From positions 7,750,001 to 7,814,000 of the forward strand of contig CM119386.1 of assembly GCA_051294905.1 (NCBI GenBank): a stretch of DNA of 64,000 bases, read 5' to 3'. Positions 1 through 64,000 of the stretch are shown piece by piece. The notes under the pieces were generated by a model that worked only from the letters and a program-made list of their open reading frames with translations, was not told the DNA's origin and did not search any database. This stretch comes from Botryllus schlosseri. Its lineage: Eukaryota. A program made the translations under genes and the position numbers. Each line of letters begins with the position of its first letter. Position 1 is the stretch's first letter.

Positions 1-1364
1 AGGTACTCGAATCGTTATGCGAAGCCCTACCTATTACCCAATGCACGACGATACAATTCGTGATGAATATTATTTCTTGTGAAAAATCTATGCGTCATTC
101 GTTGTTCAACTGTTTTGCAGCTTCATAAGAAATCTCTAATTATTAATCCTATATTAATTCCCACAAACGAAATGAAGCCTGAGCGTGGAAATATCCTCAA
201 ACCTTGTGTGGATGATTGTGCCCGCAGGTGTTTAATCGCTCATTGTCAACAGATGGAGCGGAAATTGATATTGTCTCCTGCACTTGTCCGCAGTCGTTCA
301 ATTCCAAGCCATCCGTTCAAAACAATCGGCACTGATCCCGTATTAGGAAATCAGTCATTGAAAGTTAAGTATCATAATAGTCTTGTATTTCGCAATTATG
401 TGAAATAGGGTATCACGATTTCGAAATTCAGTGGGGAAAGGAGCTTTTGAGGAATAAAACCGAGCTAATTGACGCGGCGCGGTGCGTTTCGAAAAGTATT
501 ACTTGGCAATAACACGCAATGCGTTTCGTATCTTACACAGTACGCAGCAATACTACGAGGATCGACATTATGTTTGTCAAATTCGCTTGCGAAAATGAAC
601 AACACTCGTGCGTTGTGTCGCTGACTTTCCGCACGATCAGCATTCGACTTCAGCCGTGCTTCGTCATCACATCAAAGAAGGAGGTCAATATTGGTTGGAT
701 TGTGGATATTATTGTTGTGTAATATCTGTCAAATTTTGATATCTGCAGATTGCATGCGATGTAAATAGCGGGTATCGCTGGCACATGATGAAGCGCATCC
801 GAAATTCGATTTTGTGGTACAGATTGGAGTCGCCACAAACACTCGTTCGGGTGTTAGCAGATACCAGATCTCCTGATGAGTGAGTGACTCATGACATGAA
901 AAAGGTCAACTTGTAAGGCCACTTCAAGAGGCAGATACGCTTTCCATGTTTCGGATCCGATAAGGAGAATCATCCTCTCAAATATATTTCACGGTCCAGA
1001 CCCTTCTTTAAAAGAAGAAAAAAAGTGCGGAGTACGTGGTTGAGCACAGCAGGATAGTAAAATATCACTCATGTGTTCAAATAATGACTGTATTATAAGT
1101 GTATATGGCTACACGGAAAATATGTGTTTTGTATAGTCATCATAAAAATTGTTTTTACTCAATTATTATTCACTTTGTGATAGCCGTCGAAAACATTATA
1201 AGCGAGTATGCTAATTTGGAGAAGATAGGCTACTACTGGTTCTACGCCGTGCCACCTGCTGGCACATAGATATAACCCAACAGCTCGTTAATGTGGAATA
1301 GCCGATGTCGTGACCGCATCAGACCGAAAGACTACCTTCTTCATGGCTGTAAGCGTGAAGTAAA

Positions 1365-1514
1365 TGACATTTCAGTCATTTCAAATCATTTCAGTACACC
1401 ACAAGACTGTGATACAATGAAAAGATAGATAGGTATCGAAGCGACTTGGAGTAGTCTTTGAAATCAGGCGCCCACCTGGCCTACGCGACGTAAACAGCAC
1501 TGAATGAAAAGTAA
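1365..1514 (-). mobile_element. Short 3'-end copy of the same LINE family
   Basis: Shares GATACAATGAAAAGATAG, TCGAAGCGACTTGGAGTAGTCT and CACTGAATGAAAAGTAA with 9340-9455; tandem tail at 1365-1393. Confidence 0.75.
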
Positions 1515-2289
1515 CCATAGTGACGAAACATTGTACTGCATATAGGGGTTCTAATGTAAATGACCAATGACCGTAGATGTATGAGAGATAATTTAGTACA
1601 TAGCCGTTTCGAAACAGGCCCCAACATCCTTTGCCGGATCAAATCACACCACTATTTTTTGCACATATATTTTGGAAACTGAAATAAAATACGAATATAG
1701 TACTTGGAATGCCCGTGTCTGCACTACATATGTGCTATGTTCAATAATTGCATTGTATATCCGGGCATCCGCGTGGTCGCGTAGGTTAGTTAACATGGTT
1801 GTTCTGAACTTTCAATCCAAACTAGCATGTCTAATGATAAAATAATAAGTACTTGCGATGCGGTTATTCCCTGTTGATTCGATAGACAGACTTGGTTCGA
1901 ATCGCAGGGCATTAAAGGGGAACGAATCAGTGACTCGCATTGCTCAAAACTGTTGTACTGGTCATCAGATATCGCCGAGGCGGTCAGTACGAATTGAAAC
2001 TAGGATTTCCAAGGTTTTAAAACACCTGACAATTGGAATGTAAACTTCCGACTTACTGACAACGGAAATTTCCAATCCCATCCGACCCATCATTCTCACG
2101 GAATGGTCGCGAAACTAGGAGTCCCTAGGAAATATTCCGAAACCCCTTCGAGCAATCTCGGATTAACTGTGACGGCAAAAGTCCGTTCGTGCGATAAGCA
2201 GCGTAATTCTAGATCTCCCATCTTGATTATGTGATAGCGAAACTGATGCGCGGAGATAGGTGAACGCGGGAACGTCCACGTGGAGCCCA

Positions 2290-2815
2290 AAAGTGGTCAC
2301 GTGATGATGTAGTTACGCTGAACTGCCGACTATTTCCACATCAAATATCGTAAGCGAAGTTTCACTTGCGGAGACTTGCAAGGAGATTTCAATTAAACTG
2401 TCCCTTGTCACGTACGACCTGGTAAACGGTTGCTATATAGATAGAGTTATTTACTTCATATCAAGTAAAATGTGTTGTACCAACAGAACCCGAAATACAC
2501 CGAGTACATTATGAACAAGAAAAATTCTTCAAGGTGTAGTAGTGGTATGTATAAAGACTGTATAGTACGCAGTATGCGGGCCCACAACCTTGAAGAACTC
2601 CAAGCATTGTGACCACCTTGTAGATATTGTGGCGTCATTATAGGCGTTCAGTCACTTCCGGAAAACCCTATTTGCATTTGAATACCTACGTAGTAAACAT
2701 TATATATTTCTAGTGGAGGTATGTGCTGTACGGTAGACTGCTTGACTTTGTCCACTCTTCCGGAATTCTACGTATCCGGAATCTAGAGAATTTCCCCACT
2801 TCTATATTTGCATTA
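2290..2815. promoter_or_regulatory. Promoter-like motif cluster
   Basis: GTCACGTGAT E-box (2296), CACTTCCGG ETS site (2653), two ATTTGCAT octamers (2670, 2806); motif matches only. Confidence 0.3.
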
Positions 2816-5495
2816 AAGAGATTTAGACCTTGAAGAATGTGACTTTTTTGATCTAGGTATGTAGTCGATGCAGGTCAATTCACTAGGCGTCTAGTATTTT
2901 CTATGATGCTATCGCCGCATTCTTTTTAGTGAAACTTTAGTAATGTGTTTTCTGCCTTGCGGGTAATCGTTTACTCTAGTGTCGTTGAACAGGAATTACG
3001 TAACACTATAGTAATTTGATGAACCCTTCCGATGAAAAAGTGGCGGAAAAGCTGAGTTTCATATTGTCAAATGATTAAAAATACGCTATTTACACCTCGC
3101 TACTTGCTGATATTGACTACTATTTTCGCGCCGTTTCGCTATCAAGGAAACGGATGAAAATGTCCACGACTTCTGACGAAGAAGCTACTTGAAGTGGGGG
3201 AGATGTTAGCTCTTCCAATGCGATAGCTAAAAACCTCGCAATTTCACTGAATTATGTGTTGAATATGTTGATGTGCACATAAACTAGTGAATACATATAA
3301 ACACCATTTTAGCGGTACCCTTCATCGCATCTGCAACGCGCGTTGTGGCTATGACAGTGCATTATTGCGTACACTCTGGAAACACATGGAAATATAGCAA
3401 TGTATTTTCGTGAGACATTGTTTACGGCCAGCATATATGTTGACGACCCATCGACCAACCGCGAAACTAATAATTTATCCATAATAATTACACACGAAGT
3501 GGATGTTCAAGTATAGAAACCGCACTGAACAAACATCGCAAGATACTTAGGCCTAGGCTACTTTTTCGGTGTGTATGAGAAATTGCCTGAACGTCATTGT
3601 TCTATATCTGTGCGATAGCCTTTGGCAGAATATGACTCTCATGAAAATTTATTAGTACCATGGATTACGTGACCTACTGGCGGTTAGTGATTGCTTTCGA
3701 GCGACGGGAAAATTTTGCAGACGCGTGCTGAACTGATGAAGGACACACATCTTAACGAAACTGTATCATTAGTGATTATCGCGTAACAACAGTGAAAACT
3801 CCCTAATCAGATATATGTCTTGAGTCAGTAAACCCTTTTTCAAGCCCAATGGGTCAGAAGGCACAAACAGTATAATCCTGATGGTGGCTTATTATCAGTT
3901 GAGATCTTGTGATACGTGACGTACATCTGGCTGATTAGCTCCGTGACATATCTATCTCATTTCAGTGTTTTTAACTGATTCTATAAACAATCTAGCCTAC
4001 TTGGTTTACTTCGGATTTACTTCAGACTTTAGTAAGGTCGCTAGGATTTTTATATAATCTAGTATTGCCATATTTTTAATTTGGAGCCCAACGCAAACTA
4101 CTGACACATGCGCTACTGTAGCAAGGCAAAGTTTAGAAAAAAGGATTATCTGCCTACTGTCCAGAAATCGGCAAGTTCTCTCCAAGTATTACGAAAACGT
4201 AATTAAGTACACAAGACAGTCATATACTCAATACTCATAAAATTGATCTAGAAGAACAATAATGATTGTAAAATGGGCGATCGGCAGTTTATAGGTTTGA
4301 CTCAACGATGAGGCTGCATTACAAGTAAAATAATACTCATATTTACAACCACACAATTATGAAGTATATAGTTACTGACAAATAGTATAATAACGAATTG
4401 ACACGGTCAACTGAGACGACATTGTGAGCAAGCACGAAATCCAAAATCGATTTGTTAGCGAAGCGAAATAAATTCGCTAGTTATTCCGTATCCTTGGACC
4501 GCTCCTGCATCGTGTGAGATATTTTTGATATATATGCTGAATTGAACAAATTTATAATCCAACCGACGCGTGCCTTAGCGTGCAAGATTTGGCCATCGAC
4601 CCACGTTGCAGTTACTGCATAGGTGGTTGCTCTTCGATTTACACAATTTATACGACGCACATGGTTTTACCCAAATATAAAACTTATTAGCAGGCTGCGT
4701 TAGGAATTTAGACAGGATGAACAATTTCGTAATCTAAATATTCTGGAGTAAATGTATATAATAATAACCATATTACATTTATATTATATATCATATTATT
4801 CATGGCCTTATTTTAGATTTGAATCAATGTAATATCCTGCACAATAGTGTTTTAGCCATCTTTTTCAAAATCATGCAGAAAAAATGTAATTAATTAGAAA
4901 AGACCAATAAGATAGCCGACCTTTAGCATCAAAATATTTCGCAGCTTAAAGATGCTTGATTCAAAACATCGAATACGGAATTTTAAATCATGAAAATAGA
5001 GCCAACACTGACCAATCAGTGCAGCCTACATCGAGCAAAGCTACATACTGTACTATAATCCTTGACCTTGGTCTGTGGGTGAGCTAGACGTTCGCAGAAA
5101 CACATTTTTGTTTGTATACCATAAGGATTTAAAGCTGGTAAGCATCATTCGGTCGGATACTGAACGTGTGGGGTCATGATCGTTCTTCTGAGTTCAACTT
5201 ATCCATATATAAGACGGTTTCCTAAGTGTTCAGAATCGTGTACCGTTTATGGCGGCGAGAAGTCGTATATGAATTTGGGAGTCAATTTAAAAAAATACCA
5301 CAGCGCCACCTCGCGTAAGTTAATACCCAGTACTGACAAATAACCCAAGCTCTCACAAAAAGTTAAGTTCAGTCGCGTTGCAGGCATCGTACACTCATGT
5401 TTTTTCTCGGTGTGCACAGCCATCGATATAGGAAGGAACAGTCTGTAGGTAGGTCCAAGGTATATCAATACTAGTCGGCCAACAAGATTACCGGG

Positions 5496-5580
5496 CCTAT
5501 CTTTTAATTGTATCGCAATTTTTGTGGTGTATTGAACTGATAAAAATTGCTAATAAATCATAAATCATGGTAATATCATG
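5496..5580 (+). mobile_element. Very short 3'-end copy of the same LINE family
   Basis: About 60 bp near-identical to the reverse complement of 9298-9358, followed by a TAAATCA tandem tail. Confidence 0.7.
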
Positions 5581-6113
5581 AGTCGGTGTATATGCCGCAA
5601 AAACATCAAGGACAAAACAAACTACGCCCTTTCCTAATAAACCGAATCGAACCGAACAATCTGACACATCGACCTCGCCTACCGACGCATGCCGCATTCG
5701 TTTTCGTCGCTTCCTTTTATGTTATCCTTCCTTAAATCCGGTGTGCTGTGCATGCCTGTTATTTACATGCTCTTAGTCCTGATTTAAAGACTACTGCAAG
5801 TCGTTTCGGCATCATCCTATCTTTTTATCATATCACAATCTTGTCGTTCGGTATCCTATCTGTTCATTATATCGCATGATGTCTTATCGCATTGTACATG
5901 TGTGTATTTTGTTCATATGAAAATATAATCTGACGATTTATTGGTAGATTGCGAAGCTATTTCAGGTGAGTCGAGAAGTATTTTTAAATGTTGCAGTTTT
6001 CTATTCAATATGTCAAAGAGGGCAGCTATTGGTTGGTATGGAATACCAGCAATATCAAAATTAATTTGATAGCAATTTGATAGGTATATAATTATAATTA
6101 AAACACCTTTATT

Positions 6114-7813
6114 CAGGGTTGCCATCGACATGGACCCAAAAATAAGGACAATCGAAAAATTAGATTAGCATTATAAAGCGTTTTTGTACATACTTTGTAT
6201 TTATACGAGCCGTGGCATATCACATTCCATACTTTCCGCCAGAAACAATCTGTTCCAGCAACTCCTTGTTATTAGAAAAGGCTTTCATGGATCTCACGAC
6301 AGCTCAGGTCTAGGTTTAACTTTTCTTGGGGTTGAAACGGCACTTCGTCACCCCCTCCAAAAAACCTTGGTCTTGGGCCCCCATATGGTGATTGATCAAG
6401 AAAAATTCTTCACCTCGTTGTGATTAGAGGCGTCAACCAAGATGGAAAAAGGCCGTAGCCTACACCAAGTTTAGACAAAATCAATTTTTGAGCGTATGAG
6501 GCGAGAACTCCAGTAAGCTCGTAGTCTTGGTCCTAGCCGAAGCAAACTTCTTTGCGATGTTGGAAAGAGGAATATTGCTTTAAACAATTGCGATGAGCAA
6601 TCGTTGGTGAGGAATGATTGCTGGAGTTTGACAGTATGGAATGCCCAGGTACCCACAGCAGCAGCTGCCTTGTAGTCTGTGGTCGTTGGTGCCGATCGAA
6701 TTGTGAAAAAAAATATTCATTGACTGGCTAGAGTTGATCATTATGACACACTTCTTGTGTTTTGTCTATCAATTTGAGTTGAAATAGCGGTTATTCCTAT
6801 AGCCTCCAGGTTAATGTCACAATTGCAGAAATTGCAATGTGCGAAACACTCGCCCTTTAAGCTTCGTTAAATACCTTTGAATTCTCTCTCATAATCGTCA
6901 CTAAAAACGTTTTTACGCCTGCTCATTTTAATAGGTTTACCATACGTCATCTTTCAAGAGGATTTGTCGTCTTTTTTGAAAGTGTAATGGGGGGAATCCC
7001 AAATATCCTTTTTTGAGAATTTTGGGTAAATATATGGCAAAGTTTGACTGAGATACAGTGAATCAGCACTGAAGTAACGCCGCGGCGATGAAAAAGCGTA
7101 ATTCGTGGTTCGAGCCGGAAAGTTGACCTTTTATTTAGTAAGCCGACCAAGAAGTGCAAAAAAATTATAATATTCTTAGTATTTTTCTCCGGTATTGCAA
7201 GTCAAAAAATTTGGAAAAGGTGTCCTCTTTCCTCTTTTCACATTTCCAAAATATGGTAACCCTAATTTTAAGTAATCAGATTTGGCCTTGTCAATAGCTA
7301 AAACTATATGTGCAATATAATTTAGATAATTTTATCGATGATTTATAGCTTTACTACTTTTTAACACAAATGTCGACTGCACTGCTCCATTTTTCACTAC
7401 GCAATAAATGCTGCCTTCCCCACAGCTTATTCTGCTGTAGACTAAACAGCAGGAACCTGGTACTGCTAAAATGACATCCGCTGCGACAGCTTGGTACAAC
7501 CAAAATGCTATGCCGCCACTCACTGCCCTAGCTACCTCACCAGTTAGAAGTCAAATCCTGCGGTTTGTGTACACCACGGGAGTTCCATTGATTTATGATG
7601 TCATAAAACCTCAACGCAAAATTTTAGAATATTATGCATCACGAATACCAGATGAAAACAATCGAAGTTCTGTAGTGGTTGAAAATAACACAAAATAAGG
7701 ACGCAAGACGAAAACAAGGACATTTCTTAGAAATAAGGACAGTCGAGTTTTCTAAGACGTGGCCCTTCAAAATAAGGACAAATCTTAGAAATAAGGACGG
7801 TATGGCAACCCTG
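6114..7813 (-). mobile_element. Internally deleted hAT-like DNA transposon with transposase remnants
   Basis: 12-bp TIRs CAGGGTTGCCAT/ATGGCAACCCTG and subterminal AAATAAGGAC repeats. Minus-strand 6230-6700 gives frameshifted pieces DYKAAAAVGTWAFHTVK.QQSF..NDC, SNIAKKFASARTKT, PFSILVDASNHNEVK and a C-terminus ELLEQIVSGGKY. Confidence 0.8.
6932..7264. mobile_element. MITE nested in the 6114-7813 element
   Basis: TIRs TAGGTTTACCATA/TATGGTAACCCTA, flanked on both sides by ATTTTAA (7 bp). A related solitary left end lies at 29116. Confidence 0.7.
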
Positions 7814-8324
7814 TTTATAATGATGACGATCTTACATTAGGCTACGTACATGTACTTGTACAAGGTACAGTAAATGTTGATCGAAAATGTACCTCAATTT
7901 TCAGCATTCCTGGTTATTTTCCAAATAAGAAAACGAAGCCAATTGAGCCTAGTCTTGATCTGACAATATCTAATAGACAAGCTCAACTTTCGCATTCATA
8001 GAAAAAGGGATGTGAAAACACTGTTTGATTCCTCATTAATTTGTTTTTAATCGTTTTTCAATTGTGGTCGTACTCCAGTGTAGCCCGAATGGCGATTTCG
8101 AAATGTTGAACCAAATTACAACGTCCGGGATTACCGTTGACAACGCATATACGAGGGGCCAATGTCAGATCACGACCAAAACAAATAAAAGTAATCTTGT
8201 GGTGCATTGATTTGATAAAAAAATTCATGAAATGATGATGATGATGGTGATGATGTAGGATAGTGGCTCTCAACCTTTTCGACATCGCGGCACCCTATCA
8301 TAAGAGAAAATAGTTCGCGGCACC

Positions 8325-9050
8325 TCCATAACACGTAGTGGTACATTGTACCGCTGCAACACAAATGGGTCACGGATAGGGCTGGGCACAATGATTGGAG
8401 TACTCGAATCTGAGTATTAATATTAATGATTCGAGTCGAGTAGTAAAAGGCTATTTTTTCGAGTATTGAAATCATATACGCTCCTCGCAACTGAAATTTA
8501 ATTTATCAACGAGAATTAAATTTAGGATACTATTTTCGACTGTGGTAGCCTTGAAACCTTGATTGTCCGTATCACAGCATACAAAACATAGTAAAAAGCT
8601 AAGAACGTTGCTATAGAAAGAGCACATTTACGAAGTCATCGTTATCCCACAACATTATCACAAAGTGCAATGAAATCGGTATGGTCGAAAAACACCCAAG
8701 ACCCAAGTATCTTTATTGTGATGAAAAACAGGCACTATATTCTTTGTGGTGACATAAAAGGTACATATTTGAACTTTGACATATCACATTCTGTCTTGAC
8801 GTCATAATAAGTGGTACTCGAATACTCGACTCGAAGCACAATCCGTGATTCAGAATCGAGTGATTCAGGTACTGGATTTTGCCCAGCCGTAGTCACGGAT
8901 TCGAGACCAGGATCCCTTGCTAAGTGTTGGACTAGTTGGAGGTATATCTGTTGCCTCCTCCACGCCCTCCGATCTGCATCAGCAGTGTCTTACAAACAGC
9001 CTAGAGCGAAAGTGGTCCGTGCTCCAAGTGGGCATCTCAGAAATCACTAA
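8325..9050 (+). mobile_element. tRNA-derived SINE copy split by the 8377-8891 MITE
   Basis: A-box-like CGTAGTGGTA before the insertion and B-box-like GGATTCGAGACC after it; body motifs CTAAGTGTTG and GTGTCTTA..AA.AGCCTAGA shared with 27935-28165. Confidence 0.7.
8377..8891. mobile_element. hAT-type MITE (family TAGGGCTGGGC), copy 1, inserted in a SINE
   Basis: TIR TAGGGCTGGGCA / TGCCCAGCCGTA, perfect 8-bp TSD GTCACGGA, homologous along its length to 13968-14464. Confidence 0.92.
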
Positions 9051-9279
9051 ACAATATCGGTACGGGGAAAAATGACCATAGATGTCGAAGATTTGGGAAG
9101 ATGATGACTAAAAAAAGATCAGAAAAAGATCATCAACCAGCGTCATGTCACTGTTCAGCATCCAGTTATGACGGGAGTGACTAGAAAAAAGGTTAACATT
9201 TTCGTCCACACCTCAACATCACGGTCCAATTGTCCGAGTGAGGACCTTGTTTAGTTATCACCGTCCCAAATGCTACCAT

Positions 9280-9890
9280 ATTCATCATCATCATTGGTTT
9301 ATTAGCAATTTTTATTAGTTCAATACACCACAAAAATGAGATACAATGAAAAGATAGGAAAGTGTCGAAGCGACTTGGAGTAGTCTATGGAATCGGACTC
9401 CCACCTTCGCCTAGGCGATGTAAAGATGGGGCATGCACACTGAATGAAAAGTAAAAGAAGATAGTTTAGAAAAAAGCAAACGACAAAAATGGGATGACAT
9501 GTCATGGAAGGCGAGATCAATAGGTCAGGTCTTGGTCCGGTACTCTTGAGGACGGACTAAAATTTCTTTAGTAGTGATTGCTTGTATTTCGACTTGAATG
9601 TGGACATGCTCGTCGACTGTCGGATGACCGGCGGGATACTGTTCCACACGTGAGGTCTGGCATATTTGATAGAGCGATGATCTTTTCGGTCGATCGTATG
9701 ATATTTGGACGACGTGGACGCGCGTGTGTTGTACTTGTGCGCTTTCGATTCCAAGGTAAAGAAATCGTTGAAATATTCAGGGCAATGACCGCAGTGGAAC
9801 TGATACATAAACTTGGCGATTTCTAGTTTCCGCATATCTTCTATGTTTAGGACACCGAATCTCTTCCAGCAGAGACTTGTTGTATGGAAA
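9280..9890 (-). mobile_element. 5'-truncated L2/CR1-group LINE: ORF2 C-terminus, 3' UTR and tail
   Basis: Minus-strand GVLNIEDMRKLEIAKFMY...HKYNTR...VWNSIPPVIRQS.S...FKSKYKQSLL* (stop at 9557) is a typical non-LTR RT C-terminus; it is followed by a 3' UTR and an (ATG)n tail. Confidence 0.85.
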
Positions 9891-10353
9891 ACCAGGCTCC
9901 CTTGGGGCCCTAGCTACGATACGGATTACGTGGACGAATTAGCGTATCACCACTATTGGCGGCGGAGGCCCCAGTTTGATTCATGACAGTAGCGAATTCC
10001 GAAGCGTCGGAGATTTATCTGAGATCCCCCTTCCATCATTCTACCAAGGACCAATCCAAGGAGGGGAGGATGAAAGGAGCGAGGAAGGTCGAACATCGAC
10101 TGATGAGGATGACTGGTATAGATGCCAGATTGAGAGACCGTAACTGATCGTTTCGACATCCTTGTATCTATTCATTGCATCGCATTGCACATTGTGTGTA
10201 TTGAACGAGTAAAAATGTTAGAACGACCGATTAATACACACTCACTCAGAATTTGGATTCCTTAATTTTTGTTGTACGTCGACCTTGTTTTCTACATTTG
10301 CTCTCGAATACGAGAAAAGCGGGTAATGGACGATTTTCATTTTTGCTCTCGGG

Positions 10354-10367
10354 CGCCGCCATCTTGG
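10354..10367 (-). promoter_or_regulatory. YY1-type motif (CCAAGATGGCGGCG on the minus strand) in a CpG-rich patch
   Basis: Exact AAGATGGCGGC consensus; motif match only. Confidence 0.35.
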
Positions 10368-13300
10368 CCTATATGGTTGGCCGTAGCTGAATCGAGCTTC
10401 CTATTTCATAGGCGCAGGTCCAGGTGGCTGTTTTGGAGAAGGTTACGTTATTTAACGCCGTGCGTTTTCGCTTTATGGTGGTTCCGCGTTATGGTGCAAA
10501 TAACGGTTCAATGACGATGCGTATATTAACAAATCCTCCAGCACACTGAAGGGAGGATACACACAAGTCTTGAGGCATGGTTGACTGCTATATTCTATCA
10601 TAGCATGCAATCCTTTCATTTCCCATCTGTTCAATAAATAATCAACTTTCGACAGTTCTGTGCGTTATTTTATATTTACGAATTAGGCACGTAGACAATG
10701 GACGAGTTATTGACAATGTATTGGCCATTTGCTAGAAACTGGCCTGTTATGCAGAGCTATCCGGGGCACAACTGGAAGTAAGGGGTTTGGTGCATGAAAA
10801 CACCATGGAGACCAAAGTAGAAACCCGGTTAAAATGAAAGATCTCCGAAAGATCCCTTCCATATCCAGCAAATGGGTTCGGTGTCACTGACAGTTCTAGG
10901 CAGTTCGTCATCAGATCTTGAAATAATGTCCATCGTTCCATATGGTCCACGGCGTTGTGGTTGGTCAATATGGCACATCTGCACCTGGAAAATAAGAATA
11001 TGCGGCAGCATTTGTACTCGTATAATTTATATCCTTTGTCTTTATTATTTCCACTGCCCCTCGATTCACTGGCAATCCTGTCTACGCCAGCAAAACTGAA
11101 CGTGGGTAAACCCGTCAACAACTCAGAATATACTAGTTCCATACTCTCGGTTCGATTACTGACTAAAATGTTCCTGCCATTTGTGACATTGGAGATAAAC
11201 ATTGGCATCAGTGCATTTTGGCAAAATACAGTTTAACGCATAAGGATTCACAAACAACTAATGAAGAAATAGGGGCCTGATTTCGCTAGCAATGATATGA
11301 AATCAGTCATATGAGGTGTAGCAATAACTAAGAACTCATACGCTCGCAGTAAAGCGTCGCCAGAAGGGGAAAATAATGAGATTTCCTCTGCTGATAATGC
11401 TAGCCTTATGGAGGCGAAATCACTACGGCCAACCGTCCAAAAGGGGCGCTAAAGCGGTGAGAATCGTCTATTCGGCAGTCCAATCAAAGTGATGACCTGT
11501 TTTAGTCGTTACGTAGGCCTACTGTTGTCCAATGCGCCGCGTAGTGATCTGGTGAGTGCGCGCAGACTCGTGAAAAATTAGAGGGAACATTGCTGAGCAG
11601 TCCAATTGGTACACTAGTGTGACGCGGTTGAGAACCGCTGATGTAGAAGTATATGCACAGAAACAAGCATGAATAGAAGTATTCCCACGTATATTGTCGT
11701 TTGATCCACTGTATCGGGGGTCTATAACTGTATTCAATTGATCAATCATTGTACTTCGTAATTCTGTTGTTTGCGAGTACAGGTGTTGCTAGATAGAGCC
11801 TCGTGATCTGATCTAATAAAGCATACTACTATACATTTACATGTTCTTGATAAAAAGGCATTCAAATGAAAAACAAGAATGTGGATATAGAGGTGCTATT
11901 TTATAATGATTTGACTGGTCCAGCCCCAATGCGACCAAAAAGGTTTGAATCCAGCCCACGACCGAAATTGAGTTTGACACCCCTGCTGTAGAGTGTGCAA
12001 AGTTCAGCTATAATTTGGGCATTAGGCATATCAATTTACAACGTATGATTTAGGCTTAGATTTAATCTTCCTCTGAGTTTTGTCATCTGCTTCTTGGGGT
12101 TGGAAGTGGAATTTTACAGTTCCCCACGATAATAATGAATATGTTATTATAGTGATTAGCCGTCTGTGGTAATGTTGAGAGTCTGGGGTGGAAATTTCTG
12201 GCTTGTACTCTTAACACCATGGAGATTGAAATTAGTGGACCACGACTTCTTTTCTCTTTTGTTTTGATGCTAGAAGTGACTGTGAGTGATCTACGAGCGA
12301 GCTACGACAATTCGGTATCTAGCTAGAGTACGTGGGAGGCATGGGTTTTCACGCGGCTTGTCTGCACACTGTTGCAATTGTCATTTCAACGTAGTTTTCG
12401 ATAATTCTACAGTACGATGTAATCATTTTTTGTCAATCAAGTCGATATTGCTTCGCACAAGGTTTCTTTCTTTATGTATCGTAATTCTAGATTTGGATAT
12501 TCATTGCATGGGGTTGTATCACTAGTGCAGTATGACGCACACGTCCCCTGCAACGTCTTGTTCTGTATGTTTCTTTATAGAACTTTCAGCTACCACTATA
12601 CGCACAGCGGTACAGTCATACAATTGGGCAAGTTATCAAAATTTGATTCATCCTGTTCGTCACTCAGTGATGTGATGTCACATCGGATTCACTAATGTTT
12701 ACATTGTGGATAATATTTTCCTAATTGTACTGTGTGGTAACATTAACTAACGTAGGTTTCGCTTTGTTGCTTGATCAGATGGTGTTGCAGTGATCCGCAA
12801 GCTGTGAATCTTGATATCAACCAGTGAGGCATGTGATTTTTCAAGTGTAGGAACTTGGTATCAACCAAGTTAGGATGGCCAGTGGTGGAGTGTGGTGTCT
12901 ATGTTTTGTGTTGTTGAGTTACAGATGGCGACGGCTGCAAAGGCTCGTTATTAGATTGATTTTCAACGTCATCATAACATGGTTATGTATGATGGAGATG
13001 GAAACTACTGCTTTATAATGAATATTCACTTGAAGTCTATATACCCTTGAACCAGGCATCTTGAACAGAACACCAATAGCCTGCTAAAAATTGAATGCAG
13101 TGGTGGACAGGTTGCCTAGAGCCTAGCCTACTGACTTGAACAATAAAGTGAAACCCAATTTAGGTACAATACATTTCTCCAGCTTGGTAAGCAATTGCAC
13201 ATGGCTCACTCACTAGCAATTACAAGGCTTTGAGTGGAAATATTTCTATGTCGACCATGAAAACAGAGGTGTGTGCAAATTATTGGATATTGTTTGTGTT

Positions 13301-13442
13301 CATTTTGCTTGATGCTGATTCCGAACCTAAACTATGAAAATTTGAATAACGTTGGAATGTTTCGGTCTACACATATTGGTCTGGTTGCCAGACGCTCTTA
13401 TCAACTCTCTATTCAATGTGACTGAACACTGAACTTTGTCAG

Positions 13443-15260
13443 ATGAAAATGGTTACTGATTTGGTTTCTCCTGAGCTGAGTATGGTAAGCATATAAAATA
13501 CATTAACATTGTCGTGGAGTTGTGAAGTACATCCATAAGCCTAAATTTGGATGTTCAGCGCGTGAGTTCACGTTTTCCTGTATGAGAGATTTCATGTGGG
13601 CAAAACCAGATATCTTGAAATTATGCAAATCAAATATTTCGAATGTTGAGTGGACGAGTTTGCATTTACCTATGGGGATCTGAGAGATTTTACCTGGGCA
13701 GAACCAGATGCAACGTAAATGCAAATATCAACAACAGTTTCATACACATTATGACATGCAAAAATGGTAAGGAGTGTGTCAGTTTTTTGGGCTACTGCTG
13801 AAAGTATGGCATGGCACATTGACACATTCCACCATGTCTTTACTCTAGACATTTGAAACCTGTTTCGTTTTTCCAGGTTTTCCTCTCTAACATATGAAGT
13901 ATATGCAAACACAGCAGATCCATCTAATAGTAGTACGACCAAGACAGGATGTATCGCTTCTAATGTATAGGGCTGGGCACAATGATTCGCGTACTCGAAT
14001 CTGAATAGAGTATTGATTTTAATGATTCGAATCGAGTAGTAAAAGGCGATTTTTTTTAGTACTCAAATTATACGTGTCTTGTGACTTAAAGTTAATTTAT
14101 CAACGGGAATTATAGCTTCGATACTAGTTTTTACTGTTGAAGCCTGAACCTTGATAGCATACGAAACATATAGTTCAAAGCTACGAAGGTTAGTGGACGA
14201 AGCACATTTCATAAGTCATGATTATCCCACAACAGTGTCACCAAGTGGAATGAAATCGGTATGGTCGAAAAATACCAAAGTATCATTTATGAGATGGAAA
14301 ACAGACATTATATTCTTTGTGGTGGCATAAACGGTACATATTTGAACTTTGACGTATTACATTATGTTATCACATCATAATGATTGATCCTCGATTACTC
14401 GACTAGAAGCATATTACGTGATGCAGAATCGAATCACTCAGGTACTCGATTTTGCCCAGCCCTACTGATGTGTCAAGTTGTATTTTCATCGAATAATGAA
14501 ACCTCAAAATGCCACAATGACCGTCTGACTTCAAGATATATTTCACATGCAAGTAGAAAACATTACATTTCATTGTAGGGTTTGTTGAACAAGTTGAATT
14601 TTTTAGGAGTATTTATGACAAAGTTCAGACAGTTAGTTGTTGGTATCCATTGTGGTGTGGAAGATCACCTGTTAACAGTTGTTCAAAGGAAAGCACCCCA
14701 GCACATTCGTGGAACTGTATGTTTTGGTGTCTGCCAGTATTTCCAAATGAATGACTTCTGTATGATGGATGGTTGTAATTCAACTTCAGAAATTACGCGT
14801 CCATGTAACATAGATGCTTTCTAGATTTCTTGGGTCACTTCACCCGACTTGGTTTGTAGGACTTGCGTGCTGCATTGTGAATTAATATAGTCCATTCGAT
14901 TCTTAACTGCTGGTGTTCGTAGCCTGTTAATAAGGCTTCCTTGTGTATCTATATGGTTCAATAGTACAACTGTAACATGGTTTATATTTACCAGCTATAT
15001 CGTGTTTTAACTGTGTTACCTACATTATACATATTTTATCACACTGCCGCCACCTGCAGATATCGACTGAGCTGTCATCCAAAGCCGCGTGATTTCAGAT
15101 CTATATATTTCAAAGGAAATGATCAAAAAACATTGGCTGCCACGTAATATTAATGTGGGTTAGTCACCTATTAATGAAATATACGAGACTGTGAAGAATC
15201 AGACGTAGCTGTGAAGCGTTTACGTGAAATGGATATTCATGGATTGCTTCAAGTATGCGG
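13443..15260 (+). other. Exon-like segments of a possible unidentified + strand gene (13443-13484, 14580-14716, about 15098-15158, about 15197-15260)
   Basis: AG/GT-bounded open segments, e.g. tttgtcAG|MKMVTDLVSPELSM|gtaagc and tttcattgtAG|...GGAACT|gtatgt, inside a CpG-poor block. I could not build a unique spliced frame or recognise a family. Confidence 0.25.
13968..14464. mobile_element. hAT-type MITE (family TAGGGCTGGGC), copy 2
   Basis: TIR TAGGGCTGGGCA / TGCCCAGCCCTA; TSD CTAATGTA/CTGATGTG (6/8). Confidence 0.9.
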
Positions 15261-15449
15261 TAAGTTGAACCAATTATTTCAGGATACTGCTAGTGCTATC
15301 TTATTCTTGATGTAATGTGAGCCTTGTTATGGATAATGTGCAATCAATAGGCTAGCATAGGATATGCCCATTGATCGCTAGGTGATTATATTTATCATAC
15401 TGGTTACTTAGTTCCAATAATTTCAATTGATTATGCAGAGTTTTTTGAG

Positions 15450-15640
15450 TGACGAAATCGTGTAATGGTAGAGGCCATAGAGCATCATCTTCCCGAATGG
15501 TAGGTTTGAACCCCAATCGGGTCGGACCAAAGACTTAGTTGTAAAACTGGTATCTTCGGCTTCCCTGCTAGTCGCTTGGTTCTGTGGGATAACGTAGAGG
15601 GGAAAATCGTGGCAGTGCTGACTTAATCACCTTGGCTCCT
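15450..15640 (+). mobile_element. tRNA-derived SINE with MetaSINE-like central domain
   Basis: Degenerate A box (GTAATGGTAGA) and B box (GGTTTGAACCCC) followed by GGGTCGGACCAAAGAC...AAAACTGGTA...GCTTCCCTGCT, which resembles the Meta domain as I remember it. Confidence 0.5.
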
Positions 15641-18600
15641 TCATGTCTCCAGTTGTCAAAGCACCACGTTGGTGTTGATGGAAACAAACTGCATGCCTTT
15701 TTTCTTTCCTCCTGTGCAATTTTCTGAGGTACCAGCTACGTCTGACGAATCCTTGCTTCACCGGCATTTCCATATACTGGTTATTGAAAGATGCAAGTTG
15801 TTATGATTGTTGCTAGTATTGTAGTATGTGATACATTCCTCATCAATGATGCGTTCATTCATACGAAGATTTCTGCATTTAGTCATGCACTGTATGAAGC
15901 AGCCTATATTCAGACAGGATATGCCATGAATTATTCATGGGCATGAGTCTGACTTTGCTGTGCGATATCTTTGTCACTTAAAAGAATTTTCTTCCAACTA
16001 ACATAATTTGTCAGCATATAAGAAAAAGCGTTGTCTTTTCCAGACTTGAAGTATTTGAATTCTTGAAGTTACTGTATTGCCATCCTTAGTCGAACATGAT
16101 TACTTTTGACGCAGCAATAAAATATGTATCTGTCTGTCCGTCTCTCATTTTGACTTAATTATGGTTTTACAGAAATAGCCTACTTTTTTTTTTCAATTCA
16201 CAAGTTCACCCTACCATAACCTAATAACCTATACCGCAATCACATGAGAATGTGTCGTCGTAGATATTTATATGGATTTATAAACTCCATGGACATTGTT
16301 ATCATGCAGACAATCTTAAATTTTCCTGTAGCGAATGTTATTTGGATATAAACTTCCATTTGGCACTTGGTGAAGTGGTTATATCATGCATATGATACTA
16401 ATTCAGTATCTGAAATGCTGGAATTATTTTATAGAATACCAGAGCTGTTGACTGTCACAGCATAGTAGGTATATATAAGTACTTTCTAACATACTTCGTT
16501 AGCTTCCTAAAATAAATGTTGATCGTTTTGTTGAAATTTGTTTCAAATTCAGCATGAGCCATCAAATTAGATAAATGCATATTTTTAGTGCAATAAATAC
16601 GCTTGCTGATTCTTTTCTACTTGAAGATTGTTTAAGATGACGAATCAGCTGTTGCCAAAATTTGTTATCATAGATCCGATTTTTACACTCGGAAAACTTA
16701 AATATCTAATTCATAATTACTATGTTGAGAAATGAAAAAAGCCTTCCAGGATAAAACTATCAACTACAAACAAAAATGCTCTCACATTTTAGTGTGGATT
16801 GAAAATATTTAATACAGGCCTACCTCCAATAGGAAATTAACATGTCAAATAACAGGGCTCTCGGATAACCGGTGCTCTTGTAATACAGGATACCATATGG
16901 ATTTCAATTGATCTAAACTTCACTCCATGAAACGTCAGTTAGCGTTTCATCTGCCAAAACCTCATATCACCTACTGAACAGTACCACTGTCTTTGTACAA
17001 TGTGCAGTTAAATGGTTGTGATTGTCAGGTGTCGGTGTTTTATCACTGTTATATTGACTGCTATTAAGATTTAATGCTAATTTAACGCTATGTAAAACAG
17101 TGATTATGAAGAGTGATGTCAATTTGTTTGTTTATATCGAACATGCATCGAAGATCTTTTCAAATGATACCTGAAAAAATGAATGTTTATCATTTTAGCA
17201 ACGGACACTGAGGAATATGTTACATTAAGAGCATAAAATAGTTGATGCACCGCTCCATACATGTTTCCATCAAGGCTTGACGAATCAAATCCGATTCTGC
17301 AGATTATTATGAATGATCAGTTTTGAGTATTGTTGAAAGTAGTTCATTTCCATAGGGGCATGATAATACATAAGATTATTACAGTAACCTTCACTCAATT
17401 GAGTCACAGCACGAGCTCAGCTTTATCTCAAAACTCTCTGCAAGCCTGCTGATTAAGGTTGTGACTCTTGGATAGAAAATGTCACATTGATAATTGCAGT
17501 TAATGATATTCTACTGTATTTTTGTTGCTGTGGTGGACTGCACTTGAATTCATCATGAATCATACATGGATTAGCAGTCAAGGAATTCATAATGAAGTGA
17601 GGAATGTTATTGACTCCAATCAATCAGAGTGCTGCTTTCGCCGAGGTCCATGTTGTAAATTCTGTTGATCCAAGCTTTAGGAAATGTTATGGAATATTGA
17701 TATCACTGGATGGGTAACACCAGCCTTACAGTAACTGCTGATTTAGCAATTGTCAAGTGTAGAAAGTACAGATCAGAATCTCAATGATTGGTTTAAAAAA
17801 ATATGGTTGAATGCATCAGACAAAACAATATATGCTAACATCTGGTGAATCTGGTGATCCTAAAGAGTAGAGAATTAATTATTTGATACAGGCATCAAAT
17901 AAGCTCTTTCTCCCTCATTGAGATCTGTGGTCCTAGTCCCAGAAGTAACTTTTCTATCAGTCCTTGCTGTCAGTAATGTATTTTGTAATGTATTTTGTTA
18001 ATGTCGAATATATTGTTTGGATTGCACCTAATAAACCATTTTACCACTCGCCAAATTTGAAGTACCAGTAGCCTATGTTAAGGTGGTTAATAATATAATC
18101 TTGAAAAAGATTTGATTCCACTATCAGACATTAGGCTAATCCGTTGTAATTTGGTAGATTTTTCTGCAGTAGCCTTCTGTACTGCAACAGTGATGATTTT
18201 CAACTTGTATCTTCTGTTTTGAAACCGGCTATCATTCTTAGGATATGTGTATACTTTCAGATATCCGTGGAGTCCCAGCACATCAATTATCTTGTGGACA
18301 AGCAGCACCCACTCAATGGTTCTCCAGATATTGCTATTTGTCAGAGGGGAAGATATGGATGCTCGATCCAGATCAGGTGAATTGGCTGATCTGTACTGCT
18401 ATCTAGCTGCTGTCGGATACTATACCAAAGCTCCGATCATGATCTGTCTGAAATTTTGCAATAATCAATGTCATGATCTTGCTAAAAACCTCCCAATCCA
18501 TGTATCAGCACAACACAAGATCTGCACTTGACGACCTTTTGTCTCTGTTGTTGCATTTTAAATTATTTGGGATGATTTGGTATCGCTCTCAGCTAAGGAA

Positions 18601-20024
18601 ATGGACAGTTGGCGCTGTACTAGAGTGGCCACCAATTGTGAAACTTGTTAGCTCCATGAAAAAGAGAGAGATAGTTTATTTCAGAATCACATAAATATAA
18701 TGAATAAAAGGAAATACATAGTACAGTACAGGACATCAGGACAACTGGTTACTGAGGAAATGAGGCATGATGTCCATGATTTGAGTGCTAGCCTAAAGAG
18801 CACGTATTTGAAGAGGATAAGGGATTAAGTTAAAACCGTTGGATTATCAAAATTATTTATTACACTTGACTGACTCAGGATGTTACACCATTACTGCTTG
18901 AGTGGAATTGTTCAATCGATACACAAATCTTTAGGTTAAATCCAAGCAATAAGGCTCTCATCAACCCTGTTTTTTGCTCATTGCTACAATAACCATGCTA
19001 TTAATGCTGTATAGTACATATCGGAGCGATAAATAATTCTTACGTTTCGAACAAGTGCATTAAATAACACGGGTTTATTTTGTAAACGGCCCAGTGCCTT
19101 GATAATGATGTCGGTAATCTTAGAACCGTCAACAAAAATGAACACATCACACGATTTGGTATCTTTCGTACACAAGATTTTATTTCTTGAACATGATTTT
19201 GCCGCGTAACAGATTGAATCCGATTATTGATGCCTTTCTTGTAGATTCAGTCGTGATGTTAATCATGTTGAAAACATTGTAGTGGTACCATCATACCATC
19301 GTAGGAGTGTGGAGTCGTTATTATAATTTTCTTATGAAAACTTTTAAATGGTACAATGAGCAGTGTAGCTAATGTGTATATGACAGTGTTGAGTTGTTAG
19401 TGTTTTTTGTGGGTATTAGCTTGCTTAGATAGCTAGGTGTGAGTGTGATTGACAGAGGCCTTTCCCCAGGCAGATGTTTTCCTGGAATTGGTGCATTCCA
19501 GAAACAGCTTACTTCCAACCATGCTATTTCTAGTGGCTGGCAGATTTTGAGATAATAATATTCCATGTTTTCTTAGTTATACTGTTGCTGCCTTATGCAA
19601 TGTCACCTGTGACCCAATTTAGCTCTAAATGTTGTGGTTGTGAGCATTAAAATGTTTTGTTGGTCTTTTGACCACTTGAGAACTGTAATGCATTGGGCAT
19701 TGCATAGGCTCCCTGTTCCGTGGCGGAATTCGTACTCTCAAGTCTCAACCAATGTATTTTTTACAGCTGTTGCAGAAGTTTATTTAAATAGGGGTAATTT
19801 CGACTTTGTGGTTACCAGTTACCGCTCTTACCAGTATTTGGCTGTATACACAATACCTGAGAATCTGAGATGGTTTGTGCATATTTCGTAGTAGGTCACG
19901 ATTTGAACTTATTCGATAATTACCTAATTGATGCACGAAATCACAATACAATCACTCAGTAGGCTACCAACTCTGCATTTATCGATGATGATCGCGTGTG
20001 GTAATATATTTGAATGAATTGAAC

Positions 20025-20286
20025 GGTTATCAGTGAAGTCGGCACTTGGTGCCCCTGACCCTAAATTAACCCTTGAACCGATTACACTATTATATACATG
20101 ACAAGTACCCAGTGCCGAATTTAATTGGTGCCGTATATTCTAGGTCATATTCATTGAGACATTATCTCCGAATTTATTGATACGATACGGATGCATCGCT
20201 TTCATAAAAATAATAATAGTTATTACATGTCTAGTGCCAAATTTACGAAGTGCCGAATTCACGATGTTCCGAATTCACTGGTAACC
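20025..20286. mobile_element. MULE-like MITE
   Basis: TIRs GGTTA(T/C)CAGTGAA(G/T)TCGG, internal GTGCCGAA repeats, 9-bp TSD GAATTGAAC/CAATTGAAC (8/9). Confidence 0.7.
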
Positions 20287-20485
20287 CAATTGAACGTGGA
20301 TTTGACATTTTCTAATCTAACATGCCTACGGCATACTGCACCAAATGCGATAGTTAATTCCTAATTGTTTCGATCGATGCGCATTGCACATAGTAATGTA
20401 ATTGTGAACATCAAAAACTTTGCAACCGCGCAGCAAACCTGTCGTTGTTGCCGATAGTTGCTAAATTCAATATCTTGTATCTTAG

Positions 20486-20576
20486 ATGGACATGAATGGC
20501 GATGGACCGGAAAGCGAGCATGTGAATGGTGACTATGCGGAAGGGGTTGCTGCTTCTGGGGAGATCAGCCCGAATG
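20486..20576 (+). CDS. Candidate alternative first coding exon (phase 1): MDMNGDGPESEHVNGDYAEGVAASGEISPN
   Basis: Acceptor tcttgtatcttAG| directly before ATG, only one open frame, donor G|gtatgt, phase compatible with 38242. Could instead belong to another gene. Confidence 0.5.
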
Positions 20577-21396
20577 GTATGTTAAATATATTCATCTTAC
20601 AACTGCTGCAATTCAAGTAGTGCCTTTCTGGGGTAAACTTGTGTGACGGTGACGTATTTTTGCTGTTACCGCCGCCATCGAAAATGTCGTTTCTGAAGCT
20701 TGGCGAGCATGCCCCAATGCATATGCAGATTTCGACTTTCATGGCGCCTTTGTCCTCTTGCTGTGTGCTGATTATTTGAGATTGATATCTTGCATATGTT
20801 CTAAATGTCCAACGTAATGTGCGATTACTTCCTATGTCTGAAGCAGTTCCAGCCTGCGTCGCGTTGTTGAGTTAGTCATGATTAATTCATTAATTACATG
20901 CCGAGTTAGTCGCGCGAATATGTGAGATGTTTATGAGTCAGAAGAAGGCCAACTGCCCAGTGGAAGGGTTTTGGCCTGAGTAACTAACAACAATCGCATT
21001 GCGCCGTCTAGCTTTCGCGTCTTGGCGAATTGCTTCTCTAGGTTTTGTCTATAAGGCCTCGGTTATATGTTGTTATCGGGCAGCGGTATCTCGAACCTGT
21101 GTCTAAAACAGACCACGATACGAGATTGATGTTATCCAGCGCTCGTCTATTGCAGGCAAATTGACAGTTTACTTCTGGTTTATCGAGAGCTTGAAGGGGT
21201 CGAGAATGTGTAAATGACCTCAATTGCCAGAATACACACGGCCAGAGTCGGGCTACAGTTTTTATTATCATGACGCCACTTGATTTGTTGCAGCGATTGC
21301 AATTACCCGCACTAGAATAGCTTGGGCTGTCGGCGATGTGTACTTTCGGACTTATGATTATTTTACGAGCGTGCCCGTTGTGGATTCTGGTACAGT

Positions 21397-21530
21397 GTCA
21401 ATTCCGACCAGTAGAAGCGGAGTTATGTAAGTTTTTCGTTGATAAATCGCGGATTATCACCGATCAAGGATAATCCGAGGATTATCATCGAAAAACTCAC
21501 ATAACTCCGCTTCTGCTGGTCGGAATTGAC
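21397..21530. repeat. 134-bp foldback inverted repeat (probable MITE)
   Basis: Arms of about 62 bp, GTCAATTCCGACCAG(T/C)AGAAGCGGAGTTATGT(A/G)AGTTTTTCG..., with few mismatches and a loop of about 10 nt. Confidence 0.9.
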
Positions 21531-22755
21531 TCAAATTTGTTTTGCAACGTCTTTGAAGACAGCTCAACAATTTCATGGGGTTGGCAGAAAAATTTGGAAA
21601 TTTTTTTTTTTTAATTTTCCATAATAAATTAAAAAATTTAATTGGGTCTGCGGAGGCCGTTACTGGTTGGAATCGAGTGAGATTTGGTGAGCAAGGTTTT
21701 CTACTGCAACCTGACGATTTAAGAGGTGACCGGCTTGAATCGAAAAAAAAAAGTTATTTTTGAACAGCCCTATGGTACACCTACCCGTTGCGTCGATGGC
21801 GTGCTTCACGCAATGAGCAAGCCTTTTCAGATAGGCACTCTGAGCCTATGATCCATTCATTCGTGGTTGTAACTGTGTTTATATGTGGGTGTCTCTTGTC
21901 TGCCGCTCGTTTCGATGGCACTTACGATCGCTTCGAACACTTTACTTGACCTCTCTTCGGTTTTCATCTCCAAATAAAAGTGAGTTTGGCTATTTCGTGA
22001 CCCCGCCACGGTGCGTATGTTTGGTGTTTTGACTCTCGGTTACGTTGGTGTAATTATCGGGAGTATCGTTGTGTTTTGTCATAACATGACCTGTACTGTA
22101 CTGCAGTTCAAGTGTAATTCCGTCTCGCTTTTAAGGCTGCATTGTATCTCCCGCTGATTATGTCGATAGGATATAATTGAATTGGAGGCAGTGCCGTTTT
22201 TTCAACGCTGATCTACCTGTATATGACCTTGCCGGTATTGTGTGTTTTACACGTCGTACGCCGTTTTATTCACTGGGTGTATTGTGTCAAGAGAAGGACA
22301 TTGGATTAACTTGGCACTCCTGCTTGACCCGGCCGCTATCATTACATTCCTAGGTGAACACTGAACGGAGGGAACGCTTAAGGTCGTAAATCATTCCTAG
22401 GCGTGCGCAATGTACGGGTGTAAATCGGCTGCCGTGGGCAAATACGACGGTCGGTTTGGGAAGCGATTTGCAAGTCGTTATGAATTTCCGAGAACGCTTG
22501 CAAATAGATTTTCAATGTGTACTGAGCTACTGACTGACGGTATTCTCAGAAATCCCGCTGGCACCGGCAGTCTGCGTGATTGATGTATTGAGATTTGGCG
22601 TCTGCGTTCAGATATATATGAGTGCGCCTTGTCTGTGTCGGTAATGGCAATGTACGGAAACGCGTACCGGAACCCAGCCTCGAATCCATTATAGTTTACA
22701 ATGAAACCTGATTATAGTAGTGTGGCATATCCGTCTTTATTGGCAAGGTCTATAG

Positions 22756-23814
22756 CAGGGGTCACCAACCTTTTTGCAACCGAGGGCTACTTTTGCGTAA
22801 TGATTGGGGCGGCGGGCTACTATTAACTCCCGCCGTTTACCCGTACCACACTGAATTTCCGCTTTGATATTTATAGCACTGGGCAGGACTGGACATCATG
22901 TTATCTGTTTCTATAGCAGTCAGTGGGAAGCCTGGTATTGTATGATATCAACTAGTGCGCTGTACTCTGGTATTTAACTTGACACTGTAATTCTGAGTGA
23001 GTGTTCCAGATGTGCAATAATTAAGCGTATTTTGTGTTTGTTATTTATGAAGTTCATGTCCGAAAAGGCTGATTCACAACGATAAGTTGAACCATAGACG
23101 CTTGCAACCTTCATAGTTGCTGCGCATACACCACTGTACCTCTCCGTATCAACAATAATGCACCAAACGTTTGCTGCACAGTGAGGTGGGGGTCATTTTG
23201 CAGTGTTACAATTTCATTCTCCTACTGTTCAGCATCCAGAAATGACAAGATTTCATTATACCGGACAGCAGCAACGATTACAGAAAGTTAGAAACATGGT
23301 ATATTAAACTGTGTTGAGTGTAACAGACACAAGCTGTGCCAAAAGATGCAATACGTAATGGGTATACAGATACTGAAAATCTGCTAGTACTTCACGGCTA
23401 TCTGAGTCCGAATAGTAAATATTGTTTACTACTTTGGCGTTGTCCTGGTCGTCGAGCTATCGTAACGGAACCCCCCACCATTTCAAGAAGACTGTGGACG
23501 GCATTCCGTCATGTCACCTGTATAGGCAATGCGCCGTATTTTGAGTTTCTGGTGATTCTATCACATACATCTATATATTACTATTTGTAATTGAAGATAT
23601 TTTTAAGTGTTTATATATGTAAGTTACATGCTAGTGTGTTTTAAACAAGAATAGCTGAATCAATCAATCTATATTTTTAAAAGCTCAATGGTAATAATCT
23701 GACGAATATTGGTAAATGCTGCTATTCCACCTATTTTTAGAATGGGCTCGCGGGCTACTCATCTAGTCCTCGCGGGCTACCTGGTGCCCGCGGGCACCGG
23801 GTTGGTGACCCCTG
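22756..23814 (-). mobile_element. Internally deleted Charlie/Buster-group hAT element
   Basis: Perfect 15-bp TIR CAGGGGTCACCAACC, perfect 8-bp TSD GTCTATAG. Minus strand 22920-23300 encodes a decayed dimerisation domain ...GSTYRCESAFSDMNFINNKHKIRL..AHLEHSLRITVSS*IPEYSALVD..QYQASH*. Confidence 0.92.
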
Positions 23815-25954
23815 GTCTATAGTTACTAATTGGCTAATGGGAATGGTGGATTAATGATGCATCAATGTCCGAATCCCGGCTCGGTTTCACAAAAGCACGC
23901 GCCAACACGGTTTTAAGTCTTAACTCCATTCGGTTGTAAGATGAAAAAATCACTCCCTGATCCGAGCTAACTATCTTGACCTGGCTTGGGCTCGGGCAAA
24001 TCGAGTATCTGGGCGATTCGATTGTGAGTCTAGTTGAGAATTGGAGTACCACGAGTGATGATGACGTAGAAAGTTCAAATATGTATCTTTTTCGTGACCA
24101 CAAGAAAAATATTCTCATTTACAAGTCATTCAAGATAATTTTGTAAATCGCGATGACCATGACTGTTGCATAGCGCTTTGTGACCAAGCTCTGGCTTCAT
24201 TTGCGTGATCATTACCAACAGAAATGTCCAACATGCTTTAATCCCAACCAACCAATCGAGGTTTCAAGGCTGCCACGGTGGAAAGAAAGTACCGAAGCTA
24301 TATTTCTCGTTGATAAGATAATTCTTGTTCGCAATGACCGCATGATTTCGTTACTCGAAAAATCGACTCTCACTATTCGATTCGTTTCATTAGAATTGAT
24401 GTTCGATTCGGATTCAAGCGCTTGAATCGATGTGCCCGCGGCCCGGTTTACGGTTTACAGGCGCGTATGTTCGGTTTAGTGTTAATGGCGGCTTGATTAG
24501 GATACTATTGGCTAACGGCGCGAGTTTTTTTTAAACATATGGGCTGCGTTATTTTCATTCGTATTCATGCCACCGTTTTGACGGGTGATTGTCGGGTGTC
24601 GGTATCATCGCGGATAAGCTTGGCACGTGTGCGCTTGGAGCGAAACTTGTTGATCGCGAGCCAAAAAACCCACTGTTACGATTGCGCCAATCACGGAGAT
24701 TTTGGCGTGTCGCCGGGTCTCGTTTTGTTTCTCGAACTCGATTGAGTCGGGTTGGCGGTGGAGATTTCTCTTTCAGATTCGTATATTTGCCCGTTCCGTT
24801 CAAAGTCATATGATGACGTTGCACAGTAGAGTCACTGTAACGGAAAATATGCACTATACAGTGTGTGCTTTAGCAGCTGCATTCATTGCCCTCTTGTCGG
24901 TAACCGCTGGCCACTGGCCACTCGAGAAAATAAGGGTATTCCGCATGGCGGACTACGCTCACTCAGGACCGATGGCGTGTTGATTCAAGAAATTTTTGAC
25001 AGACTCCCGAGATGTCTTTCGGGTGTACCTCTTGAACAGCCACAGTTACTAACCAAAAGACTGACACGCATCTAACAGGATCAACTTTCGTGACTCGTTT
25101 ATAGTTTGTAGTTTGAACGACTGGCAATGCATTATGCAACTATTTCGAAGTAGACGCAATGATGCTTTGCTTACAGAGATGATCAATAACGAAGCAGAAA
25201 TTGTATTTTACGATAAGCGCGGAACTATAGCGATATTGCGAGTTGTACGTGTACTGTACATCTATTATCGCCGATAACCATCTCAACACATGCGATATCG
25301 TGAAAAGTTTCGTGTCATACAAACCATCAATCAAATCGACTAATTCGGCGGTTTCCCGATATCTCGTACGGTGTTTTGTAATGTCCTCCGTTATCGGATG
25401 ATAATTCCGACACGGTTCCGAGTTTCGATAAAGTACCGATCAAGCTTGCGCTCGTCGCCTGATGTTTGTTTTTGCGTTTTTACTTCGTAGTAGACCTGCC
25501 GCCAAGTTGGTTAGACTCTGGCTTGTATGATTACGCCGATACGGTCACTGCAATGCTTTCATGCCGAATGCCCTGCACGGGTTGTGAAGATGAATGTGAT
25601 ATAATTTACGCGATTAATGCCCTATTGCCGCGTCGCAATGCATAGCGTGGGAATAGATTTGAAGTGTTTTTTTTCGCCGAAGTAAACGGTGGCTCTGATG
25701 AGTTGCAGTGCATTGGCGAATACTTTTCCTCGCATATCTTGTGTGTTGGACTGTTGGGTATTGCGAGTTGTGACATCCGGGCCTTATCGTAGGCCCGGTT
25801 ACACCATATTAGTTCGCTACGCCGCAATTTATCTGTGTGCGACTCAACGTATAAAAATTTTAGATATATTTTCTAAATATTCTGCTTCGCAAATTTGATC
25901 TAACGACCGGGGCTTACGATGCGATATTGTCGCCCACGTAACGTCGCAAACTGA

Positions 25955-26116
25955 AATTATTATTTGATGACTTGAAATGGACTCAACTCCGATTTTAACT
26001 TGAACCACTTCGGAAAGTCCCGTGTCCTAACTTGTGACTTCACTTGGAAATGAAAATGACTTGACTTGACTCGAGTTAAAATTGTGACTCGGAGGTAGTG
26101 ACTTGACTTCCCACTC
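25955..26116. repeat. GACTTGACTT motif cluster ending CCCACTCTG, probable solitary hAT MITE end
   Basis: Multiple TGACTTG units followed by a CAGAG-type terminus; no partner end or TSD seen. Confidence 0.55.
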
Positions 26117-26304
26117 TGGTGTGATTGAGTGTCTTTATTCAGTTTCAACACGAAAAGTACTATAATATTCACAGAAGAACTATATGCGCCCTACAATCAA
26201 ACCGGCGCCGCCGTTACCTGATTTGTTGCTAGACCGACATCGACATATTCGAGATTAACAAGGAAATAATACGAGTTTGTGTAAAGGTAAATAAACTTCG
26301 TAAT

Positions 26305-26651
26305 TAGGGATGCATTTAAAACAAAAATCAATTTAAAACAAACATGTTTAAAACAAGGCCCTAATTTAAAACATGTTTTTTATTGCTGTTTATGTTTTTT
26401 TAAGCCATGACGTCACGAATATTCAATTGTGACGTCATAGTAGATTGACATTGACAATTGAAAAAATAGGGTAAAAATAGCTCCTTTGACGAAATATATG
26501 TACTATTGCTGTTGAACCGACTATTTTGAGTGTTCCACCATCCCATATCGATATACGTCGGCTACATTGGGTGGTAATTGTCTGTAGGCTCATACAACAC
26601 GTTTTGTAAACAAAGTGTTTTGAAACAACGTTTGTTTCAAATGCAACCCTA
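26305..26651. mobile_element. hAT-type MITE (family TAGGG(A/T)TGCATTT), copy 1; carries two TGACGTCA sites
   Basis: TIRs TAGGGATGCATTTAAAACAAA / TTTGTTTCAAATGCAACCCTA, perfect 8-bp TSD TTCGTAAT, homologous to 40458-40970. Confidence 0.92.
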
Positions 26652-27934
26652 TTCGTAATAGTAAATTAGCATTTGCTGAATCACGGCGATTCGCGAGATG
26701 TAAAAGACCAGTTGTGAGGGGCGCAACTAGGACTCCGGAAGTGCAGGAAAGTCGGTGACATTACTTCTCCCGCCATCAAATTTAGAGGACTTTTTAAAGT
26801 TTCATTCAGGCCACGATACCGAGACGGAGGTTCAGCTTTTGGATGCAGGTCACGTGGTTGCTTTCAGCGGGTTTCTTGCAAGGTTCTAACGCCGGCGCCA
26901 GCTGACGTGATCGCCAGAGGTCAGGAGCAAAGTTGTACGACTAGAAGCTATTCAACTTTTCCAAATCAGATTGGCATTAGAGTTGCTGAATTCGCAAAAA
27001 CAATGAGCTGAACTGGAAGGAAACACAACAAAAATCAGGTTCTGTTCATATCAAATCAGAGTTATGGAAATGACAAAAGGTTGTACACGAAACTTGCCTC
27101 GTTTTGCCTTATACAGTTCTCTTGTAGCATTTTCAGGAAAAAACAGAAATTAAACAAGAATTACAATTAGAGCATAGGGCATCTCGCTGTAATTAGACAA
27201 CTGGAACTATGACCAAGTCTTGTCAGAATATGCTGTCGCGCATTTTCAGTATTTAAAGTATTTTGCGGACTCTAGAGAGTCCGCGAATAACGGTTTTAAT
27301 CAGCCTTCCCGCGAGTCACTATTGTTTGCCCGCGCGATAGGCGCAGAAATATGAAATTTGATACGCCTCGTCTGTTTACCTATCTGGCACCGAGCAGCTG
27401 GTGCGTCAATGATGCGCGCAGCCGATACGTGACGTAGTTCGGCGACCGTGCAGTTTTTATTTGCGCCACTCGATAAATCCATCGGTTGAAAGTAGGATTT
27501 AATCCCTCGCCGCCCTGCCGTGGACGGACGAATCATAATTACGGCTCGGCAAAATCGAGCGATTCGATTTTGAGTGTCAAACTTGGAGTCGAGTCCAGTT
27601 TTTGAGCATCGCTCATAATGACGACACATACGCAGGTAAAATCGGAGTTGAAATGTGTACTCTTCATGCGACTACGTGTACCACTAGACCGAGATGGATA
27701 CTTGATTGAGAGATCGAACTATCGCCTAGCTTAAGGCGCAGTTCTAAAACTACAGAGTATGTAGTTGAACACTGAACAGTTTCACGGCCATAATCGAATA
27801 ACCGTGCTCTTACATGAAATAACTAGAAATGCTGCATCTGGACTCCTGTAACTGTAAGATATATGAAATGTAACAATATTCTCAGTCAAGCAGTTGCTGA
27901 CTGTGACTGTAGTTCTATCTACCATGTTCTGATG

Positions 27935-28165
27935 TAGCGAGATAGCGTAGTGGTATAATCCACAGTTGCAACACGAATGGGTTGCGCCGTTGCGGGTTGA
28001 GTCCGACCGATGTTGACTCCAGAATTCCTGCCTAAGTGTTGTGGAGGTTCATCCAGGCTCCTCCTCGCCATCTCATCCGTGCAAGCGGTGTCTTATGAAA
28101 AGCCTAGAAGTGGGCCGTACTACAAGTCGGCAGCTACGGAATAGAAATGAAGAAAATTGGCCTGG
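27935..28165 (+). mobile_element. tRNA-derived SINE, uninterrupted copy of the same family
   Basis: TAGCGTAGTGG (A box), GGTTGAGTCC (B box); body matches 8900-9050. Confidence 0.7.
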
Positions 28166-31100
28166 TGTAAATGACCGTAGTAGTCGACAAACACCATGAA
28201 TCCCACAAACAACAACCATGTTCTGACGTCACGAAAACTGCCGTTTTTTTGCCTCTTAACGATCGACACCGATATTTCTGGATTCGATAGTGTGGTGTGA
28301 AGGAATTGCCTAAACGACAGTTTTCCTTGGAAAAATAATTCTCGGTCGCAAGTGACGTGCTCGGGGAAAATCGACTCGCACTGCTAGGTTTGAATCGTTA
28401 AAATCGAGAGCTCGAATCGTTGTGCGCAGGCTATAATCATGATTGAATTCTTTTTATGTCATGCCGCGGAGCGCCGTGATGCGAAGGTGGCTGCGGTTGT
28501 CTTTTTCCACATTTGTTGGCGCGACGATATTGTCGCTGAATATTTCATAGGATGAGCCGGCGGCCGGCTGGCGATTGTCGATTTTCACGCGTCGGTGTTA
28601 CGCATCCGCGACGGTTTATGCGGAGGTAAAGTCTCGGCGTAGACTTATGTGCCGTCCGGCGATTAGTGCGGAGCTGATCGACGAATTCTCTGGTCCTACT
28701 CGGGTCCTGTTTTTTTAAAGCTCTGGTCCGACTCCCAGGCCGGAATCTAGAAATGACCGTGATTCGGTCCGAAAAACTCTCGGTAATAATCATCAACTCA
28801 CAGGACGGTATTGAATATTGATTGAAACAATGCAAACAGGAAATTATAAACTCACAGATCAAGCCCAACCCTTATCTGAAGTAATTTGCCAACTTGGACT
28901 TAGCATGTGGTTTATTTCCATGAACGTTGTTTCACTTAAACTATTGATTCGATGGTGGATGAGGGCAAGGCTCCGAACCGGCTCCGGCCAAAAATGAGAA
29001 AATCCAGCCGGATATCCAATCCGGCTCCGGTCCATGCCCCGCTCTACTGGCGACGCGACGCTAAGAGGTGTTCAAAGTATTCTGCGTTGCTATTCAAGCT
29101 ATTGTAGTATTAAGTTAGGGTTACCATACGTCCTAGCGATTTAAAGTGAAAAATAAGTATTTCAGACCCAAATTTGCTAAAAAAAAACTGATGACTGTTT
29201 AGTAGAAGTAGTTTGAAATCATAGCTGCACTTCGTAACTGACCAGTGACCACCTCTGTACCTTGAATTAATGTTGCTGTCTTTCCTTCTGGATTTGCCAG
29301 CGCGCACCAGCTACGTCGCTAGTGGGCGACACGGAATCGATTCAATCCTTGATTAAAAAATAGACTGAGCGGCTAACTTCTCTCGCAGCAATGCAAGACA
29401 CCCAGTACTCATCCGTTGCGATTATATTGAGGGCTAATCCCCGTGTTTAGATTCGCTTTCTCTAACTTTTGGTTTTAATTATGTACGTAATTGCGATATG
29501 AGGCACGATTACGCTTGTCGTAGGCTACTTAGCGAGTGGTGTTACACAACGCTGTCCACTTCAGACCACTCAAATGGATTGTATAATGCGTGTTCCGGGG
29601 CTTACAGTGTTTATTGTCCGTTTTGTCAGTGAATTTCGAGTGCGTCGTCCGCTCGTGAACTTTGATTCTAAAGGGGTGCTCGATTGAAAAACGGTCTTTC
29701 CTAGTAGGTATCTCTGGCGATAAGGCGACTGTGGTTTCCGTAGATGCGGGGTGATTTGTTTTGGCGTAAATTTCAAATTCTCGCCCGACGCTGTTAGCCA
29801 AGCCGGTCGCCGGTCAATCAACAAGCATTATGGGCTGACGTTTTCTCCGCAACTGTAGCAGAGAACCATCCATAGCCGCGTGAGGTGTAATTTTGCATAC
29901 CCGGACAGTATAAACCTTGCTCTTTTCGTCGATCGGCTCGTGTTCTTATTTATCGTATCACAGAATTTTAAATTCCTTCAAAAACGACTTTCGACCTTTT
30001 GATGGCATAAATGCGAGTTCGGCGTAACGGAAGCTCATTGAGGCTCCCCTAAATTGCTTGGAAGTGTGTCTCGTTAAGATCGTGGCGCAATTCGCCTTGA
30101 CCAGGCGGCTACCGTCTCTGATGAGAGAATCGTCAGTATTTATAATTCAGAGTTGTTTCAATCTAGTGCTGAATGATATTCCGCCCGTAATCTGCACGGT
30201 ATTACCCCTTTTTGCTTGAAATGTATCTGCGCTTATTCAATTCACCTGCTCTCGCCAATAAACCAGTCGCCAACGCAGATAATGTTTCGTGTTTGATGCA
30301 TATTCGGCCCCCTTCAAAAATACCGCATCCGAAACTGCGATGCTAGAACATGGAATTATTATTAATGACTAGGGCCGGGCACTCACTATGACGTCATACC
30401 AGTAAACCAGACTTGACTTGTTAGAATGTGTGCCTTTTATGCGACCATAATGTAAATAATGCCAGTTACATACACTTCGTGATTAATTGAATCCAATAGA
30501 TGAAATACGTCATAGCAATATGTAACATTACGACAGGTCGATCACTATTACACTATGCGGGTATGTCGTTTCTATGAAGGCGGGTAGGCTTGTCATACAT
30601 GTCTAGAACGATATGCTACCTCGTATCGATGTTCTAAGGTTATCGCAATGGATAAAATTTTCACAACTGGACTCGAATCCTGAATGCGGCGTTGTGAATT
30701 TCCGGACAGAATTTTCCGTGTGATTGTGATTATCATATTTTTATTATCGGCCCCGCCTGCTCACCGAGTCGCATTTGATAACGATCTATACTAAAATAAT
30801 GCCATCAGCGCTTGTGGTCGCACCGTCCTGGCAAACGCCGGCGACCTATAATAATTTATGTAACAAGTCAGCACCGCTAGTAGGTATTTCTTTGATTGTG
30901 AGTCACGAAAGTTGTACTATCAACCGTTTTGCTTCGCGATTTATGATTCCCATAAAAGTATAGAATATCGCCGTCGAGTGTCACAACCCGGTGCCGTAAA
31001 ATAGTTCTTTAATTGCCGCCAGTAACAATCCCCGAATGGTAACGCGCAGCGGCGTGATTCATATGCGCGCTCTGGCGTTATGAGACGCATCTAGCTGCTG

Positions 31101-31331
31101 CACGGGCCAATGCCGCTAACTGTTTAGGTTCGTGTCCTACGTTAAAAACGCGTAGGCCGTTTCCCGTTATATCATCATCAAGTCGGCTATCGAAGAAATT
31201 CGACCGTTCGCGACGCAGCGCGCTAGTTGCCACGGATAGCCGCTGGAAGCTAGCTGAGATTGTACGGACTATACAGAAAGTTTGCTGCGACCTGCGAGAA
31301 TAGGCACTAGGCACTTTAGGCAGTCATTGTA

Positions 31332-31467
31332 ATGGCGACCGCCGTTACCTCTCCTGACAAGCACGCCGGTGTTAGGAGATCTCTAGGCGCAAGAGCCATT
31401 GGGCGCATCAGAAAGTCGTTTTCTGTGGCCGATTTCAGCAGCTTGGAAACATACCGGTACGATCGTG
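31332..31467 (+). CDS. Candidate alternative first coding exon (phase 1): MATAVTSPDKHAGVRRSLGARAIGRIRKSFSVADFSSLETYRYDR
   Basis: ATG in gtaATGg context, open for 45 codons to a strong donor G|gtaagc. Splicing to 38242 gives ...YDR-DV..., like SynGAP ...PFR-DV... Confidence 0.65.
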
Positions 31468-33785
31468 GTAAGCAGATTTTCCACGATCTATTACTTTGAG
31501 TTACATTACGAAATCGTGATTTTGATTGCTAATCCGTAAACCTGCTTAGAATACAGTCTCCACTCTGTGACTTGTGTATTTTATGGTGAATTCCTACGAT
31601 GTAGTAGTAAGTTGTGGCCTCCGTAAAACGAGGTAAGTTTCCTGTAATCCGTTGCAGGCAGCTGGTTGCATTTGGAAGCGCTTCTAACAATGGTATACTC
31701 CAAGGTTTATTGCGTAATAAGGTGCTTGGTAAAGCGGAAGCGGCATACGCAGTTTGACACTCTTTCAAATTACTTTGAATAGTCGCTGAAATGTGTACCG
31801 TACGTGATGTAGTGCGGTGCCGTTCTTTCAAACTTGAATTTGTCATGGCCGATGTGGCATGGTATGACTTAATGCGTGCGAGTGTATTACTGTGCGCCTT
31901 GTACGGTGATGCCAATTGGAGCACTCTGTCGAAATCTCGGTTTGCTGCTTCAATAATTCATTCCCAGCCGTTGCCCGTGTGGTATGGCGAGATTTTATGC
32001 GTGTTTTTATAACCGTGCGTATCGTTTCACCGTGATAATGCCAATAATTTCAGTTGTTTGCTTTCGCGCCCTATCCGCGTGCAATCGACTCTAGCGGCAC
32101 AATCTTCGGTCTTTATCGCTATTCTTTTTCATGAAATCCGAGTTGTTTGCAGTCGGTACTATGTTTTAGCCAGGTATTTAACTAGAGTAGGTATGACCAA
32201 GCCGGCTGAAATAGCGTCTAGCGCGCGACTGCAATTCAGCATTATGACTACCTGTCCTGTGCGCGTAGGCACAATGCACTCACTGACGGTTTAGGTATAT
32301 TTCTCATTGAAAGAGGTATGATTGCTTGCCGAGTCATTGAGTTTTGTAACTCATATTTGATGCTCGTTTCAATGATGTTGTGTGGGCTCCTTTTGCTGTG
32401 CTATGTGGAATGATTGAGGCCTTGATAATTATAATAATCTGAGATGATTGTTCCGAGGCCTCCATTGTGTATTTACTTATCTCAAAGCTTCGTCATTATA
32501 TCCCTTCATTGATGCGGTTTTGCTACTGCACGCCGCGTGCCGCTTTGAAGTTGTGATAAGCGTCACTTCCGACAATAGTTGTACAAATATCATTATGCGC
32601 CGTGAAATGATACCCAGCGATGCGGTTACCAACGCAAAAATCGATTGAATCGAGAAAAGTCGATATCCCGTCGGCCCTGTAAGGCCTGTTTACACCGATT
32701 TAGTAGCACTTGTCCCGTAATATCGTCACTCGTGTCGTGACTGTGATTTTGGCGAATTCTGACCCACGTGTATCATAACCTGCATAAAAGAAGCTTGGAA
32801 TCGACCCGTACATTGAAAACACTCTGAAACCAACGACTTAGCGGTTTACGGGCGATATTAATGATATTTGCGTGTTGACATCTGTCGCGATTGCCACACT
32901 GCATTGCCTCATCTCGAATGGGTTGGTTTCATAGCTATAGGCAGCGGGCTGATAGCCGACCACGCATTGCATCGGCTTTCGGCTATGAGCCATCATGCAT
33001 TGTGTCCCACTGTCCAGCATTGTTCGACCTACCTACCGATCGAAAGAATTTGAGACTATATTGTCACGCTTAATGCGACGTTGGATAATTGTAAGCCAAC
33101 GAGGCAATAATGATGACATGGCTAATTTTCTCATTAAGAAAAAAGTCATGATCCGATTGGGCGACTTAGTCGCGTTTATCCTCACAAATACTCAGACATG
33201 GTACACGATCAGTGTAAACATTGGAAATGGTTCGTTCTCGTGTGGCGTTCGCCTGTCCGAAACGTGGCTGGTGATATGTTTCAACATTCGTAGTCAAATA
33301 AATGTCAGATACTATGAACTTTTCTCATACCTGCTGCAGAGATGAGTCATTAACACGAAAATACTGATATTTGATCATTTTGCTTGGTTGAATCATCTCT
33401 ACTTCCTTGGGTGTCTTTGTTTTCATTTTGTTGCGCTCTATTGTTCAAAGTCTTACGATCCAGGCGCTTGGGTGTTTCGTGCGGAGGCAGGGGTTGAAAA
33501 GCGACTTTGGTCGCGTGGAATTGATCCTTGTATTGTCGCGGTAATAATTATTTGGCCATTTGGCATGCGTCACGCCTTAATCGACTATTGGGTGGAAGAA
33601 GAACAAGTCTTGGTTTTATTTTTTGCGTTTCGAAATTTTCAACGGTATCGTTTGCTCTTCCGGGAAGGAATTGAAGACGCTATTGAATGATTTCGAAATC
33701 TTCTGCATTTCCTTGTATTTGGGATACTTTTGGTGTGCTTTGTTAAGCATACTGGGACCTTAGAGTGTTTTTACTTCCTCTGAAG

Positions 33786-34643
33786 CAGTGGTTTTCAAGC
33801 GACCGGCCATGACGCATTGTTAGTGGGCCATAGAGCTTGCGTGGTATTATACCGTGATATCAGAAATCATGTTATTACGAATATATAAGGAATTCCACAG
33901 GTAAATAACAAACAAGCGACCTAATGCAACAAACTCGGCCTATTGTTGCGTTTACGCCATCATTTTTTGTTTACAATGGTATCTGCCATGGTTCTGTCGC
34001 ATTCGTTGGAAATCTTAACAATTGGCAAGATAATGCTGCAAATGGATTGCTAACTTCGACATGTTTCACAGTTCCGCATGTCTGTCTGATATGGACGATG
34101 ATATTAGAGATGAAATGGCTCCTTGGTACTGTATAAACTGATTTCAAATCCTACTGTCCAAAAATTAGCAGGTATCCTTTCACACTGATTAGGATTCCTT
34201 TTCCAGTTGCTGTTGAGTAAGTTGATGACGTATTGCGAGATGAACTAATTGACCTTAGAAATATTCAGGTTATCGCGACCCGGGATGTCTAGCTTTGAAT
34301 TCACGATCCAAGTCTCCTCAACATATCCCCAAATTAGCAGAAACTATACGGCCATTTTCCACAACAGGGTTGTGTGAGTCAACATTTCAATCCCTGATAA
34401 ATATCAAGCCCAAACCTCACAAGTTGCCGCAACAGATTTGGTGTTGCAGCTGCGAGACGCTGCTCACTCTCATCGACTACATCCAGAATACCAAGTCTTG
34501 CAAACTATTCATCAAATTTGAGCGAACTTTCATTTTATTAATTTATTGTGTTGTTGAAACTTTGTTTTTCATTGAACGTTGATGGGGCAACGCCAATTTT
34601 ACTAATTTAGTGGGCCCTGCGCTAGAAAGGTTATGAACCCATT
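33786..34643 (+). mobile_element. Decayed Charlie/Buster-group hAT element
   Basis: Left end CAGTGGTTTTCAA, degenerate right end; 34190-34500 gives LIRIPF...DELIDLRN and PKLAE...PFSTTGLCESTFQSLINIK, a hAT C-terminal domain. No TSD is recognisable. Confidence 0.75.
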
Positions 34644-36092
34644 TATAAAGTATGGTTGCCGAATCGGCATTCGGTATTATTATAATATTATGTTATGGCA
34701 CAATAGAACGAGCTATTTAGCCTCTTTGTCTTCATTCGTATTTTAGGCATCAACTCCTGTCTAGCTTCTGTTGTACATAAGAAAAACGCATGTCATTCTG
34801 GGTCTGTCTGGAAAATGATTAAAATGAAAAAATGTGACGAAATGAGCGATGTCGGTTGTGCATTGCCAAGATGTTTGACACCATGATCGCATTCGGCGCG
34901 TTTCAAACTACAAATTCGGACCCGGATTATCTCCGACAAGAATATCCAAACCAAGTAGGCCTACTTTGCATTCTGCGCTCGGGGAGTTACGTGCTCTCTT
35001 CTTGTACGGTGTACGTACATTCAGGCCGATCTTTGTCGTCATTGTTGCTCCCACTGTTTATTATCCTCTCTGAACAATAAGCTACTGTAGTCAACACACG
35101 GTATTCTGGGTTTTCTTGAGAGACCAAGGCAATGTCATGACGCTAGATGCACTCAGTTGTTATCTTTACGCAAGCGCGCGCATGTTTACTATTTTCTGCG
35201 TTGTTTTGGTGCGATGTCGTGACTAGAGTGCTGTAGTTGGTTGTGCAATTGTGCGTATTATAGCAAGCCATTGCGCTGGCGAGTCACGTGCCAAGACAGT
35301 CGTGAGCGTTGGCGCACAAAATGTCAATTTCATGAAGTAGCGAAGTAGCATCTTAATAACACTTGTAATTCATTGGCGTGACATTACCATGCAGTATAGC
35401 AGCCAACACGGACTGCTGACTATGTGGTGCAGCAATATCTAGTTCTGGATATCCATGATGTAGTGTATGGTATGGCCGTACGATATCGAAAAAGGCCTGT
35501 AAACCTGGTTACTTGAAAGCTGTAATTTGGCGAGAGTATTAATCTTCCCCGGGAGTATGATAACTTTGGATCAGCTGGAAGAGAAAGGGAATCTATTATC
35601 ATGTCAAAATTCAAACAATAAATTCTAATATAACTGAAGCAAAAGCATTGTTTGAAATTGTGATATAAAGTGAACATTGTGTTGTGTTCACTTCGGGATT
35701 GTTAACAAACATGGCGGGGGCTCTCTGGTGTGGAAAATCGACCGTTGGTAGGCTGAGGTGCTCGCCCAATTATTATCAACCCGATAAAGTCGCGATGTCA
35801 AGGACTTTGTTACGTGATATTGGAATCCACTGGGTGTATTTGCGATTGAAAAACCGTGATTCTGCATCAGATTGGTACAAAATATTGGATTCTCGAAATG
35901 CGCAACCGGAACTAGACCTTTTCAAAACTAGCTTCTACAACTAGAACAATGGGCATGTAAACATCCGCAGCTAACAGCTAAAACACAACGAAGTAGATTC
36001 AGCTCGGAATCAACTTTAAATTTTTATTTTATCGGAATCGGATCGACTTTCCGTATTAACATCGTTACAAGTTTGAAATGGAAGGGCTTGTT

Positions 36093-36114
36093 CCCCCCCC
36101 CTCCCCCCCCCCCC
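36093..36114. repeat. C9-T-C12 homopolymer tract
   Basis: Directly visible. Confidence 0.9.
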
Positions 36115-38241
36115 ACTGTTAGCAGTGATGATTCCGAGCAAGCAATGACAGCAAGAACATCGCACTCGAACACCGGTATTGCGATTCACGCCAAAAAGCG
36201 ACACGTGTTTTCTAGTTGTTTGGCATGCAATTTTGTAATTTTAATGGGCAGCTAGAACTACTATATTTTCAAAATCTGCAACTCGAACTACAACTGCTCA
36301 AAAAGCAATAGTTAATTGACCGCCAACAAACTAAATTGCTAGTTTGTACGAGTCTGCTCCGCATCATTCGATTTGCACCAGTATAATATATATCAAATTC
36401 GACGCAGTCGGGACATACATACATTCATCCATCGACACATACTGGCAAATCACAATTGTAAAGTACCAGCATAGGATTTCCACATGTATACTGCGTACAG
36501 TACTTGGGCAGCGCGACTGTTTGAAAAAGAATGCTTAGTGCTATTCACCTAGCGTCCCTAGCTAGCCATACAATGTAAACGGGCCCTACCGGCACGAAAT
36601 TAACGTTTGAGTTTGCACTGTGCAGTGTGCACGTTGCAGAGTACATCGCTATTGTTTACAGGTTTGCGATGACATTAGCTGTAATCGATTCTGTTCGATA
36701 ATACCGGTCGAATCAAAGATGGTTTTGCGGCTCGCGTATCTTCGCGCTCGCGAGATGGCGTATCCGTGTCTTAGTTATCGCGCTTCGGCGGTCAGCGTGC
36801 AGCGATTTTTGTGTTCTGAACCCGATTTGAATCTATTGCGTGTCATTTTGTTCCGTTTGCCGCGACCTTGCAATCATGCCAATCAATTGGTAGAATCCTA
36901 ATCGACGCAAATGTTATCTGTGCGTTGTTTGCTTGCTTAACTCGCATCGGTTTGTTAATCAATATCGATTTAGTCAACGTCAGACATCTGTGAGGTGTTC
37001 AAACTGGCGAAATGGTGCTAAATGAGCCGTCGCCGCGGATTACATTGTTATAGATTTTCCGTAAATTGAGCCTGGCTTGAGTAGCGAACGGACGGCAGAC
37101 GCCCTGTCGGACTTACGGATGACTGTGACGTCACATTGAAGCGTTGGCGTGCGGTCGTTTTCGACGATTACGTGTTGCCATCATGAATTCGGGACATTGT
37201 GACGTCACGTTTTCTACCCTCTTTTCCACCCTCTCTTCCCTTTGACTGTAGCGTGAAACGGTATCTGTAATTAACTAGTTACGGTTGCGTTTGACCAGGG
37301 TATGAACAATGAACATGTGATGTTTTTGTAGTCCCCAGAATCGAACGACGTCTCTTTCGGCGCGAGTGCCGCGAATTTTTTGTATTGCAATTTCCTGAAG
37401 AGGGGTTTGTCGTTTCGATTCTGACTCCCGCGGGACGGCGGAAATGACGAATAGGCCCATGCTTCGGCGTGCGGCATTTGTCATATTCAAATACGTGTCC
37501 GAGTCACCCCGTCCCGCTTTTTCTGCAAAAGTCTGCGTGTTGATTTGGATCGAATCATGGAGGGCAGAGGACTATTTGCATATCTTATAATCCCGTATAG
37601 TACTGGTCTGGGCTATCCGTTCCACTTTGGTGTTTACTACGGCTCATTGCGCAGGCTGCGAGTTATTTCATCGACTGGAAATGTTGTTTCAATGCTTTCC
37701 TTTCGCCGTGGCAACTTACCAGTATACAAAAAACCCTGGGGCACATTGACGGAGGGGCATTTCTGTCAAATAGTTTGATAACCCGGGGCGTTGTGATAAA
37801 GGCCATATATAAACAATATCGTGAAAAATACCAAATTTTCTACATTGTAGCGGTCTGGCATCATTTTATTTGTGGTCTCATAAAAGTTTCATATTTCAAA
37901 ATATGAGGAATCCGTACCGCGATTTGCCCAGCGCTAGTGTTGTTTAGTGACGAAATACATTTCCGTGGGTAAGACTGACATACGTATGGTATGCTTGTCT
38001 TAGGGCGAGATATTGTTTTGTGAGATTCGGACGTAAAAACGGCATCTTTTGTATAGTCTCACAGTTTTCAGTGGCGGACATTCGGTTTCAATTCCTGTGT
38101 ATTTCAGCTCTTATTCGTACGCTATTCTGTCTTGTAGCCGATCGGGATTGCAGGATTTTTGTTCGTACAGCGCGTTGCGTTTGTTGAGCTATCGCATATC
38201 CTATCCGTCCTGCATTTTCAACGAGATACTTTACTTTTCAG

Positions 38242-38294
38242 ATGTCCACGAACGGTTTCAGCGAGGAGAACCGGCGTCGGGACCCGGCAGCAAG
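38242..38294 (+). CDS. RasGAP candidate exon 2 (phase 1 to 0): DVHERFQRGEPASGPGSK
   Basis: Strong acceptor ttacttttCAG| and donor AAG|gtaaat. Read in phase 1 it starts with DV, like SYNGAP1/RASAL2 exon 2, and ends in phase 0 compatible with 57607. An alternative reading from its own ATG (MSTNGFSEENRRRDPAA, phase 2) is also open. Confidence 0.65.
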
Positions 38295-39264
38295 GTAAAT
38301 TTATATCAATCATCTACTATACCTAGATTGACTGCGTGCTTGCATTGGCAAATGCTACCGAGAGCGCCAACCAAGGAAATATTTGGAGTCTGCACCTACA
38401 GAGGCTTTCCGCCTGTACGTACACCGTAAATAGCCTACATTGGCGGAAAATATGTGTTTTAGTGTTTGTCAGATTTTCTACTCTAGCCTTGGCTGCAAAT
38501 CACTTCTTGGTATCGCCACTGATTTCACACTCATTCCGATGGAGGAAAACGAGTCGGTGGTTCGTATGGAGATATGTCCCAGGGGCGGAGTGGGTTATGT
38601 GTATCATCTCTTTGCGCTTTCTTGGGATGCTCCTGGAATATAACTTGCGTAAGAATCGGTGTATTTGGCATGTTTTCACTCATTGGAATGGGCGTGAAAG
38701 CAAAATTTTGTACCAGAAAGTGTTATTGATCTTCGCACTGTTCCATGGTGGAAATCTGGAGATACGCGATTTCGTTTAAATACTGTCCTGATTTACATCC
38801 AGTAACGGCGCAAATTCATGCGCGAGTCTGGAACTTCACGTTGCGTCGCGATTCGCCCGTTTTTATCGCGGTATGACGTCAAATCCGCCGTGTTGAAGTT
38901 ATTTAGCGATATCGGAAACCGTCCACCGACCATGCGGCTAGTCATTTCCCATTGCGCGTGATACAGTCATACAGGGGCTATTTCACCCTAATTTTACGAC
39001 AATGCTTAGCATAAATGTGGTGCAAATAGGCAAAACGTACTGGAATCCCCCGAAAAAGTAGAAGTAATTCGTTACTGACCACTCTGGAAACGAGCGAGGT
39101 GCCGCTTTGCGTGATTTCAGATATTGACCCTCATCGCCGCGGGTATCGAGATCTGCGGCAAGGTACTGAGTCGTCGTGGCCGGTATCGTTCGCGGTTTCG
39201 CAGATCAGACTTGGACGACTAGATAATTCTAGTTGTCTAATTTCACTAAATTAGAGCGAAATGC

Positions 39265-39450
39265 CAGTAATCTAATTCTAATCTAATTTGTGAAATGCTT
39301 CCGTGCTCTAATTCTAATCTAATTTGTGAAGTGTTCTTATGCTCTAATTGTAATTCTAATCTAATTTGTGAAATGTTCTTATGCTCTAATTCTAATTCTA
39401 ATCTAATTTGTGAAATGTCCGTATTCTCTAATTCTAGTTCTAATCTAATT
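39265..39450. repeat. Tandem array, unit of about 36-42 bp (CTCTAATTCTAATTCTAATCTAATTTGTGAAATG...), 4-5 copies
   Basis: Directly visible; source of the periodic CSNSNSNLICE ORF. Confidence 0.9.
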
Positions 39451-39944
39451 ATTGTTTTCCTGAAAATGCCTCTTTGTCCGAGGCATATTGCACTATTGCA
39501 GTGAGTTGAAAAGAATGTCCCTCTTGCGCAGGGAAATCCAGTGCCCAGCCGCCATCGCCTTACTTACACCGTGCAGTCATAGTAGATATTATGACGAACA
39601 ATAGCCTGCTAGAGTAGCTTGTAGTCTGCGAACAACATTCTAGTTTCTAAAACCTTACGTTAGTGCATCGCCATTCTGACTAACATGGGCGATGCCCACG
39701 GTTACCATAAAAGAAGTAATATTTCATTAAAGTATAGTAAAAATCGAGCCAAGCTTGGTGTACAGAAGTTAACCATTCTCATGGTTATGGGAATGCACTG
39801 TTATTGTTGTTTATTAAACAAAAATATGTGGCGCTTATCGCCTCACGGCCTTTTGCACCACGCACTGTGATTTGATGCGAACTGCATTTTGCTGTATTCA
39901 TTTCCCATATACAATTTCATTCAATTTCCAAGTTTTTGCGAACT

Positions 39945-40100
39945 AAGTAGCTCTAATTCCAATTATAATGTAATTTGGAAAAAGCTTAGTAGCTCTAATT
40001 CTAATTCTAATCTAATTTGGAAAAAGCAGTGTAGCTCTAATTCTAATTCTAATCTAATTTGGAAAAACTGTGTAGCTCTAATTCTAATTATAATCTAATT
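39945..40100. repeat. Second tandem array, unit of about 42 bp (TAGCTCTAATTCTAATTCTAATCTAATTTGGAAAAA...), about 4 copies
   Basis: Directly visible; same core and same orientation as 39265-39450. Confidence 0.9.
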
Positions 40101-40457
40101 CAGAAAAGCTGAAAATTTTCTAGCTGTCCAAGTCTGTCGCAGATCGCACGATGCCCGAACGCGATATGCTATTGCCGGTTGAGATGTATCGAAAGTAATC
40201 CGTGTGAGATCATCCTTTGAGGTTTTGGAATTTCGCGGTGACCCTTGTACTTCGTTGGCGTCGAAATGAATCGCTGGCGATCCATGCGCTGACTGGTGGT
40301 TCTTCCCAGTCGCCGTGTGCGATACGCGGGCGGTGAAATGTCACGGTTTCTGTCGTAACGGTTGTTTAGGTGTATGGCCGTTTTCTGTGCGCGTGACGTA
40401 GTTTAATTGCCCGGATCCGGTGCCCATTAGGGACACTCATGGATGATGCGTTGTGTT

Positions 40458-40970
40458 TAGGGCTGTGTTTAAAACAAAAATCAATTGAAGACACAAGTTT
40501 AAAACATGTTTCTTTTTAAATATTTTTCAAAGCAATGACGTCACGAATGTTCATTTGTGACGTCATAGTTGGTTGAAATTGACGATTGAAAATATAGGGT
40601 AAATATAGCTCCTTTGACGAAATAAGCTTTCAACCCCTGTCATATACGGACCAAAAATATCTTTACCAGGACTACATCGTCATGCAGCATCTTTACGATC
40701 GGCGGTCATCATCATCAGAACATGCATTCCGTACCAATGAGCTATATCTACGTAATATAGCTGTTGAAACCAACTGTTTTGAGGGTTTCAACCATCCCAT
40801 GTCGTATACGTCGGCTATATCGAGTGGTAGTCGTCCGTAGGCTCATAGAACATGTTTTTTGGAAAGTATTTACACACTTATGGCATAATTTCATAATTAT
40901 ACGACTTAAAAAACACAGCATGTTTTAAACAAAGTGTTTCAAACTACCATTTGTTTTAAATGCACCCCTA
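40458..40970. mobile_element. hAT-type MITE, copy 2 of the 26305 family with extra internal sequence
   Basis: Same body and both TGACGTCA sites; TSD GTTGTGTT/GTTGATTT (6/8); about 120 bp extra at about 40625-40742. Confidence 0.88.
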
Positions 40971-41634
40971 GTTGATTTAGTCAGCTTAGCCGTGTAAGAT
41001 GTGCGGGGCTTGCACATGTGCACAATGCACATGCACATGTTATTTGGTACTGGCGATTAGGGATGGTTGGAAGTAGAGACTTTAGCTTCCTGTATGCTGG
41101 TGACGAATAGTTTAGGCGTTTCTTGGATGAGGCCGGGCTAGTTCCGCTGCTATGATCTCAGTGGCGTGGGGTCTCTCGGATATTCGTAATTTTTCGCGGG
41201 GTTTATCCGTCTGATAGTGTAAATGTGTCTATAGGCGTGACCAGGATGAAAACTTGAAGTGACATCTGATAATTTTTGGGATGCGAAATTTGCATTACCA
41301 ATGATCTGGCGTCGTGGATATATTGTGATGTATAATGAAACAGTTGACGTCACATTTTCGCAATCGGAAATTAGAGTTGTCAAAGACGAATTTCGTCTCC
41401 CTGACTAATCCCCCTGTTCGTGGAATATCAACATAATATCACTTCTTCCGGGTTCAAGGCGAATTTGGCCTCGCTGGCTATGCCCCTGTTTGTGGTATAT
41501 CAATCTAATATCACTTCGTCTGGGATCGAGCGTGCTGCGAATCTGCGATCATAGATTGTTATTTTATTTCAAACCTTGCGTATTTGTATGCGCAACGTTT
41601 CAGGCGTCGTGGCACAGCATTTGTCGCTTTATTA

Positions 41635-42061
41635 CAGGGGTCGCCAACTCCAAACGGGTCGCGGGCCATTTTTCAAATTTCGTACAGGTCGCTGGCCGCA
41701 TGAATTCAATATTGAGATAAAATACGCCACATAGATTAATAACCATGTTATTAAAACTTTACGCCAGTACAACGCTCTCAAACATGGACGACGGGCATAG
41801 TTACCGCAATAGAAATAATCTTTTAATATAAAAATACAAATTAAACAAAAAATATTATTTTCATCACTTTCATTATATTTTTAACCATGAGCGGCGCAGG
41901 ATACCTGCCAACACTATTCAGCGCAAAAATCCTCGATATTGGGGTTAGCTAGACATGGTAGCCTACTTGCTGGAAAACTATCACCTCGTAAAGCTTGATC
42001 TTGTGGGGAAGCAATATACGACCTTAATGGCCGCATGCGGGCCGCGTGTTGCTGACCCCTG
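41635..42061. mobile_element. Older Charlie-like hAT MITE
   Basis: Ends CAGGGGTCGCCAAC / GTTGCTGACCCCTG with GCGGGCC subterminal motifs; TSD 5/8. Confidence 0.7.
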
Positions 42062-42229
42062 CTTTGGAACTTCAGTTTCATGTCCCGAATTCAATTCCTG
42101 GCATTTCCAATACCTGACCGTGTGATTTCTCGCGATTTAGCCAAGAATCAGCGTGGAAATCTATAATCTTTCGCAATTTGGCGTCTCAATACGCCTCCGA
42201 ACTTGATTTCGTGAAACGGCGAGTAGCGT

Positions 42230-42320
42230 TGGGACCCCGGGAAATCCCGATCCCGGGATCCCGGGATTTGAAGCAATCCCGATCCCGGGATTGGAAGCAA
42301 TCCCGATCCCGGGATTCGGG
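42230..42320. repeat. ATCCCGGGAT motif cluster, probable MITE end; similar cluster at 43030-43100
   Basis: Repeated AATCCCGATCCCGGGAT units ending in CAGCATCTA; partner end not found. Confidence 0.6.
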
Positions 42321-42405
42321 AACAGCATCTACCAAGGCTTATGTAGCGCCATATCTCTTATTTTGGTAATAAAGCAGTGTCACATACTCGGCTGATTGTC
42401 TAGAA

Positions 42406-42926
42406 CAGTGGCCTCAAACACGCGGCCCGCCAGAACTGTTTCTGTGGCCCACGTCGGCGTTTTGACTTTTCAAGCATTCGACAATATTAAACTCGAAAAT
42501 TTCAGATTTCGGATTTGAGAACTTGAAATTTCATTCTGAAACCACTCCAAAAACCTGAATCGCTATCACACATCAAACGTCCCCTAGCTGCTAAATTATA
42601 ATGCGACAGCTTTTACGATGACACGATTCATTTGTCGTCTCGCATGGTTTCTAACTGTCTATATAACTCCTTATGTCGCCAAATTATGCCAAGCACAACA
42701 ATATTTTCAAAAAATATTGAAAAATATGACTTTTTCGTGGCAACTGTGAATAATATTACAATAGTGTATTACATTTTCACAATGTGTATGGAATGCCAAT
42801 CTGCAAGGTCCTACAAAAAAGGCGTACTGGGAAATACATATTATACCCCTATTTGATGCTGCTGCCTGCCGCGTCATCAAAAACTACGAAATTGCCCCGC
42901 GATAAAATTGGAGTTTGGGACCCCTG
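42406..42926. mobile_element. Older Charlie-like hAT MITE
   Basis: Ends CAGTGGCCTCAAAC / GTTTGGGACCCCTG; flanks GTCTAGAA/ATCTAAAC resemble the NTCTAGAN target (5/8). Confidence 0.7.
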
Positions 42927-45900
42927 ATCTAAACGATGATACTCTTGATGCTCTTATGTTTTGCGTCAATTCAATATCACAAGGACTAAATGTTATTTGT
43001 GTAACTTGTATGTCTATTTTACTACTTTTCTAATCCCGGGGAATCCCGGGATTGAGGAGCGAAAATCCCGGGAAATCCCTATCCCGGGATTTCAAATTTG
43101 ATCCCGAAGTCCCAACCCTAATGGCGAGTCGAGGGCGGACGAAATCTGGAAATAGTTTTGTCATCTTCACGTCCAATTACGTGCTCTCGTCTCTGGTCGC
43201 TTGTTATCATAGCGCCGCGACAGCAAGCGTCGAATGTTATTAGTTGCTAAACGATCACACTAGTAAACATTGTTCCGCTGCGTAAGCAGAAACAAGAATG
43301 ATGATTCCAGAGGCGCGCACTTGTTCATTTATTACTGACTCGCAATATTAGACGATTGGTCCTGCAGTGACGACTATTTCTTCCCACCACATGGAATTCT
43401 ATTTAATAATACGATGTAAAAGTTTTTTCCGGATTCGGTTGTGGATCCGGGATCCGGACTTGAACTCCGTGTCCGGTTTATAATATCAAACACTCTCATC
43501 CTACAGTCCTACACCCACGGTCGTGCGCAATTAGAAAAACATTGGTAATTGTGAATCGGTTGCGTCTGGTCCAGTCTCTAGTGTAGAAGCTCAAATGTGC
43601 TCTGCTAACGAGTACATTACAGTGGACAAAGTGCAGTTAGCCAGGCTATTGTTCATCGGACTAAATTCTCTATTGCCAGCTAGCTTATTTGAAGCTGCTC
43701 AAGGTGATTGTAGGCTGTGATGTGTCTTTCCTTATGGTGCATATAGTATCGGCAACGCTGCGCTAACACGAGCCTTGCGCATGCGTCGAACGTCTGTCTG
43801 AATGGCGGCTGTTACGTCACACTAATCTAGATCATGCGCTGAGTTCGGTGATTCAATGTCGTTTTCGTGAATGGAGCCCGGGCTAAGTAATATCTTGTCA
43901 TGAAATGACGAGCACACATTCGATAGCGCGCGGGCCTTTTCCTGTTCTGTGTCGTAACAATGCTGCAGATGAAATGTACCGCTTAGCGTGCGCTTACGAG
44001 CGGCCGGATTAAGCCGCGCTGTCTTTATTTGGGATTGCGGCGGTTAAGTGGCGGTGTCATTAGGCGCGTTTAGCTATAATTTTAGTCTTTGTCGTGCCGA
44101 GATCAGGCTCGAGTATATGTTCAAATTCGGGATTTATAGAATTCGCTGGGTATTTATAAGTGGTTTGATGCGCACTGTCTCAAACAGGGTATTCGCAGGT
44201 ACACGACATCTGTTGTGTAGCCACGAGAAACAGTCGCAGTAATAAAGCGTAGTAATAAGTTAGGTCTTCCTTGGCGAGGCTAAAAAAACTAGGGCCAGTG
44301 TCCGACAATGTGCCTTTGTGGACGGATACAATCTGGTCGACTTACCAAGCTGTAAACCACGTCACGTTTCGGTGATGACGTGACGAAAACCCGCATTTTG
44401 GCTGAGCTGTTAGTAAATATGGCTGAGAAGTACATTCGTGATGCTTCAGTGTCTTGTGTCAGCATTGTTTGGGTGTGTTACTCCGTGTAGAGGCGCGCAC
44501 AGTTGTCACTAGAGATGATCAAGGAATCCCAAATTTGTACTCAAGTATAGGGAGAAGTAACCGTTTCCGAGTAAGTAAAAAAGTAAGTATTCTAGGCCTG
44601 ATTTCGCCTAGTAAACTGAAAACTGTCGAGTAGAAGTTGAAGTAGTCTACAATCCTAACCATTTGAGTAATTAGTAGCCAATTAACCTACTTTAGTGCTC
44701 AGAAAAAGTAAGAGTGCTTTGTTACTGATCACCTGGAGATCGCGTCGAAACTTTTTTCGCGCACGGCGCGGCAGGAGCCGGTCCTGTGTATTCCATGCTG
44801 CATTCGTCGAAAGTCCGTTCTCCCAGCGCTTCCTAGGTCGTCCATTCATCGCGCTTGTGATCGAGGCGCGTAATGTCGCGCTGAATAAACTGCTGGCAAA
44901 GACGGAAATTAGTAATACCGCGCGTGCTCCCCGCGAACCCCGTTAATCGAAGGTTACCGGATTGAAACTTGCAGAACCAGAGACCAGATAGCATTTATCT
45001 TTGTGGCGGTAGTAATTTAGACATGCGACCCGTCTAGTATTGGAAAACGCCGCAAAAGTTGTACTTGCGCGATCGCATTGTTCTGACGATGGGAACACTG
45101 AATACAGCGTATATAGCCTGGCTCCATACGACAATGCATCGTTCAGCGCCGGCGTTGGAAGTGTGCGGATGTGCTCATTCAGAAAAGTGTGGCTCACCCG
45201 ACGCGGGGTTATAGACACAGTCGCTCATAATTCGAGTCCAACTTGCAATGAACGGAACGGGAATTGATGTAGGCCAGAGGTGGCAGGCGCGTCTGTGCCG
45301 CGCTGGAATTGGCTACTTCAAAATCCAGCGGAAGTGGGCCGACTTGCAACGGGTGTACGGTTACAGATTGCGGAGTTGTTAGAAACGTAAAGCGGGTGGA
45401 TGTTTGCCGCGTTTTTGATGCCGCTGTCGTGCGCGGGCTATGTTGCTTTTCGCCGATTCACAGGCAGGCGTTCCTATGGATGTTCAGGAATTTGCCGTGG
45501 CTATAGTTAACCTATCGATTGACCCGGTTATGTAATTCGCAGATAATATGACGCATTTTCAAGTTGAATCAGCAATGGAATTACACTTGAGAGAGATAGA
45601 GAGACCGCGCTAACAGTCTAGTTGTGCATTGTGCATGGCTGGTTGGTCTCGTACGACGTCATAATCACAATTATTTCGAAGTGTATTAGTCGTCAGCTAA
45701 GTGAAATATATCAGGAAGTCGGTAGTACCGTGTTTTTCGACTGTGTTGAGGAATCTTGAATTGTAAATAGGTTGTTGGCGAGTTAGGAATTTCACATTTA
45801 CTTCACAACTTGGTACCAGAGCTGTGCCTTCGGTGGTGGGGCTCTTGGAGCATTAATATTTAGTCGACCCCTTGGCTCGTGACCGGAAATGCCATCAATA

Positions 45901-46351
45901 AAGGTAGTAGCGGATCGAGAACGTTGCTGACCGTGGTTTAAAAGTAACGTACGCGCGTTTCGTTACCGTCAGCGTTTCTCTGTTTGATCATAATACGCCC
46001 AATACAGGATATCTCCTTGACGAAGGCCGGTTGCGGCGAATGTAATCTCTCCCGACTCTCAAAAACTGATGCAGTAGCCTGCAGCTGGAGTTAGCGCGAG
46101 GCCAACGGTGAATTGCATCAAAGGCAGCTTTTACGTGACTACCAGTTATTAATTTTGCTTGAGGTGCGCTTCTGTTAGATCGCGATTAGGTCGGCCGATA
46201 GCTTGGGAATTGGCAGATGTGTGGGGTGTGTATTTGAACAACTGCGCCGCCGTTGTGACATTCCGTGGGTGTGTTCTGATAATGGAAAAGTGTGTGCAGC
46301 CTGTGCTGTTTGCGGTATGCGTTATCGCGTATCGGCTGATCAAGATGAACA

Positions 46352-46379
46352 GTTGAACATGAACATGAACATGAACATG
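46352..46379. repeat. (GAACAT)n microsatellite, about 4 units
   Basis: Directly visible. Confidence 0.85.
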
Positions 46380-47048
46380 CTATTGCATCGATGCTTGCAG
46401 GCAGAGTGTAGAAGCAATTACCTAGCTGTGCGATGACAATTCTTATCAGAATGCTGACGGTGGCGTGTTTAAGTGTCTTTTGTCGCGATTTTGTGATTTT
46501 AGGAGAGTCTATGGTCGGTTGAGGCTTATAGTGGAATTTCGGCGGACCGAAATATTGTAGCATCGATTCTGAAGTGTTTTCGAATCTTCTGATTGGATTG
46601 CGCTGAGTAGAACATAGGTGTAGCGGCCAATACTTTGTGAGATTGGACGTAGTTGGTTTATTTAACCATCGCTATTGCCTTGTCACACGTCGAGAATGCA
46701 TGTATTGGCCTCGTGTCGAGGGATGATAGCAGCTATCAAGTTCGCGGTATTGAAGTTTCTCCGTCGCGGCCGATAATGATTTTAAATTGGGCGGCGCAAT
46801 AGGAAGGATGACATAATGTGAACAGTCCTCACCTCACATTTTGCGTTTATCTTATGACGGGCCGATGCAGCCCGGGATGATACACAGATTTAGTTCGACT
46901 GTATTATTTTTGGAACTAACGGTATTGGTTGCTTTATTTGAGGCCGCATTCAGCGCACAAGTGTACGTCGTAGATTTGTTTAACCGCCACAGAGTGGTAA
47001 TATGAAGTGTATGTATGGTCAACAATTATCAGGCACATAGGTAATTAC

Positions 47049-47255
47049 CAGATACGGTCAACTCAGTCATTATTTAAGTAGAAGTAGAAGTCGTAATTTT
47101 CTACTCTAGAAGAAATAGTAATTTCCAAGAACTATTCTAGGCCCAAAATGAGGTGTAAGTAGCCTGAAATTAAACTATTTTTAAACCAGCGCAAGTAGAC
47201 TAACTTTCCTCCTAAAAAGTAGAATTACTTAGTCACTGACCAGTGACCACCTCTG
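47049..47255. mobile_element. hAT-type MITE (CAGAGGTGGTCACTGGTCAGT end family)
   Basis: TSD GTAATTAC/GTAATTAG (7/8); the same right end recurs at about 29235-29257 and a related one at about 39070-39088. Confidence 0.7.
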
Positions 47256-47275
47256 GTAATTAGGCATGCCGATAC

Positions 47276-47599
47276 CAGTGAGGAGCGGATATTGATTTCT
47301 GAGAATCCGAAAGACAGTCGAAGTCTGTGAGGATCTATCCGTCCTAATCTGAACCAAAAAATCCGCACGAATCCGAATAATGTCGCCCAGAATCTGAATT
47401 GAATAACTTCTCCGAATAATCCTGATTATACATATGAGCAGAGTAGTCTTTACAAAGGCTAAGGTTAGGGTTAGCTGGTTTCTATTTGCTTCGACCTTTG
47501 GCAAACATCCGAAACAAAAGCTGCAATAGAATCCGAATCCGACCTCAAAATTGTGCAAAATCCGGTCCGAACTCTACCCGGTTCCGAACTCTATCACTG
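47276..47599. mobile_element. hAT-type MITE with ATCCGAA subterminal repeats
   Basis: Ends CAGTGAGGAG / CTCTATCACTG; TSD GCCGATAC/GCCGACAC (7/8). Confidence 0.8.
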
Positions 47600-48865
47600 G
47601 CCGACACACTTTGATAGCGCTGTTCTAGTGTTCTGGATCCTCGGTGTATAGTTCTCCGTACTCGGAAGGTCGGAAGTATTGTGAACGCAGGATGAAAATA
47701 TCGCGATTTCCCTTGATGGATTAAAAATGGGAGTCAGGATTGTGTGTTATGCGGATGAATGATGTAGGGATGTAGCCATACAAAGATTCCCTATTTTCCG
47801 CTCTCTTAACGTTTCGATTTTTCCATCGGTTTCGAGCGGCACGTTTTCGTTTTCCGCCGGGAATCGACCTCAATGGAGCATGTAGTCTTGGTAGTCTGCA
47901 TCAGCTTTCCGCGTAAACCTGCGACACGTGTCATTGTATTCATTCGTGGCAGTCGCCGAGCTACGCCACTCGTTAAGAAATCAGTCACGGTGAAAGTTAG
48001 GGTTTCGGCGAACATTGTGGTTGGGTTAGGGGAAAGCGAAATATTCCACGAAGTTCGGATGTGAGTAGCTCCGCCGACACTGAAACCGTACCTTCAAACC
48101 GTTTCGCACGAAACCTGCACATCACCGACCGATATACAGTGACTATGTCTGTCGCACATGGCGATTTTGTCACCACCCCGAAGACGTTTGAACTTGCGAT
48201 GCGCACGACTCTAGCGTGTCATATGCTGGGTAATCTATGATTCAACAGATCGTTGTATATCCTGCTGATGGCGAACGCAATTTTCCACTGGTTGTGACCA
48301 ATTTCGATCGATTAGAAATGGCTCCGTTCGGAACCGGTGTGAGTGCGTAATTCGTTTCACTCAAGAGAAGGAAAGGTTGGTTCAGGTTCAATGTCAGTTG
48401 TCTATACGTTATTTTACCGTGTTGGACACTGTTTTGAAGTAGGCTGCCTGTGCAAAGCGGACTGGTCAAACCTGTGACTGCTCCGTCGGGTAAAGGCCCA
48501 TGTGTCTATTAAACTTCCAGTAATAGAAATACATGCGCGCGATTCCATAATTTGTCTGATCGGTGTTTTCTAATACGTCGCAAGTGAGCTTACGTGGTGT
48601 ATTGTACATTGTCTATCCCGATAGTGCGTTGGATCCGTAGGCCTGTTTGCGATTCAACAAAAAATATTGCGTTTTCGGCAGTTTCGAGCTTTCGTTTCCA
48701 CGCTTCATCTTACAGACATAACGCATATGAGATAGACAGCAATTGAATCATGACGTTACTTTCATGTAACATGTTACTTTTCGGGCCAATTTACATTGTT
48801 TTGTGTCTGTTCCATGCGTGTAGATCTGCAGCAGGGTCACGCCCCTGTGTAGTTAGTGTAGAACC

Positions 48866-49168
48866 ATGGCAGCCTTCGAGACAAGGGGCCAATATATGCG
48901 CAAGAAGAGCTTTGAGGCCGAAGACGGGCTGGGATTATCTGGATCCGCGCGGAGATATTTCGACACCGGCGGCCTGGCGTCGATACCGGACAACAGCCCG
49001 TTGCCCTCGCCCACCGAGCCGTACGGCCGGCCCACTTCGCGGTCGGTGTCCAGCCGGGACGCGCTGTACGTGCGGAAGAACCGGTCTTTGCCCCGTACGA
49101 ATTCCGATTCCGGGTTTTCGTCGCATAAAATGAATATCGCGGAGGTTAAGAGGAATAAGTCGCTGAAG
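48866..49168 (+). CDS. Candidate alternative first coding exon, 101 aa (phase 0): MAAFETRGQYMRKKSFEAEDG...RTNSDSGFSSHKMNIAEVKRNKSLK
   Basis: GC-rich coding-like block, accATGg Kozak context, upstream acceptors at 48823 and 48861, donor AAG|gttggt (phase 0; alternative G|gtatgc after 49172). S/R/P-rich disordered composition as in family N-termini. Confidence 0.7.
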
Positions 49169-49456
49169 GTTGGTATGCTACCTGTTGTCGATCCAGACTG
49201 GCGTAGTTGGTCGCCGAAGATGCGTTCTTACCCCTCAAATTGTGCCACACACATTGTTATGCCATTTCCTTGCGTTACATGACGATGAATCCGATACGTA
49301 ACCTCTTTGTTATTATTATTTTTCCGTTCTGGTTACGTCACTGCGGAAGCGTTGATATGAACTCGCGATCACGATTACAGCAAAATCTCGATGTGGTCAG
49401 TTACGATTACGATTACATGTAAAAGTAATCACGATTATTAGCGATTACATGTAGAT

Positions 49457-49792
49457 CGGTGGCTCTTAACGTTTATCAGCCCGGGTAACCCTTGCGGCAT
49501 TCTGCTGACATACATGGAACCCAAGACTGTCGCTGGGTTATAAAATCGAAAATGTACATCATCACTCATGGTGCACAAAATGAACTATGCATCAGCAGAG
49601 TGTTCAAAGATCAAAACCGTTAAATATGATTTTCATCGTGTTTTCACGCACAACAAAACATTGTAATGAATATATTTATTGCGAATCTGCTGTTCCCGTT
49701 CAGACACTAGAAATGCGAGACTTCGCCTCAGAAAGTGCCATCGTATTCTTCGGTGGAAACGCAACAGCGGGAAGCCCGGTTGAGAACCACTG
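49457..49792. mobile_element. Charlie-like hAT MITE
   Basis: Ends CGGTGGCTCTTAAC / GGTTGAGAACCACTG; TSD ATGTAGAT/ATTTAGAT (7/8). Confidence 0.8.
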
Positions 49793-51213
49793 ATTTAGAT
49801 TTCTACAATGAGCGCATATTAAAAAATAACAGCGATTGAGACGAGGCGACATCATGAAAATTTAACTACAATTACTTGTAAGTCATATGTCCATTGCGTG
49901 ACTTCGTCGCGCCCACCAATTTTCGTTCTGACTCAAGCTACAATATGATACATATAATATATAGTCTGTAGATTCAAATTATGAGTAAAGAGTAGCGAAA
50001 TAACGATTCGAACAGCTTTGTGAGTCGATGTAATTTGTTATGACGCAATCAATGAGCACAGCTAATACTTAAATATGTGTAGTGATTAGCAGCGAAGCTC
50101 ACAAATCCGATGTTCCCACCGTCAATAATGTGATAAGCCATTTGGGGTACAGAACTTCAGAATAACACGAAACAATAACTTCATAGTGTTAATTTATTCG
50201 CTAAAAGCTTTCGACTGACTCTCATCAGGAGCGAACGTCAGTAATAGGGTGAAATCAAATTCGAATGTCGAAATTCTGTATGTGATACAACACATAAACT
50301 TATGTTTACAATTTATGTCAAGGCCCTTGTAAGACTAAAGACTTTTGTAATCGTTTCTTTAAAATGAAATCGATTACCTTTACTTAAACATACTGTAATC
50401 TTTGTAATCGCATATGATTACAAATCATGATTACCCCATTCAGGCTACAGATCAAGTTCGACCTATGACCTTGGATGTGCGCCTACTGTGTATGTATGTA
50501 TTCTGAGCGCGAAGCTCCCGCGAACCGAGTTCGTTGAATCTCAAACGTACACCGACGGGCTGCATTATAGTGTAATAATGGAGTGGGAAAATACCAGTCA
50601 ATCGCCAGCCAAATTCCGACCCCATAATGACATGCGTGCGATGATAAACCCGTGCGGTGTATGGCTTCTAATTCAGGTGTAATGGGAGGCGTTGATATCC
50701 CGAAATGAGACATGACGCACACGCGCTATAAAGCCTAATTGCACGGTATCGCATTCCCACAGGCTGTTTGGATAGCTATTTCTGCGTGTGTCGCAGGTGT
50801 CTCGAAAACTCCTTGTACGCACTCGCTGTGAGCGACGGGAAGTGTGAATTGAATATGGTTAACGTCCGTTCATTAGTGTCGCGCAGTTACAAGTCCACTT
50901 CTGACTTCGTATTATCCTTGTAAGCGAAAAATCGCTGCCTTATAGAAACCTTTTTTCTTTTTTGAGTCGAAGGGTTTATTTTGAAAATTTGTGATTCAGA
51001 TAACGGATATTGCTGCTGCTTGAGTTCAATTGCGTATGGCGCTCGGTCTACTCTTTGAAACATCGCAATGTTAGATTTTGCCCCTTCGCAAACCTGTCGC
51101 TCACCAAGGTTGTTTTAAATGTTAGAGTTGAAGACTGTCTATTACAACCGAATGCCAATGATCAAGTGTCAGAATCGAACGCCTTGCATTACTTTTCTGT
51201 CTGTTACTAATGA

Positions 51214-51306
51214 ATGGACAGTGGACACGATAGCGGCCTGGGCACCGGCATCTTGTCGCGGAAGACTCGAAATAACTTGCTTCCGCAAATGCGACTGTTA
51301 ACGCCG
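51214..51306 (+). CDS. Weak candidate alternative first exon (phase 0): MDSGHDSGLGTGILSRKTRNNLLPQMRLLTP
   Basis: ATG, 31 open codons and a weak donor CCG|gtttgc in phase 0; contains DSGHDS. Confidence 0.3.
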
Positions 51307-52478
51307 GTTTGCGTCATACCGAAACCGCCCAACTTTGCGAGATCATTTACCCAAGCAAACACGCATATTCGGCTTAATTTATTCAGCATATCGATGGATG
51401 AACGACTATTCTGAAAGCCTTATAGAACAGAAGTGAATATCAAAGCACGGAAATAAACGCATCGGAATAAGCGGCATAGCCCATGTCTTTAAACTGTTAG
51501 CTGGGAGACCAACCCGCCCTTTTCAAGTTGCCTGCCAGACTTCGTTCAACACGAGCCTGTACTTTAAATGCGTCCCCGTCTCTACGTTTTGATCAGTTGA
51601 CGTTCTTCGTTTGATCGCGGTCTGTGTTGAAGTAAGCTTCGATTCGAATCAAGTATTCTAGTATGGCGTCGCATATAGTAAAACAATTGAGATGTGTTTC
51701 TTCTACATAAGGTAACGAAGTATATATAAATATAATTTTCGACCGTGCCAGCTCCTTATTATCCAAAATCATTTCGTTTTTCATATCCATCACCATGATA
51801 CAGCCCTTTTTGACAATGCTGCGAATCGGTTAAGTCACAGAAACGACATTTCCACGAACATGCGTAGCGCTGTGCTGAGTGTCCAATGCCCCCCACTCCG
51901 GGAACAAAGTATGGAAATAATACTTCTCGTTAATAAAACATCGTTATTTGTAGAGTTACCTGATTCCGGTATTCAAAAAAACTTCGACATGGATTTGTTA
52001 CATTAGCAAATTTTCTACTACTGTCCGAGTCACGTTACGTAATTGCGGTAATTGCAATCCATATTAGGATGTCGCTTCTCGCTAGTATAAAATATTTTCT
52101 CTGTTCATTGGAACGCACTTTGTATGAACGCCGTCAGTGTTGATTTATACTTATACGTATGCCGAACAATTTGTAGTTAACTATGAACATTGTGATGACA
52201 AAGGAGGGATTATGAGTACACACTTCTTGTAGCTCGCTGCGGGAATTATCAACGGAAGTCCAGCCGCTTTCGAAGACAGACGAGCGGTCTGTTCCACCGT
52301 TTCGCGGTCCCGCTCCGTCATTACCGAAATGCCCGAGAGAAATTACCGTTTAATTGCACCCTACACTGCCCGTAAATTGTGCCCAGGAGGCAAGGCTCCG
52401 CGGCGTTACTTCTACTAAACGCGTATCGCGAATATTGCACGAACACCGCTACTGTTGGTCGGTTGCCGGTTAGCCGCG

Positions 52479-52640
52479 ATGGAGTGTTGGGACGAGGTAG
52501 CGCCGTCTGTACGCGGGTACTTGCCTTTCGCCATGAGAAACTTTCAGTCCTGCACCATACCGATACCGTACCTGTCGCGCGGGCGGTCCGGGAAATATTG
52601 CTTCCGCAAGAAAGAGAGGTCGTACTCTTGCGCTTATGAG
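52479..52640 (+). CDS. Candidate alternative first exon (phase 0): MECWDEVAPSVRGYLPFAMRNFQSCTIPIPYLSRGRSGKYCFRKKERSYSCAYE
   Basis: In-frame ATGs at 52479 and 52533 (gccATG), donor GAG|gtaatg in phase 0. Confidence 0.5.
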
Positions 52641-55160
52641 GTAATGACTTTGTTGTTTCGTAACAGACGCCTGGTATTGGCGTTGGCATTATCGCGTTCT
52701 GTATGACTTTGCTGCTGATGATGTCTGAATCGTGTGATTCACAGCGCGAAGGGCAGTGACGGATGTTGTGTTGTTACTGGTAATGCAGAAAGCCCGACTA
52801 TACTGGGTTTTCTAGGGTAAGCGTGTTTAGAGGCGTCAAGTATTCGGAATAAACTATATCTCCGGGCTTGTTATGAGAAGGAGTGGGCTCAAAGGTTCGA
52901 GGGTCAGTTTTAATAATTTGTTTCGAGTAGCGAGGGTCGATAATTTCGAGTAATTAAGTATACGCCTTCTTATCAATGGTAGTATTTTTATCTTCTCAAA
53001 ATATAGTTTCAATGCTGTATTGTATATGCACGGCTGGGGCCTGTAAAGCTTGGTTGCCCGTAGTTCAGCAATTCAGCAAAGAAAAACTTGTACGAGGCTA
53101 CTATTATTATTCATGGAGCGACATTTCTAACGTTACTGTTATGACGTCATAATATGCGGTACTCGTCTTCCGATCAAACTGGATGATCGATTTGACCTTG
53201 ATTGGATGTTTTGTGTCATATATCTAAAGTAGGTACAAAATATTGCATTCGACGAGTTCAAGTTCGAATTATCCGCAGCGTAAATGCTAGGGCTGGCTAC
53301 ATCGATTATGTATCTGATTTGTTTCGGAATTAAGCATACGTGTGCCACTTATTATGACCTCATACCTAGAAGAATTGGCGGTTTAATGCAGGCACAGCGA
53401 AATCGTGGCGCTTAATATAGAAAAAAACTTCGCATTTCGCAGTCGAAAAAGTCGTTAGAGGGCTTAATTGTCGTTTCACGAACAGATATATCGCCTATCG
53501 CTACATACATTAGGTTTGGTCAATGTGTTAATGTCACGGCGTATCAAAGTCCCGAGGCTCCTTCGGAGAAAAGAAAGCGTCTAATCAGCCGATAAGTCGC
53601 GTAGATAATGTCATAATTCTTAATCGCAGCCGCGCGCTTTACGGTTCGCCGGCAGAAGTTACACGCGCGGCAAGACCCGAAGCGCATTGATTGCGGTTTT
53701 ATGGAGATTTTTATTATGCGTTCCGCGTCAATTATTCAGTCCGGGCATCTCTTCAGACCGAATGAACTCTGCATCTCTATACTGAAATTGCAGACCGCTA
53801 ATGGATGGGTCGATGGTCTCTATGCGATGATGCCTGCGCCTTTAATACTGGCGGTAATTCTACAATGTGTGTGCGACTCTGCGTAGGATCACAAATGTGC
53901 CTGGTGCTCGAACAGAAGCTCAATCGTATCTGTATTGAACGGTAGTCTCGCGCGCGGCCGAGTGAAACACACATTTTGCGACAGCCGTGTCCGTGATCCG
54001 TTATTTTGTATTCATCCTCGATATGTAGCGAGGTTGCCGAATCGAAAATTGCAATTGTAGGTCGAAAAGCGGATAATGGTAGAACCTCTTACTCATCCTA
54101 TAGGAATACTTTGTTTATTGAGGCTTGGGATTGCTCGCTGCGTGCGGTTTTTGTGTCCTGCTGCGTGCATTACGTATTGTTTTCTTGGCGGTGCGTCATG
54201 CCTTCGCATGTAATCGGTCCTGTTTGCGAACGATTTTTGATTTGTGTTTCGCGTTTGTCAGTGTTGTGATGACCGGGCCTTTGTTAGTTACGTTATGGCC
54301 GAACTGAAGCATAGCCGCTATGACTCTTAGTTTGAATAACTGTATCGAATGTTACCTTCTCTGTAGAATTAATTTTTTGAGCGACTATTTGGCGAGGGCT
54401 TTGATTGTGAAATAACCGTGTGGTATTCGTCGTGGTAGCGAACCCAGAAGGTGTAATTGGGCCGTGCACACTGTATATTGAGCACAAGACAAGACAGCTG
54501 GACTTGAGTCACAATTATTTTCTAAATTCGAGCCCGTACAATAGGCTTGGTCCGTCCGACTTACACCTCTGAGCAGACCATGATCACAGTCCTATAGGAC
54601 CTAGCTCAATGTTGGGCTACGAACTCGTTTGGCGGAACGGTGTACTTTATTGCCGACATGACTTTGGTTTGCCTGAGCTTTACGAAATGTCTACAGGTTA
54701 AGCTTTCTTTTATAAGAGTTCTGAAAAATAATATTATAAAGGCCTGTATTACGATGAGACAGCCAGAGGGTATAATACGCCTACCCCTTAATTGAAAAGC
54801 ACGTTGTGACGTCATTTGAGAGTTTAGTCGCAATAGAGTGTTTGCATGCCATGAGGATGGACTACTTGAGTAACGAACTGAGGTTCTCAAGTAGAAATAA
54901 AAATCACGTACATTTTTAGTCAAGTAGCCAGAAACCTTCAGTCCTTCGAAAAGTAGAAGCACTTCGTCATTTACCACGTATGGTAATGAATGCATTGCTT
55001 GTGAAATGAGTTTCCAATTTGGCCATTTACCCGTCGCTTGACACAATCCATAGTACTGTGTATGCATATATTTATACCAACTTAGCGCTCCAGTTGGGAC
55101 CTGCATATCTTCCTTGATAATTATTTGATTCCGCTGCGAATCGGCTTTGGCGGCTGATAG

Positions 55161-55295
55161 ATGCTTCGCGAGTTTCCGTCAACCGCCTCTCGTCCCGGCC
55201 ACGCCTCCCATTCACGGCCGCGTGACGTACGCCCCCCTTCCGTCAATCAGCACGGTTCGTTCGAACGATGCATCGTCACTAATACCCTGTCGCCG
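55161..55295 (+). CDS. Candidate alternative exon (phase 0): MLREFPSTASRPGHASHSRPRDVRPPSVNQHGSFERCIVTNTLSP
   Basis: tAG|ATG start, 45 open codons, donor CCG|gtaatg in phase 0; S/R/P-rich. Confidence 0.45.
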
Positions 55296-56410
55296 GTAAT
55301 GAGAAGGGCATCGCCATTGCCGAGTTGTTTTAATTTCGCCTTCCGTTATTCGATTTTTACGTCACTAACTCATTGAAAACATCATTTTCCTTCCGTAAAC
55401 AAGAAGCATTTCGACGCGTTATCGCCATTGCGGGGGCACAGATAATCCCCGCGACCCGACAATGAAAATATGACCGCGCACCGCAGGCTTAATGAGATCC
55501 AATCGACTAGGGCTGTATTCGTAGCGTGTCTGGCTGTAATCAAATCATCGCCGCCTTTGCTGGTATCACGTGACAAGATGTTATAGTTGTAAATATAGTT
55601 TTTGATGATCTCACTGCGGTCTGAAATCGGTTAGCCGAAAGTGTAGAATTATTTATTATTCGCTACTCGCGTACGATGTATGATATTCTGCCTCAAGCCG
55701 ATAGCTGTAAAGACCTTGTTTTTGTGTCGACGCGCGAAGTGTTTTTACGAATTTGAGTGACTTATTAAATATTCGCGATGCAGGCTTTCTTCGTAGCGTG
55801 CAGATGTCGTTTTACGACGAAAAGTTAACTTTTACAGGGCTTTATCGGCAGGCGAGGGAGGCTTCTTTGTGATAGGCTGTTTTTTGCGTTTGGTTCGTTT
55901 ACGAATTTGAGTAATGCGACGATTGTGTTATAGAATTTATGTGTCGCTTGCCAGTAAGGGCGACAGTGTCGGTACAAAAGACTTTGATTGGTTCGGCGGA
56001 ATTGATTTCCGGTTTTCTTAAGTAGCGAATGAAATCATGGGCTTTACTGTTCAATACAGATACCCACAAGACGCGTGTATAGACTATTATAATATTTCCG
56101 CGCGTGGTCGCTGAAACAAAAAGTTTTCATAGGCAGGGCTACTATGTTTGGTGCTGTTGTTTTTCAAGAGATTGACGACTCGCGCAGTGATTAAATGGAT
56201 CTGCTGCCTGTCGGTAAACAAGGATTGCGCATCATATTGCGCGCAACGTCATCATAATAGTATGCATTTGGTTATTGTGTCCCTGCTATTAACATATCTA
56301 TGTGTAGTAAGTATCTATGTAAGCTATAAGCGTCTTGATATAGTTTCGACGCTCATCGTTATCGTGAGCTGCTGTTATTGAAGAATTAGGATTATCTTCA
56401 TGGTTTTCAG

Positions 56411-56450
56411 TTTGGCTGATCGTGTCAACATGACTGCTGGCAAAAAGAAG
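56411..56450 (+). CDS. Candidate 40-nt exon: (L)ADRVNMTAGKKK, with ATG at 56430 (MTAGKKK), phase-0 end
   Basis: Acceptor ggttttCAG|, donor AAG|gtaaaa. Confidence 0.45.
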
Positions 56451-57606
56451 GTAAAATCCCCGTTTTTCGCGAAGATATTCTCCTTTTCGGGATTGTGTGT
56501 TTAGGGATATTATCAGCTGGCGCGTCGGAAGCAGTTGTAATTGTACGAAGTTTGCGGAGGGTTCACCTGCTCGTGTATCTCCGTTTTGACGTCATTTAGT
56601 GTTTGCGTTGCTTATTATTTTGTGAATGTCCTACCGTAAAATGGTCTGGCGTTGTAGCACTTCATGAACCGGCCCGCGTTTATATGAGTTACTTGGCCTG
56701 TGAGATAGTACTCAGGTTTTCGATACAGGTGAGGCTGTAGCGTAAAGTCTAGCGTCTGTGTTATAGTATTCTTTGCTCCACTATTGGCGAATCATTGACG
56801 CATGCGAAGGTCACGTTCGTTGTTAGAAGTTTGTTTTGATGTATCGCTAACGCTCGGTCAAGTGCGTTGACGCATTACATCGAAACCCGATACGGACGCT
56901 GTGTGTAGTTGTTTCGACGCGCTGGTATAGGCTAACGATGTGTGCCCAAAACGGTCCGTTTTGATGACGGAATTGATATGGTGAAACCAGACACAGGCTG
57001 GCGGTGACGTTTGGTCGGCGAAGACAGTTAAAAATAGATGCTACATTTTAGGAGTCGGTAATGATTTCAATAACGACCTGTCCTACGGAATACTTCACGA
57101 AAGAAGTTGTGTGGTTATATCACCCGCGCGGTATAGAAGTTGCTTTTCTGCGCCTGACCTGTAATCTGGAACGACACATGTCATCATATCATTGTGACGT
57201 CATAGTTAATCACGAGTTCGTGTGGTCCCAAACACGAGCTTGAACTTATTAGGGTCTGGAGAAGTGTGTTTTTATCCCGATACGCAATATATTGTGTTAT
57301 TTGCACTCAACTCGGAAGATCGGAATTGTGGATTGTATGTTTCTAATCAAACTTATCGCCGTTGTGATCGTGATTGGCTTCATCAACTGCAGACATAGTT
57401 TACGGTACGAAATTTAGCAGCGTTTAATAGCCGATGCACGGCTTGTCGCTGCTACGGCGAAATTCAATCGGGTAATTTTTGCCACTTGCTATGACGCAAT
57501 CGCGCACATGCTACAGTGATTACTTTGTTCTGCGTGCCGCTCGGGCTATTCCCAATACGCTAAAACCTGCAATAGAACGCATTGACACCAGCGCCTTGTC
57601 TTGCAG

Positions 57607-57701
57607 AGCTACATACAGAGGAAGATCACGCCGGCCAACCGCTTGGCCAGATCCGCCCGGATGACGCCTGGAAAGGAAAACGTACCGTTTGCGTCCACCT
57701 C
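57607..57701 (+). CDS. DAB2IP/SYNGAP1/RASAL2-like: RasGAP shared exon (phase 0 to 2): SYIQRKITPANRLARSARMTPGKENVPFASTS
   Basis: Acceptor gccttgtcttgCAG|, donor CTC|gtgagt. The 95-nt exon is open and its phase-2 end fits 62425; same phases and position as the vertebrate GFLSRRL exon. Confidence 0.8.
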
Positions 57702-59338
57702 GTGAGTTGTTTTTTACGTCATTATTGGCTTGGCATCGCGCGTCAGCGACACTTCGTGAATAGACTTTGCAGGTCGTGTCGTCTTAAAGCTGGCACACTT
57801 TCGTATCATGGTTAGATGCGTTAATCGATCGCTAGATTGTTTTAATATTATCCTGCGCTAGGATCGGGCGCATTGCGAAACTGCTACTGCGGTATTGGTT
57901 TTAGTTGTGAGCCGTTTAGGTTACTAGTTACAGGGCGGTAAGATAGTGAATCTGGCTACGTTTTTGAAGAAGCTGTTTCTTATGCCGGACGGGTTTATCT
58001 TGAAACACTTGACAAAGTCGACAAAGTAAGTGTGGCGGTACGTTTATGGCCAACGACAAACGAGTGTGATAGGGTTTTATGACGGTTTATCTGCTAAGTG
58101 CAGTGCTGCGAGCTTATATTGCTTAGGCGATGTAAAGTCAACTACAAGAAGTTTTGTCATTAAGGTATAATAATAGCCTGACATTGTTTTCCAAAGGAAT
58201 TGCCCTGGTGAAATGTAGGAAATTGTAGCTTTCAAAAGTAGAATCTCTTGAAAAGTAACTTTGTGATATGTGGTCACTGGTCATGGATTAACTTCATTAA
58301 CTCCATTATGAATGTCTTTGTGAGTTGTGACTACCGACGAGCATTCAGTTGGTAACAGTGCAGGGGCAGTCTAGAATATCTTGCTATGGCAATTATTTTA
58401 AACTCTGAAAATCGATTTTTAATGTTTGGTGTTCGGCTAGTAATTAGTACTTTGTCATCAACATACAAGTCCACTTTCAAGACTATATTCATGGTTGATT
58501 TATACATTAACCCAAGACTTTTTTCATGTGTAAAAAAATTCAAGTCTTGCTAAAATATAATTATTGAGGGTCTTCGTGTTGAAAGCAGTCTTTGAGTTTT
58601 GCATCACCCACCATTCACCAACCATCTGCTTTCAATATACTGGCAAATCTTGAACCAAAGATACCAAAGTAACCTGGTAGTGTGGCCACTATGTTGGAGA
58701 ACAATATTATGTTCATTTCCGTGATTGCGTCTGGCAATAAATCCCGTTCGACATATATCAGATAGAGGTGTTACCAGATTGAGAAAACGCTTGCTCAGGC
58801 AATCAACAACAGATGTGGATGCTGGTATTCTTGAAAACTGTCACCAAGCGTGATACCAATGTCAAAGCTCTGCCAATGCAGTTTTCATTAGACCGAGGAA
58901 TTTTCCGTGAGAATTTTCCTTGCGTCTCGGTGGAATGACACGTCTTGAGGTGTTTCCAGACGCCGTTGATACGGAACAGGAAAGCGTGACTCATCTTTCC
59001 TATAGCTGCATGCGAGTCACCTGCTTGCACGACTCTGCTTAGCACGTAACGGTATATGAAGGAAGGACTATGATGGTGACGCATGGATATTACCGAACAC
59101 GTCCGCTAGCGCAATGTATTGCGAATATGGTAGTGTGTCAGTGTTTTATACGATAGCGAGGTGCGGGAAGGTGATTATGCTGTGTTTGCCGGGTTTGAGA
59201 CGGTCCTTTTGCTGCTCGGGACTGCTATGTTTCGGGTGAGGCATTTAAAGTTGTCTGAATTCGTAGGCGGGCGTCGTTTATTTTTGTGCTTTGAGTCTCT
59301 CGATTGGCCGCTAACAATCATAGCTGTGAGACACAAAC

Positions 59339-59409
59339 ATGTTGTTGTTTCCTGTCCCTCGCACCATTAATGCAAGCAGCATTGGCCTTCGTTGCACTGC
59401 AAATCATCT
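59339..59409 (+). CDS. Candidate short-isoform first exon (phase 2): MLLFPVPRTINASSIGLRCTANHL
   Basis: aacATG, 23 codons plus 2 nt to a consensus donor |gtaagt; phase 2 fits exon 62425 directly. Confidence 0.45.
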
Positions 59410-60820
59410 GTAAGTTTTTTGTAAGCTAGCTGGTTACCTGTTTCTGTGTTTCTTGCGAGATTTATCCATGCATTCTGTGCGATCTTCTATCTAAAGTATA
59501 TGAAGCATTGAACTAGCCAGGGAGAGGGAATGGTTGGTATTGTAGTAGATGGATTGATGATGCATTCATGCTAGGCTTGTTCGGTGCCGCTTAGATAAGA
59601 CAAGTCTTGAGAATGAGCGTATCAGCTTTGTGACAATTTCCTCTGTGTACTATCGCAGCTCATATAGTTCATTGAACGTGCACCTTTCATTAATTTTCCA
59701 CCCTTTCTTTCTCGAGTTCTTCGGGGGCGAATTTCCTTCTGGCATCATTTTCATGCAGTAAATACATTGCACTGTACAGATACAGGAATAGGAGATAGAA
59801 GTATGTGTTGAATGAATTGAGGCTTGCGAATTGAGCAAGATGCAGGGAGAAGTGGGGAATGCAAAGATTTAGTGAATATTTTCACATTGAAATTTGAAGC
59901 CAGTCGATGTGATTTGTGTCATTATAAATTGACGCTTGCAAACGGTGCCGTGCTCCTTGCAAATATGCGATACTTTGAATGTTGAAGCTATCATGTTTTT
60001 TCAAACGACACCGTTCAAGACCTTGCAGCAAAAATTTGAATAGTGTAGCGTATCAAATGTTTGTGCCTAAAATTCATGACTGAAACCAAATACTAACTGC
60101 TAAATGCTGCATCTTGCAAATCCTGGTTGGGTTTACTTATTTTTTTACCCAAATACAAGCTCACAAGATCACTTTCTATCTTTCTTTCTCTCATTAGATC
60201 TCATTTTAAACTATCTGGCAATAGGGTCTGTTATAAATGGAGTGCAAATTGCAAGTCTAGCCATCCAAGCATTCACATTATAATATTGTCAAGTCAATCG
60301 AAAATAGTTTTTTGATTGTCCCGGCAATTTTTTTGTACCATGGATAGCGAGTGGCCCTGTGATAAATGGGTACTGTAATAGTTATGCTATGCTATGCTAT
60401 ATGCGGATAGTTTAATGCACGGTTCCAAGAACAACTGTTATTTAATAAAAGATAACAATTGCTAACCAATTTACAGAGCGATGAAAGCAATGTAGCGCTT
60501 CGTGACTAGGCTAATAATTATGTGCATATTACTCAGGTTTCTAATCCCTAACAGGAAGTGTTGGTGTTTGTAACTTATATCGATACCTGAATGTGTGTGC
60601 AGTGAGCACTCACTGGTTGTTTGAATCTGTTCACTGTTTATACAAATGAGTCTACAACCATATGCAAGGACTTTTGATTCTAATACTGACTCATTCTCTG
60701 AGTGATTTTGGAATGGTGGCTGCTAAGTAGCATTTGTCTAATTATGAGCACTGCGGTTCCATGTCACACTCAGGTCATTCCTGTCTATGCAGTGCTGGAA
60801 AACATATGCTTTAGTAGCCG

Positions 60821-60864
60821 ACATGGAAGATATGTGATACACACATGGAAGATATGTGATACAC
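60821..60864. repeat. Exact 22-bp tandem duplication ACATGGAAGATATGTGATACAC x2
   Basis: Directly visible. Confidence 0.9.
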
Positions 60865-62424
60865 GTAATGTTATTTCTATTCTTGGCTTGATTTATGGTT
60901 GCAGTAAGAATGCGGTGTCTTCCTTTTGGCCTTTATCAATTCATTATATGGCAAGCGGCGTGTGATATATGAATTATGCAGGCTTCAATTCGGTGGGATT
61001 AGATCCTGATATTGGTGAATGGGAGTTTAATCTGGAATCAGTGAGAATATGACGGAAAAGTAGACCTGTGTTAGACTTGAAAGGTATCAATCCGGTGAGC
61101 GCAGAGGGTATAAAATGTGAACTGGTGTTATTCTCAAAAGTGCGAGTTTTTGGGAATTAGCAATTGGGTGAAACTGCAGGCTGGTGCGTAAAGGATATAT
61201 TTGTGATATGTATCAACGGATAACATGTATCTGTGACTATCGGTCATGCGATGTTGTATTTTGATAATGTGCGGTGATGTGGCTCACAGCAAACAAAGTT
61301 TGGAATTTCCATGTGTATCAATTTTCTGAAATATAGCTTAGAAGGTTTGTTCTAGGATTCAAGTCCAATGGTATCAATTGATAGAAACTATAGCCTGTGA
61401 GACTAATTTTACAATCTTAAAACTGCTCATTGGCCCATAAGATGCGTCAGTTTTTGTACATTGATAGCCTTCATGAATGGGTGTGTACTTGGTAGTGCTT
61501 CATGGTAGGATTTCCATGATAAATTGCAATTTGCATAATCAAACTATTGGCCTAGTTTTGTCAGGTTAGAGAAGGTCAACTATCTGTCGCATATGCATTC
61601 AGAGATACTTCCCTTCATAATGTTATCCCACTCACGCTGGGATTGATGCTCTGTTGCATACCAGCATACTGTATTTCAATCCCGGTGTTTCCTGCCACTA
61701 TCGCAACTCTGCCTGGCGCTTAAAAATTTAGATGCTGATCACCATACTATCTGCAATTGTCTCAACTTTCTGCAGGCTGATGGCTTAGGATTCTATAGGT
61801 TTGAAACAGCTGCAATAACTTGTGTCTTGTAGTTACGGCTTCAGATAGCATAAAGTCAATTCTTATTGATCTGCCAATGTAACACTATTAGGTTTATTGG
61901 TCAGCCATTAGCGACCTGACATTATTAATAATTTGCAATGTTGTCTCAGTTCTGAATCATCTACTCTTATTTTTTTAATGATGATTTAAAGAAGTTTCAA
62001 AATCCATTTGAACATAGTTTTTGGTCTGCCAAGTCTACTTGTAATAGAGGATTTTTGTACAATACCTAGGACATTAAAAGCTGGTCCATTGGTGCATGTA
62101 TTGATTAGGAATTTTTCTCTACAAGCGAGATGACAGCTTATAAAATAATGATCACCTAGCGCATATGCATTCACCATTTACGGGAATTGGAATTCTTGAC
62201 CTATCACGGCGTTTTCAAGGAAATTTATTCTTGTGACCTCGTTATCTCTAAGATCTGTGTGTCTCTTCCTGTGTAAATAAGTCAGTTTCCAGTGGTGAAC
62301 AGACCGATTTATAAAACAAAAATCAAGTTCTGTTGTGCACAAATGCACAATTTTATTTTGTGTTTGTGTCTTGGGTACGGACTATTTTAGCATTTCGCGC
62401 CAATATTTTGTTGTCTTTTTTCAG

Positions 62425-62590
62425 ATCCTGGGTGTCGCAAGGGGTCGGCAACAAGCCAGAGTCTGAGATCGGATTGAATTTCTTCACGCCAACTATCGAA
62501 AGTCCCGAGATGTTGGATTTAACCGTAGAAGACGATGCCGTCATCAGGCCGTTACATCACAGTATTTTGGGAAAAGAGCACTGTTTTGAG
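62425..62590 (+). CDS. DAB2IP/SYNGAP1/RASAL2-like: RasGAP exon, PH domain part 1 (phase 2 to 0): SWVSQGVGNKPESEIGLNFFTPTIESPEMLDLTVEDDAVIRPLHHSILGKEHCFE
   Basis: Acceptor ttgtctttttTCAG|, donor GAG|gtgaaa. LDLTVEDDAVIRPLHHSILGKEHCFE matches the remembered vertebrate motif [26 protein letters not shown]. Confidence 0.95.
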
Positions 62591-63133
62591 GTGAAAAAAT
62601 ATTTTCTGCTATTATTACGTGCAAATTCAAGTATCAAGTGTGTTGAATGTAGCAAACGCAGCAATAAATATCATATGCGTTAAGCATGAAAGTTAGTTAC
62701 ACAGGTGGTAAAATTTTTGGTATGTTGTCGCTGTCAAAATGACATCAAAATTCAATATAGCCTACAAATTCCGGGACACAATGCATATTTCCTGCGTGTT
62801 ATGCCGCTACTCTCACATTGTGTAGTACAAAGTAAAAAGCAGCACTATGCCGCAGTTTCCAGGAAGACTGTTTTTGCTGTCACCTTATTGATCGCGTGTG
62901 ATTTTTGTAAAAATCGTGGTGCTAATTTGATAAGGTGGTTGCAAAAACCGAATTTGTTATCGAGCCATTACGGGAATTCGCATGCAGTCAGCAATTGGGG
63001 TGCAATTGCGTTGACTTGAATAATCTGAAATTTTTTGCCATGAGAGTTTTTCCGTTGTGGACAATAGGGTGTGTTGCACGATAATTTCGAGCCACCGCTT
63101 CCTTTCCGAGTTATTAATTTTTTGCCCGCGCAG

Positions 63134-63232
63134 GTCATCACTGTGAACGGAAGTAGATGTTTTTGTTGCAAGTCTGCCGGCGAGCGCGAATCGTGGATCG
63201 AAAAATTGAAACGAATTCTTAATCCGAACTTG
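63134..63232 (+). CDS. DAB2IP/SYNGAP1/RASAL2-like: RasGAP exon, PH domain part 2 (99 nt, phase 0 to 0): VITVNGSRCFCCKSAGERESWIEKLKRILNPNL
   Basis: Acceptor cgcgCAG|, donor TTG|gtgagt. Matches [33 protein letters not shown] of DAB2IP/SynGAP. Confidence 0.96.
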
Positions 63233-63581
63233 GTGAGTATAGTGCTATTGTAACAATTAGTGAGGTGTGTCTCGTATGAACAGGGTCATTGCTATTGTTT
63301 CTGTCATCCGTTTTCAATGTATTTTGTTAATTCACTACCAATTAAAAATAACCCCAAACCTATCCTGGCCTTGCCCCTAAGCCTAACCTTAACCGTAACA
63401 CCAGCTAACCCTGAGTCGCTCTCGTGAATGCCTTGCTATTTCGGTACTTGATGTATTTGTTAGTTCAAACCTTTATTTTTATAATTATTGTAGGCATCCC
63501 CTATCTTTTTGTGGCAGAGGAGGTGCTGTGGTGTCACTGACGTCTTTTCTTTTGATTTTACGTCGTCTTTCGTGCTTTTAG

Positions 63582-63724
63582 GACAAATCCAGGAGAATGG
63601 AATATCAGCTCAGTTTGTGGGTGCAAGAAGCCAAAGGAATCCAAATAAAGAAAAAATACTTTTGCGAGATATGTCTAGACCGGCAGTTGCATGCGAGGAC
63701 AACGTCAAAATTGAAGGAAGATGG
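63582..63724 (+). CDS. DAB2IP/SYNGAP1/RASAL2-like: RasGAP exon, C2 domain part 1 (phase 0 to 2): [47 protein letters not shown]
   Basis: Acceptor gtgcttttAG|, donor GG|gtaaat. Not in the ORF track (no ATG-led ORF of 60 aa in this frame); matches [41 protein letters not shown]. Confidence 0.95.
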
Positions 63725-63782
63725 GTAAATGTCAAACTCATTATTGTTTGGTAAAAATGTTTGCTGACCCAGGTCATTTCAG

Positions 63783-63953
63783 AACTACGTTCTGGGGCGA
63801 GCAGTTCGAGTTCACTTCAATACCTGACGTGGAAAACATCACCATTCATTTGTATAAAGATTCCGATAAGAAGAAAAAGAAAGAGAAGGACTATGTCGGC
63901 CTTATTAATATATCGATCAAATCATTGCGGAACAGACAGACACACGAGAAATG
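63783..63953 (+). CDS. DAB2IP/SYNGAP1/RASAL2-like: RasGAP exon, C2 domain part 2 (phase 2 to 2): [57 protein letters not shown]
   Basis: Acceptor catttcAG|, donor TG|gtatgc. FWGE.FEF, HLY.D.DKKKKK polybasic patch and EKW match the family C2 domain. Preceded by a 58-nt intron. Confidence 0.95.
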
Positions 63954-64000
63954 GTATGCAGGAATGAATGACGTTTTTGGCAACTGTCATTACTTGTGAA

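What the first reader, a model, noticed from the sequence alone, without database searches (positions are those of the whole stretch)
20486..59409. Up to eight alternative N-terminal exons feeding one SynGAP/DAB2IP-type RasGAP
Seen: eight ATG-led open segments each end at a GT donor whose phase fits a downstream shared exon. Phase 1 (20486, 31332) fits 38242; phase 0 (48866, 51214, 52479, 55161, 56430) fits 57607; phase 2 (59339) fits 62425. Known: vertebrate SYNGAP1 and DAB2IP use a few alternative promoters giving different N-termini. Inference: this invertebrate gene may carry a larger promoter array producing unrelated N-terminal tails on one PH-C2-GAP core. Most of these exons are invisible or mis-framed in the ORF track, so annotation probably misses them. 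Some candidates (especially 51214) could be chance.
Basis: partly seen in the sequence, partly recalled or inferred. Interest (0 to 1): 0.7.

Follow-up and report, generated by a model that had tools for sequence, protein, structure and literature searches.

The report
Sea-squirt RasGAP gene with alternative first exons
The window holds the 5' half of an ascidian SynGAP/DAB2IP-type RasGAP gene that really does use several alternative first exons, but only two of the eight proposed ones are supported, and the same arrangement is already annotated in other sea squirts.

Summary
The gene is real. It is an ascidian SynGAP/DAB2IP/nGAP-type RasGAP, closest to Styela clava LOC120344922. Its PH exon starts at 62425 and its GAP domain lies about 5 kb beyond the window.

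All listed segments do start with ATG, stay open and end before GT. That alone is chance level: 477 such ATGs lie on the + strand of this region and 409 on the - strand. The three acceptors also cover all three phases, so the phase fit carries no information.

**Supported as first exons:** 48866-49168 and 31332-31467, by homology to annotated N-termini of three ascidians.

**Internal exons, not first exons:** 20486-20576 and 38242-38294. An RNA contig shows the junction 38294->57607.

**Unsupported:** 51214, 52479, 55161, 56430 and 59339. There is no homology and no junctions, contigs run unspliced through three of the donors, and one allele breaks the 55161 frame.

- a PH-completing start at 15229-15259 plus 18261-18376
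- the conserved short "ML..CC..CF" exon at 59177-59235
- an RNA-supported exon ending at 58025

Styela, Ciona and Clavelina each have 9-10 annotated N-termini, and C. elegans gap-2 has nine mRNAs. The idea is right but not new.

The parts
15229..15259 (+). Type C first coding exon: 10 codons (MDIHGLLQVC) plus 1 base, donor GTAAGT, phase 1.
   Evidence: It is the best of 1142 ATG/phase-1/GT candidates on both strands of 114 kb against the Styela and Ciona MEIQGWINVC / MDMRGWLAVC peptides (z 6.0, next 3.9). It is collinear with Styela exon L014:10001-10030. Sequence read.
18261..18376 (+). Type C second exon (DIRGVPAHQLSCGQ...MLDPDQ), the N-terminal module of the split PH domain. Phase 1 in, phase 0 out.
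   Evidence: tblastn against Styela X3 gives 68% identity, E 1.6e-15. HMM E 3.5e-21. tblastx against the Styela locus E 6e-15. The same motif occurs in vertebrate nGAP/DAB2IP proteins. The acceptor TTTCAG and donor GTGAAT were read.
20486..20576 (+). It is most likely an internal exon, the counterpart of the Styela 'FFSEGDNQ...' exon shared by types B and C. Phase 0 in, phase 1 out.
   Evidence: It is preceded by TATCTTGTATCTTAG. It is in frame after 18376 and before 38242. It has the same position and phases as Styela L014:29071-29181. There is no sequence homology and no RNA evidence here.
31332..31467 (+). Type E first coding exon (..GARAIGRIRKSFSVADFSSLETY..), phase 1, donor GTAAGC.
   Evidence: HMM of the Styela, Ciona and Clavelina type E peptides gives E 7.7e-7. 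tblastn against the Styela locus gives E 2e-5 at the collinear place L014:40220-40294. It is the top of 670 structural candidates, z 8.9.
38242..38294 (+). Shared internal micro-exon of 53 nt, phase 1 in and phase 0 out, read in frame +2. It is not a first exon.
   Evidence: A contig of run X1 joins 38294 to 57607; its loose end matches 38263-38292. It is collinear with the Styela shared exon L014:55434-55520. The one SNP seen is synonymous in frame +2.
48866..49168 (+). Type D first coding exon (..RKKSFEAEDG..EVKRNKSLK), phase 0, joins 57607.
   Evidence: HMM E 7.6e-16. tblastn against the Styela locus E 3e-17 at L014:63519-63824. The exon end falls at the same residue as in Styela, Ciona, Clavelina and Phallusia (..KRNHSLK | .FLQ.KI.P).
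51214..51306 (+).
   Evidence: The donor GTTTGC is weak. There is no Pfam match, no match to any annotated ascidian N-terminus and no match to the Styela locus. It was not covered by the read laying.
52479..52640 (+).
   Evidence: No homology. No joint from 52640. Contigs of X1, X2 and X3 run unspliced through the donor at intron-level depth, and X23 gave no reads there.
55161..55295 (+).
   Evidence: No homology. A contig of X1 runs through the donor unspliced. It carries +CTCT behind 55186 and a 4-base deletion at 55255, which put a stop into the frame. This is a single contig at depth 3.
56430..56450 (+).
   Evidence: No joint from 56450. A contig of X1 (56283-56592) runs through it unspliced. 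It is too short for any other test.
57607..57701 (+). Shared exon (SYIQRKITP..MTPGKENVPFAST), phase 0 in, phase 2 out, donor GTGAGT. It contains an internal ATG at 57661.
   Evidence: Junction 57701->62425 is seen in 6 raw RNA reads of X23 and in contigs of X2 and X3. Homology to the '.FLQ.KI.P...GKEN' exon of the three annotated ascidians. A contig of X3 begins at 57538, 69 nt upstream, which may be a start site for an MTPGKEN form like Styela X10.
57772..58025 (+). RNA-supported alternative exon ending at donor AAA|GTAAGT and joined to 62425. The ATG at 57982 gives 14 codons plus 2 bases, in frame with the PH exon. The 5' end is unknown.
   Evidence: Contig record 15 of X2 covers 57772-58025 and continues with 80 letters of the 62425 exon. 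Reading frame checked. It rests on one contig and has no homologue in Styela.
59177..59235 (+). Type J first coding exon (MLCLPGLRRSFCCSGLLCF plus GG), donor GTGAGG, phase 2.
   Evidence: It is the best of 1508 ATG/phase-2/GT candidates on both strands of 114 kb against the J peptides (z 4.9). It lies in the expected 4.7 kb interval, with the same length, phase and ML..CC..CF pattern as Styela, Ciona and Clavelina type J. No RNA evidence.
59339..59409 (+). It starts 104 nt after the type J donor.
   Evidence: No homology. Its codon-usage score is negative. The conserved J exon lies just upstream. It was not covered by the read laying.
62425..62590 (+). First common exon of the core: a linker plus the start of the C-terminal half of the PH domain.
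   Evidence: PF25321 PH_RASGAP positions 70-101. 73% identity to Styela. RNA junctions from 57701 and 58025.
63134..63957 (+). Further core exons inside the window: the second PH exon (63134 to about 63232) and C2-domain exons (about 63582-63722 and 63784-63957). The gene continues to about 14.3 kb beyond the window end.
   Evidence: PF25321 positions 98-125. tblastn against Styela and Ciona. PF00616 RasGAP at G000:C16:7818926-7819150.

Best explanation
The window carries the 5' two-thirds of one ascidian gene of the SynGAP/DAB2IP/RASAL2 (nGAP) RasGAP subfamily. The gene runs from about 15.2 kb in the window to about 14 kb past its end. About 47 kb of 5' region holds a collinear series of alternative first exons, each presumably with its own promoter. 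All converge on the same PH(C-half)-C2-GAP-coiled-coil core.

Four routes are recognisable:
1. Type C: 15229-15259 + 18261-18376 + 20486-20576 + 38242-38294 + 57607-57701 + 62425. It supplies the N-terminal module of the split PH domain, like the long vertebrate forms.
2. Type E: 31332-31467 + 38242-38294 + 57607-57701 + 62425.
3. Type D: 48866-49168 + 57607-57701 + 62425.
4. Type J: 59177-59235 straight to 62425. This is a short Cys-rich head on a form without the PH N-half.

RNA adds an exon ending at 58025 that joins 62425, and a possible start just upstream of 57607.

Shown: the exon homologies, the phases, and three RNA junctions. Inferred: that each first exon has its own promoter, and that the N-termini differ in membrane or partner targeting. 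Both inferences rest on analogy with SynGAP A/B/C and C. elegans gap-2.

Five further candidates look like chance ORFs in introns.
For: - **Family and taxon.** PF00616 and PF25321 hits. The core is 70-80% identical to Styela clava LOC120344922 and 50-75% identical to Ciona, Phallusia and Clavelina.
- **Relatives.** 9-10 distinct annotated N-termini in each of three ascidians, falling into shared types.
- **Window homologues.** Types C, D and E by HMM, with E from 3.5e-21 to 7.7e-7. C1 and J are the top structural candidates.
- **Collinearity.** The exon order is identical to the Styela locus L014.
- **Frames.** All phases give one open frame through each route.
- **RNA.** 57701->62425 in 6 reads plus 2 contigs, 38294->57607 in one contig, and 58025->62425 in one contig.
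- **C module.** It is shared with vertebrate nGAP/DAB2IP proteins.
Against: - No read or contig was examined outside 52401-58400. The junctions 15259->18261, 18376->20486, 20576->38242, 31467->38242, 49168->57607 and 59235->62425 therefore rest on homology and phase only.
- No start-site data exist here, so 'own promoter' is inferred.
- Types A, B, F and H of the relatives were not found. The array may be smaller or more diverged here.
- The J match is moderate (z 4.9 against 4.2 for the runner-up).
- Absence of junctions for 52479, 55161 and 56430 comes from four runs at low depth: 17 raw reads, and contigs that drop rare forms.
Confidence: 0.8

Rival explanations
1. One reading: all eight ATG-led segments are alternative first exons with their own promoters.
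For: All have ATG, an open frame and GT. 51214, 52479 and 55161 score in the top 2-6% of ATG-ORFs for codon usage, no worse than the verified exons. Lineage-specific first exons exist in relatives, for example Styela type G.
Against: - Hundreds of equal segments arise by chance, and the phase fit is automatic.
- 20486 and 38242 directly follow splice acceptors and are in frame with upstream exons.
- There are no junctions from 52640, 55295 or 56450, and contigs run unspliced across them.
- An allele breaks the 55161 frame.
- None matches any annotated ascidian N-terminus or the Styela locus.
- A conserved J exon sits 104 nt upstream of 59339.
Confidence: 0.03
2. At least one of the five unsupported candidates (51214, 52479, 55161, 56430, 59339) is a real, lineage-specific, tissue-restricted first exon that the four runs sampled here did not catch.
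For: Power was low: only about 6% of X23 was read and 17 reads laid, and 51214 and 59339 were not covered at all. The codon scores are not bad. The region around 57.5-58 kb does show unannotated starts and exons, so the locus is promoter-rich.
Against: In the relatives only type D joins the 57607-type exon directly.
Confidence: 0.15
3. The ATG at 20486 is used as a start codon. Transcripts from a promoter between 18376 and 20486, the place of the type B first exon in Styela, would have a non-coding leader spliced to 20486 and begin translation at its first codon.
For: The exon opens exactly with ATG. The type B coding first exon was not found in the 2.1 kb where Styela has it. This would leave a leader-only version.
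Against: There is no RNA evidence. The ATG may be just an internal Met of the type C route, which is in frame.
Confidence: 0.2

Closest known systems
Styela clava LOC120344922 (RefSeq isoforms X1-X10; also Ciona intestinalis LOC100178487 and Clavelina lepadiformis LOC143469466)
   Same: It is the orthologous gene. It has the same core, the same shared exons, and the same first-exon types C, E, D and J in the same order along the locus, with the same splice phases.
   Different: Types A, B, F, G and H were not found in the window or in 50 kb upstream. The shared micro-exon is 33 nt shorter and reads in a different frame over its first part. The exon ending at 58025 has no Styela counterpart.
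Mammalian SYNGAP1 N-terminal variants A, B and C from alternative promoters (McMahon et al. 2012, PMC3621422)
   Same: Different start regions give different N-termini on one core. The long forms have a complete PH domain, and a short form lacks part of it. Types C and J here parallel these.
   Different: There are three N-terminal classes in mammals, against 9-10 in ascidians. The unique peptides are unrelated except for the PH N-half.
C. elegans gap-2 (Hayashizaki et al. 1998, as reviewed in PMC3771449; PMC11168454)
   Same: It is an invertebrate SynGAP-family RasGAP. It has 25 exons and nine mRNAs from alternative start sites and promoters with tissue-specific expression, and isoform-specific exons have behavioural effects.
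   Different: It is a nematode gene with trans-splicing. No homology of its first exons to those here was tested.

Membership tests
SynGAP/DAB2IP/RASAL2 (nGAP) subfamily of RasGAPs | RasGAP catalytic domain (PF00616) | tested here: met
   48.8 bits, over the cut-off, at G000:C16:7818926-7819150, 4.9 kb beyond the window on the same strand. The exon is 75-80% identical to Ciona and Styela.
SynGAP/DAB2IP/RASAL2 (nGAP) subfamily of RasGAPs | Subfamily-specific PH domain (PF25321 PH_RASGAP) directly before a C2 domain | tested here: met
   PF25321 positions 70-125 at 62504-62599 and 63131-63214, over the cut-off. C2-region exons at 63582-63957 align to relatives that carry PF00168.
SynGAP/DAB2IP/RASAL2 (nGAP) subfamily of RasGAPs | Split PH domain whose N-terminal module (GW..D.+G.P.H..SCGQ...W..K+C) lies on separate upstream exons | tested here: met
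   15229-15259 plus 18261-18376 match this module in ascidian and vertebrate nGAP/DAB2IP proteins. Pfam itself does not score this half, so calling it 'PH N-half' rests on the literature (PMC3621422).
SynGAP/DAB2IP/RASAL2 (nGAP) subfamily of RasGAPs | C-terminal DAB2P_C / coiled-coil region (PF12004) | tested here: inconclusive
   tblastn of the C-terminal parts of Styela and Ciona hits window-extended coordinates 76638-78014. Pfam was not run on these exons.
Multi-promoter genes with alternative N-terminal first exons (SynGAP A/B/C, gap-2 type) | Several mutually exclusive first coding exons, each with its own ATG, spliced to common exons in frame | tested here: met
   Four homology-supported first exons (15229, 31332, 48866, 59177) have phases that fit the common exons. 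RNA junctions were shown only for 38294->57607, 57701->62425 and 58025->62425.
Multi-promoter genes with alternative N-terminal first exons (SynGAP A/B/C, gap-2 type) | Separate transcription start sites or promoters for each first exon | not testable with these tools
   There are no CAGE or 5' RACE data. CpG observed/expected is high everywhere (median 1.15), so it gives no promoter islands. One contig starting at 57538 is only a hint.

The most novel reading that the evidence does not exclude
The ascidian RasGAP first-exon array is an old, collinear module set shared across the deep ascidian splits. This lineage has remodelled it in three ways. It lost or scrambled types A, B, F and H. It frame-shifted the shared micro-exon relative to Styela while keeping the overall frame. 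If so, the locus would be a small natural experiment in the turnover of promoter-specific protein heads.
Probability: 0.3. Interest if true: 0.35.

Novelty: new member of a known kind. Interest (0 to 1): 0.25.

Why it matters
The main value is for annotation. It gives a corrected 5' gene model for this ascidian's single SynGAP/DAB2IP-type gene: its start at 15229, four conserved alternative heads, two shared micro-exons and one new RNA-supported exon. It also shows that 'ATG + open + GT + phase fit' is not evidence in a 40 kb intron-rich region. Biologically, ascidians keep about ten N-terminal heads on this RasGAP, including forms with and without the complete PH domain. That makes them a compact model for how promoter choice sets the targeting of a synaptic or Ras-pathway GAP. 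But this is already visible in RefSeq for three ascidians, and in the literature for mammals and C. elegans.

Tried and rejected
- **Bacterial-type promoter/terminator scan.** It is irrelevant to an animal gene.
- **CpG observed/expected as a promoter marker.** The whole region sits above 0.85, so there are no islands.
- **Codon-usage log-odds trained on 976 core codons.** The verified exons reach only the top 10%, so the test cannot separate real exons from chance.
- **Pfam on the candidate peptides.** It found nothing. Pfam also does not score the N-terminal PH half, even in the Styela long form.
- **Search for a protein of the window's own species.**
- **Searches for types A, B, F, G and H.** I used HMMs over all open frames from -50 kb to +63 kb, whole-genome protein searches, interval-restricted alignments, structural candidates and motif patterns. 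None was found. There is only a weak G-like lead at 22410.
- **tblastx of the window against the Styela locus.** Only the C2 and D exons pass.
- **A J-like 'CSCFDAL' stretch at 56871-56927.** I rejected it because it has no ATG in frame and the wrong phase.
- **Repeat check of 51100-53000 and 54900-56700.** The candidates are single-copy, so they are not transposon fragments.
- **Pfam on long antisense ORFs in the introns.** Nothing passed a cut-off.


Full report
**Observation**

The three acceptors (38242, 57607, 62425) each follow a pyrimidine tract ending in CAG.

The pattern is what chance gives. Between 20000 and 62400 there are 477 ATGs on the + strand, and 409 on the - strand, that lead at least 7 open codons to a GT. 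With GTRA the counts are 222 and 202. The three acceptors take phases 1, 0 and 2, so every donor fits one of them.

**What the gene is**

The window is G000:C16:7750001-7814000.
- PF25321 (PH_RASGAP) positions 70-125 lie at 62504-62599 and 63131-63214.
- PF00616 (RasGAP) lies 4.9 kb beyond the window.
- Open frames with homology run to about 78.0 kb in extended coordinates.

A search of 1.84 billion representatives with the GAP exon gave Ciona intestinalis 'probable Ras GTPase-activating protein' as best hit. The closest relative found is Styela clava LOC120344922, 70-80% identical over the core exons. The window is therefore from an ascidian, nearer to Styela than to Ciona. No protein of the window's own species was listed.

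**What relatives show**

The 90% clusters of the Styela, Ciona and Clavelina proteins hold 21, 19 and 13 members. Cut at the conserved R.LH.SIL motif, they fall into 9-10 different N-termini per species. Most of these recur across the three species:
- type A (long, ..LLCG..)
- type B (MFR...KKFFS)
- type C (M..GW..C DI.G.P.H..SCGQ)
- type D (RRKS.EAEDG...EVKRNHSLK)
- type E (..R.QRI.S..DFRDL)
- type F (.F.FVSTR.GIRRS)
- type H (..CFN...L..TLPR)
- type J (ML..CC..CF, joined straight to the PH exon)
- forms starting at internal ATGs

The Styela genomic locus (L014) gives this order: C1, C2, B, the B/C second exon, A, G, E, F, H, a shared 86-nt exon, D, the shared '.FLQKKITP' exon, J, and the PH exon.

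**What is in the window**

Profile and tblastn searches find three types:
- type C2 at 18261-18376 (E 3.5e-21)
- type E at 31332-31467 (E 7.7e-7)
- type D at 48866-49168 (E 7.6e-16)

The shared exon is at 57607-57701.

Two short exons were found by asking for ATG, the right length, the right phase and a GT, and then scoring against the relatives' peptides.
- 15229-15259 (MDIHGLLQVC + G | GTAAGT) is the best of 1142 candidates, z 6.0.
- 59177-59235 (MLCL...CC...CF + GG | GTGAGG) is the best of 1508 candidates, z 4.9.

Both lie in the interval predicted by the Styela order.

The order in the window (C1, C2, 20486 exon, E, 38242 exon, D, 57607 exon, J, PH exon) is the same as in Styela. Every route reads through in one frame:
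- 15259 (phase 1) to 18261
- 18376 (phase 0) to 20486
- 20576 and 31467 (phase 1) to 38242
- 38294 and 49168 (phase 0) to 57607
- 57701 and 59235 (phase 2) to 62425

These frames were read. The C1+C2 module also matches the N-terminal motif of vertebrate nGAP and DAB2IP proteins. The literature treats that motif as the first part of the PH domain, which only the long SynGAP forms have (PMC3621422).

**RNA**

One call on 52401-58400 was allowed, with one raw RNA-seq run (X23, about 6% read) and the contigs of three other runs.

It showed these junctions:
- 57701 joined to 62425, in 6 reads of X23 and in contigs of X2 and X3.
- 38294 joined to 57607, in a contig of X1. Its overhang matches 38263-38292 with one change, which is synonymous in frame +2.
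- A new junction from 58025 (AAA|GTAAGT) to 62425, in a contig of X2 that covers 57772-58025. The ATG at 57982 is in frame with the PH exon.
- A 918-nt contig of X3 that begins at 57538 and runs through 57607-57701 into the PH exon. It could mark a start site for a form beginning at the internal ATG 57661, like Styela X10.

It showed no junction from 52640, 55295 or 56450. Contigs of X1-X3 run through these donors unspliced, at the depth of the surrounding intron. X23 gave almost no reads between 52401 and 57400.

The X1 allele carries a 4-base insertion and a 4-base deletion inside 55161-55295, which create a stop codon. This rests on one contig at depth 3.

**Verdict on each candidate**

| Candidate | Verdict |
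|---|---|
| 48866 | Real first exon (type D) |
| 31332 | Real first exon (type E) |
| 20486 | Most likely the internal exon shared by the B and C routes. It sits directly after an acceptor, in frame after 18376, at the place of the Styela second exon. Its ATG could still serve as a start behind a non-coding leader. |
| 38242 | Shared internal micro-exon |
| 51214, 52479, 55161, 56430 | No homology to any annotated ascidian head or to the Styela locus, and no RNA support |
| 59339 | Lies in the intron, 104 nt after the conserved J exon, and has a negative codon score |

**Limits**

- The junctions outside 52401-58400 rest on homology and phase.
- Start sites are not shown.
- The negative RNA result has low power, and 51214 and 59339 were not covered.
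- Types A, B, F and H were 'not found with these queries', not shown absent.

**Comparison with what is known, and novelty**

Alternative promoters giving different heads on this RasGAP subfamily are described for mammalian SynGAP: variants A, B and C, with and without a complete PH domain (PMC3621422). They are also described for C. elegans gap-2: nine mRNAs from alternative start sites with tissue-specific promoters, and isoform-specific exons with behavioural effects (PMC3771449, PMC11168454). RefSeq already lists 9-10 heads for three ascidians.

The window therefore adds a new member of a known kind, with a corrected gene model.

Noticed in passing
window 38242-38294 versus L014:55434-55520: In frame 0 the micro-exon reads MSTNGFSEENRRRDPAA. 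That resembles the Styela peptide ESTNDGRRRRPPPDD better than the frame that keeps the gene open (+2: VHERFQRGEPASGPGSK). The DNA alignment suggests one extra base near the exon start and a 34-base shorter end. This could be a lineage-specific frame shift inside a linker, or an assembly slip. The one SNP seen in RNA is synonymous in frame +2.
   Followed up: partly
window 57772-58025: A contig of run X2 joins a previously unlisted exon ending at 58025 (donor GTAAGT) to the PH exon. The ATG at 57982 gives a 15-residue head in frame. Styela has no counterpart.
   Followed up: partly
window 57538-57606: A 918-nt contig of run X3 (depth 17) starts 69 nt upstream of the 57607 acceptor and continues spliced into the PH exon. 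X23 also has a read in this bin. This is either a start site for an internal-ATG form or retained intron.
   Followed up: no
window 22410-22540: An ATG-led open frame (MYGCKSAAVGKYDG...) is the top structural candidate against the Styela-only type G head (z 5.2) and lies in the expected interval, but its donors are poor. It is a weak lead only.
   Followed up: no
window 51746-51988: A short dispersed repeat has at least eight copies of 70-79% identity on other chromosomes (C5, C8, C10, C11, C12, C13). It does not overlap any candidate exon.
   Followed up: no
whole window and 30 kb downstream: CpG observed/expected has a median of 1.15 in 400-nt windows, with no depletion in the gene body.
   Followed up: no
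window 47232-47558 (-): A 109-residue antisense open frame inside the big intron has a sub-threshold match to DUF5739 (E 9e-4, 19.6 bits against a cut-off of 25).
   Followed up: no
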